DNA from: Leucoraja erinacea
Lineage: Eukaryota
NCBI RefSeq assembly: GCF_028641065.1
Contig: NC_073391.1
Span: 23,560,001 to 23,624,000, forward strand
Direction: 5' to 3'
Length of the DNA: 64,000 bases
Below are positions 1-64,000 of the stretch, one piece after another. Positions within the stretch are counted from its first letter, which is position 1. Each line of letters begins with the position of its first letter. Below the pieces are notes generated by a model. It searched no databases. It was given only the letters and a program-made list of their open reading frames with translations, and had not been told where the DNA came from. The position numbers were made by a program, and so were the translations under genes.

Positions 1-1681
1 GCTCCTGAATCTATAGAACAATGGAAAATGATCACCAATGCATCCACAATTTCTAGAGCCACTTCCTTAGGTACCCTGGGATGCAGATCATCAGGCCCTG
101 GGGATTTATCAGCCTTCAGTCCCATCAGTCTACCCAACATATTATCTGCATAATGTGGATTTCCTTCAGTACCTCCGTCACCTCAGATCCTCTGGCCAGT
201 AGTACATCAGGAATATTGCTTGTGTCCCCCTTAGTGGAGACAGATCCAAAGTACCTGTTCAACTCATCTGCCATTTCCTTGTTCACTGTAATAAATTCTC
301 CTTTGTCAGTCTTCAAGGGTCCAACTTTGGTCTTAACTAATTTTTTCCTCTTCACATACCGAAAGAAGCTTTTACCATCCACCTTTATATTCATGGCTAT
401 CTTATCAGTTTATTGCAAAGAGGAAGAAAGATTCCAAGGGGAGTAAGGGGCGACCGTGGCTGACAAAGGAGGTCAGGGACAGTATAAAAATAAAAGAGAA
501 GTACAACGTAGCAAAGATGAGCGGGAAGCAAGATTGGGTAATGTTTAAAGAGCAACAGAAGATAGCTAAAAAGACGATACAGGGTGAAAAGATGAGGCAC
601 GAAAGGCACTGCACCTACTGTATTATTCCCACAAATACCTGCCATTGTTGTTCTGCTGCCACCCCTGCTAGGGTATCTTTCCAGTCAACTTTGGCCAGCT
701 CCTCGCTCATGGGTCCATAGTCCCCTTTGTTCAACAGTAACACTGACACCTCTGATTTACCCTTCTCCCTCTCAAATTGTAGATTAAAACGTACCATATT
801 ATGGTCACTACCTCGTAATGGCTCCTTAACCTCAAGTTCCTTTATCAAATCCTGTTTGTTACACAACACTATATCCAGATTTGTTTTCTCCCTGGTAAGC
901 TCCAATACAAGCTGCTCTAAGAATCCATCACGGAGGCATTCCGCAACCTCCGTTTCTTGGGGTCCAGTACCAACCTGATTTTCCCAGTCTACCTGCATGT
1001 TGAAATCTCCCATAACAACCGTAGCATTACCTTTACGACATACCAATTTTAACTTGATTCAACTTGCACCCTATATCCAGGCTACTGTTTGGGGGCCTGT
1101 AGATAAGTCTCATTAGGATATTTTTTACGCTTACAATTCCTTAGTTTTATCCATACTGACTCCACAACTCCTGTTTCAATGTCACCCCTTGCAAGGGATT
1201 GAATTTCATTCCTCACCAACAGAGCTCCCCACCCCCTATGCCCACCTGTCTGTCTTTTCGATAGGAGGTATATCCTTGAATATTCATTTCCTAGCCCTGG
1301 CCCTCTTGTAGCCATGTTTCTGTAATTCCAACAACATCATACTTGCCATTTTCTAACTGAGCCTCAAGCTTGTCCACTTTATTTCTTATACTTCGTGCAT
1401 TCATATACAACACTTTGACCTCGGTATTCACTTCCCCTCTCACACCGCACACAGTTGGCCCTGGCCTTACTCTCTTATCCCTTCTCAAACTTTCCTTCAC
1501 AACGATTCTGGAGTCTTTTGTAACTTTTCCTGTACTCCCTTCCCCTTTAACTCCATCTTTATACTCCCAATTTGTCAATCCGTCCCCCTCACTGTTTAGT
1601 TTAAACCCACACGTGTAGCCTTAGCAAACCTGCCTGCCAGAACGTCAGTCCCCCTCCAGTTAAGGTGTAACCCGTTCCTTT
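1..1681 (-). mobile_element. CR1/HER1-type LINE, degraded: ORF1 C-terminus, ORF2 AP-endonuclease and linker; continues past window start
   Basis: Minus-strand peptides NGLHLNWRGTDVLAGRF (SGNH-type CR1 ORF1 end, ~1600-1680), KVLYMNARSIRNK...VVGITETWL, VVMGDFN...LDIVL...GSDHNMV (APE motifs) and KSFFRYVKRKK...EMADELNRYFGSV. Broken by frameshifts and an internal inversion at ~404-608. Confidence 0.9.
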
Positions 1682-2535
1682 GTAACAAATACCTTTGTTA
1701 CTCTTGTAATTTGCTCATTTAATGTTAGGTTGTAAAACATTATTATTATTGATGCAATACGGGGCCCCTCGAGTACAGATGGGATCTAATCACAGTCTAA
1801 TCAATGCTTAATATATCAATGTTAGCACCTTGATTTGCATTCACTTTCTGTGCTACAACTATCCAAAATGTTTAGCAATTTTTTCTGCTGCCTATTCCTC
1901 TGAACTAATTGTTTGATTTTTATCCACAATAATTTCAGATCCTTTAATTTTACTGAGAGGTGCATTGCTTCCAGTTGGCACACATTTCCATTTCTGGCCA
2001 TTTGCTTTATCAGCACTTCTCCACGTTGAATTCGATGTGTGGTTCTCATAAAATAGAATCTCCAAATTTATGTGCTGAACAGTATTTGCTTTGTCTTTCA
2101 TCATTTCTAAACTTAACTACATTGGTTGTAATAGCTTTATTTACCTTTAAAGGTAATTGACTTTGAGATGTCATTTTCCAACTTGAAAATGTTCCATTTG
2201 TCAATTATTTTATTTCTAAACTGATTTTATGTGCCATTCGCAATTTTATAAATGATCTATTAATTCCATGTTTTCAAATTTGTTAAATGTTTCTTATTGC
2301 ATTTACTTTTTTTAATAACATTCACCATGCTGTCCTAATAATTATGGTAAAGAACCTTACCCTTTTTCTGAACATCTTCAGGTGCACATTCATTCCATGT
2401 CCACATTCACAGGTCGAGTTCCTTCCAAACATTAAATTATTCTCTTAATTAAGTACAACTTCAAAAGATTATTGAGCTCTTTGGATTGTTTTAAACGTTT
2501 TGTTTTTAATATCGTATACATAAAATATATATGTG

Positions 2536-3167
2536 GACACAAAATGCTGAATTCAGCGGGACAGGCAGCTTCTCTGCAGAGAAGGAAGGGGTGATGTTTC
2601 GGGTCGAGACCCTTCTTCAGACTGATGTCAGGGGACTGAGCTAGAAAGAGAAAGAATGTAGTCAGAAAGTGTGCCGAGAATCAAGAGTGTTTTATTGTCA
2701 TATGCCCCAGATAGAACAATGAAATTCTAACTTGCTGCAGCACGACAAAATATGTCAAATCAAACATAGTATGATATGACAAACAGGAGAGAGAGAAAAG
2801 CAAACTAGTGGGTCGAGGTTCTTGTTGAGGTCGGAGTTGGTATGCGCCATAACCAACCTCTCAAAGCACTTCATCACCACGGACGTTAATGCCACTGGTC
2901 GATAGTCGTTGAGGCACATCACCTTACTCTTCTTGGGCACTGGTATTATTGATGTCCTCTTAAAGCAGGTAGGGATCTCAGACCTCAGTAGTACCTCAGA
3001 CTACATTCTATCTCTGTCTCACCCACTCTCCTGACATCAGTCTGAAAAAGGGTCACGACCTGATGTCACCCATTCCTTCTCTCCAGAGATGCTGCCTCTC
3101 CCGCTGAGTTACTCCAGCATTTTGTGTCTATCTTCAATTTAAACCAGCAACTGCTGTTCTTTCCTGC
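2536..3167. mobile_element. Palindromic Penelope-like non-autonomous insertion containing a Rex1 fragment
   Basis: Inverted arms gacacaaaatgctg...cccttcttcagactga (2536-2625) and tcagtctgaaaaagggtcacgacc...cattttgtgtc (3037-3128). Flanked by an 18-bp TSD acataaaatat(a/g)tatgtg at 2518-2535 and 3168-3185. Confidence 0.75.
2680..2990 (-). mobile_element. Rex1/Babar-type LINE fragment (RT N-terminal piece plus 3' tail)
   Basis: [29 protein letters not shown]...NLDPL is the typical Rex1 RT-proximal motif; a Rex1-like 3' end lies at ~2680-2745. Confidence 0.75.
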
Positions 3168-4293
3168 ACATAAAATATGTATGTGTTAGGTCAGGATCAA
3201 TTATCTTTGGCAGTTACTTTTTGTAGCTTTCCAAATATATAGTTCATATAGTTTCTTCACCTATGTTGATTATTTATTTGTGCTCTCTGTGCCTTGACCT
3301 TACAATGGTTAATGGAATTAGGATAAAAAGTCATCAGACACGAAGATAATCAACAGCTAATTTGCTTGAAGATTTCTTTTCCAAGACGGCAATATTTTTG
3401 TTTGAAACAATGAATTTTGAAGATGGACATCTGGCATTCTTCACATGCTGATTTTATTGTGTCGTATGATTGATATTTCCCTGCTTTCAAAAATCCTGAA
3501 ATTAATGATGAACACAATTGTGATCTCATGAATAGCATGCAAAACCCTATGCTCCAACAGTTTTGTCAGCGGGTCATCAATTATGGAGGAAGCATATATT
3601 TTCTAATTAAATATTCAGTAACTTCTCTACCATCAGATGACTAACAAACTGACTGAATTTAGCCTGGGAGTGTTAGCAGAAAATTTACACGGAAAGGACC
3701 CACATGTGCCTCCAATACATGATTTGTTTTATCTACTCGTCTCACAGGTGCAATAGGTGCTAAAGTTTGAAGGATGATAAAATATAACCTGCACAATTTT
3801 AGACTTGAATAATTCTCACCTCCCCCCCCCATCCCAGCCCAACCTGTAAAAGGCAATCCAACTAGCTCCATGAGAACAGCTTTGATGAAGAAACCGCCTC
3901 CGTGAATTTCCTATACATTGCATTGAGTACCTTTATTTTTCCTGTGAGATTTTTCATTCTTGCTTCCCACAAACTACGGATCCTCTCTCCATTCCAGGTT
4001 TGCTGGTGCTTCCATGTGTGTTACGCAACATTTTACTGGATAACCAATAAGTCGTACGAATAAACGAGACACTATAATGAAGACCATGCTACACTTTGTA
4101 TTATTTAGTGTAAAATGCTGAATACTTTCGAACTGCAACTGCACACACAGTAAAAATGCACACTGTAACCGCATACCAAATTTTTATATGGGAATAATTG
4201 TGTTTGTTTTAATCATCTGAGGTTCAATTGGATACATTTGACTTTTTGCCTGATGTTCATGGGCAGCCAATTTAAAAATGTTGGAAAGTCTTA

Positions 4294-4758
4294 CGGGGCT
4301 GTCCCACTGCGGCGACCTAATCTGCGAGTTCAGAAGAGTTTGCCCTTGACTCATACTTGCAGCATGGTCGACACGATGTCCTAGGCGTATTTTTCAACAT
4401 GCTGAAAAATGCCCGCGGGTAAAAAAAAGGTCGCCATGGAAAATATCGATCTTTTTTTTCACTCGTAGGTTTAATCAGGGTAGGTCATAGTAGGTCGGCA
4501 TGTTATTCGTAGGTAATCGAGGGTAGTCGAAGGTAATCGAAGGTAGTCGTAGATAGTCTTCAACATAGTCGAAGGGAGATCGAAGGAGGTCGTCTTCACT
4601 CTCCATTATTCGGTGTCCAATTTTCCCGAAGCTAGTCGAAGCTAGTCGAAGATAGTCTTCGACAGATTCGAAGGAGGTCTTCAACATTACACTTTTTCAA
4701 ACTCTCCTAAACACTTCTAAACTCGCCAATTAGGTCGCCGTAATTAGGGACAGCCCCT
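4294..4758. mobile_element. Harbinger/PIF-like MITE
   Basis: Terminal inverted repeats ggggctgtcccact..cggcgaccta / taggtcgccg..gggacagcccc in a TTA/TAA context; internal ~10-bp repeats (gtagtcgaag). Confidence 0.7.
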
Positions 4759-5149
4759 TAACCATCTCTCCCCTGAAGATGCCTCTCTTCAAAATGTAAA
4801 AAACATTAGCTTATCCTGAAATTAAGGGCCATAGGTTTAAATATTATTTGTGTTGCTTCCACTGCACCCTTTCATCAACGGATGTCAGTACCAACATTAG
4901 GTACCCTTTTCCAACTATTGGCATTCTGATGTCCATAACTTAAGTTCAATCCTGTTACTTTCATTGTTTATTTGTCTTGCGGAACTTAGAAATCCAAAAC
5001 CATTTTATTTTTAGATATCTCTTGTGCGTATTTTGAGTACCACTGTTTCTGCTTTAATGCTTGTTTCCATAAAGTGAGTTAATTAGAATGCAATTGATGA
5101 ATTGGGGAACCCGATTTGTATTATGAATTCAGTATAACATGATTTCGAT

Positions 5150-5851
5150 CGGGAAATGGAAACCCAATTAAAAGTTGGAGTGGACTGGAGTGCAGCAGTC
5201 AATCATGCTGTAGAATCCTAGAAAAGAACCCTACAAAGGGTGGACATTGGATCCATATGTCCGTCCAAATAAAAATGGAGCAATTTGTATTCATCTTCCA
5301 TCCCAGTTCTCTCATCGCAGCCTGAGAGACTGCAACTCCTTAAGTGCTCACCCAAGCACCACGGAAATATGAAGGGAGATTCTACCTCTGCTACCCCTTT
5401 AGGCAGCAATTGCAAGACTCCCATTGCTTTTTGCATGATATTTTCTGACTCATTGATTTGATCTGCAAGAAACTTGTTGGATTCCCGTCACAGCGAGATG
5501 TCTGCCAGGGAATGTTGCTGAGTACAGACTGCGGGAGTACATGCTGGGGGACGCACTGAAGCTTGGTGTAGTCAACGCGATGTCTCTGTGGGGTGGACCA
5601 CTGACGAGGGTCCTTCCCCTGCTGGACATTGAGGGGCACAGTCTGGTGGGAGCAGCACTCAAACAAGGGAAGGGATATCACCCCAGGGGGGCAGCCACTT
5701 GAGTGACAAGGGTGTTTTGTTTTTAAAAAAGGTGCAAACACTACTGAGTATGATACTATTGAATGTGTAGAGAAGGCATGAAGAGTTTTTGCAATTTTTA
5801 TTTTGTATATCTTTTATTTGGAATAAAGTTTATTTTTGAAATAATATAAAA
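5150..5851 (+). mobile_element. Tx1/L1-clade LINE 3' fragment
   Basis: agactgcgggagtacatgctgggggacgcactgaagcttgg encodes RLREYMLGDALKLG, a Tx1-like ORF2 C-terminus, followed by AATAAA (5822) and an A-rich end. A related piece lies at ~36920-37080. Confidence 0.55.
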
Positions 5852-6333
5852 GTTCCCTCTAATCTTTCCATAATTATATTTGTATATTGATTTATTATTG
5901 ACCCCTGCACAGAGACACAGCAATAAAATATTTGTTTAGTGTGTTAACCAGGCAAATCATGCCCCATTGTCACTGAGCTAGTGCTATGGGAAGTCGATCC
6001 TTTAGATTCACCTTCTCTATACCCACCATTTTTTTTAACACACTTTAATTAGTTCTCTCATCAGTCTGTATTTCAAGTAAAACATGCTAGCCAAGTTGGT
6101 CAAAGGAAGCAACTCCTGTCTAAGATGATGTATATATATTTTTGCTCATAGATCAGTGAATAGAGGGAGAGAGGGAAACGGCAGATGGGGCAGTCGGGAC
6201 CAACGATTATAAACTCATGACTGCTGAAAATATGCCAAGTGAATTACTGTACTCGCTTGCTAATGTTGCAGTTCTTAATAAATTAAATGCTGAATGAAGA
6301 TAAATTCTGAGAAAGGTACATGACCTGAAGTGG

Positions 6334-6544
6334 AGATAGACACAAACAGCTGGAGTAACTCAGCAGGACAGGCAGCATCTCTGGAGAGAAGGAATGGGTG
6401 ACGCTTTGGGACGAGACCTTTCTTCAGACTCGCCCTGAAACGTCACCCATTCCTTCTCTCCAGAGATGCTGCCTGTCCTGCTGAGTTACTTCAGCTTTTT
6501 GTGTCTGTCTTCGGTTTAAACCAGCATATGCAGTTCCTCCCTAG
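6334..6544. mobile_element. Palindromic Penelope-like non-autonomous insertion
   Basis: Two inverted arms of ~85 bp; 16-bp TSD acatgacctga(a/g)gtgg at 6318-6333 and 6545-6560. Confidence 0.8.
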
Positions 6545-6934
6545 ACATGACCTGAGGTGGGATTGTTCAAATGTTTTCTTTCTGAAAGCAGTCTAATATT
6601 CAAGTAATGTTTGCAGTGCTGCATGAGAGTTAGCCTTTCTATTTCATTTAAGCATTTAAAAAAAAATACCATTAACTTTTTATTGATGTCAGCTACAGAT
6701 CAATTTCACTTTGTCAGCAAGGTATCTGACATTACAATAAATAGCCACCAAACTCTATTGCCAGATATCATTCAGGAACTTTGCCAATGAATAGTTCTAG
6801 CTATGCAGATAATGTTGGCACAGGTGTTATCTTGTGTACTGAACTAGACCTTGCCTGAAGGATCGGACTTCCACGTGCCCCAAAGCTCATTAGTGATCTC
6901 CACGTTCCTCAGATAACTAAGCCTTCAGTGGGTA

Positions 6935-7340
6935 ATAACTCTTACCTCTGGAATCAGTGAGTTGATTTAATTCACATTTCACCAAATGGAGTGAGAAATA
7001 AACTCCTGCTGACACTACATTGGAAAAACTCAGGAAGTGTTGAATTATTTGCGGTGCTATCTTTTGGTTTGAAATTAAGCCAAATCCTCTTGCTGTTTGT
7101 GATGAAGTTAAAGAATTCACAACACTTATGAAAAACAAAGCATTGTCAGTATTCCTGGTGTCATGGCCAATATTAATCAAAGTCATGATATTTTTTTAAG
7201 AATAATGTTTTTTGTAAGCTTGTTTTGGGAAAAATCAGTCTACAATCCCTTATTATGTCTAAAAAGTACCAAATTGGCTGCATACTTCTATGTTATCAGT
7301 ACAAGACTCGCTTCTTGTTTGCAGTTAAGAGAAACATTAT
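6935..7340 (+). mobile_element. Ancient Deu-domain SINE (SacSINE1/AmnSINE-like), highly diverged
   Basis: Recognisable blocks gctgacactac, ggtgctatcttttgg, cctggtgtcatggccaatatt and an L2-like tail caaattggctgc. Identified by eye only. Confidence 0.4.
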
Positions 7341-8453
7341 TCTAAAATATGGTTTCTACTTCCACATCTGGTTAAGATAAACTTTTTTTCCCCAATAATA
7401 TTATTGACTATGATTTTCATTATGCTTTAGAACAACTTTTAAACATTGAAATTTAGTTGAGATATTTCTAAATTAAACCTTTTTTTTTCAGTTCCACTAG
7501 AATGTACATGACTTGGTTCCTTATCCCATTATCTTCCTGCACAACGTAACAGATTCAGTTCACTGATGTTGAATCTTCTTGCTTTAATAGATCATGACTT
7601 AAGCTTCAAACATCCAAGCATCATCAACGATCCAAAACTAACCCTGTAAAATGCACTGGTGGCCCTGTGCACTGACCTTTTACCATTTTGTTGAAATTCT
7701 TTTACGTACATTCATAGTGAAACTCTTCTAATACTTTCAATTATAGTTTTCTGTGAATCTGTAGAAGGGTCACCCAAATCGTCACCCACCCATGTTCTCT
7801 GAGATGCTGCATGACCCTTTGAGATACTCCAGCACAACGGACCTTCCTTTCTATCATGGTGTTCTGAGTGCTGGCAAGATAGTCTTAATCCTATCATTGC
7901 CAACTCTTTCCTTGATCTTTGCTGACCCCTATTGTTTAGTGCATCTAATTCCAAATCTTATGTCTCTTCTAAAATCCTTGGATGGCAAAACTTAATTTAA
8001 TTACTGACTTCCTACTTCCAACAGTGGTCAACATGATGTATAATTAACCTCTACCTCGACTGTGCTTGGCCCAGATTTTTAATTTCTGTCTCCTCAGAGT
8101 CTAAAACTCCAACTTGATCCCTTGGTGTTTTTCTTTCCATCTCTAAATTCCTTCCTTTAAATCTACTTTTCAGGGTGAAGTTTCTGGACTTGTATCTGAG
8201 ACATTGATCTGGAGGAATGGGTTTTACATCTATCATGGCAACTGGAGAACTTAGTTTGTGTAACTAAATAAATCTAGAATTTGAAAAAAAAACACATTAG
8301 ATTAATAGATTCATTTTTACAGATGAGATGCAGGCCCAGTTTGGTCTGTTTCCCTCAATATTATATACCTGTCCAAATGTTTTCTGTAAAATATTGGAAT
8401 TGTAACTGCATCTGCCATCTTATCATTTCCCTGTCTTCTGGCTCTCAGTCTGA

Positions 8454-8682
8454 AACATAGAAACATAGAAAATAGGTGTAGGAGTAGGCCATTCGGCCCT
8501 TCGAGCCTGCACCGCCATTCGATATGATCATGGCAGATCATCCAACTCAGTATCCCATCTCTGCCTTCTCTCCATACCCCCTGATCCCTTTAGCCACAAG
8601 GGCCACATCTAACTCCCTCTTAAATATAGCCAATGATCTGGCCTCAACTACCATCTGTGGCAGAAAATTCCACAGATTCATC
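8454..8682 (-). mobile_element. CR1/HER1 LINE 3' end with (catagaaa)n tail
   Basis: Same 3' sequence as other copies at 21000-21340, 32601-32716, 40268-40605 and 44439-44680. Confidence 0.85.
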
Positions 8683-9086
8683 ACTGAAGAAGGGTCTCGA
8701 CCCGGAACGTCACCTATTCCTTTTCTCCAGAGATGCTGTTTGACCCGCTGAGTTACTCCAGCTTTTTCAGTCCATCTTCAGTGTAAACGAGCATCTGCAG
8801 CTCCTTCCTACACTTTCTCTGGTGGGTCATTCCAAATACTTGCCATCTTTTGATTTGAAAAACTCCCTTAGATCCCCTTTGAATCTTTCCCTTTTCACCT
8901 TCAACCTATGCCGTCTAGTTTTAGACTTCCCTACCAAAGTGAAAAAAAGCTTTGCCTCTCTACCATATTTATGCTGCTGATTATTTTCTAAACCTCTAAG
9001 GGGGTCACCATTCAGCCTCCTTGGCTCACGAGGCTCGGAAATGTTGATACCATTTCATTAATAAGTTGGAAGGTTCACGAATGAGT

Positions 9087-9381
9087 GGCACGGTGGCACA
9101 GTTGTAGAGATGCTGCCTTACAATGCTCGAGACCCGGTTTCGATCCTGACTACGGGTGCTGTTCGTACGGAATTTGTACGTTCTCCCCATGATCTCGGTT
9201 TTCTCTGAGATCTTTGGATTCCTCCCACACTTCAAATGCGTGCAGGTTTGTAGGTTAATTGGCTTAGTAAAAATTGTAAATTAGTGTGTGTAGGATGGTG
9301 TTAGTGTGTAGGGATCGCTGGTCAGTGCGACACGGTGGGCCAAATGGCCTGTTTCTGCAGTGTTCTCTAAACTAAACTAAA
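9087..9381 (+). mobile_element. HE1-type tRNA-derived SINE (V-SINE)
   Basis: A-box-like ggcacggtggcacag, B-box-like ggtttcgatcc, V-domain-like gaatttgtacgttctcccc...cctcccacac, and a (taaac)n tail. Confidence 0.85.
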
Positions 9382-9614
9382 CCTGCAATGGCATACAATC
9401 GGCAAATCATAATTTAAATTCAAAAGACTTTTATTAATTAAAAAAAATCATTTGAACGTTCACATCAAGATTTTGATGCATTCAAATAAGAATTGCAAGA
9501 GATGGAATTTAAGATCCATTTAATACTTTGGATGTTGTATGTGCTTTGCATCAAATGGTTAAAATTTGATTATATTCTACCCTGTAACTTTTTGAAGATT
9601 TCTTTTTTATTTAG

Positions 9615-9667
9615 GTGTGAATCGGATAACCGTTACCTCGGCAACCCACTCAAAGGAACCTGCTATT
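9615..9667 (+). CDS. ATRNL1: Attractin-like 1 internal exon (end of laminin-type EGF region), 53 bp
   Basis: Boundaries ttttatttAG| and |GTAAGT. Encodes CESDNRYLGNPLKGTCY(Y), matching attractin-family C-x-x-x-NRY-x-GNPL-x-GTCYY, and ends in phase 1 compatible with the next exon. Confidence 0.93.
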
Positions 9668-10199
9668 GTAAGTATTTTGGTTTGTCTTTCAGACTTTTCT
9701 GGGTTGGGTAGAGATCATGTAACAAAGTAAGTACTCATTACCCATTGGTTTACGCAGGAGCAAAGTGTGGTTACAAGTGCCTCTTGTTCAAAATGGAACT
9801 CTTTTTTACCATCAAATTATACTCGCCTGATATTTCTTTGTGGCTTTCGTAAAAATGTCAGTTTTAATAACATTGTTCAGAACTTTTGGAAATATGTCTC
9901 CCACCTGAGCTTTTCAAAAGCATCAATGATGTGAATAACCCAAGAGGGGTTTCTTTGGAAGTAGAGACTTCTTCTCTCTACTTCTACAGGACTTCTACAA
10001 GACTTCAGATTATTTAGGGTTTTTCTCATGTCACCTGTAGTGGGTTATTATATACGAGAGGAAGAGTATGGATAACATCCCTGGTTAAACACTACTTTTC
10101 CGCTGTGGAAAATGTGTGTGTATGTAAAGCTGTGTGCACATACATACACAAACGATATATATGTACATACGTATATATGTTTTTATATTAAAAATATAT

Positions 10200-10233
<34 letters not shown>

Positions 10234-10249
10234 GTGTATGTGTATATAT

Positions 10250-10764
10250 CATGCACATGCCGTGAGTAATTACTCAGGGTAGGCACTAGGCAGTCACTCG
10301 ACATTTAAAAACCATAAAAACCGCGCATGCGCAGAAAATCGCAACATATGCACATGCGCAGATCTGTCCTGTAGGCAGTCAGTCAGTCAATCTTAAAACC
10401 ACGCATGTGCAGATTGGTCTCCTCTCCTGTAGGCATACGCAGCACTTTGCGCGCAGGCTGTGCAGCACACGGTGCAAAGGCAGAATTTCAGCTACCTGTA
10501 TTGTCCGTTGTCAGTGAAGGCTTGAAGCAGCGTCCACGACACGCGAGTTGAACATAGTTACGTGTATTACACGTACTGCGGATGCAAGGCACGGGAGTAT
10601 TATGCCTACCTGATCGATTATTAAAATAATAACCATTTAATAATAAATACTGAATTTAGTAAATGAATTGGAAATCTTTACTATTTATATTTAATAATTA
10701 CCTTTTTATAATTTTAGTCATGTTAGGCACTGCCTACCTTGCCCTCCCTGACGGCATGTGCCTG
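10250..10764. mobile_element. MITE (non-autonomous DNA transposon) inside a (TA/TG)n low-complexity tract
   Basis: TIRs catgcacatgccgtgag / ctgacggcatgtgcctg (15/17 match); TA/TG microsatellite on both sides (~10110-10250, 10765-10900). Confidence 0.65.
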
Positions 10765-11849
10765 ATATATACGTATGTGCATATTTGTGTGTATATGTAA
10801 ATAACTGTAGGTATATATGTGTATATATGTATTTATACATGTGTGTATAAATATACACATTTAGTTATGCACAATCACATTTTACATATATACACACAAT
10901 CAGTTTTTTAATTAATTTGTTATGTTCTAATTTGTGAATGAACATAATATAATTATACTGAAGGTTTTACTTTTGCTCCATTGAGTGGTGTGATATTAGG
11001 TAATTACTGGCTGAAACTGTTATGAACTGTTCCTCATTTGTTACATAAGACTGTATATGCAAGGAATACAGTTTATTGGACATACTCAGCAAAGACATGA
11101 CGATATTTAGTTTTTGGTGGACTGCTGTGGTAAACATTTTGATATGCCTCATTTTATTCGTTGAGATGCCTTAATCATGCAAATAATTTATTATTTATAG
11201 TTTTGGCAATGCTTGTTAAATTGGAAATAATGATCCTAACCTGAAACGTCACCCATCCATTTTCTCCAGAGATGCTGCGTGACCTGCTGAGTTACCACAG
11301 CACTTTGCGTCTGTCTTTAATCTAAGACCATGTTGACTTATTGATGAAACTGTCATATTACCTCATTGGCAAAGATAAATATTTTTGTAATTAAAAATCT
11401 TGCACTAGTTCTCACTTCTGAAGAAGATGCCACATTCCCATTATCACAGAATGAGGATCTAACTCAAAGTAATTCACGTGAAAATTTGACTAAATCAATA
11501 ATAAGTGCTGTTATGTATTAAAAATTACAGATTAAGTAAGAAACCCGGGAAATTAGATCATTGCACATTATGAAGTGCGCAAATGGTGTGAGGTTACTGG
11601 AGGAAAAAGATTGGGTTTTAATTGAAAAGTACAATACCATGTTATGTATAGCTCACGTGTGTGCACATATATCATGCATTGTATTGGCTGTGGTCCCCTT
11701 GCAAAGGAACTCAAGATAGAAGATCTGCTGCATAGGGGGAAAGAAGGGGGTTACGTTGCATGGCTAGTAATAGCATCTGACAGCAGTGAGTCAAGATATT
11801 ATCAAGAGATTTCATTTTGGAGAAATATTACATTTAACTTTTAAGATTC

Positions 11850-12120
11850 AGGGGCAGCGCAGTGTTGGAGTTGCTGCCTTACAGTGCCAGGGACCTGGGT
11901 TCAATCCTGACTAGGGGTGCTTTTTGTACGGAGTTTGTACATTCTCCCTGTGACCACATGGGTTTTCATCAGGTGCTCCGATCCGGTTTCCTCACACACT
12001 CCAAAGACTTACAGGATTGTAGGTTAATTGGCTTTGGTTAAATTGTAAATTGTCCCTAGTGTGTGGAACACTGCTAGTGCACGTGGATCACTCGTTAGCA
12101 CGGACTTGTTGGGCTGATAG
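11850..12120 (+). mobile_element. HE1-type SINE
   Basis: Same head and central domain as the copy at 9087-9381. Confidence 0.8.
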
Positions 12121-12678
12121 TCTCAAGAATTAACAAACTGAAGGAAGAATTGCTATTACATTGTTTACTGTGCAATTAGTTTAGTTTAAATGGACACAAG
12201 TAATAAATCCACACCTATTGATTTCTCTTGATTCTCTTCTGAAATGGAAAGAATTTTTCCAATTATATCCCTGAATTTTCCCATAATTCTTTCCTTGTTG
12301 TCATCAACTAGCTGACAATACTGTGATGTGAAGTAGCATTTTTAACAGAACAACCAGGTTGTTTATTTATGGATTTCATTATGGGTTTTGTTTTTATTCA
12401 ACTTGCATTTGTGTAGCATCTTTGGTGTAGGCTGAAAATCCATGCAACTAGGAGGAGAATAGTAAGATTAAACGAGAACTTACCAGTTTGAAGTTTGATC
12501 TGTATTTTATGAGGAGTTACGATGAGGGATTACGTGAAGAAGCCCGCTTCCAGCGCATGCGTGTCATTCTTCAAAGCAGCGGTGTGAGGTCACAGAAAAA
12601 CTATAATGACCTAAGATAGTAAGATTATCAAAGATATACCAGTTTGTGATATGATCATTAGAGGGTGGGAGCGGAGGG

Positions 12679-12791
12679 CACGTAATCCCTCATCGTAACT
12701 CCTCATAAAATACAGATCAAACTTCAAACTGGTAAGTTCTCGTTTAATCTTACTATTTTACTTCGGAGTCACGTGAGTGACTTCGTGAAGA
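12679..12791. repeat. DIRS internal complementary region (ICR)
   Basis: 12679-12757 is the exact reverse complement of 12458-12536 (79 bp). 12755-12791 is the exact reverse complement of 17519-17555 (37 bp). The two halves overlap at ATT. Confidence 0.95.
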
Positions 12792-12966
12792 TTTCAAAGC
12801 TCTGTGACCTCATGCCGTGGAACGAGTCCATGCTTCACAACTGCCTTGGGTATTGGGAGAGAGCATCATTAGTAAGTTTAAAACACACTTATACAAAGAC
12901 TTGTGTGGTAAAAAACAAAATTAAATTTATTAATTTAAATCATAGCCCTGTATTCTTTAGGGCAAA

Positions 12967-13926
12967 TTATATAGTTGAACGTAAAATGGTTTCTGAAAAT
13001 GATGATGATGATGGCTCCAAAACTGGTTTATTATAAAACCTTTGGAATGTCCTCTCGGATGACCATCCTGCCAGTCTAAGTATCTGGTCCGTGGGCACCT
13101 CCAGCATTTTCGCTGCGGATGTTGCGGCAGCCCTGGTGGAATGAGATTTAAACACATCAGTATCTATCCCTGCCATCTTTAGGACAATTTTGAGCCACCT
13201 TGAAATAGTTTGGGTCGTGACCCTTTTGTGCGGTTTCTTGTAACTGATTAACAAGGCCATTTCCTGACCTCGTATACTGTTAGTATTTTTGATGTATAAA
13301 CGGATGTGCCTCACTATACACAGTTGTTCGTCATATGGATATGACATGAATACGATCACTTGACCCGATGAACCTGGTCTGTTTTGTTTGATTAGTTCCT
13401 GGATGATAAACACCAATTTCTCGGGTGAGGTGATCATGGAGTCCAGTCTCAATTTACTTAATGACTGGACTCTTTGAGCGGTAACAAGTGCCATAAGCAT
13501 AACCATCTTCATGGTAAGTTTCTGGAGTGACAAAGCTGTTATGGGCGACCAGCCCCTCAGCATATTGAGAACGACACCCACATCCCAGATTTCGGAGTAC
13601 CTGGTTTTAGGAGGATTTGCATTAAATATGCCCCTCATCAGTTTTATTACCAGGGGGTGTGTTCCCACCGTGTTCCGCTCCAATCCTTGTGCCAGATAAT
13701 TGGAAAGTGCACTTCTTGCACTATTGATGGCACTGTAGCCCAAACGGTTATCATGATGAAGGCTTGTTAAGAATTCCAATACAGCCGGAATGTTGTTGGC
13801 CCTCTGGTCCAAGTTGTTGCGGAAGCAGAATAAGCCCCATTTCTTTATGTGTCCAAGGTACTGCTTCCTTGTTGACAGTCTTTGAGCCGATGAGATCAGA
13901 TTCATCGTCCTGTCTGAGAGCCCCAT
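12967..13926 (-). CDS. DIRS tyrosine recombinase (ORF3), 319 aa, uninterrupted
   Basis: Catalytic set R (TAQRVQSL), HSTR (FKSHSTRAAATS), W and Y (AGWSSERTFQRFY); N-terminal SAM-like core-binding region (STRKQY...W...GYSAINSARSALS). Confidence 0.95.
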   Translation of the reverse strand: MGLSDRTMNLISSAQRLSTRKQYLGHIKKWGLFCFRNNLDQRANNIPAVLEFLTSLHHDNRLGYSAINSARSALSNYLAQGLERNTVGTHPLVIKLMRGIFNANPPKTRYSEIWDVGVVLNMLRGWSPITALSLQKLTMKMVMLMALVTAQRVQSLSKLRLDSMITSPEKLVFIIQELIKQNRPGSSGQVIVFMSYPYDEQLCIVRHIRLYIKNTNSIRGQEMALLISYKKPHKRVTTQTISRWLKIVLKMAGIDTDVFKSHSTRAAATSAAKMLEVPTDQILRLAGWSSERTFQRFYNKPVLEPSSSSFSETILRSTI

Positions 13927-13943
13927 GCCGTGTAGTGGGTCTT

Positions 13944-15869
13944 TTAGACTCTACAAATCAATAGATCCATAGTCTTATGGCATGGATGGCTATTCCCAGT
14001 TACTGGATGAATTAATAACTTTGAGCTATTTCCAATAAGGGAACATGGTTCTAATACCATCCCGTGTACCACTGAATACCACGGTTGAGTAGGCCAATCG
14101 GGTACTATGAGAATCCCAGATGCCGAGTCTTGTTGAATTTTCCTTAGTACCCGATTGATGAGGCAGAACGGGGGAAAAGCATAAAAGAGACAATTCCCCC
14201 AATGCAAAGAGAAAGCATCTGTAGCTTCTGCCCCAGGGTCTGGTTCCCAAGAAACATACCTTGGTAACTGGTGATTCAACCGAGATGCAAACAAATCAAT
14301 ATCTGGTCTGCCATATTTTGCTGTAATTTCAGCAAATATATCTTTATTTAACATCCATTCCGTGTTCTCGTTAAATTTGCGTGACCTGGTGTCTGCCACT
14401 AAATTTAGCTTACCTGGAAGGTAAGTAGCCGATATCCATATATTTCTTTGGATACACCATTGCCAAATTAAATTTGCCAATTGATCACAAGATGTCGAAA
14501 TGTTTCCACCCATGTGATTGATATATGCCACTGTGGTGGTATTATCAATTTGTAATCGTACATGCTGGTGGTTAATAGCTGAGCAATATGACTTAAGGCC
14601 ATAAAAGGCCCCTAACATTTCTAGGTAATTAATGCCACGTGAGTTAAGCAATACTGCCTCTTCTTCCTTCCATCTCCCTCCACAACTAGAAACAGAGTTA
14701 GTTGCTCCCCAACCAATGGCGCTGGCATCTGTTTGTAATACCATAGACGGGTTGTCAATAATGATGGGGTTTGAGCAATACCTAATATTATGAACCCACC
14801 ACTGTAGTTCAATGATAGCTTCCGTAGGCAGCTCCATAGGTCTATCAAAATGACCTTTATTAATTTTGAGTGCTCTAATTTTGGCTCTTTGCAAATTTTG
14901 ATAATGTAATGGCCCAAATTGTGTGGCCGGAAAAGTGGCCACAATCTTCCCAATTATTCGGGCTACCCGTCTAATGGAGGGTCTGACGGTGTTAAGAAGC
15001 ACGCTGCAATCCTCCTGCAGGGCTGCGGCTTTATCTATTGGTAAAGTTATTAACATATTGACCGTGTTAATGGTGAATCCTAAATAATCCATATTAGTTG
15101 CTGGTATCAATTTACATTTAAGTGGATGGATGGCAAACCCTAGTTGTTCAAACAATAGTTTTGTGGCGAGCACTGTTTGATATGCCAATTCATAAGTTGT
15201 GCCAACAATAAAGATGTCATCTAAATATGCCATCACCGTATGGCTTTGTTTACGTAACAATGCCAAAGCGGGTTTCAGTATTTTTGTACATAACCTAGGG
15301 GCAGATGTTAGCCCATTTGGTAAGGCTCTATATTGCCAAAGTTCCCCCATCCAGTTAAACTTCAAATACCGTCTGTGATCCCTGCTGATGGGTACTGTAT
15401 AATATGCATCTTTTAAATCAATGCTTGCCATATAGAACCCAGTTGACACTAATTCTTTAGCAGTAATAAAAGTATCCATTTTAAAGTGAATATGTTGAAC
15501 AAAAGTGTTCAATGTAGAAAGGTCAATAATAATCCTGCAACCCCCATCTTTTTTATTTCTAATAAAGATGTTAGATACAAATTCTAATTTTTCATGAACA
15601 GTATACTCAATCACACCTTTTGAGGACAATCTTTCTAGCTCCCTGTGGGCCTTAGATAGTTCCGCTTTAGCAAGGACAAAAGTCCTTTCTGGTATATGTT
15701 GTACTGGGGGTTTTTGGGGATAAATAAATTCTAATAGATAACCTTGAATACTGCTAAGAATATATGAGTCTGTAGTGATTTTACCCCATTCATAGCTATA
15801 GTATTGCAACCTCCCCCCCACCATAGTGGGTCCCTTTTTTATAGCAGAACCACACCCACCTACCTCCAT
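13944..15869 (-). CDS. DIRS pol (ORF2): reverse transcriptase, RNase H and adenine-methyltransferase-like domain, 641 aa, uninterrupted
   Basis: VGGRL..W..IT.D, KKDGGCRIIIDL, IDLKDAYY, LPNGLTSAPR and YLDD (RT); QTDASAIGWG, INYLEM, IDNTT and NLVADTRSR (RNase H); DIDLFASRLN...DAFSLHW...YAFPPF (MT-like). Confidence 0.96.
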   Translation of the reverse strand: MEVGGCGSAIKKGPTMVGGRLQYYSYEWGKITTDSYILSSIQGYLLEFIYPQKPPVQHIPERTFVLAKAELSKAHRELERLSSKGVIEYTVHEKLEFVSNIFIRNKKDGGCRIIIDLSTLNTFVQHIHFKMDTFITAKELVSTGFYMASIDLKDAYYTVPISRDHRRYLKFNWMGELWQYRALPNGLTSAPRLCTKILKPALALLRKQSHTVMAYLDDIFIVGTTYELAYQTVLATKLLFEQLGFAIHPLKCKLIPATNMDYLGFTINTVNMLITLPIDKAAALQEDCSVLLNTVRPSIRRVARIIGKIVATFPATQFGPLHYQNLQRAKIRALKINKGHFDRPMELPTEAIIELQWWVHNIRYCSNPIIIDNPSMVLQTDASAIGWGATNSVSSCGGRWKEEEAVLLNSRGINYLEMLGAFYGLKSYCSAINHQHVRLQIDNTTTVAYINHMGGNISTSCDQLANLIWQWCIQRNIWISATYLPGKLNLVADTRSRKFNENTEWMLNKDIFAEITAKYGRPDIDLFASRLNHQLPRYVSWEPDPGAEATDAFSLHWGNCLFYAFPPFCLINRVLRKIQQDSASGILIVPDWPTQPWYSVVHGMVLEPCSLIGNSSKLLIHPVTGNSHPCHKTMDLLICRV

Positions 15870-15952
15870 GGTTACTGGTGGTTTACTTATTTCTTGGGTT
15901 TCCTGAAAAAGGGGGGTTCCGGTTTGATGTCCTTGCGGGTTTGTGTGTGAGG

Positions 15953-17374
15953 TTAAGGCTTCTGTGTCTTCCAGGGTGGCCGGCCCTGGCCATATCCTAA
16001 AAAAGGCTGCGGTTGGTAATGCTGAGGTTTGACAGTGCGACTGGTGTGAGCCACATTCTTAGGTCTTGCGTGTGGCTGATACCTCGCTCCAAAATATGCC
16101 TTTGCACTGGCCTTAATGAGCCCTAGTGTTTTTGCTTCATCGTCAAGTTTTCTGACTTGTGCGGTCAAGTCCTTCCCAAATAAAAGAGTTGATGATGTGG
16201 GAAGGACTTAGTCCTTCCCAAATAAAAGAGTTGATGTATTAGCCGTTTTCTGTTTGCAGATAGGCGCATATCTGGGGTCTAGCGTTGGCTGAATGGCAGT
16301 CTTCCGCATATTATTCAATTCGTACTGCACATTGCAAAACAGAGCTAGTGCATCCTGGTGATTCTTGGTGAGCTCTGTTTTGTCCAATGTGCGGGTGTAG
16401 GCCGTGATACCTGCTGTCAGCCCCTTAAGTGCTCTCTGGATTTTGAGGTCTTGATTTCTTATGGTCCTCCCCATATGCTGCCAAATAGATTGGTTCACAG
16501 TGGGCACTTGTAACGCCTCACAATTTCCCGGTGGCAGATGTCTGGCCAGAGTTTCGGTGAATACGTCCTGTTGTAGCTTGTGGCCAGACATATAGTTGAT
16601 ACTTGCTGCCATCCGGGGATCCAAGTCTCCCCCTGTTTGACTTGGCATAAAATACGTGGCAACCATGTCCAGCAGAGTCCCTGCTGTATTTGGATCATGG
16701 GCCTCTGTATTGTCGGGCTCTGGCCCCTCAGGGTCCTGCCCACTCTCCTCCGAAGAGTCTGAGATTGGTGGGGGTCCCTCACGGGGTACCCTTATGGGGC
16801 TTGCCTGCTCACTCTGGCAAGTCTCCTTCTCGGGACTGCCACTATGAATGAGCTCCTCGAGCAGCTCCTTTAAGCGCTCTCTGTGCTGGGCTGCACTAGG
16901 CATTTTAAACTGCCCCACTTCTTGCAGGCTTTCAGCAAATTGCTCTTTCCTGGTATATCCCAGCTGCTCCCGTCCCTGGTACTCACGGGTGCTGGCTTGC
17001 GGGCTTGCTTCCTTGGGCCGCTGACCACACAGTTCCTTAGTGTGTACCCGGTCCGCGGCGTCTTTTGGGTGCTCTGTGTGCACCCATTCATAGCGGGTTA
17101 ATTGCATCCCGCGCTCCTCAGCCGCAGTGTGTTGACACGGGCTGGTCTCCCGTTGCGGAACAAAGTCGGGTTTTTCTAAATGATGCGTCTTCCTCCGAAC
17201 TTTTCCTCCCGCCCGGGCCATAGGTTTTGGTGGTGCCAGAACGGTTTCTGGCACAGCTGGTACTTCTGCCGAGGTGTCCATAGTCGGCGGCTGCTGTTCC
17301 TGCCGTTCACCGGTGTTTTCCACTCGTTTGTCGGGCAGCTTCTTTGCAGGCCGTTTTCTGGTAACTCTATCCAT
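15953..17374 (-). pseudogene. DIRS gag-like ORF1, interrupted by a stop inside a 42-bp duplication/inversion insertion
   Basis: ORFs 16208-17374 (388 aa, ends LLFGKD) and 15953-16168 (LTAQVRKLD...) are in the same frame. Removing 42 bp gives ...LLFGKDLTAQVRK..., about 459 aa, with an LFG motif as in DIRS gag. Confidence 0.8.
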
Positions 17375-17489
17375 TTTCCTAAAAATGTAAAATGTAGAGT
17401 CCTTACCTGCCTTTTGCTGGTCCTTTTGTACTCTCCCGTTACTGGGGACGTCCTCCCCCTCCTGTTTGACTCGTACAATGCGTGTAGCG

Positions 17490-17545
17490 ATATGACACGC
17501 ATGCGCTGGAAGCGGGCTTCTTCACGAAGTCACTCACGTGACTCC
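17490..17545 (-). promoter_or_regulatory. Putative internal promoter at the DIRS 5' end
   Basis: E-box GTCACGTGAG (17533-17542) and NRF1-like GCGCATGCG (within 17496-17508) at the element 5' terminus. Motif match only. Confidence 0.35.
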
Positions 17546-17703
17546 GAAGTAAAATCAGGCATCGTCACTCATGCAGCAAAGGACAGAGATTTTAGAAAAA
17601 AAGTGACATAGTTTAGTTGAAGGGACAATTTCTTAAGATGGCCTTAAAGAGGGAGAATGAGATAGAAATTTTTAGTGGCTGAGTTCCAGAATGTGGTGCT
17701 CCT

Positions 17704-18196
17704 GACCAATGATCAGCCATCATCATATTGAATATAGAGGTATATGGAGGTGGTGTCAACTTACCAGGATTGACAGAAGTTTTGTTCCCCTAATTTGAGG
17801 AAGGACATTCTTGCTATTGAGGCAGCGTAGGTTTAGAAGGTTAATTCCCGGGATGGCGGGATTGTCATATGCTGAGAGAATGGAGCAGCTGGGGCTTGTA
17901 CACTCTGGAGTTTAGAAGGATAAGAGGGGATCTCATTGAAACATATAAGATTGTTAAGGGCTTGGACACATTAGAGGCAGGAAACATGCCAGGGGCCGCA
18001 TTTTAAGAATAAGGAGTAAGCCATTTAGAACCGGAGAGAGCTAGATAGGGCTCTTAAAAATGGCGGAGTCAGGGGATATGGGGAGAAGGCAGGAACGGGG
18101 TACTTATTGGGGATGATCAGCCATGATCACATTGAATGACGGTGCTGGCTCAAAGGGCCAAATGCCTGCTCCTGCACCTATTGTCTATTGTCTATT
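17704..18196 (+). mobile_element. CR1/HER1 LINE 3' fragments
   Basis: ggggatctcattgaaacatataaga (RGDLIETYK) and a 3' tail ending cctgcacctattgtctattgtctatt. Confidence 0.75.
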
Positions 18197-19606
18197 GACT
18201 GAAATCTCCAAGAGCATTTCTGCTGAATTGAATTGAATATTGTGAAATTCTTTGCTTGCATTCCCAAGGTATGCAAATAGTCGTCCATAAAGGACGCTTC
18301 CAATGTTACAAATCCCCCCTCTGCGCCAGGTCCCCCTTTGTTCATTCCCCCCCTCCCTCACGGCGGGTCCACCATTATCCATTGTTCTTCCCTCTCCCTT
18401 CCTGGGAGTAAGTTGGAGAAAACCATGGGGACATTAAATGAAATTCCATGTTTTATCCATTTTCTTAGAATGCTTTTATTATTTAAAAATTCATGGAGAT
18501 TGGCATGGACGTTGGCATGGACATAGTTGGCTAAAGGCAGGGTCCATTTCTCTGTTGAATAAGTGACTCTAAATGTTGCAGATGGGAAGTGATAATGAAT
18601 GCCTGACTGTTTCAGAAGAGTAACAAGACATATTGTCTTTTTATTGGGGTGGAATGCTGTGTTGCAATGAGGGTGAATGAGTCGTGGTCAGTAATTAAAG
18701 AACAGGGGGAATTATAGACCAGTTAGACTGACATCGGTGGTGTGGAAGATGCTGGAGTCAATTATTAAATAAGTAATAACGGAGCAAAATGATTGATCCA
18801 AGTCAGCATGGATTTACGTAAGGGAAATCCTGCTTGACTAATCTTCTGGAATTTGTTGAGGATGTGACAAGTGAAATGGATGACGAAGAGCCAGTGGATG
18901 TAGTGTATCTGGACTTTCAGAAAACCTTTGAAAATGTCCCACACAGGAGATGAGTGGGCAATATTAGGGCACATGGTATTGGAGGTAGGGTTTTGACATG
19001 GATAGAGAATTGGTTGGCTGACGGGAAACAGAGTAGGAATAAACGGGTCCCTGTCAGAATGGCAGGCAGTGGCGAGTGGAGTGCCGCAATGCTTGATGCT
19101 GGGGCCGCAACTATTTACAATATATATTAATGATTTAGATGATGGAATTAAATGTAACACCAGCAACTTTGCAGATGACACAAAGCTGGGTGCAGTGTGA
19201 ACTGCGAAGAGGATGCTAGGAGGTTGCACACTGACTTGGACAGGTTGAGTGAGTGGGCAGATGCTTGGCAGTTGCAGTATAATGTAGATAAATGTGAGTT
19301 TAACCACTTTGGCGGCAAGAACAAGGAAGCAGATTATTATCTCAATGATGTCAGATTGGGAAAAAGGGAAGTGCAACGAGACCTCGGTGTCCTTGTACAC
19401 CAGTCACTGAAAGTAAACATGCAGGTACAGCAGGCAGTGAAGAAAGCTGATGGCATGTTGGCCTTCATAACACGAGGATATTTGAGGCAATGCAGTGTAG
19501 GTTCATGAGGTTAATCACCAGGTTGGCGGGACTGTCATATGAGGAAAGATTGGAAAGACTGGGCTTGTATTCACTGGAATTTAGTAGGATGAGAGGGGAT
19601 CTTATA

Positions 19607-20965
19607 TCTTATATTACTAAAAGTCTGATCTTGACCACTTCCTGTTGTTCTGTATATTGATTTTAGAAAAAATGCTGCCATTTACGGCTGTGATTTTTGG
19701 CCATCTTACTCCGAGCCCCCCTCTGCTGTGCAGGACAAGAGGATTTTTCCCATCAATGAAAAATAAAAGAGTTATTAGTGTTTAAAAAATGTTGAGATTC
19801 TCTCTCATGAAGGTCATGCACCTTCCGGGGGGACTATAAAACCCGGAAGTGTTGAGTACCTCAGTCCGTCTCTGCAAGATGGGGGAGCATGAGGGTCACG
19901 TCTCTCCATCTGAGCTGTGAATAACACTAAACATATGTCTACTAAACTGTGAGTGGTTTTACTGACCTGTCAGCGCCCTTAATGTGGTTTGAAAATATAG
20001 TTTGGAAATGCTAAAGCTGTGTTGCCTTTGCCTTTCGTTTGGAAATGCTAAAGCTGTGTTGCTTTTGGTTTGGAAATGCTAAAGCTGTGTTACCTTTGGT
20101 CTGGAAATGCTAAAGTTGCGTTGCCTTTGTTTTGTAAATGCTAAAGCTGTGTTGCCTTTGGTTTGGAAATGCCAAAGCTGTGTTGCCTTTGGTTTGGAAA
20201 TGCTAAAGCTGTGTTGCCTAATTAAAGTTGCCTTGCCTAATTAATGTTGCCTTGCCTAATTAAAGTTGCCTTGCCTTCTATATAATCAAAAGTCTAATCT
20301 TGACCACTTCCTGTTTGCGCTTTATATTGATTTTAGAAAAAACGCCACCACGTACAGCTGGGATTTTTTTGCCATACTCAGAGTCCCCCTCCGCTCATTA
20401 GATGCCGAGGATTTTTTCCCATTGATGAAAAATAAAAGAATTCTTAGTGTTTAAAAAATGTTGAGGTTCTCTTTCCTGTCAATCATGCCATGAAGGCCAC
20501 GCCCCTTCTGGGGGGAGGGTGGAGGGACTATAAAACCCAGTCTCAGCCTCTGCAAGATGGAGGGGGGAGAGGTCATGACTCGCTGTCTTTAGTGGCCTTG
20601 CATCCTGCTTGAAGTGGTAAGAAACTGCACTTGAATTTGGTGGCCTTGCACCCTGTTTGAAATGGAATTTCAAGGAACAGCAGTTTCAACTGCCAGCCCA
20701 CCAGCCGTGGGTGAGTGAGCTGCCAGCACAACAGGCTTGAGTGACTGAGCCGCCAGCTCAAAAATCCATTTGGCCCACAATGTCCATACTAGCCCTCTGG
20801 AAGCCAGTCCCTTCAGCCCACAACACCCATACTAACACTCCAGAATGCCTCCACCCCCCCCCCCACTGGCCAGCAATATTGGAATTGATGGAGAGGTGGA
20901 ATATTACGTTGGGGGACCAGCCCTCCCATGTGGTGCTGGGACCCAACGGGTCCCACTTAGTCTAG
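19607..20965 (+). mobile_element. Non-autonomous Helitron, composite, 1359 bp
   Basis: 5' TCTTATATTACTAAAAG; 3' hairpin TGGGACCC-AAC-GGGTCCCA (20937-20955) followed by CTAG (20962-20965); inserted between host A and T (cttatA|Taaac) with no TSD. Confidence 0.88.
20000..20275 (+). repeat. 31-bp minisatellite (~7 copies) plus a ~19-bp repeat inside the Helitron
   Basis: Unit ggtttggaaatgctaaagctgtgttgccttt with period 31 (20041, 20072, 20103, 20134, 20165, 20196), followed by ttgcctaattaaagttgcc repeats. Confidence 0.9.
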
Positions 20966-22369
20966 TAAACATAAAATTATAAAAGGATTGAACAAGCTTG
21001 ATGCAGTAAAAATATTCCCAATGTTGGTGTAGTCCAGAACCAAGGGCCACAATCTAAGAATAAAGGGGAGGCCATTTAAAACTGAGATGAAAAAAACCTT
21101 TTCACCCAGAGAGTTGTAAATTTGTGGAATTCTCTGCCACAGAAGGCAGTAGGGGCCAATTCACTGGATGAATTTAAAAGAGAGTTAGATAGAGCTTGAG
21201 GGGCTAGCGGAATCAAGGGATATGGGGAGAAGGCAGGCACGGGTTACTGATTGTGGATGCTCAGCCATGATCACAATGAATGGCGGTGCTGGGTCGAAGG
21301 GCAAAATGGCCTCCTCCTGCACCTATTTTCTATGTTTCTATATTTCTAATGAGGAGGGGTGGGGGCAGGATCAGGTAAAGAAATCTCTTAGAAATTGTCT
21401 AACCAGTGTAGGCATTTGTAATGTTAAACCATTAGGACGATAAGAAGAAAGAACTAGATGAAGGCAGAGTACAGAGCTGTTGGGTTTGAGAAGATTGCAG
21501 AGATTCCGAGGTGGGAATGAAAGAATGTGAATTTTTAAAGCAATGAATGAATAGGCCAGAAGCTTACATTGATCAGTGAGTACGATTATGATGAGTGTTT
21601 AGAACTTGATGTCGGTTGGAATATGAGCAGCTGTGATAAATCCCTGGGATCATTTTTTTTAATGGAAGGGGAGTCACCCGAGAAGTGGAAACATCATTGT
21701 TTAGAGGGAACTAACATATGGATGAGCATTTCATGAGCATGTAAATTAATGCCAGGTAGTGAGAGACACTATAAAGATCTTTGTGATGTAAAGTATACAT
21801 TTACATATTTTACATAGTTGGGAGTCTGTCTAAATTATTTATAATTTATAGTAACTGTCAAAATTGATTTTTGATAGATTGAACTGGAGTCTCCTTTGGA
21901 TGCAATTCTCGTCTCGGAAGGATAGTAGCTATGCTGAATGACAGATTTGAGTAACATTGGGTGCAAGCTGATAGCCTATTTGTTTCAGGGTAAAACAGTG
22001 TGTATAACTTTATTCCTATCTAGGTCTGCTTTGCCTAACACATCAATTAATTAACTGTGGCATATTACATTAAGGAAATAAAAAGTTAGGAACTACTTTT
22101 CATTTAACAGTTGAGCAAAAGTTGTGCCCAAGTTTCATATTCATTTATATTTTATGTGTACTACTGCATTTTATTCATGGGCCCTATCAACAGATTAATT
22201 AATATTTCATATCATGATCATAGTATTACATAACTTAATATGGTACAGGAAATGCTTGTGCTTACAGGAATTTTTGTGCAATATTAACATATTAAAACAT
22301 ATTTTTGTTCCAGAATTGAATATTTTAATGTCACAGCAATGATAAATAAAATTTAGCAGCAGCTTACGC

Positions 22370-23360
22370 AAGCTCAGATGCTTATATGCAGTAATGCTAG
22401 GAAAAAATGTGTCAGTGCCTGTCGCAATTCTGGCTCAAGCTTACCACAAAGAAAGCAAAAGTGATGCACCAGCCTACACCACCACCTTATATGCAGAACC
22501 GATGTTCTTGTGAATCGGCAGAGGAATTTAGTGGTGGACAATTTCACATATCTTGGCAACATTTCAAGATCAGTCACCATTCTTTTTTTTTTGTTTTTTT
22601 GTTTTTGTTTATTTTATTAGATGTTAACACAGTACAGTGGAACCTAATTTTAGGTGCCAACTATGTCATACCGTAATCCATTCTATGTACAACCTCTAGT
22701 TTTATGTTATGAGAAGGAAGTAAGCAAGACAATAAAAAGAAAACAATAGAAAGGGGAAAAAGTGGAAAAATAGATGGTAGAGAGTAGAAAAACGTGAAGT
22801 GTGTATATAAAAAATAAAAAAAAATAAAAAGTAGAATGTAGAAATAGAAGAGAAGGCCCCTTAAAAGAGAATTTTTCAAATCTGTATTCGGAGATGTAGA
22901 TCTATCCACGTCATGAACTGAAATCAGCAATCTTTACGGTACTGCTGCATCACATGATTCCAGAAAGTTGATGAAAGGAGACCAACTCCTTAAGAATTGG
23001 TCATATTTATCTATCAGTCACCATTCTTGATGGTCAACTCTCGGATAGCAAAAAAACAGCTATGCTTTGGAAGACTGAGAATTAAAGCAGAGGAACAAGA
23101 CGATTCAGCCTGAAGACAATGCCAAAGGTGTATTGTGATCTTGCTATGGTTACCTTACTCTATGGTTGTGAGACACATGGACAGTGTACAGCAGACATAC
23201 CAGACAGCTTAATCACTTCCACATGACCTCTCTCTGCAGAGTATGTGTCAGGACAAGATTCCAGGCACATGGTTTTGTTCCAAGCAAACCTCCCCAACAT
23301 TAGCACATTGTTGAAAGAATCACAGATCAGGTGACAAGGAATGTCATTAAAATGTTTGAC
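22370..23360 (+). mobile_element. Old RTE-type LINE fragment, interrupted by an L1 insertion
   Basis: LKLTTKKAKVMHQP, a F.YLG-like stretch, and taccttactctatggttgtgagacacatgg (TLLYGCE(T)W-like). Confidence 0.55.
22585..23012 (-). mobile_element. 5'-truncated L1-clade LINE with poly(A) and perfect 16-bp TSD
   Basis: TSD atcagtcaccattctt at 22569-22584 and 23013-23028; T-tract at 22585-22615; minus strand DKYDQFLRSWSPFINFL...* resembles a fish L1 ORF2 C-terminus. Confidence 0.8.
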
Positions 23361-23380
23361 AAAATATGGGCATTTTTATA

Positions 23381-24125
23381 TGGTAGAGCTGCTTCCTCAC
23401 ACTGCCAGAGACCTAGGTTCAATTGTAACCCTGGGTGCTGTCTGTGTGGATTTTGCACAATCTCCCTGAGTGACCGCATGAGTTTCCTCTCACATCCCAA
23501 AGACGGCAGGCTTGTAGGTTAATTGGCCTCTGTAAGTTGCCCCCTAGTTTGGAGGGAATGGGATGACACAGAACTCGTGCGAACGGGTGATCTTTCGTTG
23601 ACATGGATTCAGTTGGATGAGGGACCTGTTTCCACGCTGTATCTTGAAACTAATTAACCTAAAAAATACCATAGTAGATATTTTGTGGAGAACTGGGGGC
23701 AAAAGATCACACGGCACAAAGATTTCAAGACTTTGGGAGGGGCAGCACAGTGGCAAAGTAGTAGAGTTGTTGCCTTAAAGTGCCAGAGACCCGGTGTCGA
23801 TCCTGACCACGGGTGCTGTCTGCGTAGAGTTTGTACGCTCTCCCTGTGAGCGGGTATGTTTTCTCAGGGTGCTTCTCCCACATTCCAAAGACTTGCAGGT
23901 TGATAGGTTAATTGGCTCCTTTAAATTGCTCCTTTTGTGTAAAATGCAAAACTGAGATAAGGGATATGAAAATGATCTTGACCTGACACGTCATCCATTC
24001 TTTGTATCCAGAGATGCTGTCAGACCCGCTGAGCTACTCCAGCTTTTTGTGTCTATCTACGGGTGAAATAGATCAGCGTGGGCTTGGTGGGCCGAAGAGC
24101 TTGTTTTCTTGCTGTATTTCTAACC
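23381..24125 (+). mobile_element. Two tandem HE1-type SINEs with a ~90-bp spacer; the second contains a Penelope-like arm (~23975-24060)
   Basis: SINE heads at ~23381 and ~23740 and tails cctgtttcc...gctgtat. Confidence 0.75.
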
Positions 24126-25220
24126 TACTACTAAAGACAGAACATCCCTGAAGAGTTTCAACATTGTTACATACAACTGGGAACAACAAACATGGGAGAA
24201 GTGCTGCTTGCTGCTTGCAAAGTGAACCTTCAAAGCAGGAACCATTGATGTTACAGTAACCCTATTGCTCTGGCGCCTGTTTGAAAGGAACCTTTGAGCC
24301 CAGATTGGTCTAATTATCCACATCCTAACACAACACAATATTCTATAAACTGTATGTCATGCACTTACTCAAGAATGAATGACAAACAACAGCACAAATA
24401 ATATAACCTCTTGGATGTAGTCTCAGTGAAACACAATTCCATTCTGTGAAATAGGGTTTTAAATGCTTGATGCAATCAAGATCTTAAGCATAAAACTTTA
24501 CTGTGTTAGGTATAATAAGTTGAGAAAGATGTCATTTTCCAAAACAACGGCACAGAAATTTAGGTGGTTATGATCAGGAGAGATTATTGTGATTCATTAC
24601 ATGAAATAGATATCTTGTAGCTAACTTAGGTAAATAAGCAAAGAAATAATTGGAAATTAGTTCAATTTAAATGAAATTTAAATCAAATTTGATACAGAAA
24701 TGATTGGGAAAATTTGAGGAGAATGGGGTTGAGAGGGAACGATAGATCAGCTATGATTGAATGGTGGAGTAGACTTGATGGGTCGAATGGCCAAATGTTG
24801 CACTGATAACATGATAGAGACAGAGAATTAGGACGAAGGAAAGCACAAGATATTTTGTTTCAGGGCAGTTAGCTTAAGAAAATTGTTTTAACTGTTCCTT
24901 TTATTACCCAGAGAGAAAGAGACATCGCAACAGCATAATTTTTTGACATAAAAGAGGGTTAATGATATTAAATTCCAGCTCTAACTTCCTGCACTGCACT
25001 TAATATATAAAACACCTACTCAGCATTTTTTTTAAAAACTTGCAGGAAGGTTCAGGGTGGACTCAGAGCAACCAAACATTTGTGCTGATTTGCAAAATCT
25101 TTTTTTTGAAGCAAATTACCAGATGATATTTGTGCCAATAATTTTTCTGAGTTATTTTGCCCAATAAACACAGGGCCTGTTTATGGTAAAATGGTACCTT
25201 TAATGGTAAAAACATTTTAT

Positions 25221-25431
25221 GTAAGAAAGAACTGCAGATGCTGGTTTAATTAAAGGGTGGACACAAAATGCCGGAGTAATTCAGCGGGATATGCAACATC
25301 TCTGGAGAGAAGGAATGAGTGACGTTTCGGGTCGAGACCCTTCTTGGTCTTGCCCCGAAACGTCACCCATTCCTTCTCTCCAGACATGCTGCCTGTCCCG
25401 CTGAGTTACTCCAACATTTTGTGTCTACCTT
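25221..25431. mobile_element. Palindromic Penelope-like non-autonomous insertion
   Basis: Inverted arms around gacccttcttggtcttgccccgaaacgtc; imperfect acatttt(tt)at TSD. Confidence 0.75.
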
Positions 25432-27929
25432 ACATTTTTTATTCTATTTTTTACAGTATAAAGTAGCAAATAGTAGTTAATTATCATAACCTCAATAAAA
25501 ATGGATAGATCAAAAATTAACAAGGTTTCATACGAGATAATTGGTGCTTCAGGGGAAATGTGATAAAAGTGATACCGGTGATGACCTACATAAAGCTGCA
25601 AACTCGTCGAGCAATTGCATTAACAGTTCAGGTGTAAATTATTAGGAATTAATTCTGACTATTTATAATGCCTTTTGGCTTGCATTCTTGTTTTTCCAGA
25701 GGAATCTTTGCCAACCCATTGCCTTATTGAAATCTATTCTTCAGAAGAAAAATTCATGAATTTCAATTATCTCAGCTACTTTGTTAGCTAATGCTGGAGG
25801 TATGTGACTGTGGGCCATTGGTAATTTGCTGTTGACATTCCCATGCCATTTCTTGACTGCAGTTATCAATGAGTACTTTTAAAAATTTCTACAGAGCGTT
25901 AAAGGATTACCATTGCACTTCATGTAGCTGCCACATTTTTGTCAAAGTATCTACTCGGTTATCTTGCCTCTCTCCACCTTAACTCCATCTTCAGTTCGGT
26001 ATTTAGAATATTTCCCAACACATTTCCCAATGTGTGCGGATCGCTGGTCGGTGTGGACTCAGTGGGCCGAAGGGCCTGTTTCCACTGCTGTATCTCTAAA
26101 CTAAACTAAAAATAAAAATTCTGCCCTTGCTAAAAGCAGGTGGCCAAATAACTTTAGACTTCAGAGATCCAGCACTTAAACAGGCCCACCAAGTCCACGC
26201 TGTCCACCGATCACTCCGTACACTAGCACTATCCTACACATTAGAGGCTCAGACTACTGATCTGGAGACACAAGTTACAACACAATGCCAGGCAAATTTA
26301 ATTTAGTTTAGCCATTCAATTCCACATTTATGTATTATAATTATCATGAGTGACTGCAGAAGTACAGGTTTGTTGTAAATAAAATAGCTGCACTTTTAGG
26401 TGCAGGGGGCAGGGGAAGAAAGCTGCTGACCATATCACATTTGGCCTTTTATTGTTGACTCTTCTTGTTAATATTGCAATATTGTTAACTCTTTATCTTT
26501 CTCGATGAATGAGCCTTCATTATACAAATTCCTGGATTTGCACATGAGCGGAGGGAGAAGCGAGGGGCAATGGGGCCTTGGAATCTATGAAGACACCAAT
26601 ATTCTCTGCAATTAACAATTTAAATATTAGTTAATAATAATATATGGGGATACTGAAATATGGTGAATTAATAAAGAGGGAAGAAAAGATAAAATCAAGA
26701 CAAAATAAAGCAACCCGCGAGAGAAAAGAAAAATCAAATGCCCATGGGGAAATATTTAATGCATGATGCTGTTTCAGCTATTGTCTTTTCTGGGCCTCCA
26801 AGCTTGAGCTACATTGCAGGGAGATGAATCTCATCATTAAATTGAACCATGCATCAAGTAACAGGGCAGACCTCCTATGGAGAGTTTAATTATTGTAGGG
26901 GTGTAAAAGCAGCCTATCTTGAAACTCATAAGGAGTTTGACATTGGAATCTGGTTCCATCTTGGTTTACTGGCAGACTAAGATTACTGGGCTATTTCCAT
27001 GATAACAGTGATGTGAGCATTTTATTTGCCATCAGTTCACCAGTAAGTTCTGTGTCAGTAGCATTGAATTGAGATTCTTGATGTAATGGTTTATAAAAAA
27101 CAGAAAATGAATCTCCATGGTCTATTATAGGCTGGTGTGTTTGATATAGTGGGATAATTTAAAGTTAATTATAAGGTATGGGTAGCTATCTTGTATCTGA
27201 AAAGGGATAACACAGTCCTCTGATGGGCAGTTAGAATTTTACCAGCTTGAAGAAAGGAAGGTGATTATAAAGAGGCTCATAAAATTATAGTCATAAACTA
27301 TATTGTCTCTCGGTACTTAACCCTCAGGCTTATAAAGAGCTGAAACAGTATTGTCAGACAATACCTCTTTTCTCTGGAGATTGGAGTTCCAAACTATTGT
27401 CAAGGAATCTTGCCATCTTTTTCTTGATGATGGCATTTAATCTTTACAAGTACATTGACTCTCTGCTGCATTTTGGCTGTAAAATTAAAGTATAGAGAGG
27501 CTAAGGATGAGATGTTGCGAATTGATGTCTGTTTTAGAAATGAAAGCTTGAAAAGGTAATATGTTTAACATCTTTGATTACAACCAATGGAATAATTTCA
27601 CCTTCACTATTTAACAATAAGTATTAGAATTATTGAACTGAGGAATTGACAAGCTGATCATGTTTAAAACATTGGTTTGGTGTGCATCATTGGTTATGTC
27701 TGGGGTTTATAATGTTATAGCTTGCATTAAAATAATGCCTTTCATGGCTTATGGACATTAAGTGCTTAAATATAGTACCATTGTTCTAATGTTGGAAATG
27801 AGACACAAACGCATACGATTTGGAGGAATGAGTTGACCAGAACGTTTGAAGGATCCTTCCCTTTTCGAAAATTTTATTGAGGAAACTTCTCTGTCCACCG
27901 ACAGGTCAGATCTTGTTTTAGTTGAAAGG

Positions 27930-28240
27930 ATGGCTTAGTGGCTAGCAGTACATTTGCTGCCTTACAGTGCCAGAGACCCAGGTTCGATTCCGACCATGGG
28001 TGCTGTCTGTACGGAGTTTGTATGTTCTCCCTGTGACCATGTAAGTTTTATCTGGGTACTTTGGTTTTCTCCCACACTCCAAATATGTATAGGTTTGTAG
28101 GTTAATTGGCTTTGATAAGTTGTAAAATTGTCCCTAGTGTGTAGGATGGTGTTAGTGTACAGGCTGATTGCTGGCTGGTGTGGACTAGGTGGGCTGAAGG
28201 GATCGTTTTCGCATAGTATATCTGAAGTTTAAAGTCTAAC
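27930..28240 (+). mobile_element. HE1-type SINE
   Basis: ggttcgattcc B-box and central domain as in the other copies. Confidence 0.8.
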
Positions 28241-30919
28241 GTAAAAGACGTTACCTCCAACAATCCAATGCTTCTGCTATATTACAGTAATAAATGGATC
28301 CACATTTCATTCATGCCTGTGGAGTGAGAAGAATTATATAATCTGACAGCAGAATGGACATATTTACAACACCTTGTGTCAGAACTATTCTTTCCTCATA
28401 ATAATACGTATATATTTACATTAGCTTTCAGAAGATATTTGAGTCCTTTGAAATAATGGTCAGTATTTGTTCAATTACGGCATTCATGCTGTGTAATGGG
28501 ATGGCTGCCAGGTAAAATTAAAAACTGAAAATCTCCTTGCCATTAACTGCCTGAGATGGGGTGCAAGAGTTGGTGAGTGAACTTGTGCATGTTATCTGGG
28601 ATCCGAATGACATTTCTATGAACCAGTGTGCAATGCATTAGCTTTTGAGTGGTGCCAGTCAGATGAATCAGAGATGAAGGAGAATCTGCCCGAGGATGTT
28701 CCTTGAATGATTAACTAAATAGTCTATTCAAAAGAGAGTTTTGTTCAATTAACCTTAATTTATTCTTTGAAGCTTCCATGCACTCTCATAATAAGTGAAT
28801 TTAATATTTCAACTGCGCATGTCCAGGTCATAGGTCATTTGGGATAAAAATTCTTGCCAGCTGAGCTACTGTGTGTGTACGGGCCTGCATATTCATTTCA
28901 ATGAGATTTATAAATATATTTATCCGTCAAATATGTCAGCAGTAGGCCACAGCGTACTGCAGGCTGCACAAATCCACAATTGTATTTATTGAAATTATTG
29001 ACTCAATACAGCACCAGCCTTGAAAACGCAAGAATGACTGGAACGAATCAAATCCCTGGCATTAGCCTGAGTCGCAGCCATTCAAATTCGATATTAATTT
29101 ACACGAATTACAAGTTGTGTGGTCAACCAATTTGAGACAGTCCTTACATTCCTATCTAAACAACCTTCCTGGATTGAAGTAACCAGGAGAATGTGCTGTG
29201 TGGGGGGTAGGTTGGAAAGTTCAGATTGGATTCGAACAGGCTGGTTAAACGTTCGAGGTGGGTTGGCTTAAATAAAGATGCTGTCGCTTTAACCTCTGGG
29301 GTTGGTTCCACTCTGTCAGGGCACACAGTTGGGAGCTGGGTCCGGGTGACCGGGCGGTGATTATTATGGGAATTTGCAGCCATTTCTATGGCAGCCAAAC
29401 TAGACGCTTCACTCATGAGTGGGTCGCAGCTCCCCAGCTGACAGGAACTGTTCTCGCTCTCTTTGAAGGAGGCGCCGCCTGCCCCAGCGAGTGGGCAAAT
29501 GCAGAGCCAACCCGTAATATGAGTGGGAGCATTTTCTCAGTCAGACTTTGTCGAAGTTGGGGTGGGAGATTTGGGAGAGAGAGAGAGAGCTGGCGATGTC
29601 GCACAGACGGAACAGTTTAATAATGACCCATTACAATCGGCCCATCGGCCACTCGGCAACCTAGGCTGATCTGATCTGACAGCCCTCTCGCTAGCACGCT
29701 GCGTGCCCGACCCTAACGCAGTACCTCCACAAAACCTTTGGGCTTCGGGTAACACCTGCACAAAGAGCCTCTGCTAACAAGGGCTGGCGAACTGTGCTGG
29801 TCAACGTGCACTGGGTGAGATGGCTGGTGGGAAACGTACCGCAACCACCGCAAACTTGGAACAGCACAGACCCTCCACTTAATCTATCCAATACTAAAGG
29901 GCAGGCATTTCACAGTTAAATGTCTTATATCGGATTGGCGGCTCCTTCACAGAGCCAACCCTGTACTCAGTTTTCCTCGGAGATGAATCTTTGCATTAAC
30001 AGTACATTCACACCGCCTGTAGATAAAGCATCAGCACACAATCACCCTGATACAGTCGCTGCCTGTCTCAGATTAAATATTAATTTAAACATAAATTATG
30101 AATAACGATAAGAAAATGTTTCAAACAGAAGTAATATTTTCTTATTCCAGTAGCAAGCACATTAAGGATTAAATGAAAATAATACATTCTTTAACTTTTT
30201 GATTATCTCATAATTGCAGATTAATGAACTGAACTAACTGTGACTGTGTAAGTAGTGTGTGAGCAGCAGAACAAGAAAGGAAGCTATTGAGTTGACAGAA
30301 TTCTAGATTAATTCCTTGGTAGAATAGTTAACAATTTGTACACAGGTTATACAGCGCTGCATTCGCTTTTTTTTATATCACGAATGACCTTTGACAAATC
30401 CCACGATTCCTTTCGTTTATCGAAATACCGAACTCGCTTATTCCCCATCCTTCATCCCTGGCACCTTGAATTTCATGTGTAGTTTCTGAAAAAGACCATC
30501 AGAATTCCTTTCTCTTTTCCCTACTGATGGGCATATTCTGATCCAGCACTCACAGCTGTCAGGTGTTACATAAATCTCTGCAGCTCACATCATTGATTAG
30601 GTGAGCAGTGTTCTTTGTCTCTCTCAGCTGACTGGATCTTTGATTTACATGAAAATCAGTTCCATAGTATCAAACATTGTACTGCCGTGTGCAAGCAAGC
30701 AAGTTTAGAAGCTACAACATCAGTACTAAAGTAAGGAGCAGGTTCGTTTATGAATCTGTTACTTCTCTTATAAACGCAGGAAGGTCTATTAGAGGCAGGT
30801 CAGATGAATGATGAACTGTTTCTGAATTGTTCATCATTAGCCACTTTTGCCAGTGTCATTGTACATGATGCATACATTCTCAAAGTACTCAAAAGTGGAA
30901 TGGAGTTATTCCCTTAACT

Positions 30920-31520
30920 CAGGGATGTAATGCTGAGGGTCTATAAGGCGATGGTCAGGCTGCATTTGGAATATTGGTGAGCAATTTTGGGCACCAGAAC
31001 TGAGGAAGAATGTGCTGGCTCTGTAGAGCCTCCAGAGGAGGTTTACAAGAAAGACCCCAGGAATAAGTAGGTTAACATATGATGAGCGTTTGTTTGCACT
31101 GGGTCTGTACTCACATGAGCTTAGAAGAATGAATGGGGACCTCATTGAATCATACAGAATAGTGAAAGGCTTGGAGAGAGTGGATGTGGAGAGGATGTTT
31201 GCACAAGTGGGAAAGTCTAGGACTAGAGGACATAGCCTCAGAATTAAAGGACATTCTTTTAGGAAAGAGATAAGGAGGAATTGTTTTAGTCAGAGGGTGG
31301 TGAATCTGTGAAATTCTTTGCCACATAAGGTTGTGGAGGCAAAGTCAGTGATATATTTAAGGCAGAGATAGATAGATTCGTGATTAGTACGTATGTCAGA
31401 GGTTATGGGGAGAAGACAGGAGAATGGGATTAGGAGGGAGGGAGAGATAGATCAGCGATGATTGAATGGCAGAGTAGACTTGATGGGCCGTATGGCTTCT
31501 ACTCCTATCTCTTATGATCT
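30920..31520 (+). mobile_element. CR1 LINE 3' fragment
   Basis: LGLYS.E.RRM.GDLIE.Y.I.KG...RTRGHSLRIKG..F....R.N.FSQRVVNL motif. Confidence 0.85.
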
Positions 31521-32799
31521 TAACTCGTCCAAAAGACATGTACATGTTTGCACATTTACTCTTTCTAATTTGTACCTGAACCTTTATTTGTTGGTGAGGC
31601 ACATTTGTTCTCCCACTGGCTCAGCACAATCAAGAACACTCAGCAATTAATCTTTAGGCTTTGAGAGGTGAACAGATTTTGGCAAAATTGGAAGCTCTCA
31701 GATGTAAAGGGGAAAGTGGACCAGGAGTTTAGTTCCTGTTTCATTAATTAACTTAGGATTTGTGTGTGTGGATGATGGTTAAGAACACTGCCGGCTTTTG
31801 CTTTGAAATCCTTATCCACTTTTGTTCTTTGTCAATGTTAAATGACCTGACTGTTTTTTATGGTCATTAATAAGTGAAATGCAATTAGCATCAATGCCAA
31901 CACTTTCTGTCAATTAAAAGTCTAAAAAAAAAGTTCCTTTAAAAAATTAACACAGATGCTTTCGTGGATGTGTGCCTTGAAATTATTTTAATGTTTGAAC
32001 TGTTATAACTTTTTTGCCAAAGGTGGACACAAAATGCTGGAGTAACTCAATGTGTCAGACAGCACCTCTGGAGAAAATAGATAGGAGATGTTTTGGGTTG
32101 AGACGCACCTTCAGATTTTAATGCCTGAAATTTTAGTAAGGGCATAATGATCTTCCAAAACAACAGACACACAATTTCATTTGAAACCATTAAATGTTCA
32201 TCCAGTGAACATCCAGGGAAATAAAACCTAGCAATGTTTTATTGGCTAAATTGACTTTTTTGATTGATTGAAAGACACAGTATGGAAACAGGCCCTTCAG
32301 CCTAGTGTCCACGCCACCCATTGATCACTCGTTCAAACTTGAACTGTGTAATCCTATTTGCTGTTTTTACTCCATTAAAAATGATAATCCCCTTTACTTC
32401 GTGGGTGTAGTGTTCTTCAGATTCATAACTGGCCTGAATTCCGTTTTGCATGGTGAACCAACTCCTGGATTGTTTGGTTATGCTAAATTCTTTCTTCAGT
32501 TGTTTTATGTAGCCAAAAATAAATTGATTTACAACCGTATCTTAATGACTTGAAGGCTGATATCAGAAAGCTTATCTGAAAAATTGGATGTAACTTTCAT
32601 ATAGAAACATAGAAAATAGGTGCAGGAGGAGGCCATTCGGCCCTTCGAGCCAGCACCGCCATTCATTATGATCATGGCTGATCGTCCCCAATCAATACCC
32701 CGTGCCTGCCTTCTCCAAAATAACAGTACAAACATTTACCAAATTTCAGCATGTCTGGATGTGCTTTATGATCAGCATGGATCTTTAGAATAATATTTC

Positions 32800-34286
32800 G
32801 ATTTCTCAGACGGTGCAGCATAAATTTGCGAGTTTCCTTCACTTTGCTGATGATTGAGAGAGTAAACCAATGGAGCAGTAATTAGCAAGGTTGTATTTGA
32901 GCTGCTTAATACAGATGGGACATAGTTGGGCACAGTGGGGCAGCGGGTAGAGCTGCTGCCTCACAGTGTCAAGACATTGATTGTAACCACCTGTTTGATT
33001 GTAACTTCCTGTGCTATCTGTGTTCTCCCTGAGTGATCGCGTCGGTTTCCTCTCACATCCCAAAGACGCCAGGCTTGTATGTTAATTGGCCCTGTAAATT
33101 GTCCCCGAGTTTGTCGGGTATGGGATGACATAGAACTAGTGTGAACAGGTGATCTATCGTTGGCGTGGACTCAATAGGCTGAAAGGCCTGTTTCCATCCT
33201 GTATCTTTAAACTGATTAACCTAAAAAATACTAAAGCAGCGACTTTGTGGTGAACTGAGGGCAAAAGATCACATGGCACAAAGTTTCAACGACTTTGGGA
33301 GGGGTAGAACATTAATGCAGCAGTAGAGTTGCTGACTAAAGGGCCTGTCCCACTTGCGTGTCCTTGGCACGCAAATTACGTTGAGCCGAGACAGTCCCGC
33401 GAAGGTCGGGCGCGTTTCCATGCATATACACAGCCGTCTGGAGCACGTGACGTCATTTGAAGATGGAGACAAAGCTGGAGTAACTCAGCGGGACCGGCAG
33501 CATCTCTGGAGAGAAGCAATGGGTGAATTTTCGTGTCGAGACTCTTCAGTCTGAAACGTCACCCATTGCTTCTCTCCAGAGATGCTGCCGGTCCCGTTGA
33601 GTTACTCCTGCATTTTGTGTATCTTCAATTTTCTTGGCCCTGCTCTGGAGGTAGAAGTGGGGGCGGATCCGGACCGCAAAGGCTGTGAGCCTCAGGCCGA
33701 GTTCGGCGATCGTTTGCCTGCTTCTGCTGCTGTTGAAGATGAGACATTGCATCGCGCCAGGGTCTTAGGCCTGTCCCACTTTGCCCTTCAGTTCCGCGAC
33801 AGGCCGTTGGCGCGCGACGACTTTGTTCACTACAAAAATTTCGGAGCCCTGTGCGATGTTGGGCACAACTACATACCCTTCCGCGCTTCTAAGTGGGACC
33901 GGCCCCGCGCGGCCATACGATGCCCATGCGTCTCAACCACGAGGTCGCGTAATTTGCGAGCCAAGGACACGTAAGTGGGACAGGCCCTTCACAGGGATAG
34001 AGATGGGTTCGATCCTGACTCTGGGTTCTGTCTGGATGATGTTTGTACGTTCTCCCTGTGACCACATGGGTTTTCTCCGGGTGTTCTGATTTCCTCCCAC
34101 CATGCCAAAGATATGCAGAATTGTAGGTTTAATTGGCTTGTTTAAATTGTTTTGATTTCTGAGTTGGTGCAGCGTAAAATTGCAAGTTTCCTTCACGTTG
34201 CTGATGATTGAGAGAGTAAACCGATGGAGCAGTAATTAGCAAGATTGGATTCGAGCTGCTCATTACAGATGGGACATAGTTGGGCA
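32800..34286 (+). repeat. 133-bp direct repeats (32800-32932, 34154-34286) enclosing a copy of the 23381-23930 SINE-spacer-SINE block
   Basis: Both repeats read gatttct...tttccttcac.ttgctgatgattgagagagtaaacc.atggagcagtaattagcaag...acagatgggacatagttgggca. Confidence 0.85.
33340..33988. mobile_element. Harbinger/PIF-like MITE inserted in a SINE head
   Basis: ~40-bp TIRs agggcctgtcccacttgcgtgtccttggcacgcaaattacg / cgtaatttgcgagccaaggacacgtaagtgggacaggccct; 3-bp flanks taa/tca; CpG-rich. Confidence 0.8.
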
Positions 34287-34967
34287 GTTTTTTATAATAT
34301 TGGATAAAGGAGTTTTTCTGGAAACATTATAATTTTTTGCTGTACTTTAACTTTGGAAATCAAAGATTGATCTTGGAAAATCAATTGAGAAAAGAAAATG
34401 TGTCTGTGACATTTGAGCCTAATCTATAATGTAATTTTATACTTGCTTTATTTAAAAATTGTGCTATCTAATTGATAACTAAAATTGCATAGCTTATGTT
34501 TTTCTTATCTAATGTTTGTGTACCTCCATGTAGGAAATATCCTTGTGTGCATTTGTTATTTTCTTTATACTGTGTTCAAATCATTTATACCAATGAGAAC
34601 TGAAAAATGTCAATATTTCTTGAATTTTTTAAAAACCATTTGGCTCGTCATTTCTGAGAGCAATAATACCGTCCCTTGGTTATCCACATCCATTTTATAC
34701 ACAGTGCAACAATGCTGAGGTGTTGATTTGTACATTCTGTGCAGCTGGAGAATTGTTTATTGCATTCATTACCACGCATTTTCCTTACATTTTATTAATG
34801 TCTAGTGACCTACCCCTTCATTACCAGTCATCTTTCACTGCCATCGATTTGCAAACGAGAATCTTATCCATTTCATGTTTTGGCAGGAGTAGAAGATGAA
34901 CTGTTTTTTAAACTGCTGAAGTGCTGAAAATGCTCAGCAGGTTAGATAGAATTAGTATTTCAAGACA

Positions 34968-35856
34968 CAGTGCCCTCCATAATGTTTGGACGCCACAATT
35001 TGAGATTTGTAGTAGAACAAAAAATCACATGTGGTTAAAGTGCACATTGTCTGATTTCAATAAAGGCCATTTTTATACATTTTGGTTTCACCATGTAGAA
35101 ATTACAGCAGTGTTTATACATAGTCCCTCCATTTCAGGGCACCATATTGTTTGGGGCACAGCAATGTCATGTAAATGAAAGTAGTCATGTTTAGTATTTT
35201 GTTGCATATCCTTTGATTACTTGAAGTTTGCGATTCATGGACATCACCAGTTGCTGCGTGTCTTCTCTGGTGAAGCTCTGCCAGGCCTTTATCGCAGACA
35301 TCTTTAGCCTATGCTTGTTTTGGAGGGTAGTCCTCTTCAGCAGTGTATAAAAGGCATGCTCAATTGGGTTCAGATCGGGTGATTGACTTGGCCACTCAAG
35401 AATTTACCATTTTTTTAGCTTTGAAAAATTCCTTTGTTGCTTTAACAGTATGTTTGGGAACATTGTCTTGTTGTAGAATGAACCGCCAGCCAATGCGTTT
35501 TGAGCCATTTGTTTGAACTTGAGCAGATAGGATATGTCTATACACTTCAGAATTCATTATGTTACTACCATCAGCAGTTGTATCGTCAATGAAGATAAGT
35601 GAGCCAGTACCTTCAGCAGCCATACATGCCCAGGCCAGAACACCCCCACCACCGTGTTTCACATGTGGTGGTATGCTTTGGATCTTGGGCAGTTGCTTCT
35701 CACCTCCATACCTTGCTCTTGCCATCACTCTGATATAAGTTAATCTTTGTCTCATCTGTCCACAAGACCTTTTTCCAGAACTGCGGTTGTTCTTTTAAGT
35801 ACTTCTTGGCAAACTGTTACCTGGCAATCCTATTTTTGCAGCTAACCAGTGGTTTG
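34968..35856 (-). mobile_element. Tc1-family transposon, truncated (one TIR plus transposase catalytic region)
   Basis: TIR cagtgccctccataatgtttgg with an inner repeat near 35140-35160; KHGGGGVLAWACMAAEGTG...LQQDNVPKHT and [15 protein letters not shown] motifs. Confidence 0.85.
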
Positions 35857-36234
35857 ATTTAAACCAGCATCTGCAGTTCTTTCCTACCCAGCCGTTGATG
35901 TATTATGGGGGCGGAGCTTGACATTGACATTTGGAAAAACCCTGCACTGTGCCAGGCTGGGAACCAGTGTATTGGCAGACAAGTTCCTCCAAGAATGAAT
36001 GTGCTCCATAGGCAAGGGACTGCACACTTGTCAGTCACAATTGTAATGTAGGGCAGAACTTGGTGCATAGAGTTGATTGTCACGTTGAGTATGCTTTTGC
36101 CCTTTTACTGCTGTGGTAATATAAGGAAAATAATTTATTCTGCAGTCACCTTTGCAGTTGTCATGTGAAAAGAATTTTAGATTTTGGGAGAATTTGACAT
36201 TTATTAATAGTTTGCTTTTGAATCTTGCCCGCAG

Positions 36235-36329
36235 ACAGTCTTTTGATTGACTATCAATTCACCTTCAGCCTCACCCAGGAGGATGATCGACATTACACTG
36301 CTATCAACTTCATGGCTACTCCAGAGCAG
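36235..36329 (+). CDS. ATRNL1: Attractin-like 1 internal exon, 95 bp
   Basis: Boundaries cccgcAG| and |GTTGGT; (Y)SLLIDYQFTFSLTQEDDRHYTAINFMATPEQ; phase 1 to phase 0, consistent with neighbours. Confidence 0.95.
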
Positions 36330-38915
36330 GTTGGTTCATTTTGTCGTTTGAGTATTTGTAGCAGTGCTTTCCCCTTCCTTTCAGGCATATTTACTATCAG
36401 TCATTTTACTTTCTGGATTTTAATAATTTGGATACTCACCAAACATATTGTGGAAAGAGAATCAACCATTTTACATATCCATCCTTCAGAACTTATTTGT
36501 ACTAGTTCCTGCATTTATTTTCTTATGATTAGAACTAATCCAAATTATTTACAGAGAGCTAAGTTGATCTTCCCATTTTCCCATTCAATTGAGCGGTGCA
36601 TTGCCTTTCCATTTTCCTATTATGGAACAAAATATTTGCTCATTGCTACAAGGATAATAATTGGCCTGATCATAACTATGAGGCTACTTGAGTATCTAGA
36701 TTTGGAGATTTGAGGCTCATGTACAGCAAATAGAGTTAGGTCGGTAGAAGGAGAGAAAGATGATGATAAAGCTACAATGTGTCTCTACACACAGCAGTAA
36801 TAATAACTCTATCATCCATTTCCTTTTGGAATGTGCATCTGCCAATAAGTTCTGGAAAGGGATGCAGTGCGCTTTGTAGAGTTTCATCGCATACACCAGC
36901 TTAGCATTGGAGTCATGTACTGTATAGAGTGTGTCTGGAGATGCGCATTGAAACATAACTGAACTGCTGGTGCAAGATTATCAACTTGGTGAAACATCCC
37001 TATTGGTTTGGCCTGAACCTGAGGGATGCACTGAAGCTTGGTGTAGCCGCTGTAGAGGTTCTTTGGAGAGGAGCCATGTTTAAGGCCATCTTACCATGAT
37101 GCACTGAAGTGCAGGAACCTGTTTTAATGCCCTTTGGATTGTTTGGTCATATTTTGTTCTTAAAAAAAAAAAGCTGAGATCGTGCTGGTAAATTGTGTAA
37201 GTAAGCAGAATGAGCTGTGTTTTGCAGTGAATGGTAACAAACTATGACTGCAATTTTTGAGTGTTTTGTTTTGGGATTTCATTACTTTTTTAGTTTGTAC
37301 ATCAAATTAATAACTATGATGAATCTATGTGATGCAAGAGTACTGAGGAATTCTTTTGGTCTTTTGGACAAAATGCACAAGTATTTTGAATTTAAATTTA
37401 AAGCACATGAATAAATATTTCATTTTGAAAACTCTGTAAATGTGTACATAGAAGTCTACAGGCCAGATAACAACCCCAGGCAGTCAATCAGTTATGTGGT
37501 TTTATGGTGTTTCTGGGTTGCATGCTTTAGTTAGCATTGTTATAAAAACAAAAAAGACTTGCTTTTATGTATCACCTTTCATGACCTCTGTGTATTTAAA
37601 TGCACTTTACAGCTAATAAAATCCTTTTGAAATGTATTCATTCTTGTAATGTAGAAATCCTGGTCGTTGATTTGCATAAAACATCCACTTTGAAACTGTA
37701 GTATGAAAGTAACTAGATTTTGATTGATCTTATTTATAATGACCCTTTTACTATCCAACAGTTTTTAAATCTTAATTTGCACAAACCCTTGATCAGTTTT
37801 TTTTTAATTTTGATTTTGCAACAATGCACTTCATCAGTGGCCTGAATAAATTTTGAACAGTTGTTTCAATTTAAATCAAGATATTTAAGCAAGATATCTG
37901 CTGATAATCCTTGGCTTCATTAGGAGATTGCTGCTTTGCCAGAAATGCCTTCTTTTAGATGAAATGTTCAACAAAAGCCTTGCTGATGGCTTGGTTGATT
38001 ATGGAATAAGCACTGGCTAGCAGATTAGGATTGATGTCCCAGTTGTTCTTTCAAGTAATGCCACGGTACCTTAAAATTCCACCTTGTAGTAAGAGAGAAG
38101 TGCACGATAGCAGTATAAATGCTAAAACTAGTCATAGAACATAAAAGCACTGAAACAGGACCTTCAGCCCACAATGTCTATGCTGATCATGATGCCAAAT
38201 TAAACAAAACCCACCTACCTATACATGATTTGTATCCATCCATTTCCTACGTGTTCATGTGCCAATCTAGATGCCTGTTAAATGGCACTATTGTGTCTGC
38301 TTCTACCACCAACCATAGCAGTGCTTTTTTGGATAACTACCACTCTCTGCATAAAATAACAATTGTGCTGTGGGAATATAAGATAAAGGAACATCCATCA
38401 AGACGACAATGGGGAAGAAATGCTTTCCTCAGTGGGCTGTGAATTCTCTGCCCCGATACTATGGATACAAGCCAATTGACAAGTATCCAAAATGGAACAA
38501 TGAAATTCTTACTTGCAGCAACATAACAGGTCTGTAAATGCAGTACTCATATATAACACAATAAATAAGCAGACAAAAGTTCAAAAGATTAAACAGTGTT
38601 AGTGCAAAATAAAAGCTCAAAGTCCTTATCGCAAACAAAACAATTCGTAGTGTTGGAATACTTTATTGGAATTCTTTATTGTCACATGTGACAAGACACA
38701 ATGAAAATCTTTGCTTGCATCGCCAAGGTATGCAAATAGTCGCCACATACTGCGCTGACAAATTTCAAGAGGCTGATGATGGTTCTTGAACCTGGGTGTC
38801 ACTGTTTTCAGCCTATATGAGGCTGAGATTCAGGATTGATATGTTTATGCACTATAGGATAATGGAGAATGGTGGTGATCATACAACAAAGTGGTGATAA
38901 GGTTAATGATCAGAT

Positions 38916-39132
38916 TGTGGCGGCTCCCAAGGGTCGGGCCAATTCTACTATCGAACCCCTCGGCACGGGAATGGATGAGTCCGGAGGCGGCCCTTAGCTA
39001 AAGGGTTAAAGGGCAGGGGTTTAGATGCCATCTTCCTCTTGCAGACTCGTCTGGTCAGGAGAAGGACAGCGATTAATATACCTCCCGAAACACCTGGCTC
39101 CTCATCTTCATTTCTGGATTATCGTCACGCTA
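38916..39132 (+). mobile_element. Possible solo LTR inserted in an old CR1 tail
   Basis: Abrupt GC/CpG-rich block starting TGTGGCG and ending ...gtcacgcta. The terminal CA and a TSD are not clearly present. Confidence 0.3.
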
Positions 39133-39505
39133 TTATGAATAGCAGAACATGCTTGAGTGTTGTGTGGCCTTTTCATATTTGTTATGAATTTACTACTCAT
39201 TCAATTTTGGTGTACTGTAAGGAAGCACAAACACAAGCAAAGAAGTTTATGGAAGAATAATCCATTAAACTATAAACTGCCTATAATTCAGACCCAATAC
39301 ATTCCTTTGGCATACAGGCTTGATTAGCAACTAGTTTAAAATGATGTCTAATGGAAGTAAACTTTGAGAAATAAAACACATGGAAGTGCCACAGTTGGTC
39401 AATATGGTCAGATACTTCATTGCTCAAAATTTGTGTAATGTTCATATTACAGAAATTAACATAAAACCTGTTTTTTAATATGGTTTTGTACAATTTTATA
39501 GATTA

Positions 39506-41263
39506 CTAGACCAAGTGCAGACCCGTTGGGTCTGTTTCCCCAACAGCGTTTGCAGGGGGGGGAGGGGGGCGTGATGTGTGAAGAGGGGAGGGAGGAGGAG
39601 GAAACGGGATAGATTTGGGAGGGAAAGTAGAGCGCGGTAGGGGGTGAGAGATGGGGAGAGAGATGTGGGGAAGGGGGGATGGGGAGGAGGGAGGGATGGG
39701 GGAGAGGTGGGGGGAAAGAGGGGAAAGAGTCGGGGAGGAGAGTGGAGGAGAACGGGGAGAGAAGTGGAAGAGTGGGGAGGGAGGTGGAGGGAGGGGGTAG
39801 CGGGAGTGATGGAAGAGGGACAGAGGGATAGGGGAAGGGGGTGGGGGGGGAGAGAGGGAAGGGGGTGAGGTAGACAGGGAAGGGGGGGGGGGGAGAGAGG
39901 GAGAGGGATGGGAGAGGGGTGAGGAGAGGGGGAGGAGAGAGTGGGAGAGAAGTGAAAGAGTGGGGAGGGAGGGAGGGAGGGAGGGGTAGAGGGGTAGCGG
40001 GAGTGGTAGAAGAGGGATGGGGGAGTGGTGGAAGAGGGACAGAGGGGTAGGGGATGGGGTGGGGGAGAGAGGGGAAGGGAGGGAAAGAGAGAGGGGGGGG
40101 GGGGGAGAGGCGTGAGGTAAGGGGGATAGAAGTGGAAGAGTGGGGGGGAGGGGTAGGGGGAGTGGTGAAAGAGGGACAGAGGGGTAGGGGGAAGGGGGTG
40201 GTGGTAGCGAGGGAAGGGGGTGGGGGAGAGAGAGATGGGTGGGAGAGGGAGAGGGGTGGGGAGAGGGAAACATAGAAATTAAGTGCAGGAGTAGGCCATT
40301 CGGACCTTTGAGCCTGCACCACCATTCAATATGATCATGGCTGATCATCCAACTCAGTATCCTGTACCTGCCTTCTCTCCATACCCCCTGATCCCTTTAG
40401 CCACACGGGCCACATCTAACTCCCTCTTAAATATAGCCAATGAACTGGCCTCAACTACCCTCTGTGGCAGAGAGTTCCAGAGACTCACCACTATCTGTGT
40501 GAAAAATGTTTTCCTCATCTCAGTATTAAAGAATTTCCCCTTTATCCTTAAACCGTGTCCCGCTTGTCCTGGACTTCCCCAACATCGGGAACAATCTTCC
40601 TGCATCAGACAAATGCAATTCAGGACTTTTCACTTCACAAGCAAAGTCAGAATGACAGTTAGTGAAGAATTTGAATAATCGCTGAGCGTTCTCTATGGCA
40701 ACACTGTATTTGAGCATTGGGCATTATGACATCACACGATGGAACGTTCACCAGGGGCTGGGCTCCTGCAAAGGCATATGTAAATGAATCCATTCCGATT
40801 GGCCATCTGTGAGCATTGGGCATTGTGACATCACACGATGGAACATTCACCAGGGGGCTGGGGCTGGGGCTGGGGCTGCTTCTATTGGTGAGAAGCCTGT
40901 TTATTTTTGAAATATTGTGGTGGGGTGGGGGTGAAGGATTTGATTAAAAAAGTGTACTTAAACATGACGAAATGTAATGAGGAGCGGATACTTAGAAAGA
41001 AAAGCGAAATCTCTACCGAAATGGAAAAGACGTCGGCGATTCTGCGTCCGGTTTCGGAGTTGCGGTGAATCAAAGGAAGAAACGCGGCCGGAAGCCGTAC
41101 ATGCAAATGGATCCATTCCGATTGGACGTCCGCAAGCGTCGGGCATCGCGATTGGACGTCCGCGAGCATCGGGCATTGTGACATCGCACGGCGGGAACGA
41201 ATCGAAAGGCAGGAAGGGATCCGTACGGCAGGTGGTCGGATGGGGCGAGAGTTTTAAAAGTAT
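39506..41263 (-). mobile_element. Non-autonomous Helitron A, containing a purine-rich tract and a CR1 tail
   Basis: Minus-strand 3' end CAGACCC-AAC-GGGTCTG hairpin then cacttggtCTAG|T (CTAG 39506-39509); 5' region (T)ATACTTTTAAAACTCTC at ~41263. Confidence 0.75.
39554..40267 (+). repeat. ~700-bp polypurine (G/A) low-complexity tract
   Basis: Predominantly G and A with many G3-G10 runs and loosely repeated units (ggggtagcgggagtg, ggaagagtggggag). Confidence 0.9.
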
Positions 41264-41264
41264 A

Positions 41265-41879
41265 CTAGACCAAGTGCAGACCCGTTGGGTCTGCTCCCCC
41301 AATGGTGCGATCCCCCAACCCAATATTCCACCATGCACCCGTCTCCTCCAATGGAACTGAAGCCGTTCCCAAAAGTAAGATTCCAGCACTGCCCTGCCTC
41401 CCTCAGCAGTGGATTTAAAAACAAAATCCAATGGCACCTACCCTGCCTGCTGCAGCAGTGAAAAGTTCAGAGTGTTCCTGTCTTGCAACTTTGTTTCGAA
41501 GTGTGTTGGAAGCTGACATGTAAATGGAGAAGCCAGTTAATTTTGAAATACTTGGGTGTGGAGGGGGGGGGGGGGAGAGAAGGATTTGATTAAAAACGTG
41601 CACTTCAACCCGACGAAATGTAATGAGGAACGGATACTTAGAAAGAAAAGCGAAATCTCTACCGAAATGGAAAAGATCTCGGAGATTGAGCGTCTGGATT
41701 GGGCGTGGCAATGAATCAAAGGAAGAAATGCAGCCGGCAGCCGTACATGCAAATGAATCCATTCCGATTGGACATCTGCGAGCATCGGCCATTCCGATTG
41801 GACATCTGCGAGTATCGGGCACGAATTGAAAGGCAGGAAGGGCGCCGGACGGCAGTCGGTCGGATGGCCCCAGAGTTTT

Positions 41880-41942
<63 letters not shown>
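41265..41942 (-). mobile_element. Non-autonomous Helitron B, head-to-tail with A; 5' end expanded into (TCTA)n
   Basis: Same 3' hairpin and CTAG (41265-41268) as A. 41578-41880 is homologous to 40935-41260. (GATA)n at 41880-41941. Confidence 0.75.
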
Positions 41943-41943
<1 letters not shown>

Positions 41944-42544
41944 AGAAAGAAGGTAGAGCACAGGAGTAAAACAAAATATTAAAAGTAGATATTCTGCATT
42001 TCAAAGAATATACAAAATAAAAAATAGTGGCTACATATTGACAACAAAAATATTTTGGTGTATGATCACCACCAAAAATTAATTTGTTTCATTATTTGCT
42101 GCTTTCACCTTGCTGAAGGTTGTGGCCTCATTTAAGGGGACATCACAGCACTTTTTTATAAACAAGGTTGAATGGCATGCATTTATACTGCATTTATACT
42201 GATACAGAGAAGTGTATCCTTCTGTTTCCTCTGAATAATGTAATGACAGTTCTTCTATAATGACAAACCTGGATGTGATTTGTCAAAAATGGTCCTTTGA
42301 AGACGTTTACCCAGTTAGATCAAAAGTTTTACTGCTTCTTTAAGTGAAGTTGAACTCAAACAGTATTTGGCTGTGGCTCCAGGCCACAGAAACAAATGGT
42401 ATAAGAAACAATGTAGATTGAAAGCTCTTAAAAGATGGGAAGGTACGACTGCAAAAACAGAGTTTAAAACCTAAGAGATTTTAGAATGAATACCACAATG
42501 GCAATTGCAAGCTATTACAATTAGCCCATAAGTAAAAAGTAATA

Positions 42545-42685
42545 GGTAGACAAATGTCTGAAGAAGGGTTTTAGCCCGAAACGTTGCCTATTTCCTTCGC
42601 TCCATAGATGCTGCCGCACCCGCTGAGTTTCTCCAGCACTATTGTCTACCTTCGATTTTCCAGCATCTGCAGTTCCTTCTTGAAG
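42545..42685 (+). mobile_element. Penelope-like non-autonomous insertion (second subfamily)
   Basis: 14-bp TSD agtaaaaagtaata at 42531-42544 and 42686-42699; core ctgaagaagggttttagcccgaaacgttg; only a ~10-bp inverted stub at the left. Confidence 0.75.
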
Positions 42686-43964
42686 AGTAAAAAGTAATAC
42701 CTGGTTTCATTGTCATTTATGTGTCATTAGATTTATTAACCAGGTCAACCGGACAGTATTTTTGTGTGTATGGAATAGGCTTCTTTTCATTGATGTGCTG
42801 AGAATGCAATTTTAATTTGCACTGGATACGGAACAGTTTATTAAATACTGCAAATGGCATGTCAATAAAAGCTGAATCACTGTCTCCTCTGCTAACTGTT
42901 ACATAGTATAACATATATATAGAAATATCCATTCGCATTAAGGACGTTTAAATGATTTTCATTGGAAACACGGGTTCAAATCTGTCGTAAAGGTGAAATA
43001 AATGGACACATTGCACATAATACATATAATGGGCAAAAATCATCATCTATTTATTGCACAGCTAGAAATCAGATTCTAGACCATATAATACTAGAAATGC
43101 TTGCCTGTGCAATATTCAATTACGGATAAAACAGATGAAATGTTGACTTTCTAATTGAAGTTTAAATAAGAGACTAGACTAATATGATACTTTGCTACTT
43201 TGTGCATTGGTTACATCTGAGAAACAGTAGATGCAAAGCATTCTGGTGTGGAGTTTTGAGATGCAGATTTGAGGCTGCACTTGGAGTTAACCGCATGCAT
43301 TTTCACTGCCTTATTCATCCTATGTTAAGCTTTATAAAACAGCTCACTCGCAGTAAGAGATAAGCAGTTATTTCAAACAATTGAATATTTCAACATGATG
43401 AAGGAACTAATTCTAGGTTGGCTGCTCAGTGCAAGATGTCACTTTGCTCTCACCAGCTGTTGTTTCAACTTGGAGCGAGCATTAGTTACTTCTACAACTG
43501 AACTAGAATACACCAATGTCACATCATAAAAGCATTACAGGAAACTTGAAGGAGGATGAACTGTGCAAACTGATTTGCATAATCTGGTAAATATCAAAAT
43601 AACAAAAATAACAAAATATCAAATAATGAAACTTGTTGTTCTGTAAACTCACTTCATACACTCCATGCATTTGGTGCCTAACCTAAAAAACACGTCAAAT
43701 ATGTTGTACTTTAACATTATTCTTTAATGGCGATAAAGTGTATGAAACATTTATTTTGCCTTATGGTACATGATGAGAATTATATATTTAACAACTTGGA
43801 TTTTTCGCACCATCTGTCATATTATTGCAAATAATTGATGCTTAAATTACTCTCGCTCAACCGCTCATACTGTTTTTCGTTGAAGTTTCTCTTGAAATAA
43901 TTTACCCAACCCATTCTCTAGACCTATCTTATGAAAGCTTTTGTCATTCTGGCCTTCATAAAGA

Positions 43965-45160
43965 CATAGAATCAAAGAGTGATGCGATGTGAGAACAGGC
44001 CCATTGGCCCAACGTGCCCACACCGGCCAACATATCCCTGCTACACTGGTCCCACCTGCATGCGTTTAGTCCATATCCCCCCCCAAACTTGTCTTATCCT
44101 TGTACCTGTCTAGCTGTTTCTTAAACGTTGGGATAGTCCCTGCCTCAACTACCTCATCTGGCAGCTTGTTCGATATACCCACCACCCTTTGTGTGAAAAT
44201 GCATCTGTCACAGAATGGAGTTTTGTATTTGGGATGTTACAGTTGTACACGTTTAGTTTAGTCTAGTGATACAGAGTGGAAACAGGCCCTTTGGCCCACT
44301 TGGTCCACGCCGACCAGCGATCCCTGCACATTAACACTATCTTACACCCACTAAGGACAATTTTGTTCATTTACCAAGCCAATTAACCTACAAACCTGTG
44401 CGTCTTTGGAGTGTGGGAGGAAACCAAAGATCTTGGAGAAACATAGAAACATAGAAAATAGGTGCAGGAGTAGGCCATTCGGCCCTTCAAGCCCGCACTG
44501 CCATTCAATATGATCATGGCTGATCATCCAACTCAGTATCTTGTACCTGCCTTCTCTCCATACCCCCTGATACCTTTAGCCACAAGGGCCACATCTAACT
44601 CCCTCTTAAATATAGCCAATGAACTGGCCTCAACTACCTTCTGTTTCCCCCTTATCCTTAAACTGTGACCCCTTGTTCTGGAAAACCCACGCAGGTCATG
44701 GGGAGAATGTACAAACCCGTAGTCGGTATCGAACCCGGGTCTCCAGCGCTGCATTCGCTGTAAGGCAGCAACTCTAGTGCTGCGCCACCATAACCGCTAA
44801 CGTTGGTAAGACGGCACATGGAGTTTTGGTCACCCTGCTATATGAAGGATGTCATTAAGTTGGAAAGAGTGCACAAAAGATTCATGAGGATGATGCCAGT
44901 ACTCGAGGGACTGAGTTGTATTAGAGGTTTGGCAAGCTAGGATTTTATTCTTTGGAACATAGGTTTGAGTGATTATATTCTGGAGAGGCATGGATAAGGT
45001 GAATCACACAATCGTTTCCCCAGGGTCGAGGAATCAAGAACTAGAGGGCATAGATTTAAAGTAAGAGTGGAAAGATTTAATAGGATCCTGCGGAGCAATT
45101 TTTTCACATGGAGGGTGGTGTGTATAGGGAACAAATGGGCATAGAAAGTGGTTGAGGTAG
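43965..45160. mobile_element. Nested cluster: CR1 tail (-), HE1 SINE (-, 44251-44800) split by a CR1 tail (44439-44680), and CR1 fragment (+, 44800-45160)
   Basis: Matches to the SINE and CR1 3' sequences seen elsewhere in the window. Confidence 0.7.
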
Positions 45161-45594
45161 TGTTTGCACCAATCCTCGTAGTACTCAATGCACGAGGCAA
45201 CACGATCTCATATTAGTCTCATCTCTGTCATTTAAAGTGCAGTACAAATACATCTTATTAGTAATTGGACATTGTGCAAGCTTGTACATTATTGTTACAT
45301 GGTCCAGCATCTGCTCTCCATTTCTGGCATGGCCTATTTTTGTAAATCTATGGGACGTGTAACGCAAATGTTTATTTCATCTGTGTGATGAAGCTGAACC
45401 CCTTCCTTTGTAAAGAAAATACATACATTTCTTATGCCTCCATATCAAAGGATTGTTCTACATATACCACCTCTCTGTCAGTAGGAGATTCAACTTTAGA
45501 TGGCATAGCCATTTGTAGTATTTGCCAAAAGGTACCTTTTCCGGTGTAGAATAAAATAAAATAGAATTGAATAAAATAGCATTTTCAGCACAAT

Positions 45595-45782
45595 CTGAAG
45601 GATCTGCAGATGCTGGAAAATCGAAGGTAGTCAAAAATGCTGGAGAAACTCAGCGGGTGAGGCAGCATCTATGGAGCGAAGGAAATAGGCAATGTTTCGG
45701 ATTGAGGCCCTTCTTCAGAACTCTATTTCCTTCGCTCCATAGATGCTGCCTCACCTGCTGAGTTTCTCCGGCATTTTTGCCT
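45595..45782. mobile_element. Palindromic Penelope-like insertion (second subfamily)
   Basis: Inverted arms; 14-bp TSD attttcagcacaat at 45581-45594 and 45783-45796. Confidence 0.8.
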
Positions 45783-46267
45783 ATTTTCAGCACAATAGTG
45801 CGTTAAAATAAAATAAAGCTTATTCCATACATTTTCATTCTAAAGTTAAAATGTTTGAATACTTTCAGATTTATCTAGTTAATAAAATAATTGATGCATA
45901 AATGTGAGTGAGAAAAATATTATATTTTCTTTATTTGTAGGAAAGGGTTTCGACCCGAAACATCACCCATTCCTTCTCTCTAGAGATGCTGCTTATCCCG
46001 CTGAGTTACTCCAGCAATTTGTGTCTACCATATTTTCTTTATGGGCTAACTGTATAAGTAGTTCTGCCATGTTGCAGTGGTCATGTTCCTTATAATAATA
46101 ACATTGTATCAATGGGAAAGTGGAGTGATAGTGAGGGTCAGCTTGGCATTAGCTTCAGTTCACCTGCAAGATTTTCAAAAATAAAGGTTTTTTCTAACAG
46201 GAATGGGTTTATTTGTTGTGACTGCAAGGTCCTAATGCTAAAGGGTGCATGTTGAGCGAGAAAACCA

Positions 46268-46985
46268 AGTGCTGGCAGAAGACAGCAGGTCAGGTAGCAG
46301 GTCAGCTGGGAAATAGGCAGGTGACATTTTGGGTGGAGATCGTTCTTCAGATTGATTCAATATGGGGAAGAATGTTGGAAAAGTGCGGTGGAGTTGGGGC
46401 AAAGTCTGGCAAGTGATGGTTGGTTGCAGGTGGGGGAGTGATTGGGAAACGGGTGGAGTAAATGGCCAAAGCTGGAAGTGAAAAGGAGCCAAACGTTTGA
46501 CAGATTAGGAATGTGAAAGAGTGGAAGGCTGGGGGAAGAGATATGGGTGTGAGGGGAAAGAGGGGTGAACCCCATTTTTACTTTTTTTCCCCCCCCCCCC
46601 TCCTTCCTGGCCCCGCATACCCATATCCCTCTCTCCCACGCTTCTTCTTTCCTTATCTGACATCCTTTTCTCTCCTTGTTACTTTTGGCATTTGTCCCTT
46701 ACTCCACCCATCTGCTAACCCCACTTTCCTACCGCCTCCATCTACCTTCTCTGTGCCCCACCTGGACTCACATCCATTTCTTCCTTCCCCCCCTTTTGTG
46801 AACCAACATCTGCAGTTCCTTGTTTCTATTCTCTAGTTATCGTTTATCAGGCTTTGTCCCACCCACACCTCTCTTTTTCATCGTCCTTCCCCCCCACCCC
46901 CAACAATCAGTCAGATGAAGGGTTCTGAGCCGAAACATCGTGTGTCCATTTTCATTCACAGATGCTGCCTGACCTTCTGAGTTCA
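46268..46985. mobile_element. Longer, older Penelope-like palindromic element
   Basis: Outer inverted arms (46268-46360, 46905-46985) with a purine-rich left half and a pyrimidine-rich right half. Confidence 0.55.
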
Positions 46986-48419
46986 TGAGATCATAAGTGA
47001 TAGTAGAATTAGGCCATGTGGTCCATCAAGTCTACTCTGCCATTCAATCATGGCTGATCTATCTGTCGCTCTTATCCCCAATCTCCTGCCTTCTCCCCAT
47101 AACCTCTGACACCCGTACTATACAAGATTAGCACATCGTTTTTTTTCCCTCACAATGCCAACATTTACATTTGTATCTCCAAAGACCATATATTACATTG
47201 TTTAACAGAGCATCATTGCACAAGTATCAATAGAAATGATTGCTTGTCAACTTCAATAGCTGCCTCCGGTGAAAGTTGCAACTGTGTTCGTAAGAGACAA
47301 TGATGTTTGTTTACTTTTGAGAGATTAAATCTTTTTCTTCCAACACTGAATTGTTTCCAAAATGGTTTGAGGTTTGTCAATTTTCAAAGTAACTTTCAAA
47401 AGGTTCTCTAGTTCATGATTAAAATTACGATACAACCAATTGCCAGTGCAATAAAAATAGTCTTCCCTATTCATCAATCCTATATGTGCTATGGAAACAT
47501 GCACTGTAGCAGCACTACCTTCAATTAATTTCAAAGAGACACAAGAAACTGCAGATGCTGTATTCTTGAGCAAAATGCCAAGTGCTGGAGGAACTCAGCA
47601 GGTCAGGCAGTATCAGACTGAAGAAAGGTCCCAACCTGAATCGTCGTCTGTGCATTCCCACCACAAATGCTGCATGACCCACTGAGTTCTTCCAGCACTT
47701 TGTTATTTGCTTGTAATTACTTTCAACTGCAATTGTAGAAAATATCCATTCTACTTTTTCTGAAAAGTTAATCCCTTAGTTTTTAAAGTCTGTGTATATT
47801 CCTAACTTTGTTTTTCAGGAGCTCTTGGTCTAATTTGTTTCTAATACTGTTTGATTCTGTGTTCAAAGCAGCACTGGCATTGGATGTGGGTTCAACTTGA
47901 CATACATCAAAGCAGCAGGAAGAATTGATCTAACTGGCAATATTTGTTAGTATATCCCACCCAAAGGACCATTTATTTTTTGATAATTCATGTCCTAGTT
48001 TGTCTAATTATACAGTTGAACTGTCATCATATTACTTGGAGTAACTTGAAAGATGCACTTTTCTTTACTGAGAATTTTCAGCTAAAATTCAACATTGTTT
48101 ATAAAAAGTGCTACAATTTGTCCCAACCTCTAGCTAGGTGAATGCAGGTTGTCGCAAAACAAATTAGATCATGGTTTTTGATACAACGCCACCAAATGCT
48201 GGAAACACTCAGGAGATCAGGAAGCATTTGTGGAAAGCACACATTGCTGATATTTTAGTTCATCAGAACATGAGAAAATAGCAGGAGTAGGCAGCCGGGC
48301 CTCTCCATCTGCCCTTGTCATTAATATGATTGTGGCTGATCTATGCTGGTTTGAATTCCTTTTCTTTAAAGTGCAGAAGAATGAGGGGACATCTCACTTA
48401 CTACATACTTAAAGCCCAA

Positions 48420-48845
48420 TGAGGCAGGGATATGGTGAACAAAAAATGATGAGCTCTGCCCAGTCCATAACAGGTATTGTCCTCCCACCATCAAATAAAT
48501 CTACATGGGTCACTGCATTAAAACGCATCCTTGGAGAGACCCACATCTCCCTGGCCATGCCCTTATTGAGAAAAAGGTATAAGAGCCTGAAAACTGTAAC
48601 TTCCAGGTTCAGGAGCAGCTTCTTCCCAACAACCATCAGGCTATTAAAAATGACAACCTTCAACTTCAAAAGGAGTAGACCTGAGGGCATTGTTTTTGCT
48701 TTGGTATTATTGTTTGTTCTTTATGTGCTGGTTTGTTTATTATGGTGTTTATAGAGTACTGTGTTTTTATACCTGTTGTGCTGCTGAGAAATAAGAATCT
48801 CGTCATTCCGTTTTGGGACATGTGACAATACAAAACTCTTGACTT
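48420..48845 (+). mobile_element. Rex1/Babar LINE 3' fragment
   Basis: SAQSITGIVLP...RYKSLKTVTSRFRSSFFPTTIRLL C-terminal motif and a gacaata...ctcttgactt tail. Confidence 0.75.
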
Positions 48846-50456
48846 CTGATGCAGGGTAAATGTTTCCTTTAGAAGGTTTGGATCAATGGCAAAGTTTCAA
48901 AATAATGGGTAGGTTTGTTTGGATTGCGTTGTGAAATACCTTCATACAGAGGTGATGAATATTTGGACCTCTGCCTGGATGGCTGTGGGAGCTCAATCAT
49001 TCTCTTTTTTCAGAAAGAGATCAATTGAATTATGGATATTAAGCAAATCAAAGGTTGTGGTAATTATGCAAGAAAATGGCACTGAGGTAGAAGATCAGCT
49101 ATGACCTTGAAAAATTGCTAAATGGGTTTGATAGCCCAAAAGACCTCCTGTTTTTATGTTAGTTGCTGTTGGGCACAATGACAAGACCATAGATGTACTG
49201 TGGGATCATATGAGCAAACTACTGTTCTCCAGCATATTCCAGTGTTTATCAATGGATTGGCTCACTGCTCATTCACAGCTGCAGTGCTTGTGTCAGTGAA
49301 TTTTGTACATAAAATAAAATTTACAGATGCAGTTTATGCATAATATGTTTGTGACCTTGATTGGCAAACATACAGCGTTCATTATTATGGTGATAATCTA
49401 ATTCCCCTTTCCTTTTGCTCTGCTCATTGGATTTTTCATCCCCAAAAACAAAAAAACGGAATTGATGTTAATTTTATTATTGGTTAGCTGCACAATCCTG
49501 TTCTAATATAGTTGTGTTAAAATATATTTAAAATATATTTTTATTTATTACCGTGTGAGAGTTTAATTCCCCAGTTCAAGTGAAAAGGGCACAGACACAA
49601 ACAGCTGGTCAACACCCTAACAGCAATGAAAATAACACTTAGGTTCCCAACAGCTTTGTAGTGTTGTGCATCTAGAGTGCAACTGATGTCTGTATTTGGT
49701 CATTCATCTTATATATTTAAAAATATGTATGTCTTGTTTACACATTGTACAGTATTTCAATTTGTATTCCATGTAGTTTTCATACATAATTCAAAGTGTA
49801 CTGCATGCAAATAATTTTGGTTTGTGATTGCTGTTTCCCCTGCAGACAATAAAAAATACAGTTCACCAAGGATGAGAGTCACATGTAAAAGTGAAACTGC
49901 TTGCCTGTAATCTGCTGCTTATTTTATAAATAACTTGCAATAAAAATAATAATGTTGTTAATATTTCCAATTATAGTTGTTGCTTCCGATAAAATGGTGG
50001 ACAATGTAAATGTTTATTGGGTTAAATAAATTCCTGAATAGATTAGCAATGCTCATGCTTTTAATTCCATATTTTGTGCAACATTTCAAAAAATGTGCCA
50101 TATCAATAAATGCATTTTCCTGTTTCAGTGAGGACTTTCGTTTTCAAATGTGGCTCATTTGACTGCATTTTTGCCTCTGACTGAGAAAATCGTACATTCT
50201 TGTCCCACTCCAGAAAAGGAGTAAAAATCGCGTAGTTTACTAAGGGACATGGTAGAGTTGAAAGTACCTGTACATCTTTTGTAAGAGAAATTTAATTCTC
50301 AATTCAATTCCCTACTCTGCTTGCTTAGGTGAATGAGAGAGATGCTAATTTTTAAAAGTAGATTTATTACATGTTCTGGCCAATCTTTTCCCCAACTAAA
50401 AATGACTGAAACCGACCATCTGGTATTATTTCCAGCTCCGCTTTTTGTTGTTCATA

Positions 50457-52013
50457 CAGTGCATTCAGAAAGTATTCAGACCCCTTCACTCTTCCACATT
50501 CTGTTACGTTACAGCCTTATTCTAAAATGAATTTAATTATTTTTTTAATCATCAATCAACACACAACACCCCATAATAAAAAAGCAAAAACAGGTGTTTA
50601 GAAATTTTTGCAGATTAATTAAAAAGAAACAACTGAAATATCACATTTACATAATTACAAAGTACATTCAGACCCTTTACTCAGTACCTTGTTGAGGCAC
50701 CTTTGGCAGCGATTACAGCCTTGGGTCTTCGTGGGTATGACGTTACAAGCGTGACATACCTGTGTTTGGGTAATTTCTCCCATTCTTCTCTGCCGATCCT
50801 CTCAAGCTCTGTCAGGTTGGATGGGGAGCGTCAATGCACAGCTATTTTCAGGTCCCTCCAGACATGTTCAATTGGGTTCAAGTCCGGGCTCTGGCTGGGC
50901 CACTCAAGGACATTCACAGACTTGTCACCAAGCCACTCCAGTGTTGTTTTAGCTGTGTGCTTAGGGTCATTGTCCTGTTCGAAGGTGAACTCCATTCCAG
51001 TCTGAGGTCCAGAACGCTCTGGAGCAGGTTTTCATAAAGGATCTCTCTGTACTTTGCTCCGTTCATCTTTTCCTCGTTCCTGACTATTCTCCCAGTTCCT
51101 GCCGCTGAAAAACATCCCCACAGCATGATGCTGCCACCACCATTCTTCACCGTATTGGTCGGGCGATGAGCGGTGCCAAAGAGTTCAATCTTGTTTTCAT
51201 CAGACCAGAGAATCATGTTTCTCATGGTCTGAGATTCCTTTAGGTGCCTTTTGGCTGAGGGCTGTCATGTGCATTTTCCGGAGGAGTGGCTTCTGTCTGG
51301 CCACTGTACCATAAAGGCCTGAATGGTGGAGTGCTGCAGATATGGTTGTCCTTCTGGAAGGTTCTCCCATCTCCACAGAGGAATTCTGGAGCTCTGTCAG
51401 AGTGACATTAGGTTCTTGGTCACCTCCCTAACCAAGGCCCTTCTCCCCTGATTGCTCAGTTTGGCTGGGCGGCCAGCTCTATGAAGAGTCCTGGTGGTTC
51501 CAAAGTTCTTCCATTTAAGAATGACAGAGGCCACTGTGCTCTTCGAGACCTGCAATGCTGCAGAAATTGTTTTACACCCTTCCCCAGATCTGAGTCTCGG
51601 AGGTCTATGGACAATTCCTTCGTCTTCATGGATTGCTTTTTGCTCTGACATGCTGTCAACTGTGGGACCTTATACAGACATGTGTGTCCAAATCATGCCC
51701 AATCAATTTAATTTACCACTGGTGGACTCCAATCTAGTTGCAGAAATATCTCAAGGGTAATCAATGAAAACAGGGTGAACCTAAGGTCAATTTTGAGTGT
51801 CATAGCAAAGGGTCTGAATACTTATGTAAATGTAATATTTTAGTTATTTTGTTCATTACATTGCAAACATTTCTTAACACCTATTTTCGCTTTTTCATTC
51901 TGGGGTATTGTTTCTAGATTGATGATAAAAAAATTAATCCATTTTAAAATAAGGCAGTAACATAACAAAATGTGAAAAAAGTGAAGGGATCTGACTACTT
52001 TCTGAATGCACTG
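50457..52013 (-). mobile_element. Tc1-family transposon (IR/DR type), both TIRs present, degraded transposase
   Basis: TA|cagtgcattcagaaagtattcagacccc ... gatctgactactttctgaatgcactg|TA; ~220-bp TIRs with inner direct repeats; [38 protein letters not shown] and [13 protein letters not shown] motifs (DD34E type) with deletions and frameshifts. Confidence 0.93.
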
Positions 52014-52254
52014 TAAATAGATTGGCAGGTTTCCTGCAAAATCGCAATGGCTTCACTTCAAAAGTACTTCATGAGGAGTTTATGCTGGAACTAACTACAA
52101 AACTAGTTAGAATGTAGTTCTAGAATGTGCACTTTGGAATGTCATGTAAGGTTGATGGCAAGAACTATATAAGTACAAATCTTTCTTTCTCTTTATTATC
52201 TCCACCATTACTGTAAAATGATTTAGTTGCATAACTTATATTTCTTTTGTGCAG

Positions 52255-52333
52255 ATGAACAAAGACCTTGATTTATCCATCAATGCATCCAACAACTTCA
52301 ACTTAAATGTCACTTGGTCCATTGGATCAACAG
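52255..52333 (+). CDS. ATRNL1: Attractin-like 1 internal exon, 79 bp
   Basis: Boundaries tttcttttgtgcAG| and |GTGCGT; MNKDLDLSINASNNFNLNVTWSIGST(A). ASNNF and WS.GST match ATRNL1 rather than ATRN as I recall them. Confidence 0.95.
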
Positions 52334-53028
52334 GTGCGTTTTACAAAAGCAAATTGATTTCTTTAGTACAGCATGTTCAAATGTCCACGTGATTTAATCC
52401 ACAAATTTCCTTATTAAGGTTCACATATGTAAACAATCATTTGATGAAAAGTTACGTCTAAGAACAGTTCCTTGTGTATTTCTTTCCAAAATAACGCACT
52501 TGATCTTTGTCAAGTGTCCAGATAACCTCTAGACTTAAGCTATGATTTCTATGATTTAATATAAGCCAGTCTCAAAATCTAGGGTCATCAAAGTTTTTGT
52601 CTGTTCACTGTGCATTATTTTTGAAATAGATAACCTAATTGGGCGTTTGGCTTTATCTGATCTGGACCGGTAGATGTTCTGGATGTAATTGATTCAAATA
52701 TGCTTCCTATCTGAAATATTGTTATTCCAACTTAGTTTGATCCTAAATGAAATTGTTGAGTCTGTGTATGAGCAAGAGCATTTGTTCAATATACCCGTAT
52801 TTCCCGGCAATGAAGACGCTATTTTTTATCCAAAAATAAGGCATGAAAATTTGCCCGCATCTTGGAGGCCGAAGGTTAGGTTGTTAGCCAAGAAAGATAG
52901 ACTTGGCTATCCCTCAGTACAGCAACATCAAGAACGATGTTGCTGTACTGATGGATAGCCAAGTCAATCACTCATTGCTGGCAGCTGAATGGAAGCGGCT
53001 GCAAAGTGGAGGCGGCTGTAAAAGGACA

Positions 53029-53257
53029 AAGGACATTTATTGTCACATACACCAATTGGTCCAGTGAAATTTGAGTTACCATGCAGCACACAAATAAGAT
53101 AAACGCAACACTATAGAATTTAACATAAAACATAAAAACATCTCCCCACAGCAGAATCACGTTTCACACTGTGAGGGAAGGCAACAGAGTTCAGTCATCT
53201 TCCTCTTGTTCACCCGTGGTCGGGGCCTATTGAGGCCTCTGCAGTTGCCGCTTTGGA

Positions 53258-53290
<33 letters not shown>

Positions 53291-53470
53291 GGGGGGGGGG
53301 GGGGGGGTGGGGGGAGGGGGGGAAGTCCCCTCTTTCCTCCCCCCCCCCACTCGCCACATAAAAAAGACTAAAGGACCTCCAAAAACAAACTTTTAGACAG
53401 ACTAAAAATAACAAAAAGGATGAAAGGACAGACAGCTGCTGGCGAGGCAGCCACACTTGATGGCGCCACC
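53029..53470 (-). mobile_element. Non-autonomous retroelement with Rex1-like 3' tail and internal poly-G run
   Basis: Tail atttattgtcacat...gtgaaattt resembles Rex1 ends at ~2690 and ~38676; poly-G at 53259-53322. Confidence 0.45.
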
Positions 53471-53642
53471 AAAGGACAGCGCCGCTGGGGGGGGAGAGAG
53501 GGGGAGAGTTTTGTTGGCAGAATGTGGGGAGTCTGGCCCGGGTCAGCACGTTCTGGGCTGCACAATTTGGCTGGGTCACCAGGGGTAAAGTTGTAGGGAG
53601 AGTAGGAACATTGAGAAGGAGGAGGTTGTGGACCATGCCAGC

Positions 53643-53681
53643 AACTCACTCACTCACTCACTCACTCACTCACTCACTCAC
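53643..53681 (+). repeat. (ACTC)n microsatellite
   Basis: About 9 perfect units. Confidence 0.95.
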
Positions 53682-55534
53682 CGCTGCCGTGGTGCTCCGG
53701 GCACGGAGCTACCGCATTGTGGCCGGGGAGGGACCAGAGGAGGGAAGTAACTTGGGTTGCTGCGAGTGGCTGCCGGGACCAGCAGCAGAACCGGCCACCA
53801 CCTTAGCACCTTCTGCCGGCCCGCATACCTCTGGCAGTTTTCTCTGTCTGACCACCTCTCTCCTGTCATTGCCAACCGCTTCCCGTAAATCCTTGAATTC
53901 CGACTGCTGTCGGGAGCAGGACATGTCACTTTGAGGAAACAATATACTTTTACACCTAGCTCTCTTTCTCTCATTCAACGGCACTATACAGAACCCTGCT
54001 ATCGACTATGTATGTACTGCCCATATTTACCTTCCCAGAATGCATCACATTTATACTTGTCTGCGTTACATTCAATCTGCCATTCCTCTGCCCACTTTTC
54101 CAGTTGATTTAGATCTTGTCATAAATGTTGTTGTCCATATTATCACCAATTTTGTTCTCCTCTGCTAACATACTATCCTTGTCATCTACATTTTCATCCA
54201 ACTTGTTCATGTAGATGACAAACAACATTGGACCCAGCACTAACCGCCACGGCACATCGCCGGTCATACACTACGAATCTGAAAAATAGTCGGCCATTGC
54301 CATCTTCTGACTTCTGTATACAATTTGCTAGTGATCTTACCCTCCAGACCAGCCTACCTTTTGAAACGGGTGGAACAAAAATTGCTTCCAAAAGTGTGAC
54401 ATAAATTGGCTTCAATGTTGAATGTCACGTTGCAATATATAGTTTATGATTAAAGGATGTTTAGAAGTAGATGATTTTTGTACTTTATTAAACAGCTCAA
54501 ACATTGCAGATGCAGGAAATGATGGGTATTATTTTAAAGCAAAGAATTTACCTATGTACTGGAGATATAATCACATTTATATATATATTAAGCTTCATGT
54601 GCATAACTTGATAAACAGCATTGCTTTACATTTTGATTTAAATTGTTTTTGAAATTGTTAGTATTAATATTTTTGAAGCTAGTAAAATATGAGACAGTTT
54701 AAGCTCACCTAAGAGAACTTTCTCCTGGCAGCTATTACTTATTAATTAATTTGTGATCGTGCAGAACATATTTTATTAAAAGATATTCAAAAATTGTTAA
54801 TATTAAGTCAGAGGTTGTCTGATAATTTATATTAAATCCATAGTTCTTGTTGGCCAATGAAATTAATATAGATTTTTAAAGAAAAAAATAATTCAGTAAT
54901 GATTGATTGTCATGTTTTTACCAGGGCTGTGCTCTTTGCAATTGTAGTATATTAACAAATGGATAGTATTCTATTCGTATGTTGTCCAGCATGGAGTTAG
55001 GCAATCAAACTCCTGAACTTTACATGTGCAATTGAAAAGAGCTTTCTGCCTGGTTCATTCTCTGCCTCTTAAGCCTTCATAAGTACATATATTTTTTCAA
55101 AAGTAAATCTGTTGTTTTTCTTAAATTATTATTATCAAAATTCCAAGCCAGAGAACACAATGGTGAAATAATTAAACAAATTCCTATTGAAATTTAAGAA
55201 TAAATGGATTGTGCACAGTTGAAATGCAAATTATAACGTTATACGCACGGTGTACTTCCACGTTATTTAAATCCTGTGATAAAATGATGCAAAAACAAAA
55301 AAAAACACATGTCTTTCCCTCAGACACCTACATTTCAAATCAGGTTTTCATTTGCTCAGTGGGAGAATATTTGTGATACCATTCTCGTCAATTCCGACGT
55401 ATTTAGTGTTTGCTGTTATAACCATATAACCATATAACAATGTTTGATACTCGGTGTAAATTAATTGAATATTTTGAGAAATCATGTGGACAGTATCTGT
55501 TCAGCTACTCCATTGTTCGAATCAGGCCAACATG

Positions 55535-56090
55535 CAGGTATGAATGTATGCAGGAAAGTTACTAGAATGTTAACATTTATTGATAGAGGACTCAATTGTA
55601 AAATTCATTTATGCTTCAATTATATGGGGCATTGGTGAAACCACATCTGGTATGCTGTGTGCAATATTTGTCTCCTTATTTAAAGTAATTGAAAGGAGAT
55701 CAGAGAAAGTTTCCTAAACGCACAGCTGAAATTAATAAGTTGTCCAGGGAGGAAAGGTTGGGCAGGTTAGGCTTGTATCTGCTGGTCCTTAGAAGCATTC
55801 GAGGGGACTTAATTGCAACATATTTGATCATGAGGAATCTTGACAACATAGAAAATAGGTGCAGGAGAAGGCCATTTGGCCTATTCATTGTGATCATGGC
55901 TGATCATCCACAATAAATAACCCGTGCCTGCCCTCTCCTGATAGAGCTCAATCTAACTCTCTTTTAATACCCTACCCCCAATACCATGTGCTCTAATTTT
56001 GCCCAATAATCTCCTGTGTGGGAACTTATCAAATGCTTTCTGAAAGGCCCGATACACGACATCCACTGGCTCTCCTTCATCCATTTTATG
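55535..56090. mobile_element. Old CR1 fragment (+) with an inserted CR1 piece (-) from 55845
   Basis: ERLGRLGLYLL..R.IRGDLI motif, then acatagaaaataggtgcagg tail in reverse. Confidence 0.65.
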
Positions 56091-56492
56091 TCACAACCTA
56101 ATGATGAGAATATGGAGAAGTTACAGTCAGATCGATCATGATCTTATTAAACTGCAAAATAGGCTTGAGCAGGAGCAGCATATAGGTTTATCTCATTATT
56201 CCATATTTCCTTAATATCTATTTACCTTTCTACCTTTTACCTTAATGTGCTTTCAAACATTAATTGATCAATATGATTCTCATGTTCTATGACTTCAAGG
56301 CATGTTTAAATTATCAATATATGTATGCATCGAAGAACAAAATAACTAGAAGAGCATGTTTAGTAAATATTACCCAGTTGATTCATTGAAGTCAATGGAA
56401 ATATTTTAATTTTCTTTTAAAAGTTTCCACTTTAATTCACTTAAGTAAATCACAACTGGTTTAGCTATTAAATGAGAATTTCTACTTTGCAG

Positions 56493-56650
56493 CTGGGACG
56501 ATATCTGGGGAAGAAGTACCTATTATCTCAAAAATGAACATTAAAGAGTACAGAGATGGATTCTCCTATGAAAAATTTAATTTTCACAACAATCCAAATA
56601 TCACATTCTACGTATATGTTAGTAACTTCACTTGGCCTATCAAAATACAG
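56493..56650 (+). CDS. ATRNL1: Attractin-like 1 internal exon, 158 bp (juxtamembrane ectodomain)
   Basis: Boundaries tctactttgcAG| and |GTGAGT; (A)GTISGEEVPIISKMNIKEYRDGFSYEKFNFHNNPNITFYVYVSNFTWPIKIQ; in frame with the preceding exons. Confidence 0.96.
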
Positions 56651-58715
56651 GTGAGTGCTCTGGGAGGAGGTAACATTATATACATTTAATATCTATCCTA
56701 AATGCAAGTGAAATCATGTATTCTCTTAATACTGATATAATATCATATATACTGTAAATCATAATTTTGTTGTTATAGCAGTGAGGAATTGTATTTTATT
56801 CCTCTTGATTTACAAGATGTTATAAATCAGAGTGCAAGGTCATTACATTTTTTATTGACACAAATTGCTGCACGTTGAGAAGTTATCAAGGCAAGTTTCA
56901 GTTCAATAGAAACTCTTCCATTTATAAACTGGTCACAAACCCAGTTGTCTCTTTCATCATATGTTCAGTAGGTTTTGTGTTCCTGGTGATTGAATAGAGT
57001 TAAGTGTTGAGATGACTTGTTAATATAGACCCTCTTACATTGAGGAACTTGTTTTGAAATACAGGAAGATCTATGGTGAAAATTTGAATAATGAGAGAGG
57101 TATTGACATTGATTTTAGCAATACTTGCAGATCATGTTTTTGTAATTTGCATCATTAAACTGCCCAAAAGTAATATGAACTGTGTGAACATATGTGAAAT
57201 GCAATTTAATTACTGTTTTATTACTTCATAAAATCTAGTTATGACCTGACATAACTTAATTAAATGTTTGGGGAATTGAATGATCTCACCAATTGCCACT
57301 TTATTAATAACCTATCACATGTTTTTAATTCATTTGTTATTGTGGTTTAAAATAATTACAAAGCAATATTTGGTGTTGGTGGGGGAGGGGGGGGGGTGGT
57401 CTCTGTTAAAAGGTATAATTGTAATGTAAGTTCTGCATGTTTTAAGATTCTCTTTATTTTTGCTCGGTCTCTCAAACTAACTTGAAATCATATTTCATAA
57501 ATCAGTTTAGAAGAATGAAACTAATGTGGTGTAAAAAGCCAAGACACAGGGCTTTGTTTTGACTTTCATATCTTTGATATTTAAGAAGCAATATCTCTGA
57601 CACTTAAGACGCAGTCGTAGCCCCCAACTATTACTTTTGAGTGAGATTTTAAATCTGTCATAAATGGAGAATTTTTCCTTAACTTTTAAAAATAATTAAC
57701 AATTAAAATCTGTTGCTGTTGCATTGTCCAGTGGACTGAATTTTTACTACATTTACTTACTTTCCTTAGTAAATGAATTAAAAATTATGAGCTGTACAAC
57801 ACAGCAATAAGCCCTTACGTGGACCTATATATTTCACACCAGTGAAAATGGTAGGAACTCCAGGTTGGTTTACTCTGTAGAGGCAGTTGGTAAAAGGAAT
57901 TTCACACTTACTCATTTTAACCTTGGAATGTTTAAGGTTCGTACTGAGAGCAGGGTGGACATATTTAACTCGCCAGTTTGATACAGAAGTCAAAGGCAAG
58001 GTGTTTTGTCGGATAGATAACTGTCATGGATGACTTATTAGAGAGCAGCCTGACAGTGTGATATTGGCTTCCCATTGGTCTGAATACAACTCCACCTGAT
58101 GATTGTGAAGAATTAATGACTGTGTGTCATAATAATAAGAAAAGAAAAGTTGATCAAACAGCTTTGCCTCCTTTAAAAAAATATTGGAAAACATTGCATT
58201 TATGAAAGCTGAACAAGGCCTTAAGTAAATGGTAAAGAATGTCCAAAGTTTCAGATTGTCAGTTTACTGGTTTTCAATTTAAGCAAAAGCAACAGCAAGT
58301 TGTGGAGTGGCACTGGAGATATAACAATCCAAATTATCTTCTGTTATTTGGTAATTGCTGAAACATTTTGTTCCATAGGACTTATATTTATGTAAATTCA
58401 TTCTCCATTGAAATAACATTCTTGTGCTGAGTGAGTAGATTGAAGGTTCGGTCTTGTCTTAGGAATTGAACATAGAAGCAGTCTGACATTTCAGGGCACT
58501 TCCAAATGTTGTGGTGTTAGTTCATCAGATTAAGTTTGTGGGATATTTGTAGATCAAGTGACTTTATTTTAGAAATCTTATGCAGTCCCTCAGAATCAGG
58601 ATGCCTTATTTTTAACTCTGGGTCTGACATGACTGATGAGGCCATTGTTGGAACTGTATACTCTGTCACAGTTAAGGCAGCTGGTGCTTGACAGAACAGG
58701 TGGGTGAGTACTTGG

Positions 58716-59148
58716 TAGGGTTGCCAACTGTCCTATTTCTGCTCGGGTCGAGGGGACTGTCAGGTTGGACCGCCACGTTCGGCCATGCCTCACCCGTCCC
58801 AATGTAATACAGCCCTAGGGGTGCAGCAGCAGCTCCTCACCCATGCCCCCGTCGGTCGGCAGGCTGGCCAGCTGTCCGACCTTCGGAACTTCGCTTACCA
58901 TCGACACCACCACCCCTCCTTTTCATGGCCGATCATCGGTTCATGAGTTGGATAGGGTGCCGGACTTTGTGCCCGGGTCAAAACTCTTCACCTGGCAAGC
59001 CGGCTGGGCTTTGTGTGCAGTCCAGCACCTGGGCCAACTCATCATTCACGCAGCCACAACCGAGTCTGTCAACAAATTGCTGTAGGGAATTTGTCCCTTA
59101 TTTTGACCTTTTATCCCTTATTTGGGAGTGAGAAAGTTGGCAACCCTA
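58716..59148. mobile_element. hAT-family MITE
   Basis: 14-bp TIR TAGGGTTGCCAACT / AGTTGGCAACCCTA; 8-bp TSD gtacttgg / gtagttgg (7/8). Confidence 0.9.
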
Positions 59149-59440
59149 GTAGTTGGTGAGGAACACCTTCCTCCGTTTATGCCTGGCTTATGTGCACTCT
59201 TGATGCATGCTTTCAAAGTATTCCATTGTCGAGTGGTCATGGGCACGGCATTCCTACATGACGGTCGGGATGTCATACTTGTTCAAGAATGCTTTAAGCC
59301 CATCTGTAAATCTGTTTTTTCCTCTGTCCTCTTGGTAGTCTCGTAATAATGTGTTCAACTATGAATTGCCCAGAATCAAGTTGATATTTCACCCTCAACT
59401 GTGGCCTATAAATTATTTTGCTGTGAACAATTTGAGATTT

Positions 59441-59740
59441 TAGACCTTAGAGATACAGCACTGAAAACAGGTCCTTCGGCCCGCTGAGCCCACGCTGACC
59501 AGTGATCACCCCATACACTAGCACTATCTTGCACACTAGGGACAATTTCTAATTTACAGAAGCCAATTTACCTACAAACCTTTACATCTTTGAAGTATGG
59601 GAGGAAACCGGAGCACCCGGAGAAAACCCACGCGCTCATAGGGAGAAGGTCCAACCTCTGTACAGATTGTGGTCAGGATGGAACCCGTGTCTCTGTCTCT
59701 GTAAGGCAACAGCTGTACCACTGCGCCATTATGCTGCCCC
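59441..59740 (-). mobile_element. HE1-type SINE
   Basis: Reverse-complement match to the other copies. Confidence 0.8.
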
Positions 59741-60174
59741 TAATTTTCAGTGTCCTGTTTACATACAGAATAAAAGCTGTTATTTTTGAAAGTAGGTAAA
59801 TGTATGTGTTGCCCATACAAACAAGAAATCTGGTACAGAGCCGTGCAGATCTGTGATGATTCCCTCTGACACAAAATAGCATCAAGCTTCTTTTGTGATT
59901 GGCTGCTGCCTCAGAAGTGATGATCTGGTTAGTAATGCAGCCAGAGGGTTACTTGCCATTTGTTGTTTGTATCATGTACTGAAAGTGCTCTTCAATCAAC
60001 TAGATGTTCAATGAATGAACCCTGTATCCATGTGTCTAAATATATTACCTCTAATATTCAAATGCACATTGAAAATGTAGACTGATAAAGAATATTTTAA
60101 CCTTACTAAAATAGGGGGGCTCCAGTTGTAGTGTTGGTGTTCTCAGTATTTAATGAATGTTTTAAGCATGGAAA

Positions 60175-60380
60175 TAAATGCTGGAGAAACTCAGTGGGTG
60201 AGGCAGCAACTATGGCGAAAAGGAGTAGGTGACGTTTCGGGTCGAGACCCTTCTTCAGAAAAAGGGTCCCGACCCAAAACGTCGCCTACTCCCTTTCTCC
60301 AAAATGCTGCCTCACCCGCTGAGTTTCTCCAGCATTTTTTGTCTACTTTCGATTTTTCCAGCATCTGCAGTTCCTTCTTA
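60175..60380. mobile_element. Palindromic Penelope-like insertion with an intact hammerhead-like core on the - strand
   Basis: Minus 60258-60231 reads CTGAAGA-A-GGGTC-TC-GACCC-GAAA-CGTC; inverted arms. Confidence 0.75.
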
Positions 60381-63300
60381 AAAATTAATGTTTTTAGATA
60401 ATTTGTAGATAAAGTCCCAAATAGTGTTCTTCAGCATTTTCTGTTTGAACATTGGAGTAAAAAGGATGCAGAGTACAGCTCGTGGACCTGCTGTTTCATA
60501 ATGTTGGAGACCTGCGTTTAATCCGGACCTTGGGTCTTATCCATGTCGAATTTACCCAATGATTATATGGCTTTTTCTAGATGACTGGTTTCCTCCCACA
60601 TCCAAAAGCTGTGCAGGGTGATAGGTTAATTGGCCACTGTAAATTGCCCCTCGTGACTACGCGAGAGGTAGAATCTGGGGGGAGTTCATAGGATCATGGG
60701 TTCTGTGCTTTTCTTTTTTACTTTAAATTTGCGTTTGAGTTTCAGAATTTGCATTGAATAATGTAAATGCTTCTTCTGGCAGGCTAGCAGGATTATTTTA
60801 CGGTTTTACGATTAAGCCAAAAATAATGGATCACCAAAATCACTATGTTCATAAGCCAGGAGCTATTTAATACTTAATCTGTTGCTAACTAATTGAAAGA
60901 AAGTTTTAAATTTTTTTTAGCTTTTTTTAATTTTAAGGGAAAGCAGAAGACAAAAGCAAAGTGAAATGAAATGTCTCATTATTATTGACACTATCTGCAT
61001 ATGTTCTTCAGGAAAGTACATTTGTGGAATTATTCAGTCTGGCCTGTGTGGCTCGAAACAAGCAGTATAATAATTGGCTAATTGCCCTCTAAAATGGTCT
61101 TATCAAGGCTCACCATTCACGAGCAGCCTGGATAGAGTGATTAATCCTGACATTGCTTATGATTTTTGTAATTCATAAAATACCAAAGATTAGCAATAAC
61201 ATTTTAATCAATTATTTACATAAATATTTAGTGAATAGCAAACCATCTTATAGTTAAAGATGATATTGAATCACATTGCTTCGAAAAACAGGTTCACTAA
61301 TGATTGATATGATATTTGAGTAAATTCAGTATATATTGCCAAATCTGAAAGGTTTATGGGATGGAAAGTTAGTGATGGTGCTTCATTTCCAAAGACCAAT
61401 TACCTTTTACATTATAACTTCATGCAGTGAGTTTCTCAATGTTGCCTTTTGAAGGCAACATTCAATATTACGGTTTACATTGGGAAAATGTCTAATAGAC
61501 CAGCTACATAGCTGAGAAGAAAAATTATCTTGCAGTTTAGAACGTTGGCTTTCAAACAAGCTACACTTGAGCTTGAGAAAAATTGTATTAACTCCATATT
61601 TAATTCACTCATCCATTAACATAATGTTCAGTTCTTCTTTCTAGATAAAGCCGACTTTCAATGAGGAGAAGCAATAAACCTATGGCATTCTAAACATATA
61701 ACATGTAAACCTACGTTAGTTCTTCTCTTGTGGGATTGCTATTTAATGATCTCCTGAAATGAAACATTGGAGAAAGCCAAGTAAAACAATAAACTCTCTT
61801 GAATCATCTTTGTTCTATCTGGATATTGGAAATAGTTTGCAAAAACTCTGAAAACTTGAAGACAATAGATTGTAACTAGGTTTCATGTGAAAAACATGCC
61901 ACACAATGAAAATTGCTGCAAAACTACTAAAGGCTTCTTTTCGCAGGGTGTTGCTACTTTAGTGACTGGATGCTCACTTTAGGATCATTTTTAAAGGTTG
62001 TATTTATATTTTTGCATGTCTATATATAATTACATCATAATAGATATTGTATGAAAGAAGTGATTGCTGAGGAGGGAGGGAACTGAAGGAGCTGCATTCT
62101 GGTATTATGAGTTGTGTTCATGTTCAAATGAGTGTACATTGTGTATGTTGCTGATCATTTCAGGGATGTGTGAAACAGTTGCAGTTACACACTTTGGTAC
62201 AATTATTTTGTAGTGCTTCAAGCTATCCCCATCAGTTTGGGCAACATAATTTACCAAGTCAACGTATATTTACGCCTCCAAAGATTTGATGTTTGGTTCT
62301 TTCTTGTTATTAAATGCGTTTGCTTCTTTCAGTCCATGCCTCAATGAAATTGAATATGAATAGAATGCACAACATTTTCTCTCCGTGATATGTTTCCGCC
62401 TCCTCGTTGACAGGATTATTTTAGTTTTATTTAGCACAGTTTGAATTTATTAATTTATCAAACCATTGGTAAATTTGCAGGTTAGCAATGTTTTAATATT
62501 GTGATTCCTGCTGAAGGTTGTTCTTGTTTAATTTTAAGACACTATTTGTGAATCTCCAAAGGACTACATTCCATCGGCAATATGTTATTTACAGTGGACA
62601 TTTGACAAGATCAGAAAATGTAACAACTAAAATATGAACAATTTGGAGAGCAAATGAGAATCATTTTTGACTCATTAAGAGGGATGAACTATGGCAGTCA
62701 ATTTCTCTTGTAAGGTTATAGTTTCATTCCTTCATTTTACATTGCATGTAGTTGTTCCCAGTTGCTAAATTGGAGTCAAATCTTCAGCAGAGGGAATGTA
62801 AGCTGATACAGACATTTTAAAAAGGGTGAAGAAATGGTTTTGGTGGAAATCAGATGTACTACTTCCCTGTTTATTGAGATACATTTGGACATGAATGATC
62901 AGGATATGTTTCCAATGCAGTCCAAACATTCTGCAGCAACAGAATTGATCGATCTAATATTCAATTTTGCTTCCTGGATAAATCTGGTTCATAAAATGAT
63001 TTTATTCTTAAATAGTGCTGTGTTGTATATTTTAGCTCAGTAAGTCACATTTAATGTGATGTTTATTAGATTTCAGAATAGTTGAGTTACTTATTTACTC
63101 CCCAAATAGACATGATTAAATTAAATGTATTTTATAATAGAGATGACTCTGCTTCATATATTTTAAACAAGTCTGCACCAATGCACACAAAGCCAGCAAC
63201 AATATTTTAGTATGGATTTAATATGGATCAGTAATTTTATACGTAATGTTTTTTTCAATGATGATGTTCAAAATTGTCATCATAATCTTACTTTACCTTT

Positions 63301-63675
63301 TAATGTCCAAACGAAGGTCAAGTGTTAAATGGAAGAACTAAGATCATTCAATCATCTTTTTACTTGTTTTATAGTAAGAATGGAAAACCTGAACTAAAAA
63401 AATCTATAAAATTAAAACATAACATAATGATATAACACTTAGAACTGACTGCTTTGTTGTTTGATCATCAAATTTAAGTAGAGGATGCTGAAATATTTTA
63501 CATTTAAATGTTAATTAGCTGAAAGCTGCTCTCTTTGCTATTTGCAAAAGATGCCAAGTCCTTGCATCATGTGCTGGCTCCCTCCGCAACTATTCACATC
63601 ATGCAAAAAGAGCCCTGTGTGTATTCCAAAGCAGTTTACAGATTAGAGAGTGGTTTTGAAGTATTGTTACTGCTA

Positions 63676-63956
63676 GTTGAAGGTGGTTGCCGGAGGTTGC
63701 AAGTAGTGGCAACCAACTTCAACTAGCATCGCAACCGGCTTCGACTAAAAAATTACCGATTTTTAAAACGGCAGCCTATTTTTAGTTGAGGCTGGTTTTG
63801 AATTTTTTGAAATAATCTCCGGAACATAGAAGAAACGGAAACCACTTTCGACCACTTTCGACAGACAAAAACCTCCGGGAACTGCATGGAAACCTTGGGT
63901 GGGGCGCAAAGTCTCCAGAGGTTTCCGTTCAGGTTTCCTAAGTGGGACAGGGGCAT
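63676..63956. mobile_element. Harbinger-like MITE fragment (right TIR only)
   Basis: Ends aagtgggacaggggca|tta, related to the TIRs at 4294 and 33340; no left TIR found. Confidence 0.55.
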
Positions 63957-64000
63957 TAGGGTGTGGAGGGATGATTGTGTTGAACGCCAAGCTTTAGTCA

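Follow-up and report, generated by a model that had tools for sequence, protein, structure and literature searches.

Insertions of Penelope-like elements (PLEs) typically carry an inverted, 5'-truncated copy and a tail of 30-40 bp on one side (PMC8557442; PMC3846280, with target-site duplications, TSDs, of 8-10 bp). The PLE protein of an anole cleaves the two strands of AT-rich DNA and extends each of them, using apparently uncleaved RNA with two start sites that bound the tail (PMC11167929). The minimal hammerheads of PLEs conform to the consensus CUGANGAH, G-stem II-C, and GAAAN-palindrome-NUH, and several PLE rows of the corresponding table read CUGAAGAA...GAAA C G U C (PMC4209133 supplement). 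Both the origin of the inverted ends and the role of their hammerhead have been stated to be open (PMC11167929, PMC8557442). Families of this kind are ordinary as such, since minimal-hammerhead PLE ends number thousands in fish, coelacanth, and frog genomes.

Here we describe a family of short palindromes in a stretch of 64,000 nt, hereafter the window, from a skate-like fish; the repeats sit within the introns of a gene of the attractin family. Most probably these palindromes are old, inactive end fragments of a Penelope-type retrotransposon, bearing a decayed minimal hammerhead ribozyme. The explanation favored overall, with a probability of roughly 0.8, is that the 3' end (pseudo-LTR, pLTR) of an endonuclease-bearing (EN+) PLE, or of a short non-autonomous RNA using the PLE enzyme, was inserted, leaving dead copies that are heavily 5'-truncated. 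The element is of a known kind, but its copies have unusually regular end points. The family may already be present in Repbase or Dfam.

Repeat inventory and target-site duplications

Searches with an nhmmer profile (E<1e-5) identified 24 arms in 16 loci, constituting 3.8% of the window, and, further, two pieces at 35853 and 46794 that comprise only the tail defined below; the reversed window gave a single match (E=6.9). The repeat is present at all 15 positions named by the sequence-only reading, which was made from the letters of this DNA. Two inverted arms arranged head to head were observed in 10/16 loci, including two with a short stub. The copies are only 95-220 bp long, contain no ORF, and fold into hairpins of -119 to -153 kcal/mol (four copies). 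LINE fragments are abundant in the window, and remnants of Tc1-type transposases are present as well. Of the two subfamilies distinguished earlier, one is recovered as a single clade (support 98/96; arms at 42556, 45597, 45725, 60168, and 60255); older, more diverged copies are present as well. The two arms of E2 pair in the tree (92/83), as do those of E9 (91/86). The loci are as follows.

2536..3167, E1, two-armed insertion: tail-less arm 2536-2666 (minus), tailed arm 2996-3167 (plus), both continuing into a polypyrimidine tract for about 45 nt upstream of the core; 18-bp TSD
2667-2995, LINE fragment between the E1 arms
2593..2620, minus, minimal type I hammerhead core of E1: descriptor match whose upstream sequence is native; stem I has 2 bp, and the CpG in mini stem III has decayed
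6334..6544, E2, two-armed insertion: tail-less arm (minus) reaching the core, tailed arm (plus) starting inside stem II; 16-bp TSD
7758..7836, plus, single decayed arm starting at the core; TSD not found
8684..8814, plus, single full tailed arm starting at the first base of the core and adjoining a LINE 3' fragment; TSD not found
11227..11330, plus, single decayed arm, 5' strand of the core degenerate
23970..24063, plus, single decayed arm, 5' strand of the core degenerate
25219..25431, E7, two-armed insertion: tailed arm (minus), tail-less arm (plus); weak 7-bp TSD
31994..32114, minus, single arm whose tail is degenerate and which ends at the first base of the core; 9-bp TSD (wider search, no null)
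33454..33633, E9, two-armed insertion: junction exactly TCAG-T-CTGA, small deletions in both cores; an exception in that neither arm is tailed and no TSD was found
35853..35886, plus, tail-only fragment (E=8e-4)
42545..42685, E10, subfamily B: inverted tail-less stub of 12 nt and full tailed arm (plus); 14-bp TSD
42558-42585, plus, core of E10, matching the strict descriptor
45595..45782, E11, two-armed, subfamily B: tailed arm (minus) reaching the core, tail-less arm (plus) starting just past the cleavage site; 14-bp TSD
45935..46029, E12: inverted stub of 8-9 nt matching the tail end, and tail-less arm (plus); 13-bp TSD
46255..46986, E13, old head-to-head pair with ~220-320 nt of pyrimidine-rich upstream sequence per side, an extra tail piece (46794-46822), and a right arm that another repeat has cut
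47535..47714, E14, older two-armed insertion: tailed arm (minus), tail-less arm (plus), junction TCAG-A-CTGA; 12-bp TSD
48188..48261, minus, very decayed single arm (E=5e-7)
60164..60382, E16, two-armed, subfamily B: tail-less arm (minus), tailed arm (plus); 12-bp TSD
60258-60231, minus arm of E16, the only fully intact core with stems II and III among the copies

The four TSDs reported earlier are real: those of 18 bp (2518-2535/3168-3185) and 16 bp (6318-6333/6545-6560) have one mismatch each, and both 14-bp duplications (42531-42544/42686-42699 and 45581-45594/45783-45796) are exact. Three additional TSDs of 13, 12, and 12 bp and one more of 7 bp were found among the 16 loci. TSDs of 12-18 bp were thereby observed in 7/16 loci (18, 16, 14, 14, 13, 12, and 12 bp), above a null in which 0/240 mismatched boundary pairs reached a score of 9; insertion boundaries were set by eye with a slack of 8 nt. 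At this slack, nothing above background was detected in 8/16 loci; one of these eight, 32017, has a 9-bp TSD under a wider slack, a search with no null, and 7/16 loci have no TSD whatever. The duplicated segments are 79% AT, compared with 60% in the window, and TSDs of variable length (7-18 bp) at AT-rich targets are characteristic of these insertions.

End points of the arms and a proposed route of insertion

Exactly one arm carries an extension of 30-37 nt (the tail) in 8 of the 9 assessable two-armed insertions, a feature absent from the sequence-only reading. The remaining insertion has no tail and none has two, a pattern with p=0.02 if the arms chose freely (6/7 without the two stub-armed copies). 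Either arm may be the long one, and the ends, being offset by 30-37 nt, are never equivalent. The second arm had been described as variably truncated, which holds for its inner end, whereas its outer end falls within a narrow range, 9-17 nt beyond the first CCAGCA motif. Since each copy has its own inner junction but the outer ends are fixed, palindromic copies were rejected as masters. Unexpectedly, the end of the long arm lies 0-3 nt upstream of the hammerhead CUGA in 9/16 loci, at a mini-palindrome, TCAG-T-CTGA, and not at the cleavage site. The junctions of E9 and E14 lie exactly at the center of the mini-palindrome, and the stubs of E10 (12 nt) and E12 (8-9 nt) consist of outer sequence only. 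The same TCAG-T-CTGA site is also a polypyrimidine-CAG junction resembling a splice acceptor.

A MITE origin is unlikely. Short, non-coding, high-copy, and strongly hairpin-forming copies, together with the Tc1-type remnants in the window, would suit a MITE or another non-autonomous DNA transposon whose TIRs resemble a hammerhead by chance. Such an element has equivalent TIRs and a fixed TSD length; here the ends are offset, the long arm lies on either side, the TSDs vary from 7 to 18 bp, the inner junctions are copy-specific, and single arms and stubs occur, which leaves this explanation with hardly any credibility. The earlier preference for a PLE over a MITE is borne out structurally, by head-to-head arms, long, variable, and AT-rich TSDs, a one-sided tail, and a core that fits the consensus. 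The arm anatomy, the TSDs, the one-tail pattern, the clustering of inner ends, and the fit to the PLE minimal hammerhead consensus are direct observations; judging from sequence features, a PLE origin of the repeats is very probable.

A twin-priming route is modestly favored for these repeats. The GIY-YIG domain would nick both strands of AT-rich DNA, ~7-18 nt apart, and each nicked 3' end would prime reverse transcription on uncleaved pLTR RNA from one of two start sites, the tail end or a point 30-37 nt further in. Synthesis of both cDNAs would proceed toward the 5' side of the RNA, and the longer cDNA would usually end at the hammerhead's 5' edge. Microhomology of 1-3 nt, or the self-complementary TCAG-N-CTGA, would join the two into a head-to-head palindrome with a single tail. 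The outer-sequence stubs of 8-12 nt in E10 and E12 are the expected leftover of priming from the second nick. E9, which has neither tail nor TSD, and the 7/16 loci lacking a TSD stand against the PLE model.

A PLE palindrome could also form by fold-back, a possibility that we regard as doubtful: the cDNA would reach TCAG-N-CTGA, snap back, and be copied outward to the tail-less point, with later one-sided central deletions giving variable junctions. Perfect palindromes are known to lose their centers. The exact central joins of E9 and E14 fit fold-back, and self-priming has been suggested for the palindromes of inverted PLE junctions (PMC3846280, Discussion). However, the second arms of E10 and E12 keep only their outermost 12 and 8-9 nt, the E12 stub matches the tail end although the long arm of E12 is tail-less, and fold-back calls for an additional signal that stops synthesis at the edge of the tail.

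A tentative further reading is that the hammerhead region of this family does not act as a cutter but may signal where integration products end and are joined. Each of the two target nicks would prime the same RNA, the start sites always being different, which would account for the single tail. Synthesis of cDNA would end at the self-complementary TCAG-T-CTGA that overlaps the CUGA strand of the ribozyme. A literature search found no published statement of such a role for the PLE hammerhead. Upstream UCAG can pair with CUGA in ~6 of ~44 PLE rows of the hammerhead table (PMC4209133, by eye), which are too few and too related to generalise. If true, this reading would imply mass production of MITE-like palindromes of ~200 bp, on the order of 10^5 in a genome for which the window is typical. 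These copies would record statistically the second-strand step of Penelope transposition, which is unvalidated. In a family so abundant, short, and bounded by TSDs, the one-tail rule and the hammerhead-edge end point can be checked computationally on thousands of insertions, and the regular end points could help to test how PLEs insert.

Hammerhead core and coding capacity

The hammerhead-like core described earlier is found in the majority sequence of the alignment (24 arms), which has CUGANGA(H), GAAA, and NUH with palindromic 15.2-16.2 and a G10.1-C11.1 pair, but the strict descriptor matches only 2/24 arms (42558, plus; 2620, minus), as compared with 0 matches in 100 shuffles. As proposed, the core fits the published PLE minimal hammerhead, including an extra base after A9 and a palindromic mini-stem III. 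The 2-bp stem I had been raised as a caveat; PLE precedents exist in the D. virilis, Culex, and Oikopleura rows (PMC4209133 supplement). Core columns are only modestly more conserved, at 0.935, compared with 0.847 in the rest of the arm (CpG columns excluded; permutation p=0.006), with the end columns inflated by local alignment; the 3' core alone gives p=0.046, and values of 0.90-0.91 occur in other blocks of 10 columns.

Stem II shows no covariation of the kind suggested as a check, with a two-sided change in 1 of 4 pairs. Compensatory changes in stems I and II scored 0.074, compared with 0.078 when shuffled (20 arms), a test of low power because the copies derive from few masters and decay neutrally, and the whole structure was not better than shuffles (313 of 500). 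RNAalifold returned no hammerhead stem, only a 4-bp helix downstream that lacks covariation. Stem II is broken by a sequence common to the copies at 11227 and 23970, and in the three best copies the predicted pairing is 0.00 for stem I and 0.01-0.12 for stem II. By these folding models, the present copies are predicted to be unable to fold the ribozyme; the hammerhead would be inherited from the master element and inactive in them. An Rfam scan of the window (E up to 5) gave 46 matches, none to a hammerhead model and none at the gathering score, the miRNA matches being sub-threshold.

The earlier idea of cleavage as a dimer is inapplicable here, since paired cores lie on opposite strands and 22/24 arms cross the cleavage site uncut. 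The latter count also argues against self-cleaved RNA as the template, a religated circle still being compatible. Dispersed monomers of a non-LTR retrozyme, i.e., a tandem hammerhead repeat of ~200-350 nt moving via circular RNA and PLE enzymes, are an improbable source. Retrozymes derived from PLE pLTRs are reported in the one chondrichthyan sampled (bioRxiv 10.64898/2026.07.22.740005), and the segment 46794-46986 has a tail piece with a further core ~80 nt downstream of it. Yet none of the 16 loci is a head-to-tail core pair, no arm precedes the tail piece at 46794, and the upstream sequences of E1 and E13 differ. The only possible direct-pLTR tandem is this tail piece upstream of the core at 46912.

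A SINE or the 3' end of a LINE with L1-type twin-priming inversions, its hammerhead match being due to chance, is very unlikely. LINE fragments are plentiful in the window, and LINE machinery also fits long, variable TSDs. Against this origin, a poly(A) or tandem-repeat 3' tail and a shared head are absent, and the descriptor matches twice, compared with 0 in 100 shuffles. L1 inversions are composed of adjacent, non-overlapping pieces, unlike the present arms, both of which copy the same 3' sequence.

Pfam detected no PLE RT or GIY-YIG domain in the 257 non-low-complexity window ORFs of at least 62 aa, an expected absence because the copies are truncated; the RT matches in the window belong to a DIRS-like element and LINE pieces. 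A scan for PLE protein motifs gave nothing near the arms. Protein searches with translated arms gave only spurious or exonised ORFs, and PLE RT and GIY-YIG were absent from the 53 database proteins containing a translated arm. The arm as the start of a PLE ORF was rejected as unsupported: two subfamilies keep one open frame, but ten tests gave no codon periodicity (p 0.18-0.70), and profile searches gave 8 and 54 matches, none with a PLE domain. The arm sequence was not matched in the single searched supplementary file of PMC8557442, four arm motifs were not found in the text of papers, and 185,579 prokaryotic genomes, screened for contigs contaminated by host DNA, contained no exact copy of the core. 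For annotation, the repeat matters in that it mimics a MITE or microRNA hairpin and is drawn into gene models, e.g., one little skate NCBI protein that includes a translated arm.

Comparison with known systems

The insertions resemble the pLTRs of EN+ PLEs (Penelope/Poseidon, Neptune; PMC8557442, PMC3846280) in the head-to-head inverted copy, the 30-40 bp tail at one end, variable TSDs, AT-rich targets, a hammerhead near the 3' end, and a palindrome at inverted junctions. TSDs of the rotifer examples are 8-10 bp, whereas those of the skate copies are longer, mostly 12-18 bp; the skate copies also differ in their small size (95-220 bp) and lack of an ORF.

Metazoan PLEs have minimal type I hammerheads (PMC4209133) that share CUGAAGA with one extra base, a G-C first pair of stem II, GAAA-CG-UC, and U-rich upstream sequence, and coelacanth and Xenopus likewise have thousands of solo or opposite-strand copies per genome. 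The supplement file of PMC4209133 that was searched has no shark or skate row. Compared with its rows, the skate stem II (4-5 bp, with a loop of 2-4 nt) is shorter than most, and stem I has 2 bp.

Poseidon of Anolis carolinensis (PAc; PMC11167929) similarly has two end points bounding the tail, ~70-100 nt past the cleavage site, and an apparently uncleaved template. The PAc ORF starts at stem II, whereas the skate arm has neither a start codon there nor codon periodicity. Animal non-LTR retrozymes (PMC7229834; bioRxiv 10.64898/2026.07.22.740005) are also non-coding, carry a type I hammerhead, are PLE-related, and occur in cartilaginous fish; they are tandem repeats, whereas the skate copies are dispersed and inverted.

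Abundance, age, and genomic setting

The repeats described here very probably (about 85%) originate from Penelope-like elements (PLEs). A search profile made from 12 arms (single repeat copies, read from a hammerhead-like core to the outer end) detected 24 arms in 16 loci at E < 1e-5, or 2,413 bases (3.8% of the window), with no significant match in the reversed window; the abundance proposed in the sequence-only reading is thus borne out. Two arms meet head to head at ten of the 16 loci, at two of which the second inverted arm is a stub of 8-12 nt visible by inspection alone; the other six loci are single arms. Target-site duplications (TSDs) of 18, 16, 14, 14, 13, 12, and 12 bp were found at seven of the 16 loci with 8 nt of slack and boundaries placed by eye, which biases towards finding TSDs. 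One further locus has a TSD of 7 bp, and the remaining eight are at background. Among 240 mismatched boundary pairs, none attained score 9 and seven attained score 7. The TSDs are long and variable, as had been claimed. The locus at 32017 has a 9-bp TSD with 40 nt of slack, a setting that has no null. The composition of the TSDs is 79% AT. For MITEs, equivalent ends and a fixed TSD length were both looked for; the ends are unequal and the TSD length varies, which agrees with the earlier rejection of this class.

Divergence between paired arms is 8-14% for the six younger pairs, whereas the two old pairs show 22% and 45%, and therefore the copies are old and inactive. In the tree, subfamily B (arms at 42556, 45597, 45725, 60168, and 60255) forms a clade with support 98/96; resolution among the other arms is poor, and older copies take basal positions.

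The window consists of vertebrate intron sequence, and the host gene, of the attractin family, is represented by two exons on the plus strand.

Other features of the window
36240-36356 and 56495-56656, plus strand: attractin-family exons matching Pfam GBD_ATRN, about 20 kb between them
12450-17556, minus strand: DIRS-like tyrosine-recombinase retrotransposon, apparently intact, with open frames and an inverted repeat
35194-35794 and 50834-51669, minus strand: decayed Tc1/mariner transposase remnants (DDE_3, HTH_Tnp_Tc3_2, HTH_SB)
8457-8685, 32601-32716, 40264-40620, 44443-44671, and 21092-21347: young LINE 3' fragments, 85-93% alike
19997-20244: tandem minisatellite, 31-bp unit, about 8 units
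2667-2995, minus strand: LINE fragment with an internal deletion, comprising an RT N-terminal coding piece and the 3' end

The DIRS-like element has a gag-like frame of 437 aa with no Pfam match, a 704-aa frame with RT and a weak methyltransferase match, and a 327-aa frame of the phage integrase family; its inverted repeat (12453-12536/12679-12762) is 98% alike, and its far end (17521-17556) is complementary to approximately 12757-12790. A second short repeat family is also abundant (9100-9280, 11861-12049, 23379-23933, 27944-28127, 33969-34086, and 60593-60651), which we take to resemble the elasmobranch HE1 SINE. The arm at 8684 starts where a LINE 3' fragment breaks off, the ACT/CT junction being common to both. 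The LINE fragment at 2667-2995 exactly fills the gap between the arms of insertion E1 and is not flanked by a separate TSD. Instead of being a later insertion, it may have been picked up while the PLE integrated.

Arm anatomy and end points

In the hammerhead sense, an arm consists of the CTGAAGA-A core, stem II (GGGTC/GACCC), GAAA-CG-TC, about 50 nt in which GCTG...CAGC forms a short helix, then a first CCAGCA motif and an optional extension (the tail) with a second one. Outer ends fall into two zones, 9-17 nt past the first CCAGCA or 16-21 nt past the second. Eight of the nine assessable two-armed insertions pair a tailed with a tail-less arm, E9 lacks a tail altogether, and none has two; E13, whose right arm is cut by another repeat, was excluded. 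The tail is found on either arm, and at least eight one-tail cases of nine would have p = 0.02 if each strand picked its start freely. The helix (alignment columns 64-67 with 88-91), downstream of the hammerhead, is as conserved as the core. Its CCAGCA half is repeated in the tail, and since each outer-end zone is found 9-21 nt beyond such a motif, the motif may position the reverse transcriptase.

At the inner end, the longer arm loses homology 0-3 nt before the first C of the core in nine of the 16 loci and 3-5 nt inside the core in two; two others have a core 5' strand too decayed to call, one is very decayed, and in E1 and E13 both arms extend far upstream. This native upstream sequence is a polypyrimidine tract ending in ATCAG-T-CTGA, within which TCAG-N-CTGA is self-complementary; the arms of E9 and E14 meet exactly at its centre. 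Indirect backing for the end point comes from database proteins containing the translated arm, which are stop-free spurious ORFs lacking DNA context: a search pattern covering the core's first codon matched 23 of them (one falsely, in host sequence), the two native upstream residues are kept in only two of the remaining 22, and several pass straight into the inverted arm. The same stop is predicted by three candidate causes, namely the mini-palindrome, the RNA 5' end, and a splice-acceptor-like CAG; in D. virilis the end of the PLE intron is at helix I (PMC4209133).

The hammerhead-like core and the route of insertion

The core fits the metazoan PLE minimal hammerhead consensus (CUGANGAH, G...C stem II, GAAAN, palindrome, NUH) in PMC4209133, and a strict descriptor matched two arms versus none in 100 shuffles. 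The short stem I noted earlier (about 2 bp) has 2-bp precedents in the D. virilis, Culex, and Oikopleura rows of that source; pairing predicted here is nil, which speaks against function. Three further results point the same way: covariation, looked for as had been proposed, was absent from 20 arms, RNAalifold did not recover the hammerhead stems, and a broken stem II is common to two copies. Conservation is higher in the core (0.935 vs. 0.847, p = 0.006), but alignment-end bias may contribute and other blocks are nearly equal. Because the cores of head-to-head copies lie on opposite strands and the transcript is predicted to fold as one long hairpin, these copies form no cis dimer, contrary to the dimer action suggested before. 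The cleavage site is crossed by 22 of the 24 arms, and the template was therefore uncleaved or religated; this agrees with the anole PLE, in which hammerhead mutants left insertion unaffected (PMC11167929).

The route that we modestly favour begins with staggered nicking of AT-rich DNA by GIY-YIG; both nicks would prime reverse transcription, one at each of two RNA start sites, and the cDNAs would be joined either through short stretches of microhomology or at the mini-palindrome. In vitro, the anole element cut and extended both strands and used two start sites (PMC11167929); by analogy, we infer that the two sites could serve as a pair on one target, followed by joining. Fold-back self-priming (cf. 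PMC3846280) would generate the palindromes and accounts for E9 and E14 equally well, but it fails for the E10 and E12 stubs, and we consider it rather unlikely. Alongside priming from both nicks, a tentative idea is that the hammerhead region acts as the end and joining signal of integration, with the cDNA ending at TCAG-T-CTGA.

Annotation and relation to known elements

The translated arm is 88% identical, over 98% of the query, to a stretch within an NCBI protein of Leucoraja erinacea, the little skate, which suggests that the host is a skate or a near relative. The translated arm lies inside two NCBI gene models, one for an NmrA-like protein (Leucoraja erinacea), the other for a phospholipase C beta-like protein, probably through annotation error or exonisation. 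Extrapolating one locus per 4 kb to the 2.2-Gb assembly of the little skate genome paper puts the copy number in the hundreds of thousands, provided that the window is representative; the main text of that paper, as far as available, does not mention Penelope.

No PLE ORF was found in the window. Of 55 proteins that contain the arm, 53 were scanned, all but the two named host proteins, and again none turned up; nor was there a contaminating contig with the repeat among prokaryotic genomes. The arm sequence has no match in one supplement file of PMC8557442. The open literature searched on sharks and skates yielded no description of the arm family; nor was the end point at the hammerhead 5' edge with the strict one-tail pattern, based here on 16 loci, found stated. 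The tables of bioRxiv 10.64898/2026.07.22.740005 may already list the family under their one chondrichthyan.

Non-LTR retrozymes (that preprint; PMC7229834) are tandem, whereas the skate copies are not. PLE hallmarks, according to PMC8557442 and PMC8969392, are inverted truncated copies and a one-sided tail of 30-40 bp; the skate arms, known from truncated ends with no linked ORF, are like PLE ends in every feature tested.

Follow-up and report, generated by a model that had tools for sequence, protein, structure and literature searches.

A DIRS1-like retrotransposon in the 64,000-nt stretch of DNA analysed here (the window) belongs to a family in which Pol is probably made by -1 frameshifting at the end of gag, and the tyrosine recombinase (YR) probably from an RNA lacking a 1913-nt intron that covers nearly all of pol. 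As deduced from the conservation of sites among related copies, unspliced RNA would yield Gag and, by slippage at T TTT TTA (16004-15998), Gag-Pol, and would also serve as the genome. Splicing from a donor within pol, D2 (15864/15863), to the YR acceptor, A2 (13951/13950), would give an RNA that again yields Gag and on which the same slip would produce a Gag-transframe-recombinase fusion. In skate families, an ATG lies two codons before D2 and 17-20 nt past the gag stop and may permit restart; restart at this ATG (15869) might yield free Pol or free recombinase.

Results

A DIRS1-like element with a broken gag

The window element is a DIRS1-like retrotransposon of ~5.1 kb with ITRs, an ICR with a 3-nt junction, an RT/RNase H ORF followed by a methyltransferase domain, and a YR ORF (Table 1). 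Self-BLAST of the window paired 17558-17492 with 12500-12567 as ITRs (87% identity) and revealed AAT (12757-12755) as the junction shared by the ICR halves. The left ITR contains ATG 17502 and, by donor score, a weak donor-like CAC/GTGAGT at 17537. In Pfam searches, pol matched RVT_1 (E 1.6e-18) and its methyltransferase-like end matched Dam with an E of 0.002, short of the cut-off; no protease domain was found in pol, the RNase H region was absent among the Pfam matches listed, and the gag-like ORF1, which lies at the expected place, matched no Pfam family at cut-off. Homologues of pol matched across its whole length.

Table 1 Features of the element, ordered from the left ITR (slashes mark splice cuts)
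Feature	Position	Strand	Description
Whole DIRS1-like element	12458..17556	-	5099 bp; ATT at both termini; ends coincide in alignment of 29 other loci
Left ITR	17492..17556	-	87% to right ITR; self-BLAST
Putative donor D1, CAG/GTAAGG	17401..17409	-	In 26/27 covering window-family copies
Acceptor-like site A0	17379..17395	-	Pyrimidine tract and YAG just before gag ATG, 28 nt past D1
ORF1 (gag-like)	15887..17374	-	481 aa where intact (sister copies); disrupted in window copy
Slippery heptamer T TTT TTA	15998..16004	-	In gag phase (P-F-L-G); -1 slip would lead into pol frame (F-F-R-I-W-P)
Pol frame	13944..16004	-	45-codon transframe segment, ATG 15869, RT, RNase H region, methyltransferase-like end
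Proposed pol acceptor A1	15903..15916	-	Inside last codons of gag, P-P-F-F-R
Candidate donor D2, GAG/GTAGGT	15858..15866	-	Cut 15864/15863; phase 0 in pol frame, two codons past ATG 15869
Candidate acceptor A2, TTGTAG/A	13951..13965	-	At C-R codons of pol; its TAG closes the upstream YR frame
Tyrosine recombinase (YR) frame	12967..13950	-	327 codons counted from acceptor; Phage_integrase E 2.4e-10 (Pfam)
ICR	12679..12791	-	Complementary: 37 nt to left terminus, 79 nt to right terminus, both 100%
Right ITR plus extension	12458..12567	-	Self-BLAST

The element is a gag-broken member of its family: a private 42-nt insertion (about 16195-16236) cuts gag short with a stop at 16208, and a second private stop lies at 15955-15953. 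It had been claimed that the three ORFs do not overlap. This holds when they are measured from ATG to stop, but in intact sister copies gag reaches 15887, through A1, and covers a pol frame that is open from at least 16004. Nor is the missing long pol/YR overlap a departure from DIRS1, as had been proposed; the available part of PMC3266345 describes the overlap as short or absent in half of DIRS1-like elements, with half of 28 lacking the long form.

A candidate frameshift site at the end of gag

Comparison of copies suggests that Pol is more likely to arise from a -1 frameshift at the heptamer than from splicing into A1. The heptamer has the form X XXY YYZ and is in register with the ORF upstream of it, and the -1 frame is open downstream. 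It was present in the correct phase in 29/29 window-family copies, and the pol frame was open from heptamer to ATG in 26 of these 29. Among divergent skate copies (70-77% nucleotide identity), 17 of the 18 holding the region carried the heptamer, and its spacing to the pol ATG varied from 114 to 141 nt but was always a multiple of 3. For metagenomic relatives (39-55% amino acid identity), the frameshift and donor tests were performed on 31 analysable clusters. Wherever TTTTTTA lay in the 300 nt preceding the GGRL motif, it was in pol phase (15/15 occurrences); four other clusters had AAAAAAC, one had TTTTTTT and four had gag and pol in one frame, while 7/31 had neither a heptamer nor a fused gag/pol frame. 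In 4/15 of these occurrences the heptamer is followed by T, so the site cannot be explained just as an AG acceptor. A search for a frameshift stimulator gave no clear candidate, with a z of about -0.1 in the window and hairpins in skate copies that fold no better than shuffles; in 20 relatives, mean z was -1.1 compared with -0.35 upstream, a weak trend.

A candidate intron covering pol

The acceptor originally proposed for YR, TATTGATTTGTAG/A, is indeed found at 13951/13950, 24 nt before ATG 13926. At this position (A2), TGYAG was kept in 20/20 divergent skate copies, and a homologous TGCAG occurred in metagenomic relatives of the same clade. The YR ATG itself is not conserved, being present in 6/17 divergent skate copies and absent in 11/17, and the K-x-P-L codons between A2 and this ATG change synonymously in these copies, i.e., they behave as coding. 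Because of the constancy of A2, the frequent absence of the ATG and the synonymous changes between them, production of YR most likely needs spliced RNA entering at 13950.

As judged from conservation and phase, the best partner of A2 appears to be D2, a donor inside pol, and not D1. D2 was kept in 28/29 window-family and 18/19 divergent skate copies. In skate copies GAG GTA GGT is invariant, whereas a later VGG motif has varied codons; in relatives, the D2 consensus is constant even as its spacing to GGRL and the amino acids it encodes differ. Donors were scored with a crude weight matrix. On these scores, the top donor of the 150 nt preceding GGRL was in phase 0 in 27/31 relatives compared with 75/245 control windows inside pol, and a score of at least 4 together with phase 0 was found in 24/31 versus 2/245. 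D2 and A2 are conserved GT-AG sites of matching phase, as a spliceosomal optional intron would have.

Acceptor position and the pol/YR overlap

In the proposed scheme, how far pol and the recombinase overlap would depend on where the acceptor lies: at F-P-P-F-S of pol in long-overlap elements and at the terminal C-R codons in the clade of the window element. AG after F-P-P-F was present in 30/33 long-overlap clusters and 0/10 short-overlap clusters; conversely, a terminal YAG was present in 3/33 and 7/10, respectively, and 5/43 metagenomic clusters had neither acceptor. The acceptor of long-overlap relatives lies about 220 nt upstream of the A2-type position, and the serine codon at F-P-P-F-S was AGY in 29 cases and TCN in 2, compared with 253 AGY among 1027 serines elsewhere in pol. 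Elements with the terminal acceptor formed a single clade (SH-aLRT 99) in a quick tree that dropped L196 and kept the acceptor trait's own columns in the alignment; they therefore count as one switch event and not as independent trials. On balance, we lean slightly towards the broader view that animal DIRS1 elements would share one code, i.e., Gag-Pol by frameshifting and an optional pol intron giving Gag-recombinase. The overlap would then be the distance from acceptor to pol stop, shrunk in the window clade by an acceptor ~220 nt downstream, and skates would have added a D1/A0 layer.

RNA reads and retro-spliced copies

RNA reads from seven distinct runs, with 3-25% of each run used, were compared with the window (X8, X9, X13, X16) and with L062, a copy of a larger family (X10, X12, X13, X14). 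Among the joints listed for the seven runs, none was at D1, A0, A1, D2 or A2; the junctions 17407^15902 and 17407^13950, which the original prediction named, were likewise missing from reads that looked like background. Depth on L062 near D2 was about 9-56. Because most reads had less than 95% identity and mapped to both strands, they probably stem from passive transcription of old copies. The reads thus probably represent background, and the runs used gave no sign of a young expressed element.

Genomic copies derived from spliced RNA were also sought. Past D1, there were none beside 53 unspliced copies in the window family, where D1-A0 products would escape in subfamilies whose next exon begins with GT; none beside 73 in two related families, where three GC point mutants were seen; and none beside 178 in the largest family, where a join to the heptamer AG would escape. 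Past D2, where at least 638 sites kept GT, there were 0 among the 34 without it; 32 of these 34 were read out, and the remaining two start with GG and GC. L086 was considered as a splice-junction copy and rejected because it is a short deletion.

Alternative expression models

In the original prediction, Pol would come from splicing of D1 to A1 and YR from splicing of D1 to A2, with exon 1 starting at ATG 17502. All sites exist and are in frame in the window copy, with CAG/GTAAGG (17407/17406) preceding the gag ATG by 32 nt and CCCCCCTTTTTCAG/G (15903/15902) preceding ATG 15869 by 33 nt, and both post-acceptor leaders are open, as claimed. Because, on crude scores, D1 ranks first of 221 GT sites and A1 first of 162 YAG sites, these were reasonable picks. 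D1 is the strongest donor and CAG/GTAAG is also found in other skate families, but of the 26 metagenomic clusters scanned, several of which have broken gag frames, only 2 had a donor in the 100 nt leading up to the gag ATG. We, therefore, rejected D1 as a general DIRS feature; from its distribution it is a putative donor conserved in skate families only. A1 was kept in 18/29 window-family copies, one of the 11 that lost it has all three frames open, and no equivalent of comparable strength was present in 54 rows, corresponding to 49 distinct places, from other skate families; A1 is probably nonfunctional as a splice acceptor. The 96 nt from ATG 17502 to the donor are in phase 0 in the window copy, as are most window-family copies and several copies of two other families, but this phase is not constant within the family and is 2 in the family without a YR ATG (92 nt in 7/8 copies), and the exon-1 peptide was rejected as a constant N-terminus. 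Considering also the lack of RNA joints and of retro-spliced copies beside the unspliced exon-1 ends counted above, this model is highly improbable as a whole: the spliced YR RNA is supported, while the A1 route to Pol and a single donor serving both acceptors are not. The heptamer, D2 and the acceptor-like A0 had all been overlooked in it. The YAG of A0 is kept amid variable surroundings in skate copies, 22-61 nt from D1, and ATG 15869 is kept in 17/19 divergent skate copies but is not general outside skate families; frameshifting combined with D2-A2 splicing leaves this ATG and the skate-specific D1/A0 pair unexplained.

A mixed model would add to the frameshift and the D2-A2 intron a skate-specific splice from D1 to A2 or to the heptamer AG (TTTTTTAG/G), such that ATG 15869 would serve as the start of Pol or Met-Glu-YR on D1-spliced subgenomic RNAs. 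The shared restriction of conserved D1 and ATG 15869 to skate families fits this model, as does the heptamer, which in skate copies is followed by G and, as an acceptor, has 10 pyrimidines of 14. However, the RNA reads lend it no support, exon-1 phase varies, and A0, as a conserved acceptor close to D1, offers another partner or role, making the mixed model unlikely. Translation of all three ORFs from one RNA by stop-restart, with no splicing, would agree with the lack of joints in the RNA runs and with pol and YR ATGs that each lie 17 nt behind the previous stop in the window family, but it is difficult to reconcile with the missing YR ATGs and the coding behaviour of the codons before them and leaves the phase-locked donors and the acceptor switch of relatives unexplained; we give it very little credence. 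Least probable is production of YR from an internal promoter in pol or through another -1 slip at the pol end. Although YR lies in the -1 frame relative to pol in most relatives, the pol/YR overlap in the window is 7 nt without a slippery site and an in-phase heptamer was found in the overlap of only 10/44 clusters, at scattered positions; on these grounds we rejected the second frameshift. A -1 frameshift for Pol together with D2-A2 splicing for the recombinase thus remains our preferred model.

Implications and comparison with known systems

The preferred model predicts that the true N-termini are Gag fusions and not those of first-ATG proteins, and it would account for recombinase ORFs without a start codon. 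If true, it would correct the annotation of abundant vertebrate and invertebrate DIRS elements. It also bears on how ORFs 2 and 3 are translated and on why they overlap in some DIRS families and not in others, and it names exact sites. In a literature search that did not extend to Goodwin and Poulter (2001), Poulter and Goodwin (2005), Poulter and Butler (2015), Repbase or supplements, we found no published statement on native DIRS splicing or frameshifting.

With the DIRS1-like elements described in the available parts of PMC3266345 and PMC9210276, the window element has in common three ORFs (gag-like; RT/RH/MT; YR), ITRs, ATT termini, a length of ~5.1 kb and a two-part ICR whose halves share a 3-nt junction. 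These parts describe the overlaps and give no route to Pol or YR, for which we propose a frameshift site together with a donor inside pol and an acceptor that can shift position. DIRS1 gag has been captured twice in mammalian genes and, as the accessible portion of PMC4495291 infers, brought its own acceptor; the pre-gag site A0 fits that view. For Dictyostelium DIRS-1, compared here by description, the sections of PMC7192593 and PMC5633606 at hand report full-length and shorter mRNAs in RNAi mutants and an RT able to act in trans; such activity would allow copying of an element whose gag is broken. ICR-dependent replication is common to both elements, whereas the Dictyostelium element has an extensive ORF2/ORF3 overlap and the splicing studied there, in the same sections, was that of an engineered marker intron.

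The HIV-1 gag-pol -1 frameshift, as outlined in the available part of PMC4373837, uses U UUU UUA plus a stem-loop, and the window element shares with it the heptamer, its phase, a G-rich next codon and a short transframe segment before the enzyme domains. Unlike HIV-1, the window element is not a retrovirus; no clear conserved stem-loop emerged from the folding comparison, and no protease domain was found in its pol. Spliced subgenomic RNAs are well known from retroviruses and LTR retrotransposons, for example for env, foamy-virus pol and copia gag. Common to these systems and to our model are an unspliced RNA that is both genome and mRNA and an optional intron, covering pol, whose removal exposes a downstream or shorter product. 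In the window element, by contrast, the donor would lie after gag and not before it, and splicing would yield the integrating enzyme, joined to Gag by frameshifting.

Anatomy of the element and its copies

The minus-strand element carries a two-part internal complementary region (ICR), the halves of which overlap in AAT. Its ORFs encode a gag-like protein, a reverse transcriptase that also weakly matches a methyltransferase, and a tyrosine recombinase (YR). We compared it with 29 other loci of its family in the skate genome at 85-98% identity (29 scored of 12166 candidates), with 20 divergent skate copies fetched from families at 70-77% identity, 18 of which hold the heptamer region, and with 49 clusters from a metagenome contig scan (80 loci). 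A protein that NCBI lists for Leucoraja erinacea is encoded without a single mismatch in the genome searched, which identifies the host as a skate. In the window family, a tight search pattern counted 53 exon-1 ends. At one sister locus (G000:C1:141912425-141919550), element pieces are nested or tandem, one copy having inserted close to where YR begins in another. The window also contains a long purine-rich simple region (39555-40253), a 31-nt tandem repeat (19997-20244) and many 60-250-nt dispersed repeats of several SINE/LINE-like families.

Features of the element (window positions, minus strand)
Feature	Position	Description
DIRS1-like element	17556-12458	5099 bp, inverted termini
Exon-1 ATG	17502	proposed exon-1 start
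D1	17407/17406	5' donor, CAG/GTAAGG
A0	17379-17395	acceptor-like site before gag ATG
Heptamer	16004-15998	T TTT TTA
A1	15903/15902	proposed pol acceptor
Gag end	15887	in intact sister copies
pol ATG	15869	
D2	15864/15863	donor GAG/GTAGGT, phase 0 inside pol
A2	13951/13950	probable YR acceptor
YR ATG	13926	

A candidate -1 frameshift site for Pol

The original prediction had Pol translated from RNA spliced from D1 to A1 and YR from RNA spliced from D1 to A2, and when re-checked in the window sequence, its three sites, distances and frames are all as it described. The window copy is, nevertheless, misleading on the extent of gag, which a 42-nt insertion and a stop, both private to this copy, cut short here. 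Because the 481-codon gag of intact sister copies ends downstream of A1, A1 corresponds to the gag codons P-P-F-F-R. Its YAG is retained in 18 of the 29 family loci, the others having TTCAAG (eight), TTTGAG (one) or no AG (two), and none of the sites lying between the heptamer and the ATG in other skate families matches its pyrimidine score (54 rows, 49 distinct places). The predicted route to Pol is most likely wrong. The 42-nt insertion (16195-16236), missing from all 28 other loci that cover the region, consists of a directly duplicated segment whose two copies flank an inverted piece, an arrangement that hints at a template switch. In a separate gag-deleted copy (L073:2470-2600), the leader is joined ~10 nt before the pol ATG, away from the splice sites.

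The heptamer T TTT TTA lies in gag phase 135 nt upstream of the pol ATG, and a -1 slip on it would shift reading into the pol frame, open from that point on. It is present in 29/29 family loci, 26 of which have an open pol frame, and in 17 of the 18 divergent skate copies with the region, where its distance to the ATG is always a multiple of 3. Thirty-one of the 49 metagenomic clusters were usable at the pol start (18 were dropped, the motif not being located or the contig starting too close); among these, all 15 occurrences of TTTTTTA are in pol phase, and the alternatives are AAAAAAC, another known slippery heptamer (four clusters), TTTTTTT (one) and gag and pol in one frame (four). No stimulator structure was demonstrated downstream of the heptamer. 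We infer that Pol is likely reached by -1 frameshifting. Three relatives with gag and pol in a single frame (L146, L148 and L195) have two donors 5 nt apart before pol, one in phase 1 and the other in phase 0; the choice between them could determine whether Gag is made alone or fused to the recombinase.

Proposed donor and acceptor for the recombinase

A2 reads TGYAG in 20/20 divergent skate copies and its TAG closes the YR frame in most of them, the YR ATG is present in only 6/17, and K-x-P-L between the two has changed at silent positions only; YR therefore appears to start at the acceptor and not at the ATG. D2, which with A2 would delimit an intron of 1913 nt, is retained in 28/29 family loci and 18/19 divergent skate copies with its codons fixed, whereas those of the later VGG motif of pol have varied. 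Scored with a crude weight matrix, the top-ranking donor within 150 nt upstream of GGRL is in phase 0 in 27/31 distant clusters versus 75/245 control windows. Many homologous Pol proteins have E-V-S, K-V-S or E-V-G at this position, the translated reading of a phase-0 donor.

At the pol end, 43 clusters were usable; in 33 of them the open YR frame extends 150 nt or more upstream (long overlap), and 10 have a short overlap. An AG directly after F-P-P-F, ~220 nt upstream and in the phase entering YR, is found in 30/33 long-overlap but 0/10 short-overlap clusters; a terminal TGCAG occurs instead in 7/10 of the latter, and five clusters have neither. The serine after F-P-P-F is encoded by AGY in 29 cases and by TCN in two, while AGY makes up 25% of serines elsewhere. 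The window and skate copies have F-P-P-F-C and the terminal site. Because terminal-site elements form one clade in the tree, a single acceptor relocation is implied.

D1 outscores every other donor in the element and is conserved in all the skate families compared, where A0, a pyrimidine tract with a YAG immediately upstream of the gag ATG, always comes 22-61 nt after it. This spacing is less than the usual vertebrate intron minimum, and D1 and A0 may therefore be used with other partners. The exon-1 ATG is in phase 0 to D1 in most window-family copies and in phase 2 in the family without the YR ATG, and distant relatives mostly lack D1. The original prediction is likely right that YR needs splicing, and its A2 is borne out, but D1 is probably not the main donor; D1-A2 splicing may occur in some skate families. 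One sister locus (G000:C5:31945799-31946745) has a ~0.9 kb insertion with TTTCTAT repeats at its end exactly at D1, and an exon-1 end with GT upstream of it.

RNA reads from two sets of four runs contained none of the predicted splice joints. Because these reads, mostly <95% alike and on both strands, look like passive transcription of old copies, the test is weak. Retro-spliced genomic copies were not found at D1 or D2, likewise a weak test because spliced RNA need not be copied. A few RNA reads connect the left terminus with the ICR or the right terminus (L062:5768 to 1202; window 12521 to 17518), probably by mapping among repeated termini of related families; loose read ends at 17518 and 12541 indicate one or more additional DIRS families that have no more than the first 37 nt of the left terminus in common with this element.

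Relation to known DIRS elements

Based on comparative evidence, the best model, which we hold with somewhat more than even confidence, is that Pol would be made by a -1 frameshift and that pol would be removed as an optional intron to give YR. The passages searched in the literature, PMC5009743 included, yielded no statement on native DIRS splicing or frameshifting. The element itself genuinely belongs to the DIRS1-like retrotransposons and fits their definition in PMC3266345.
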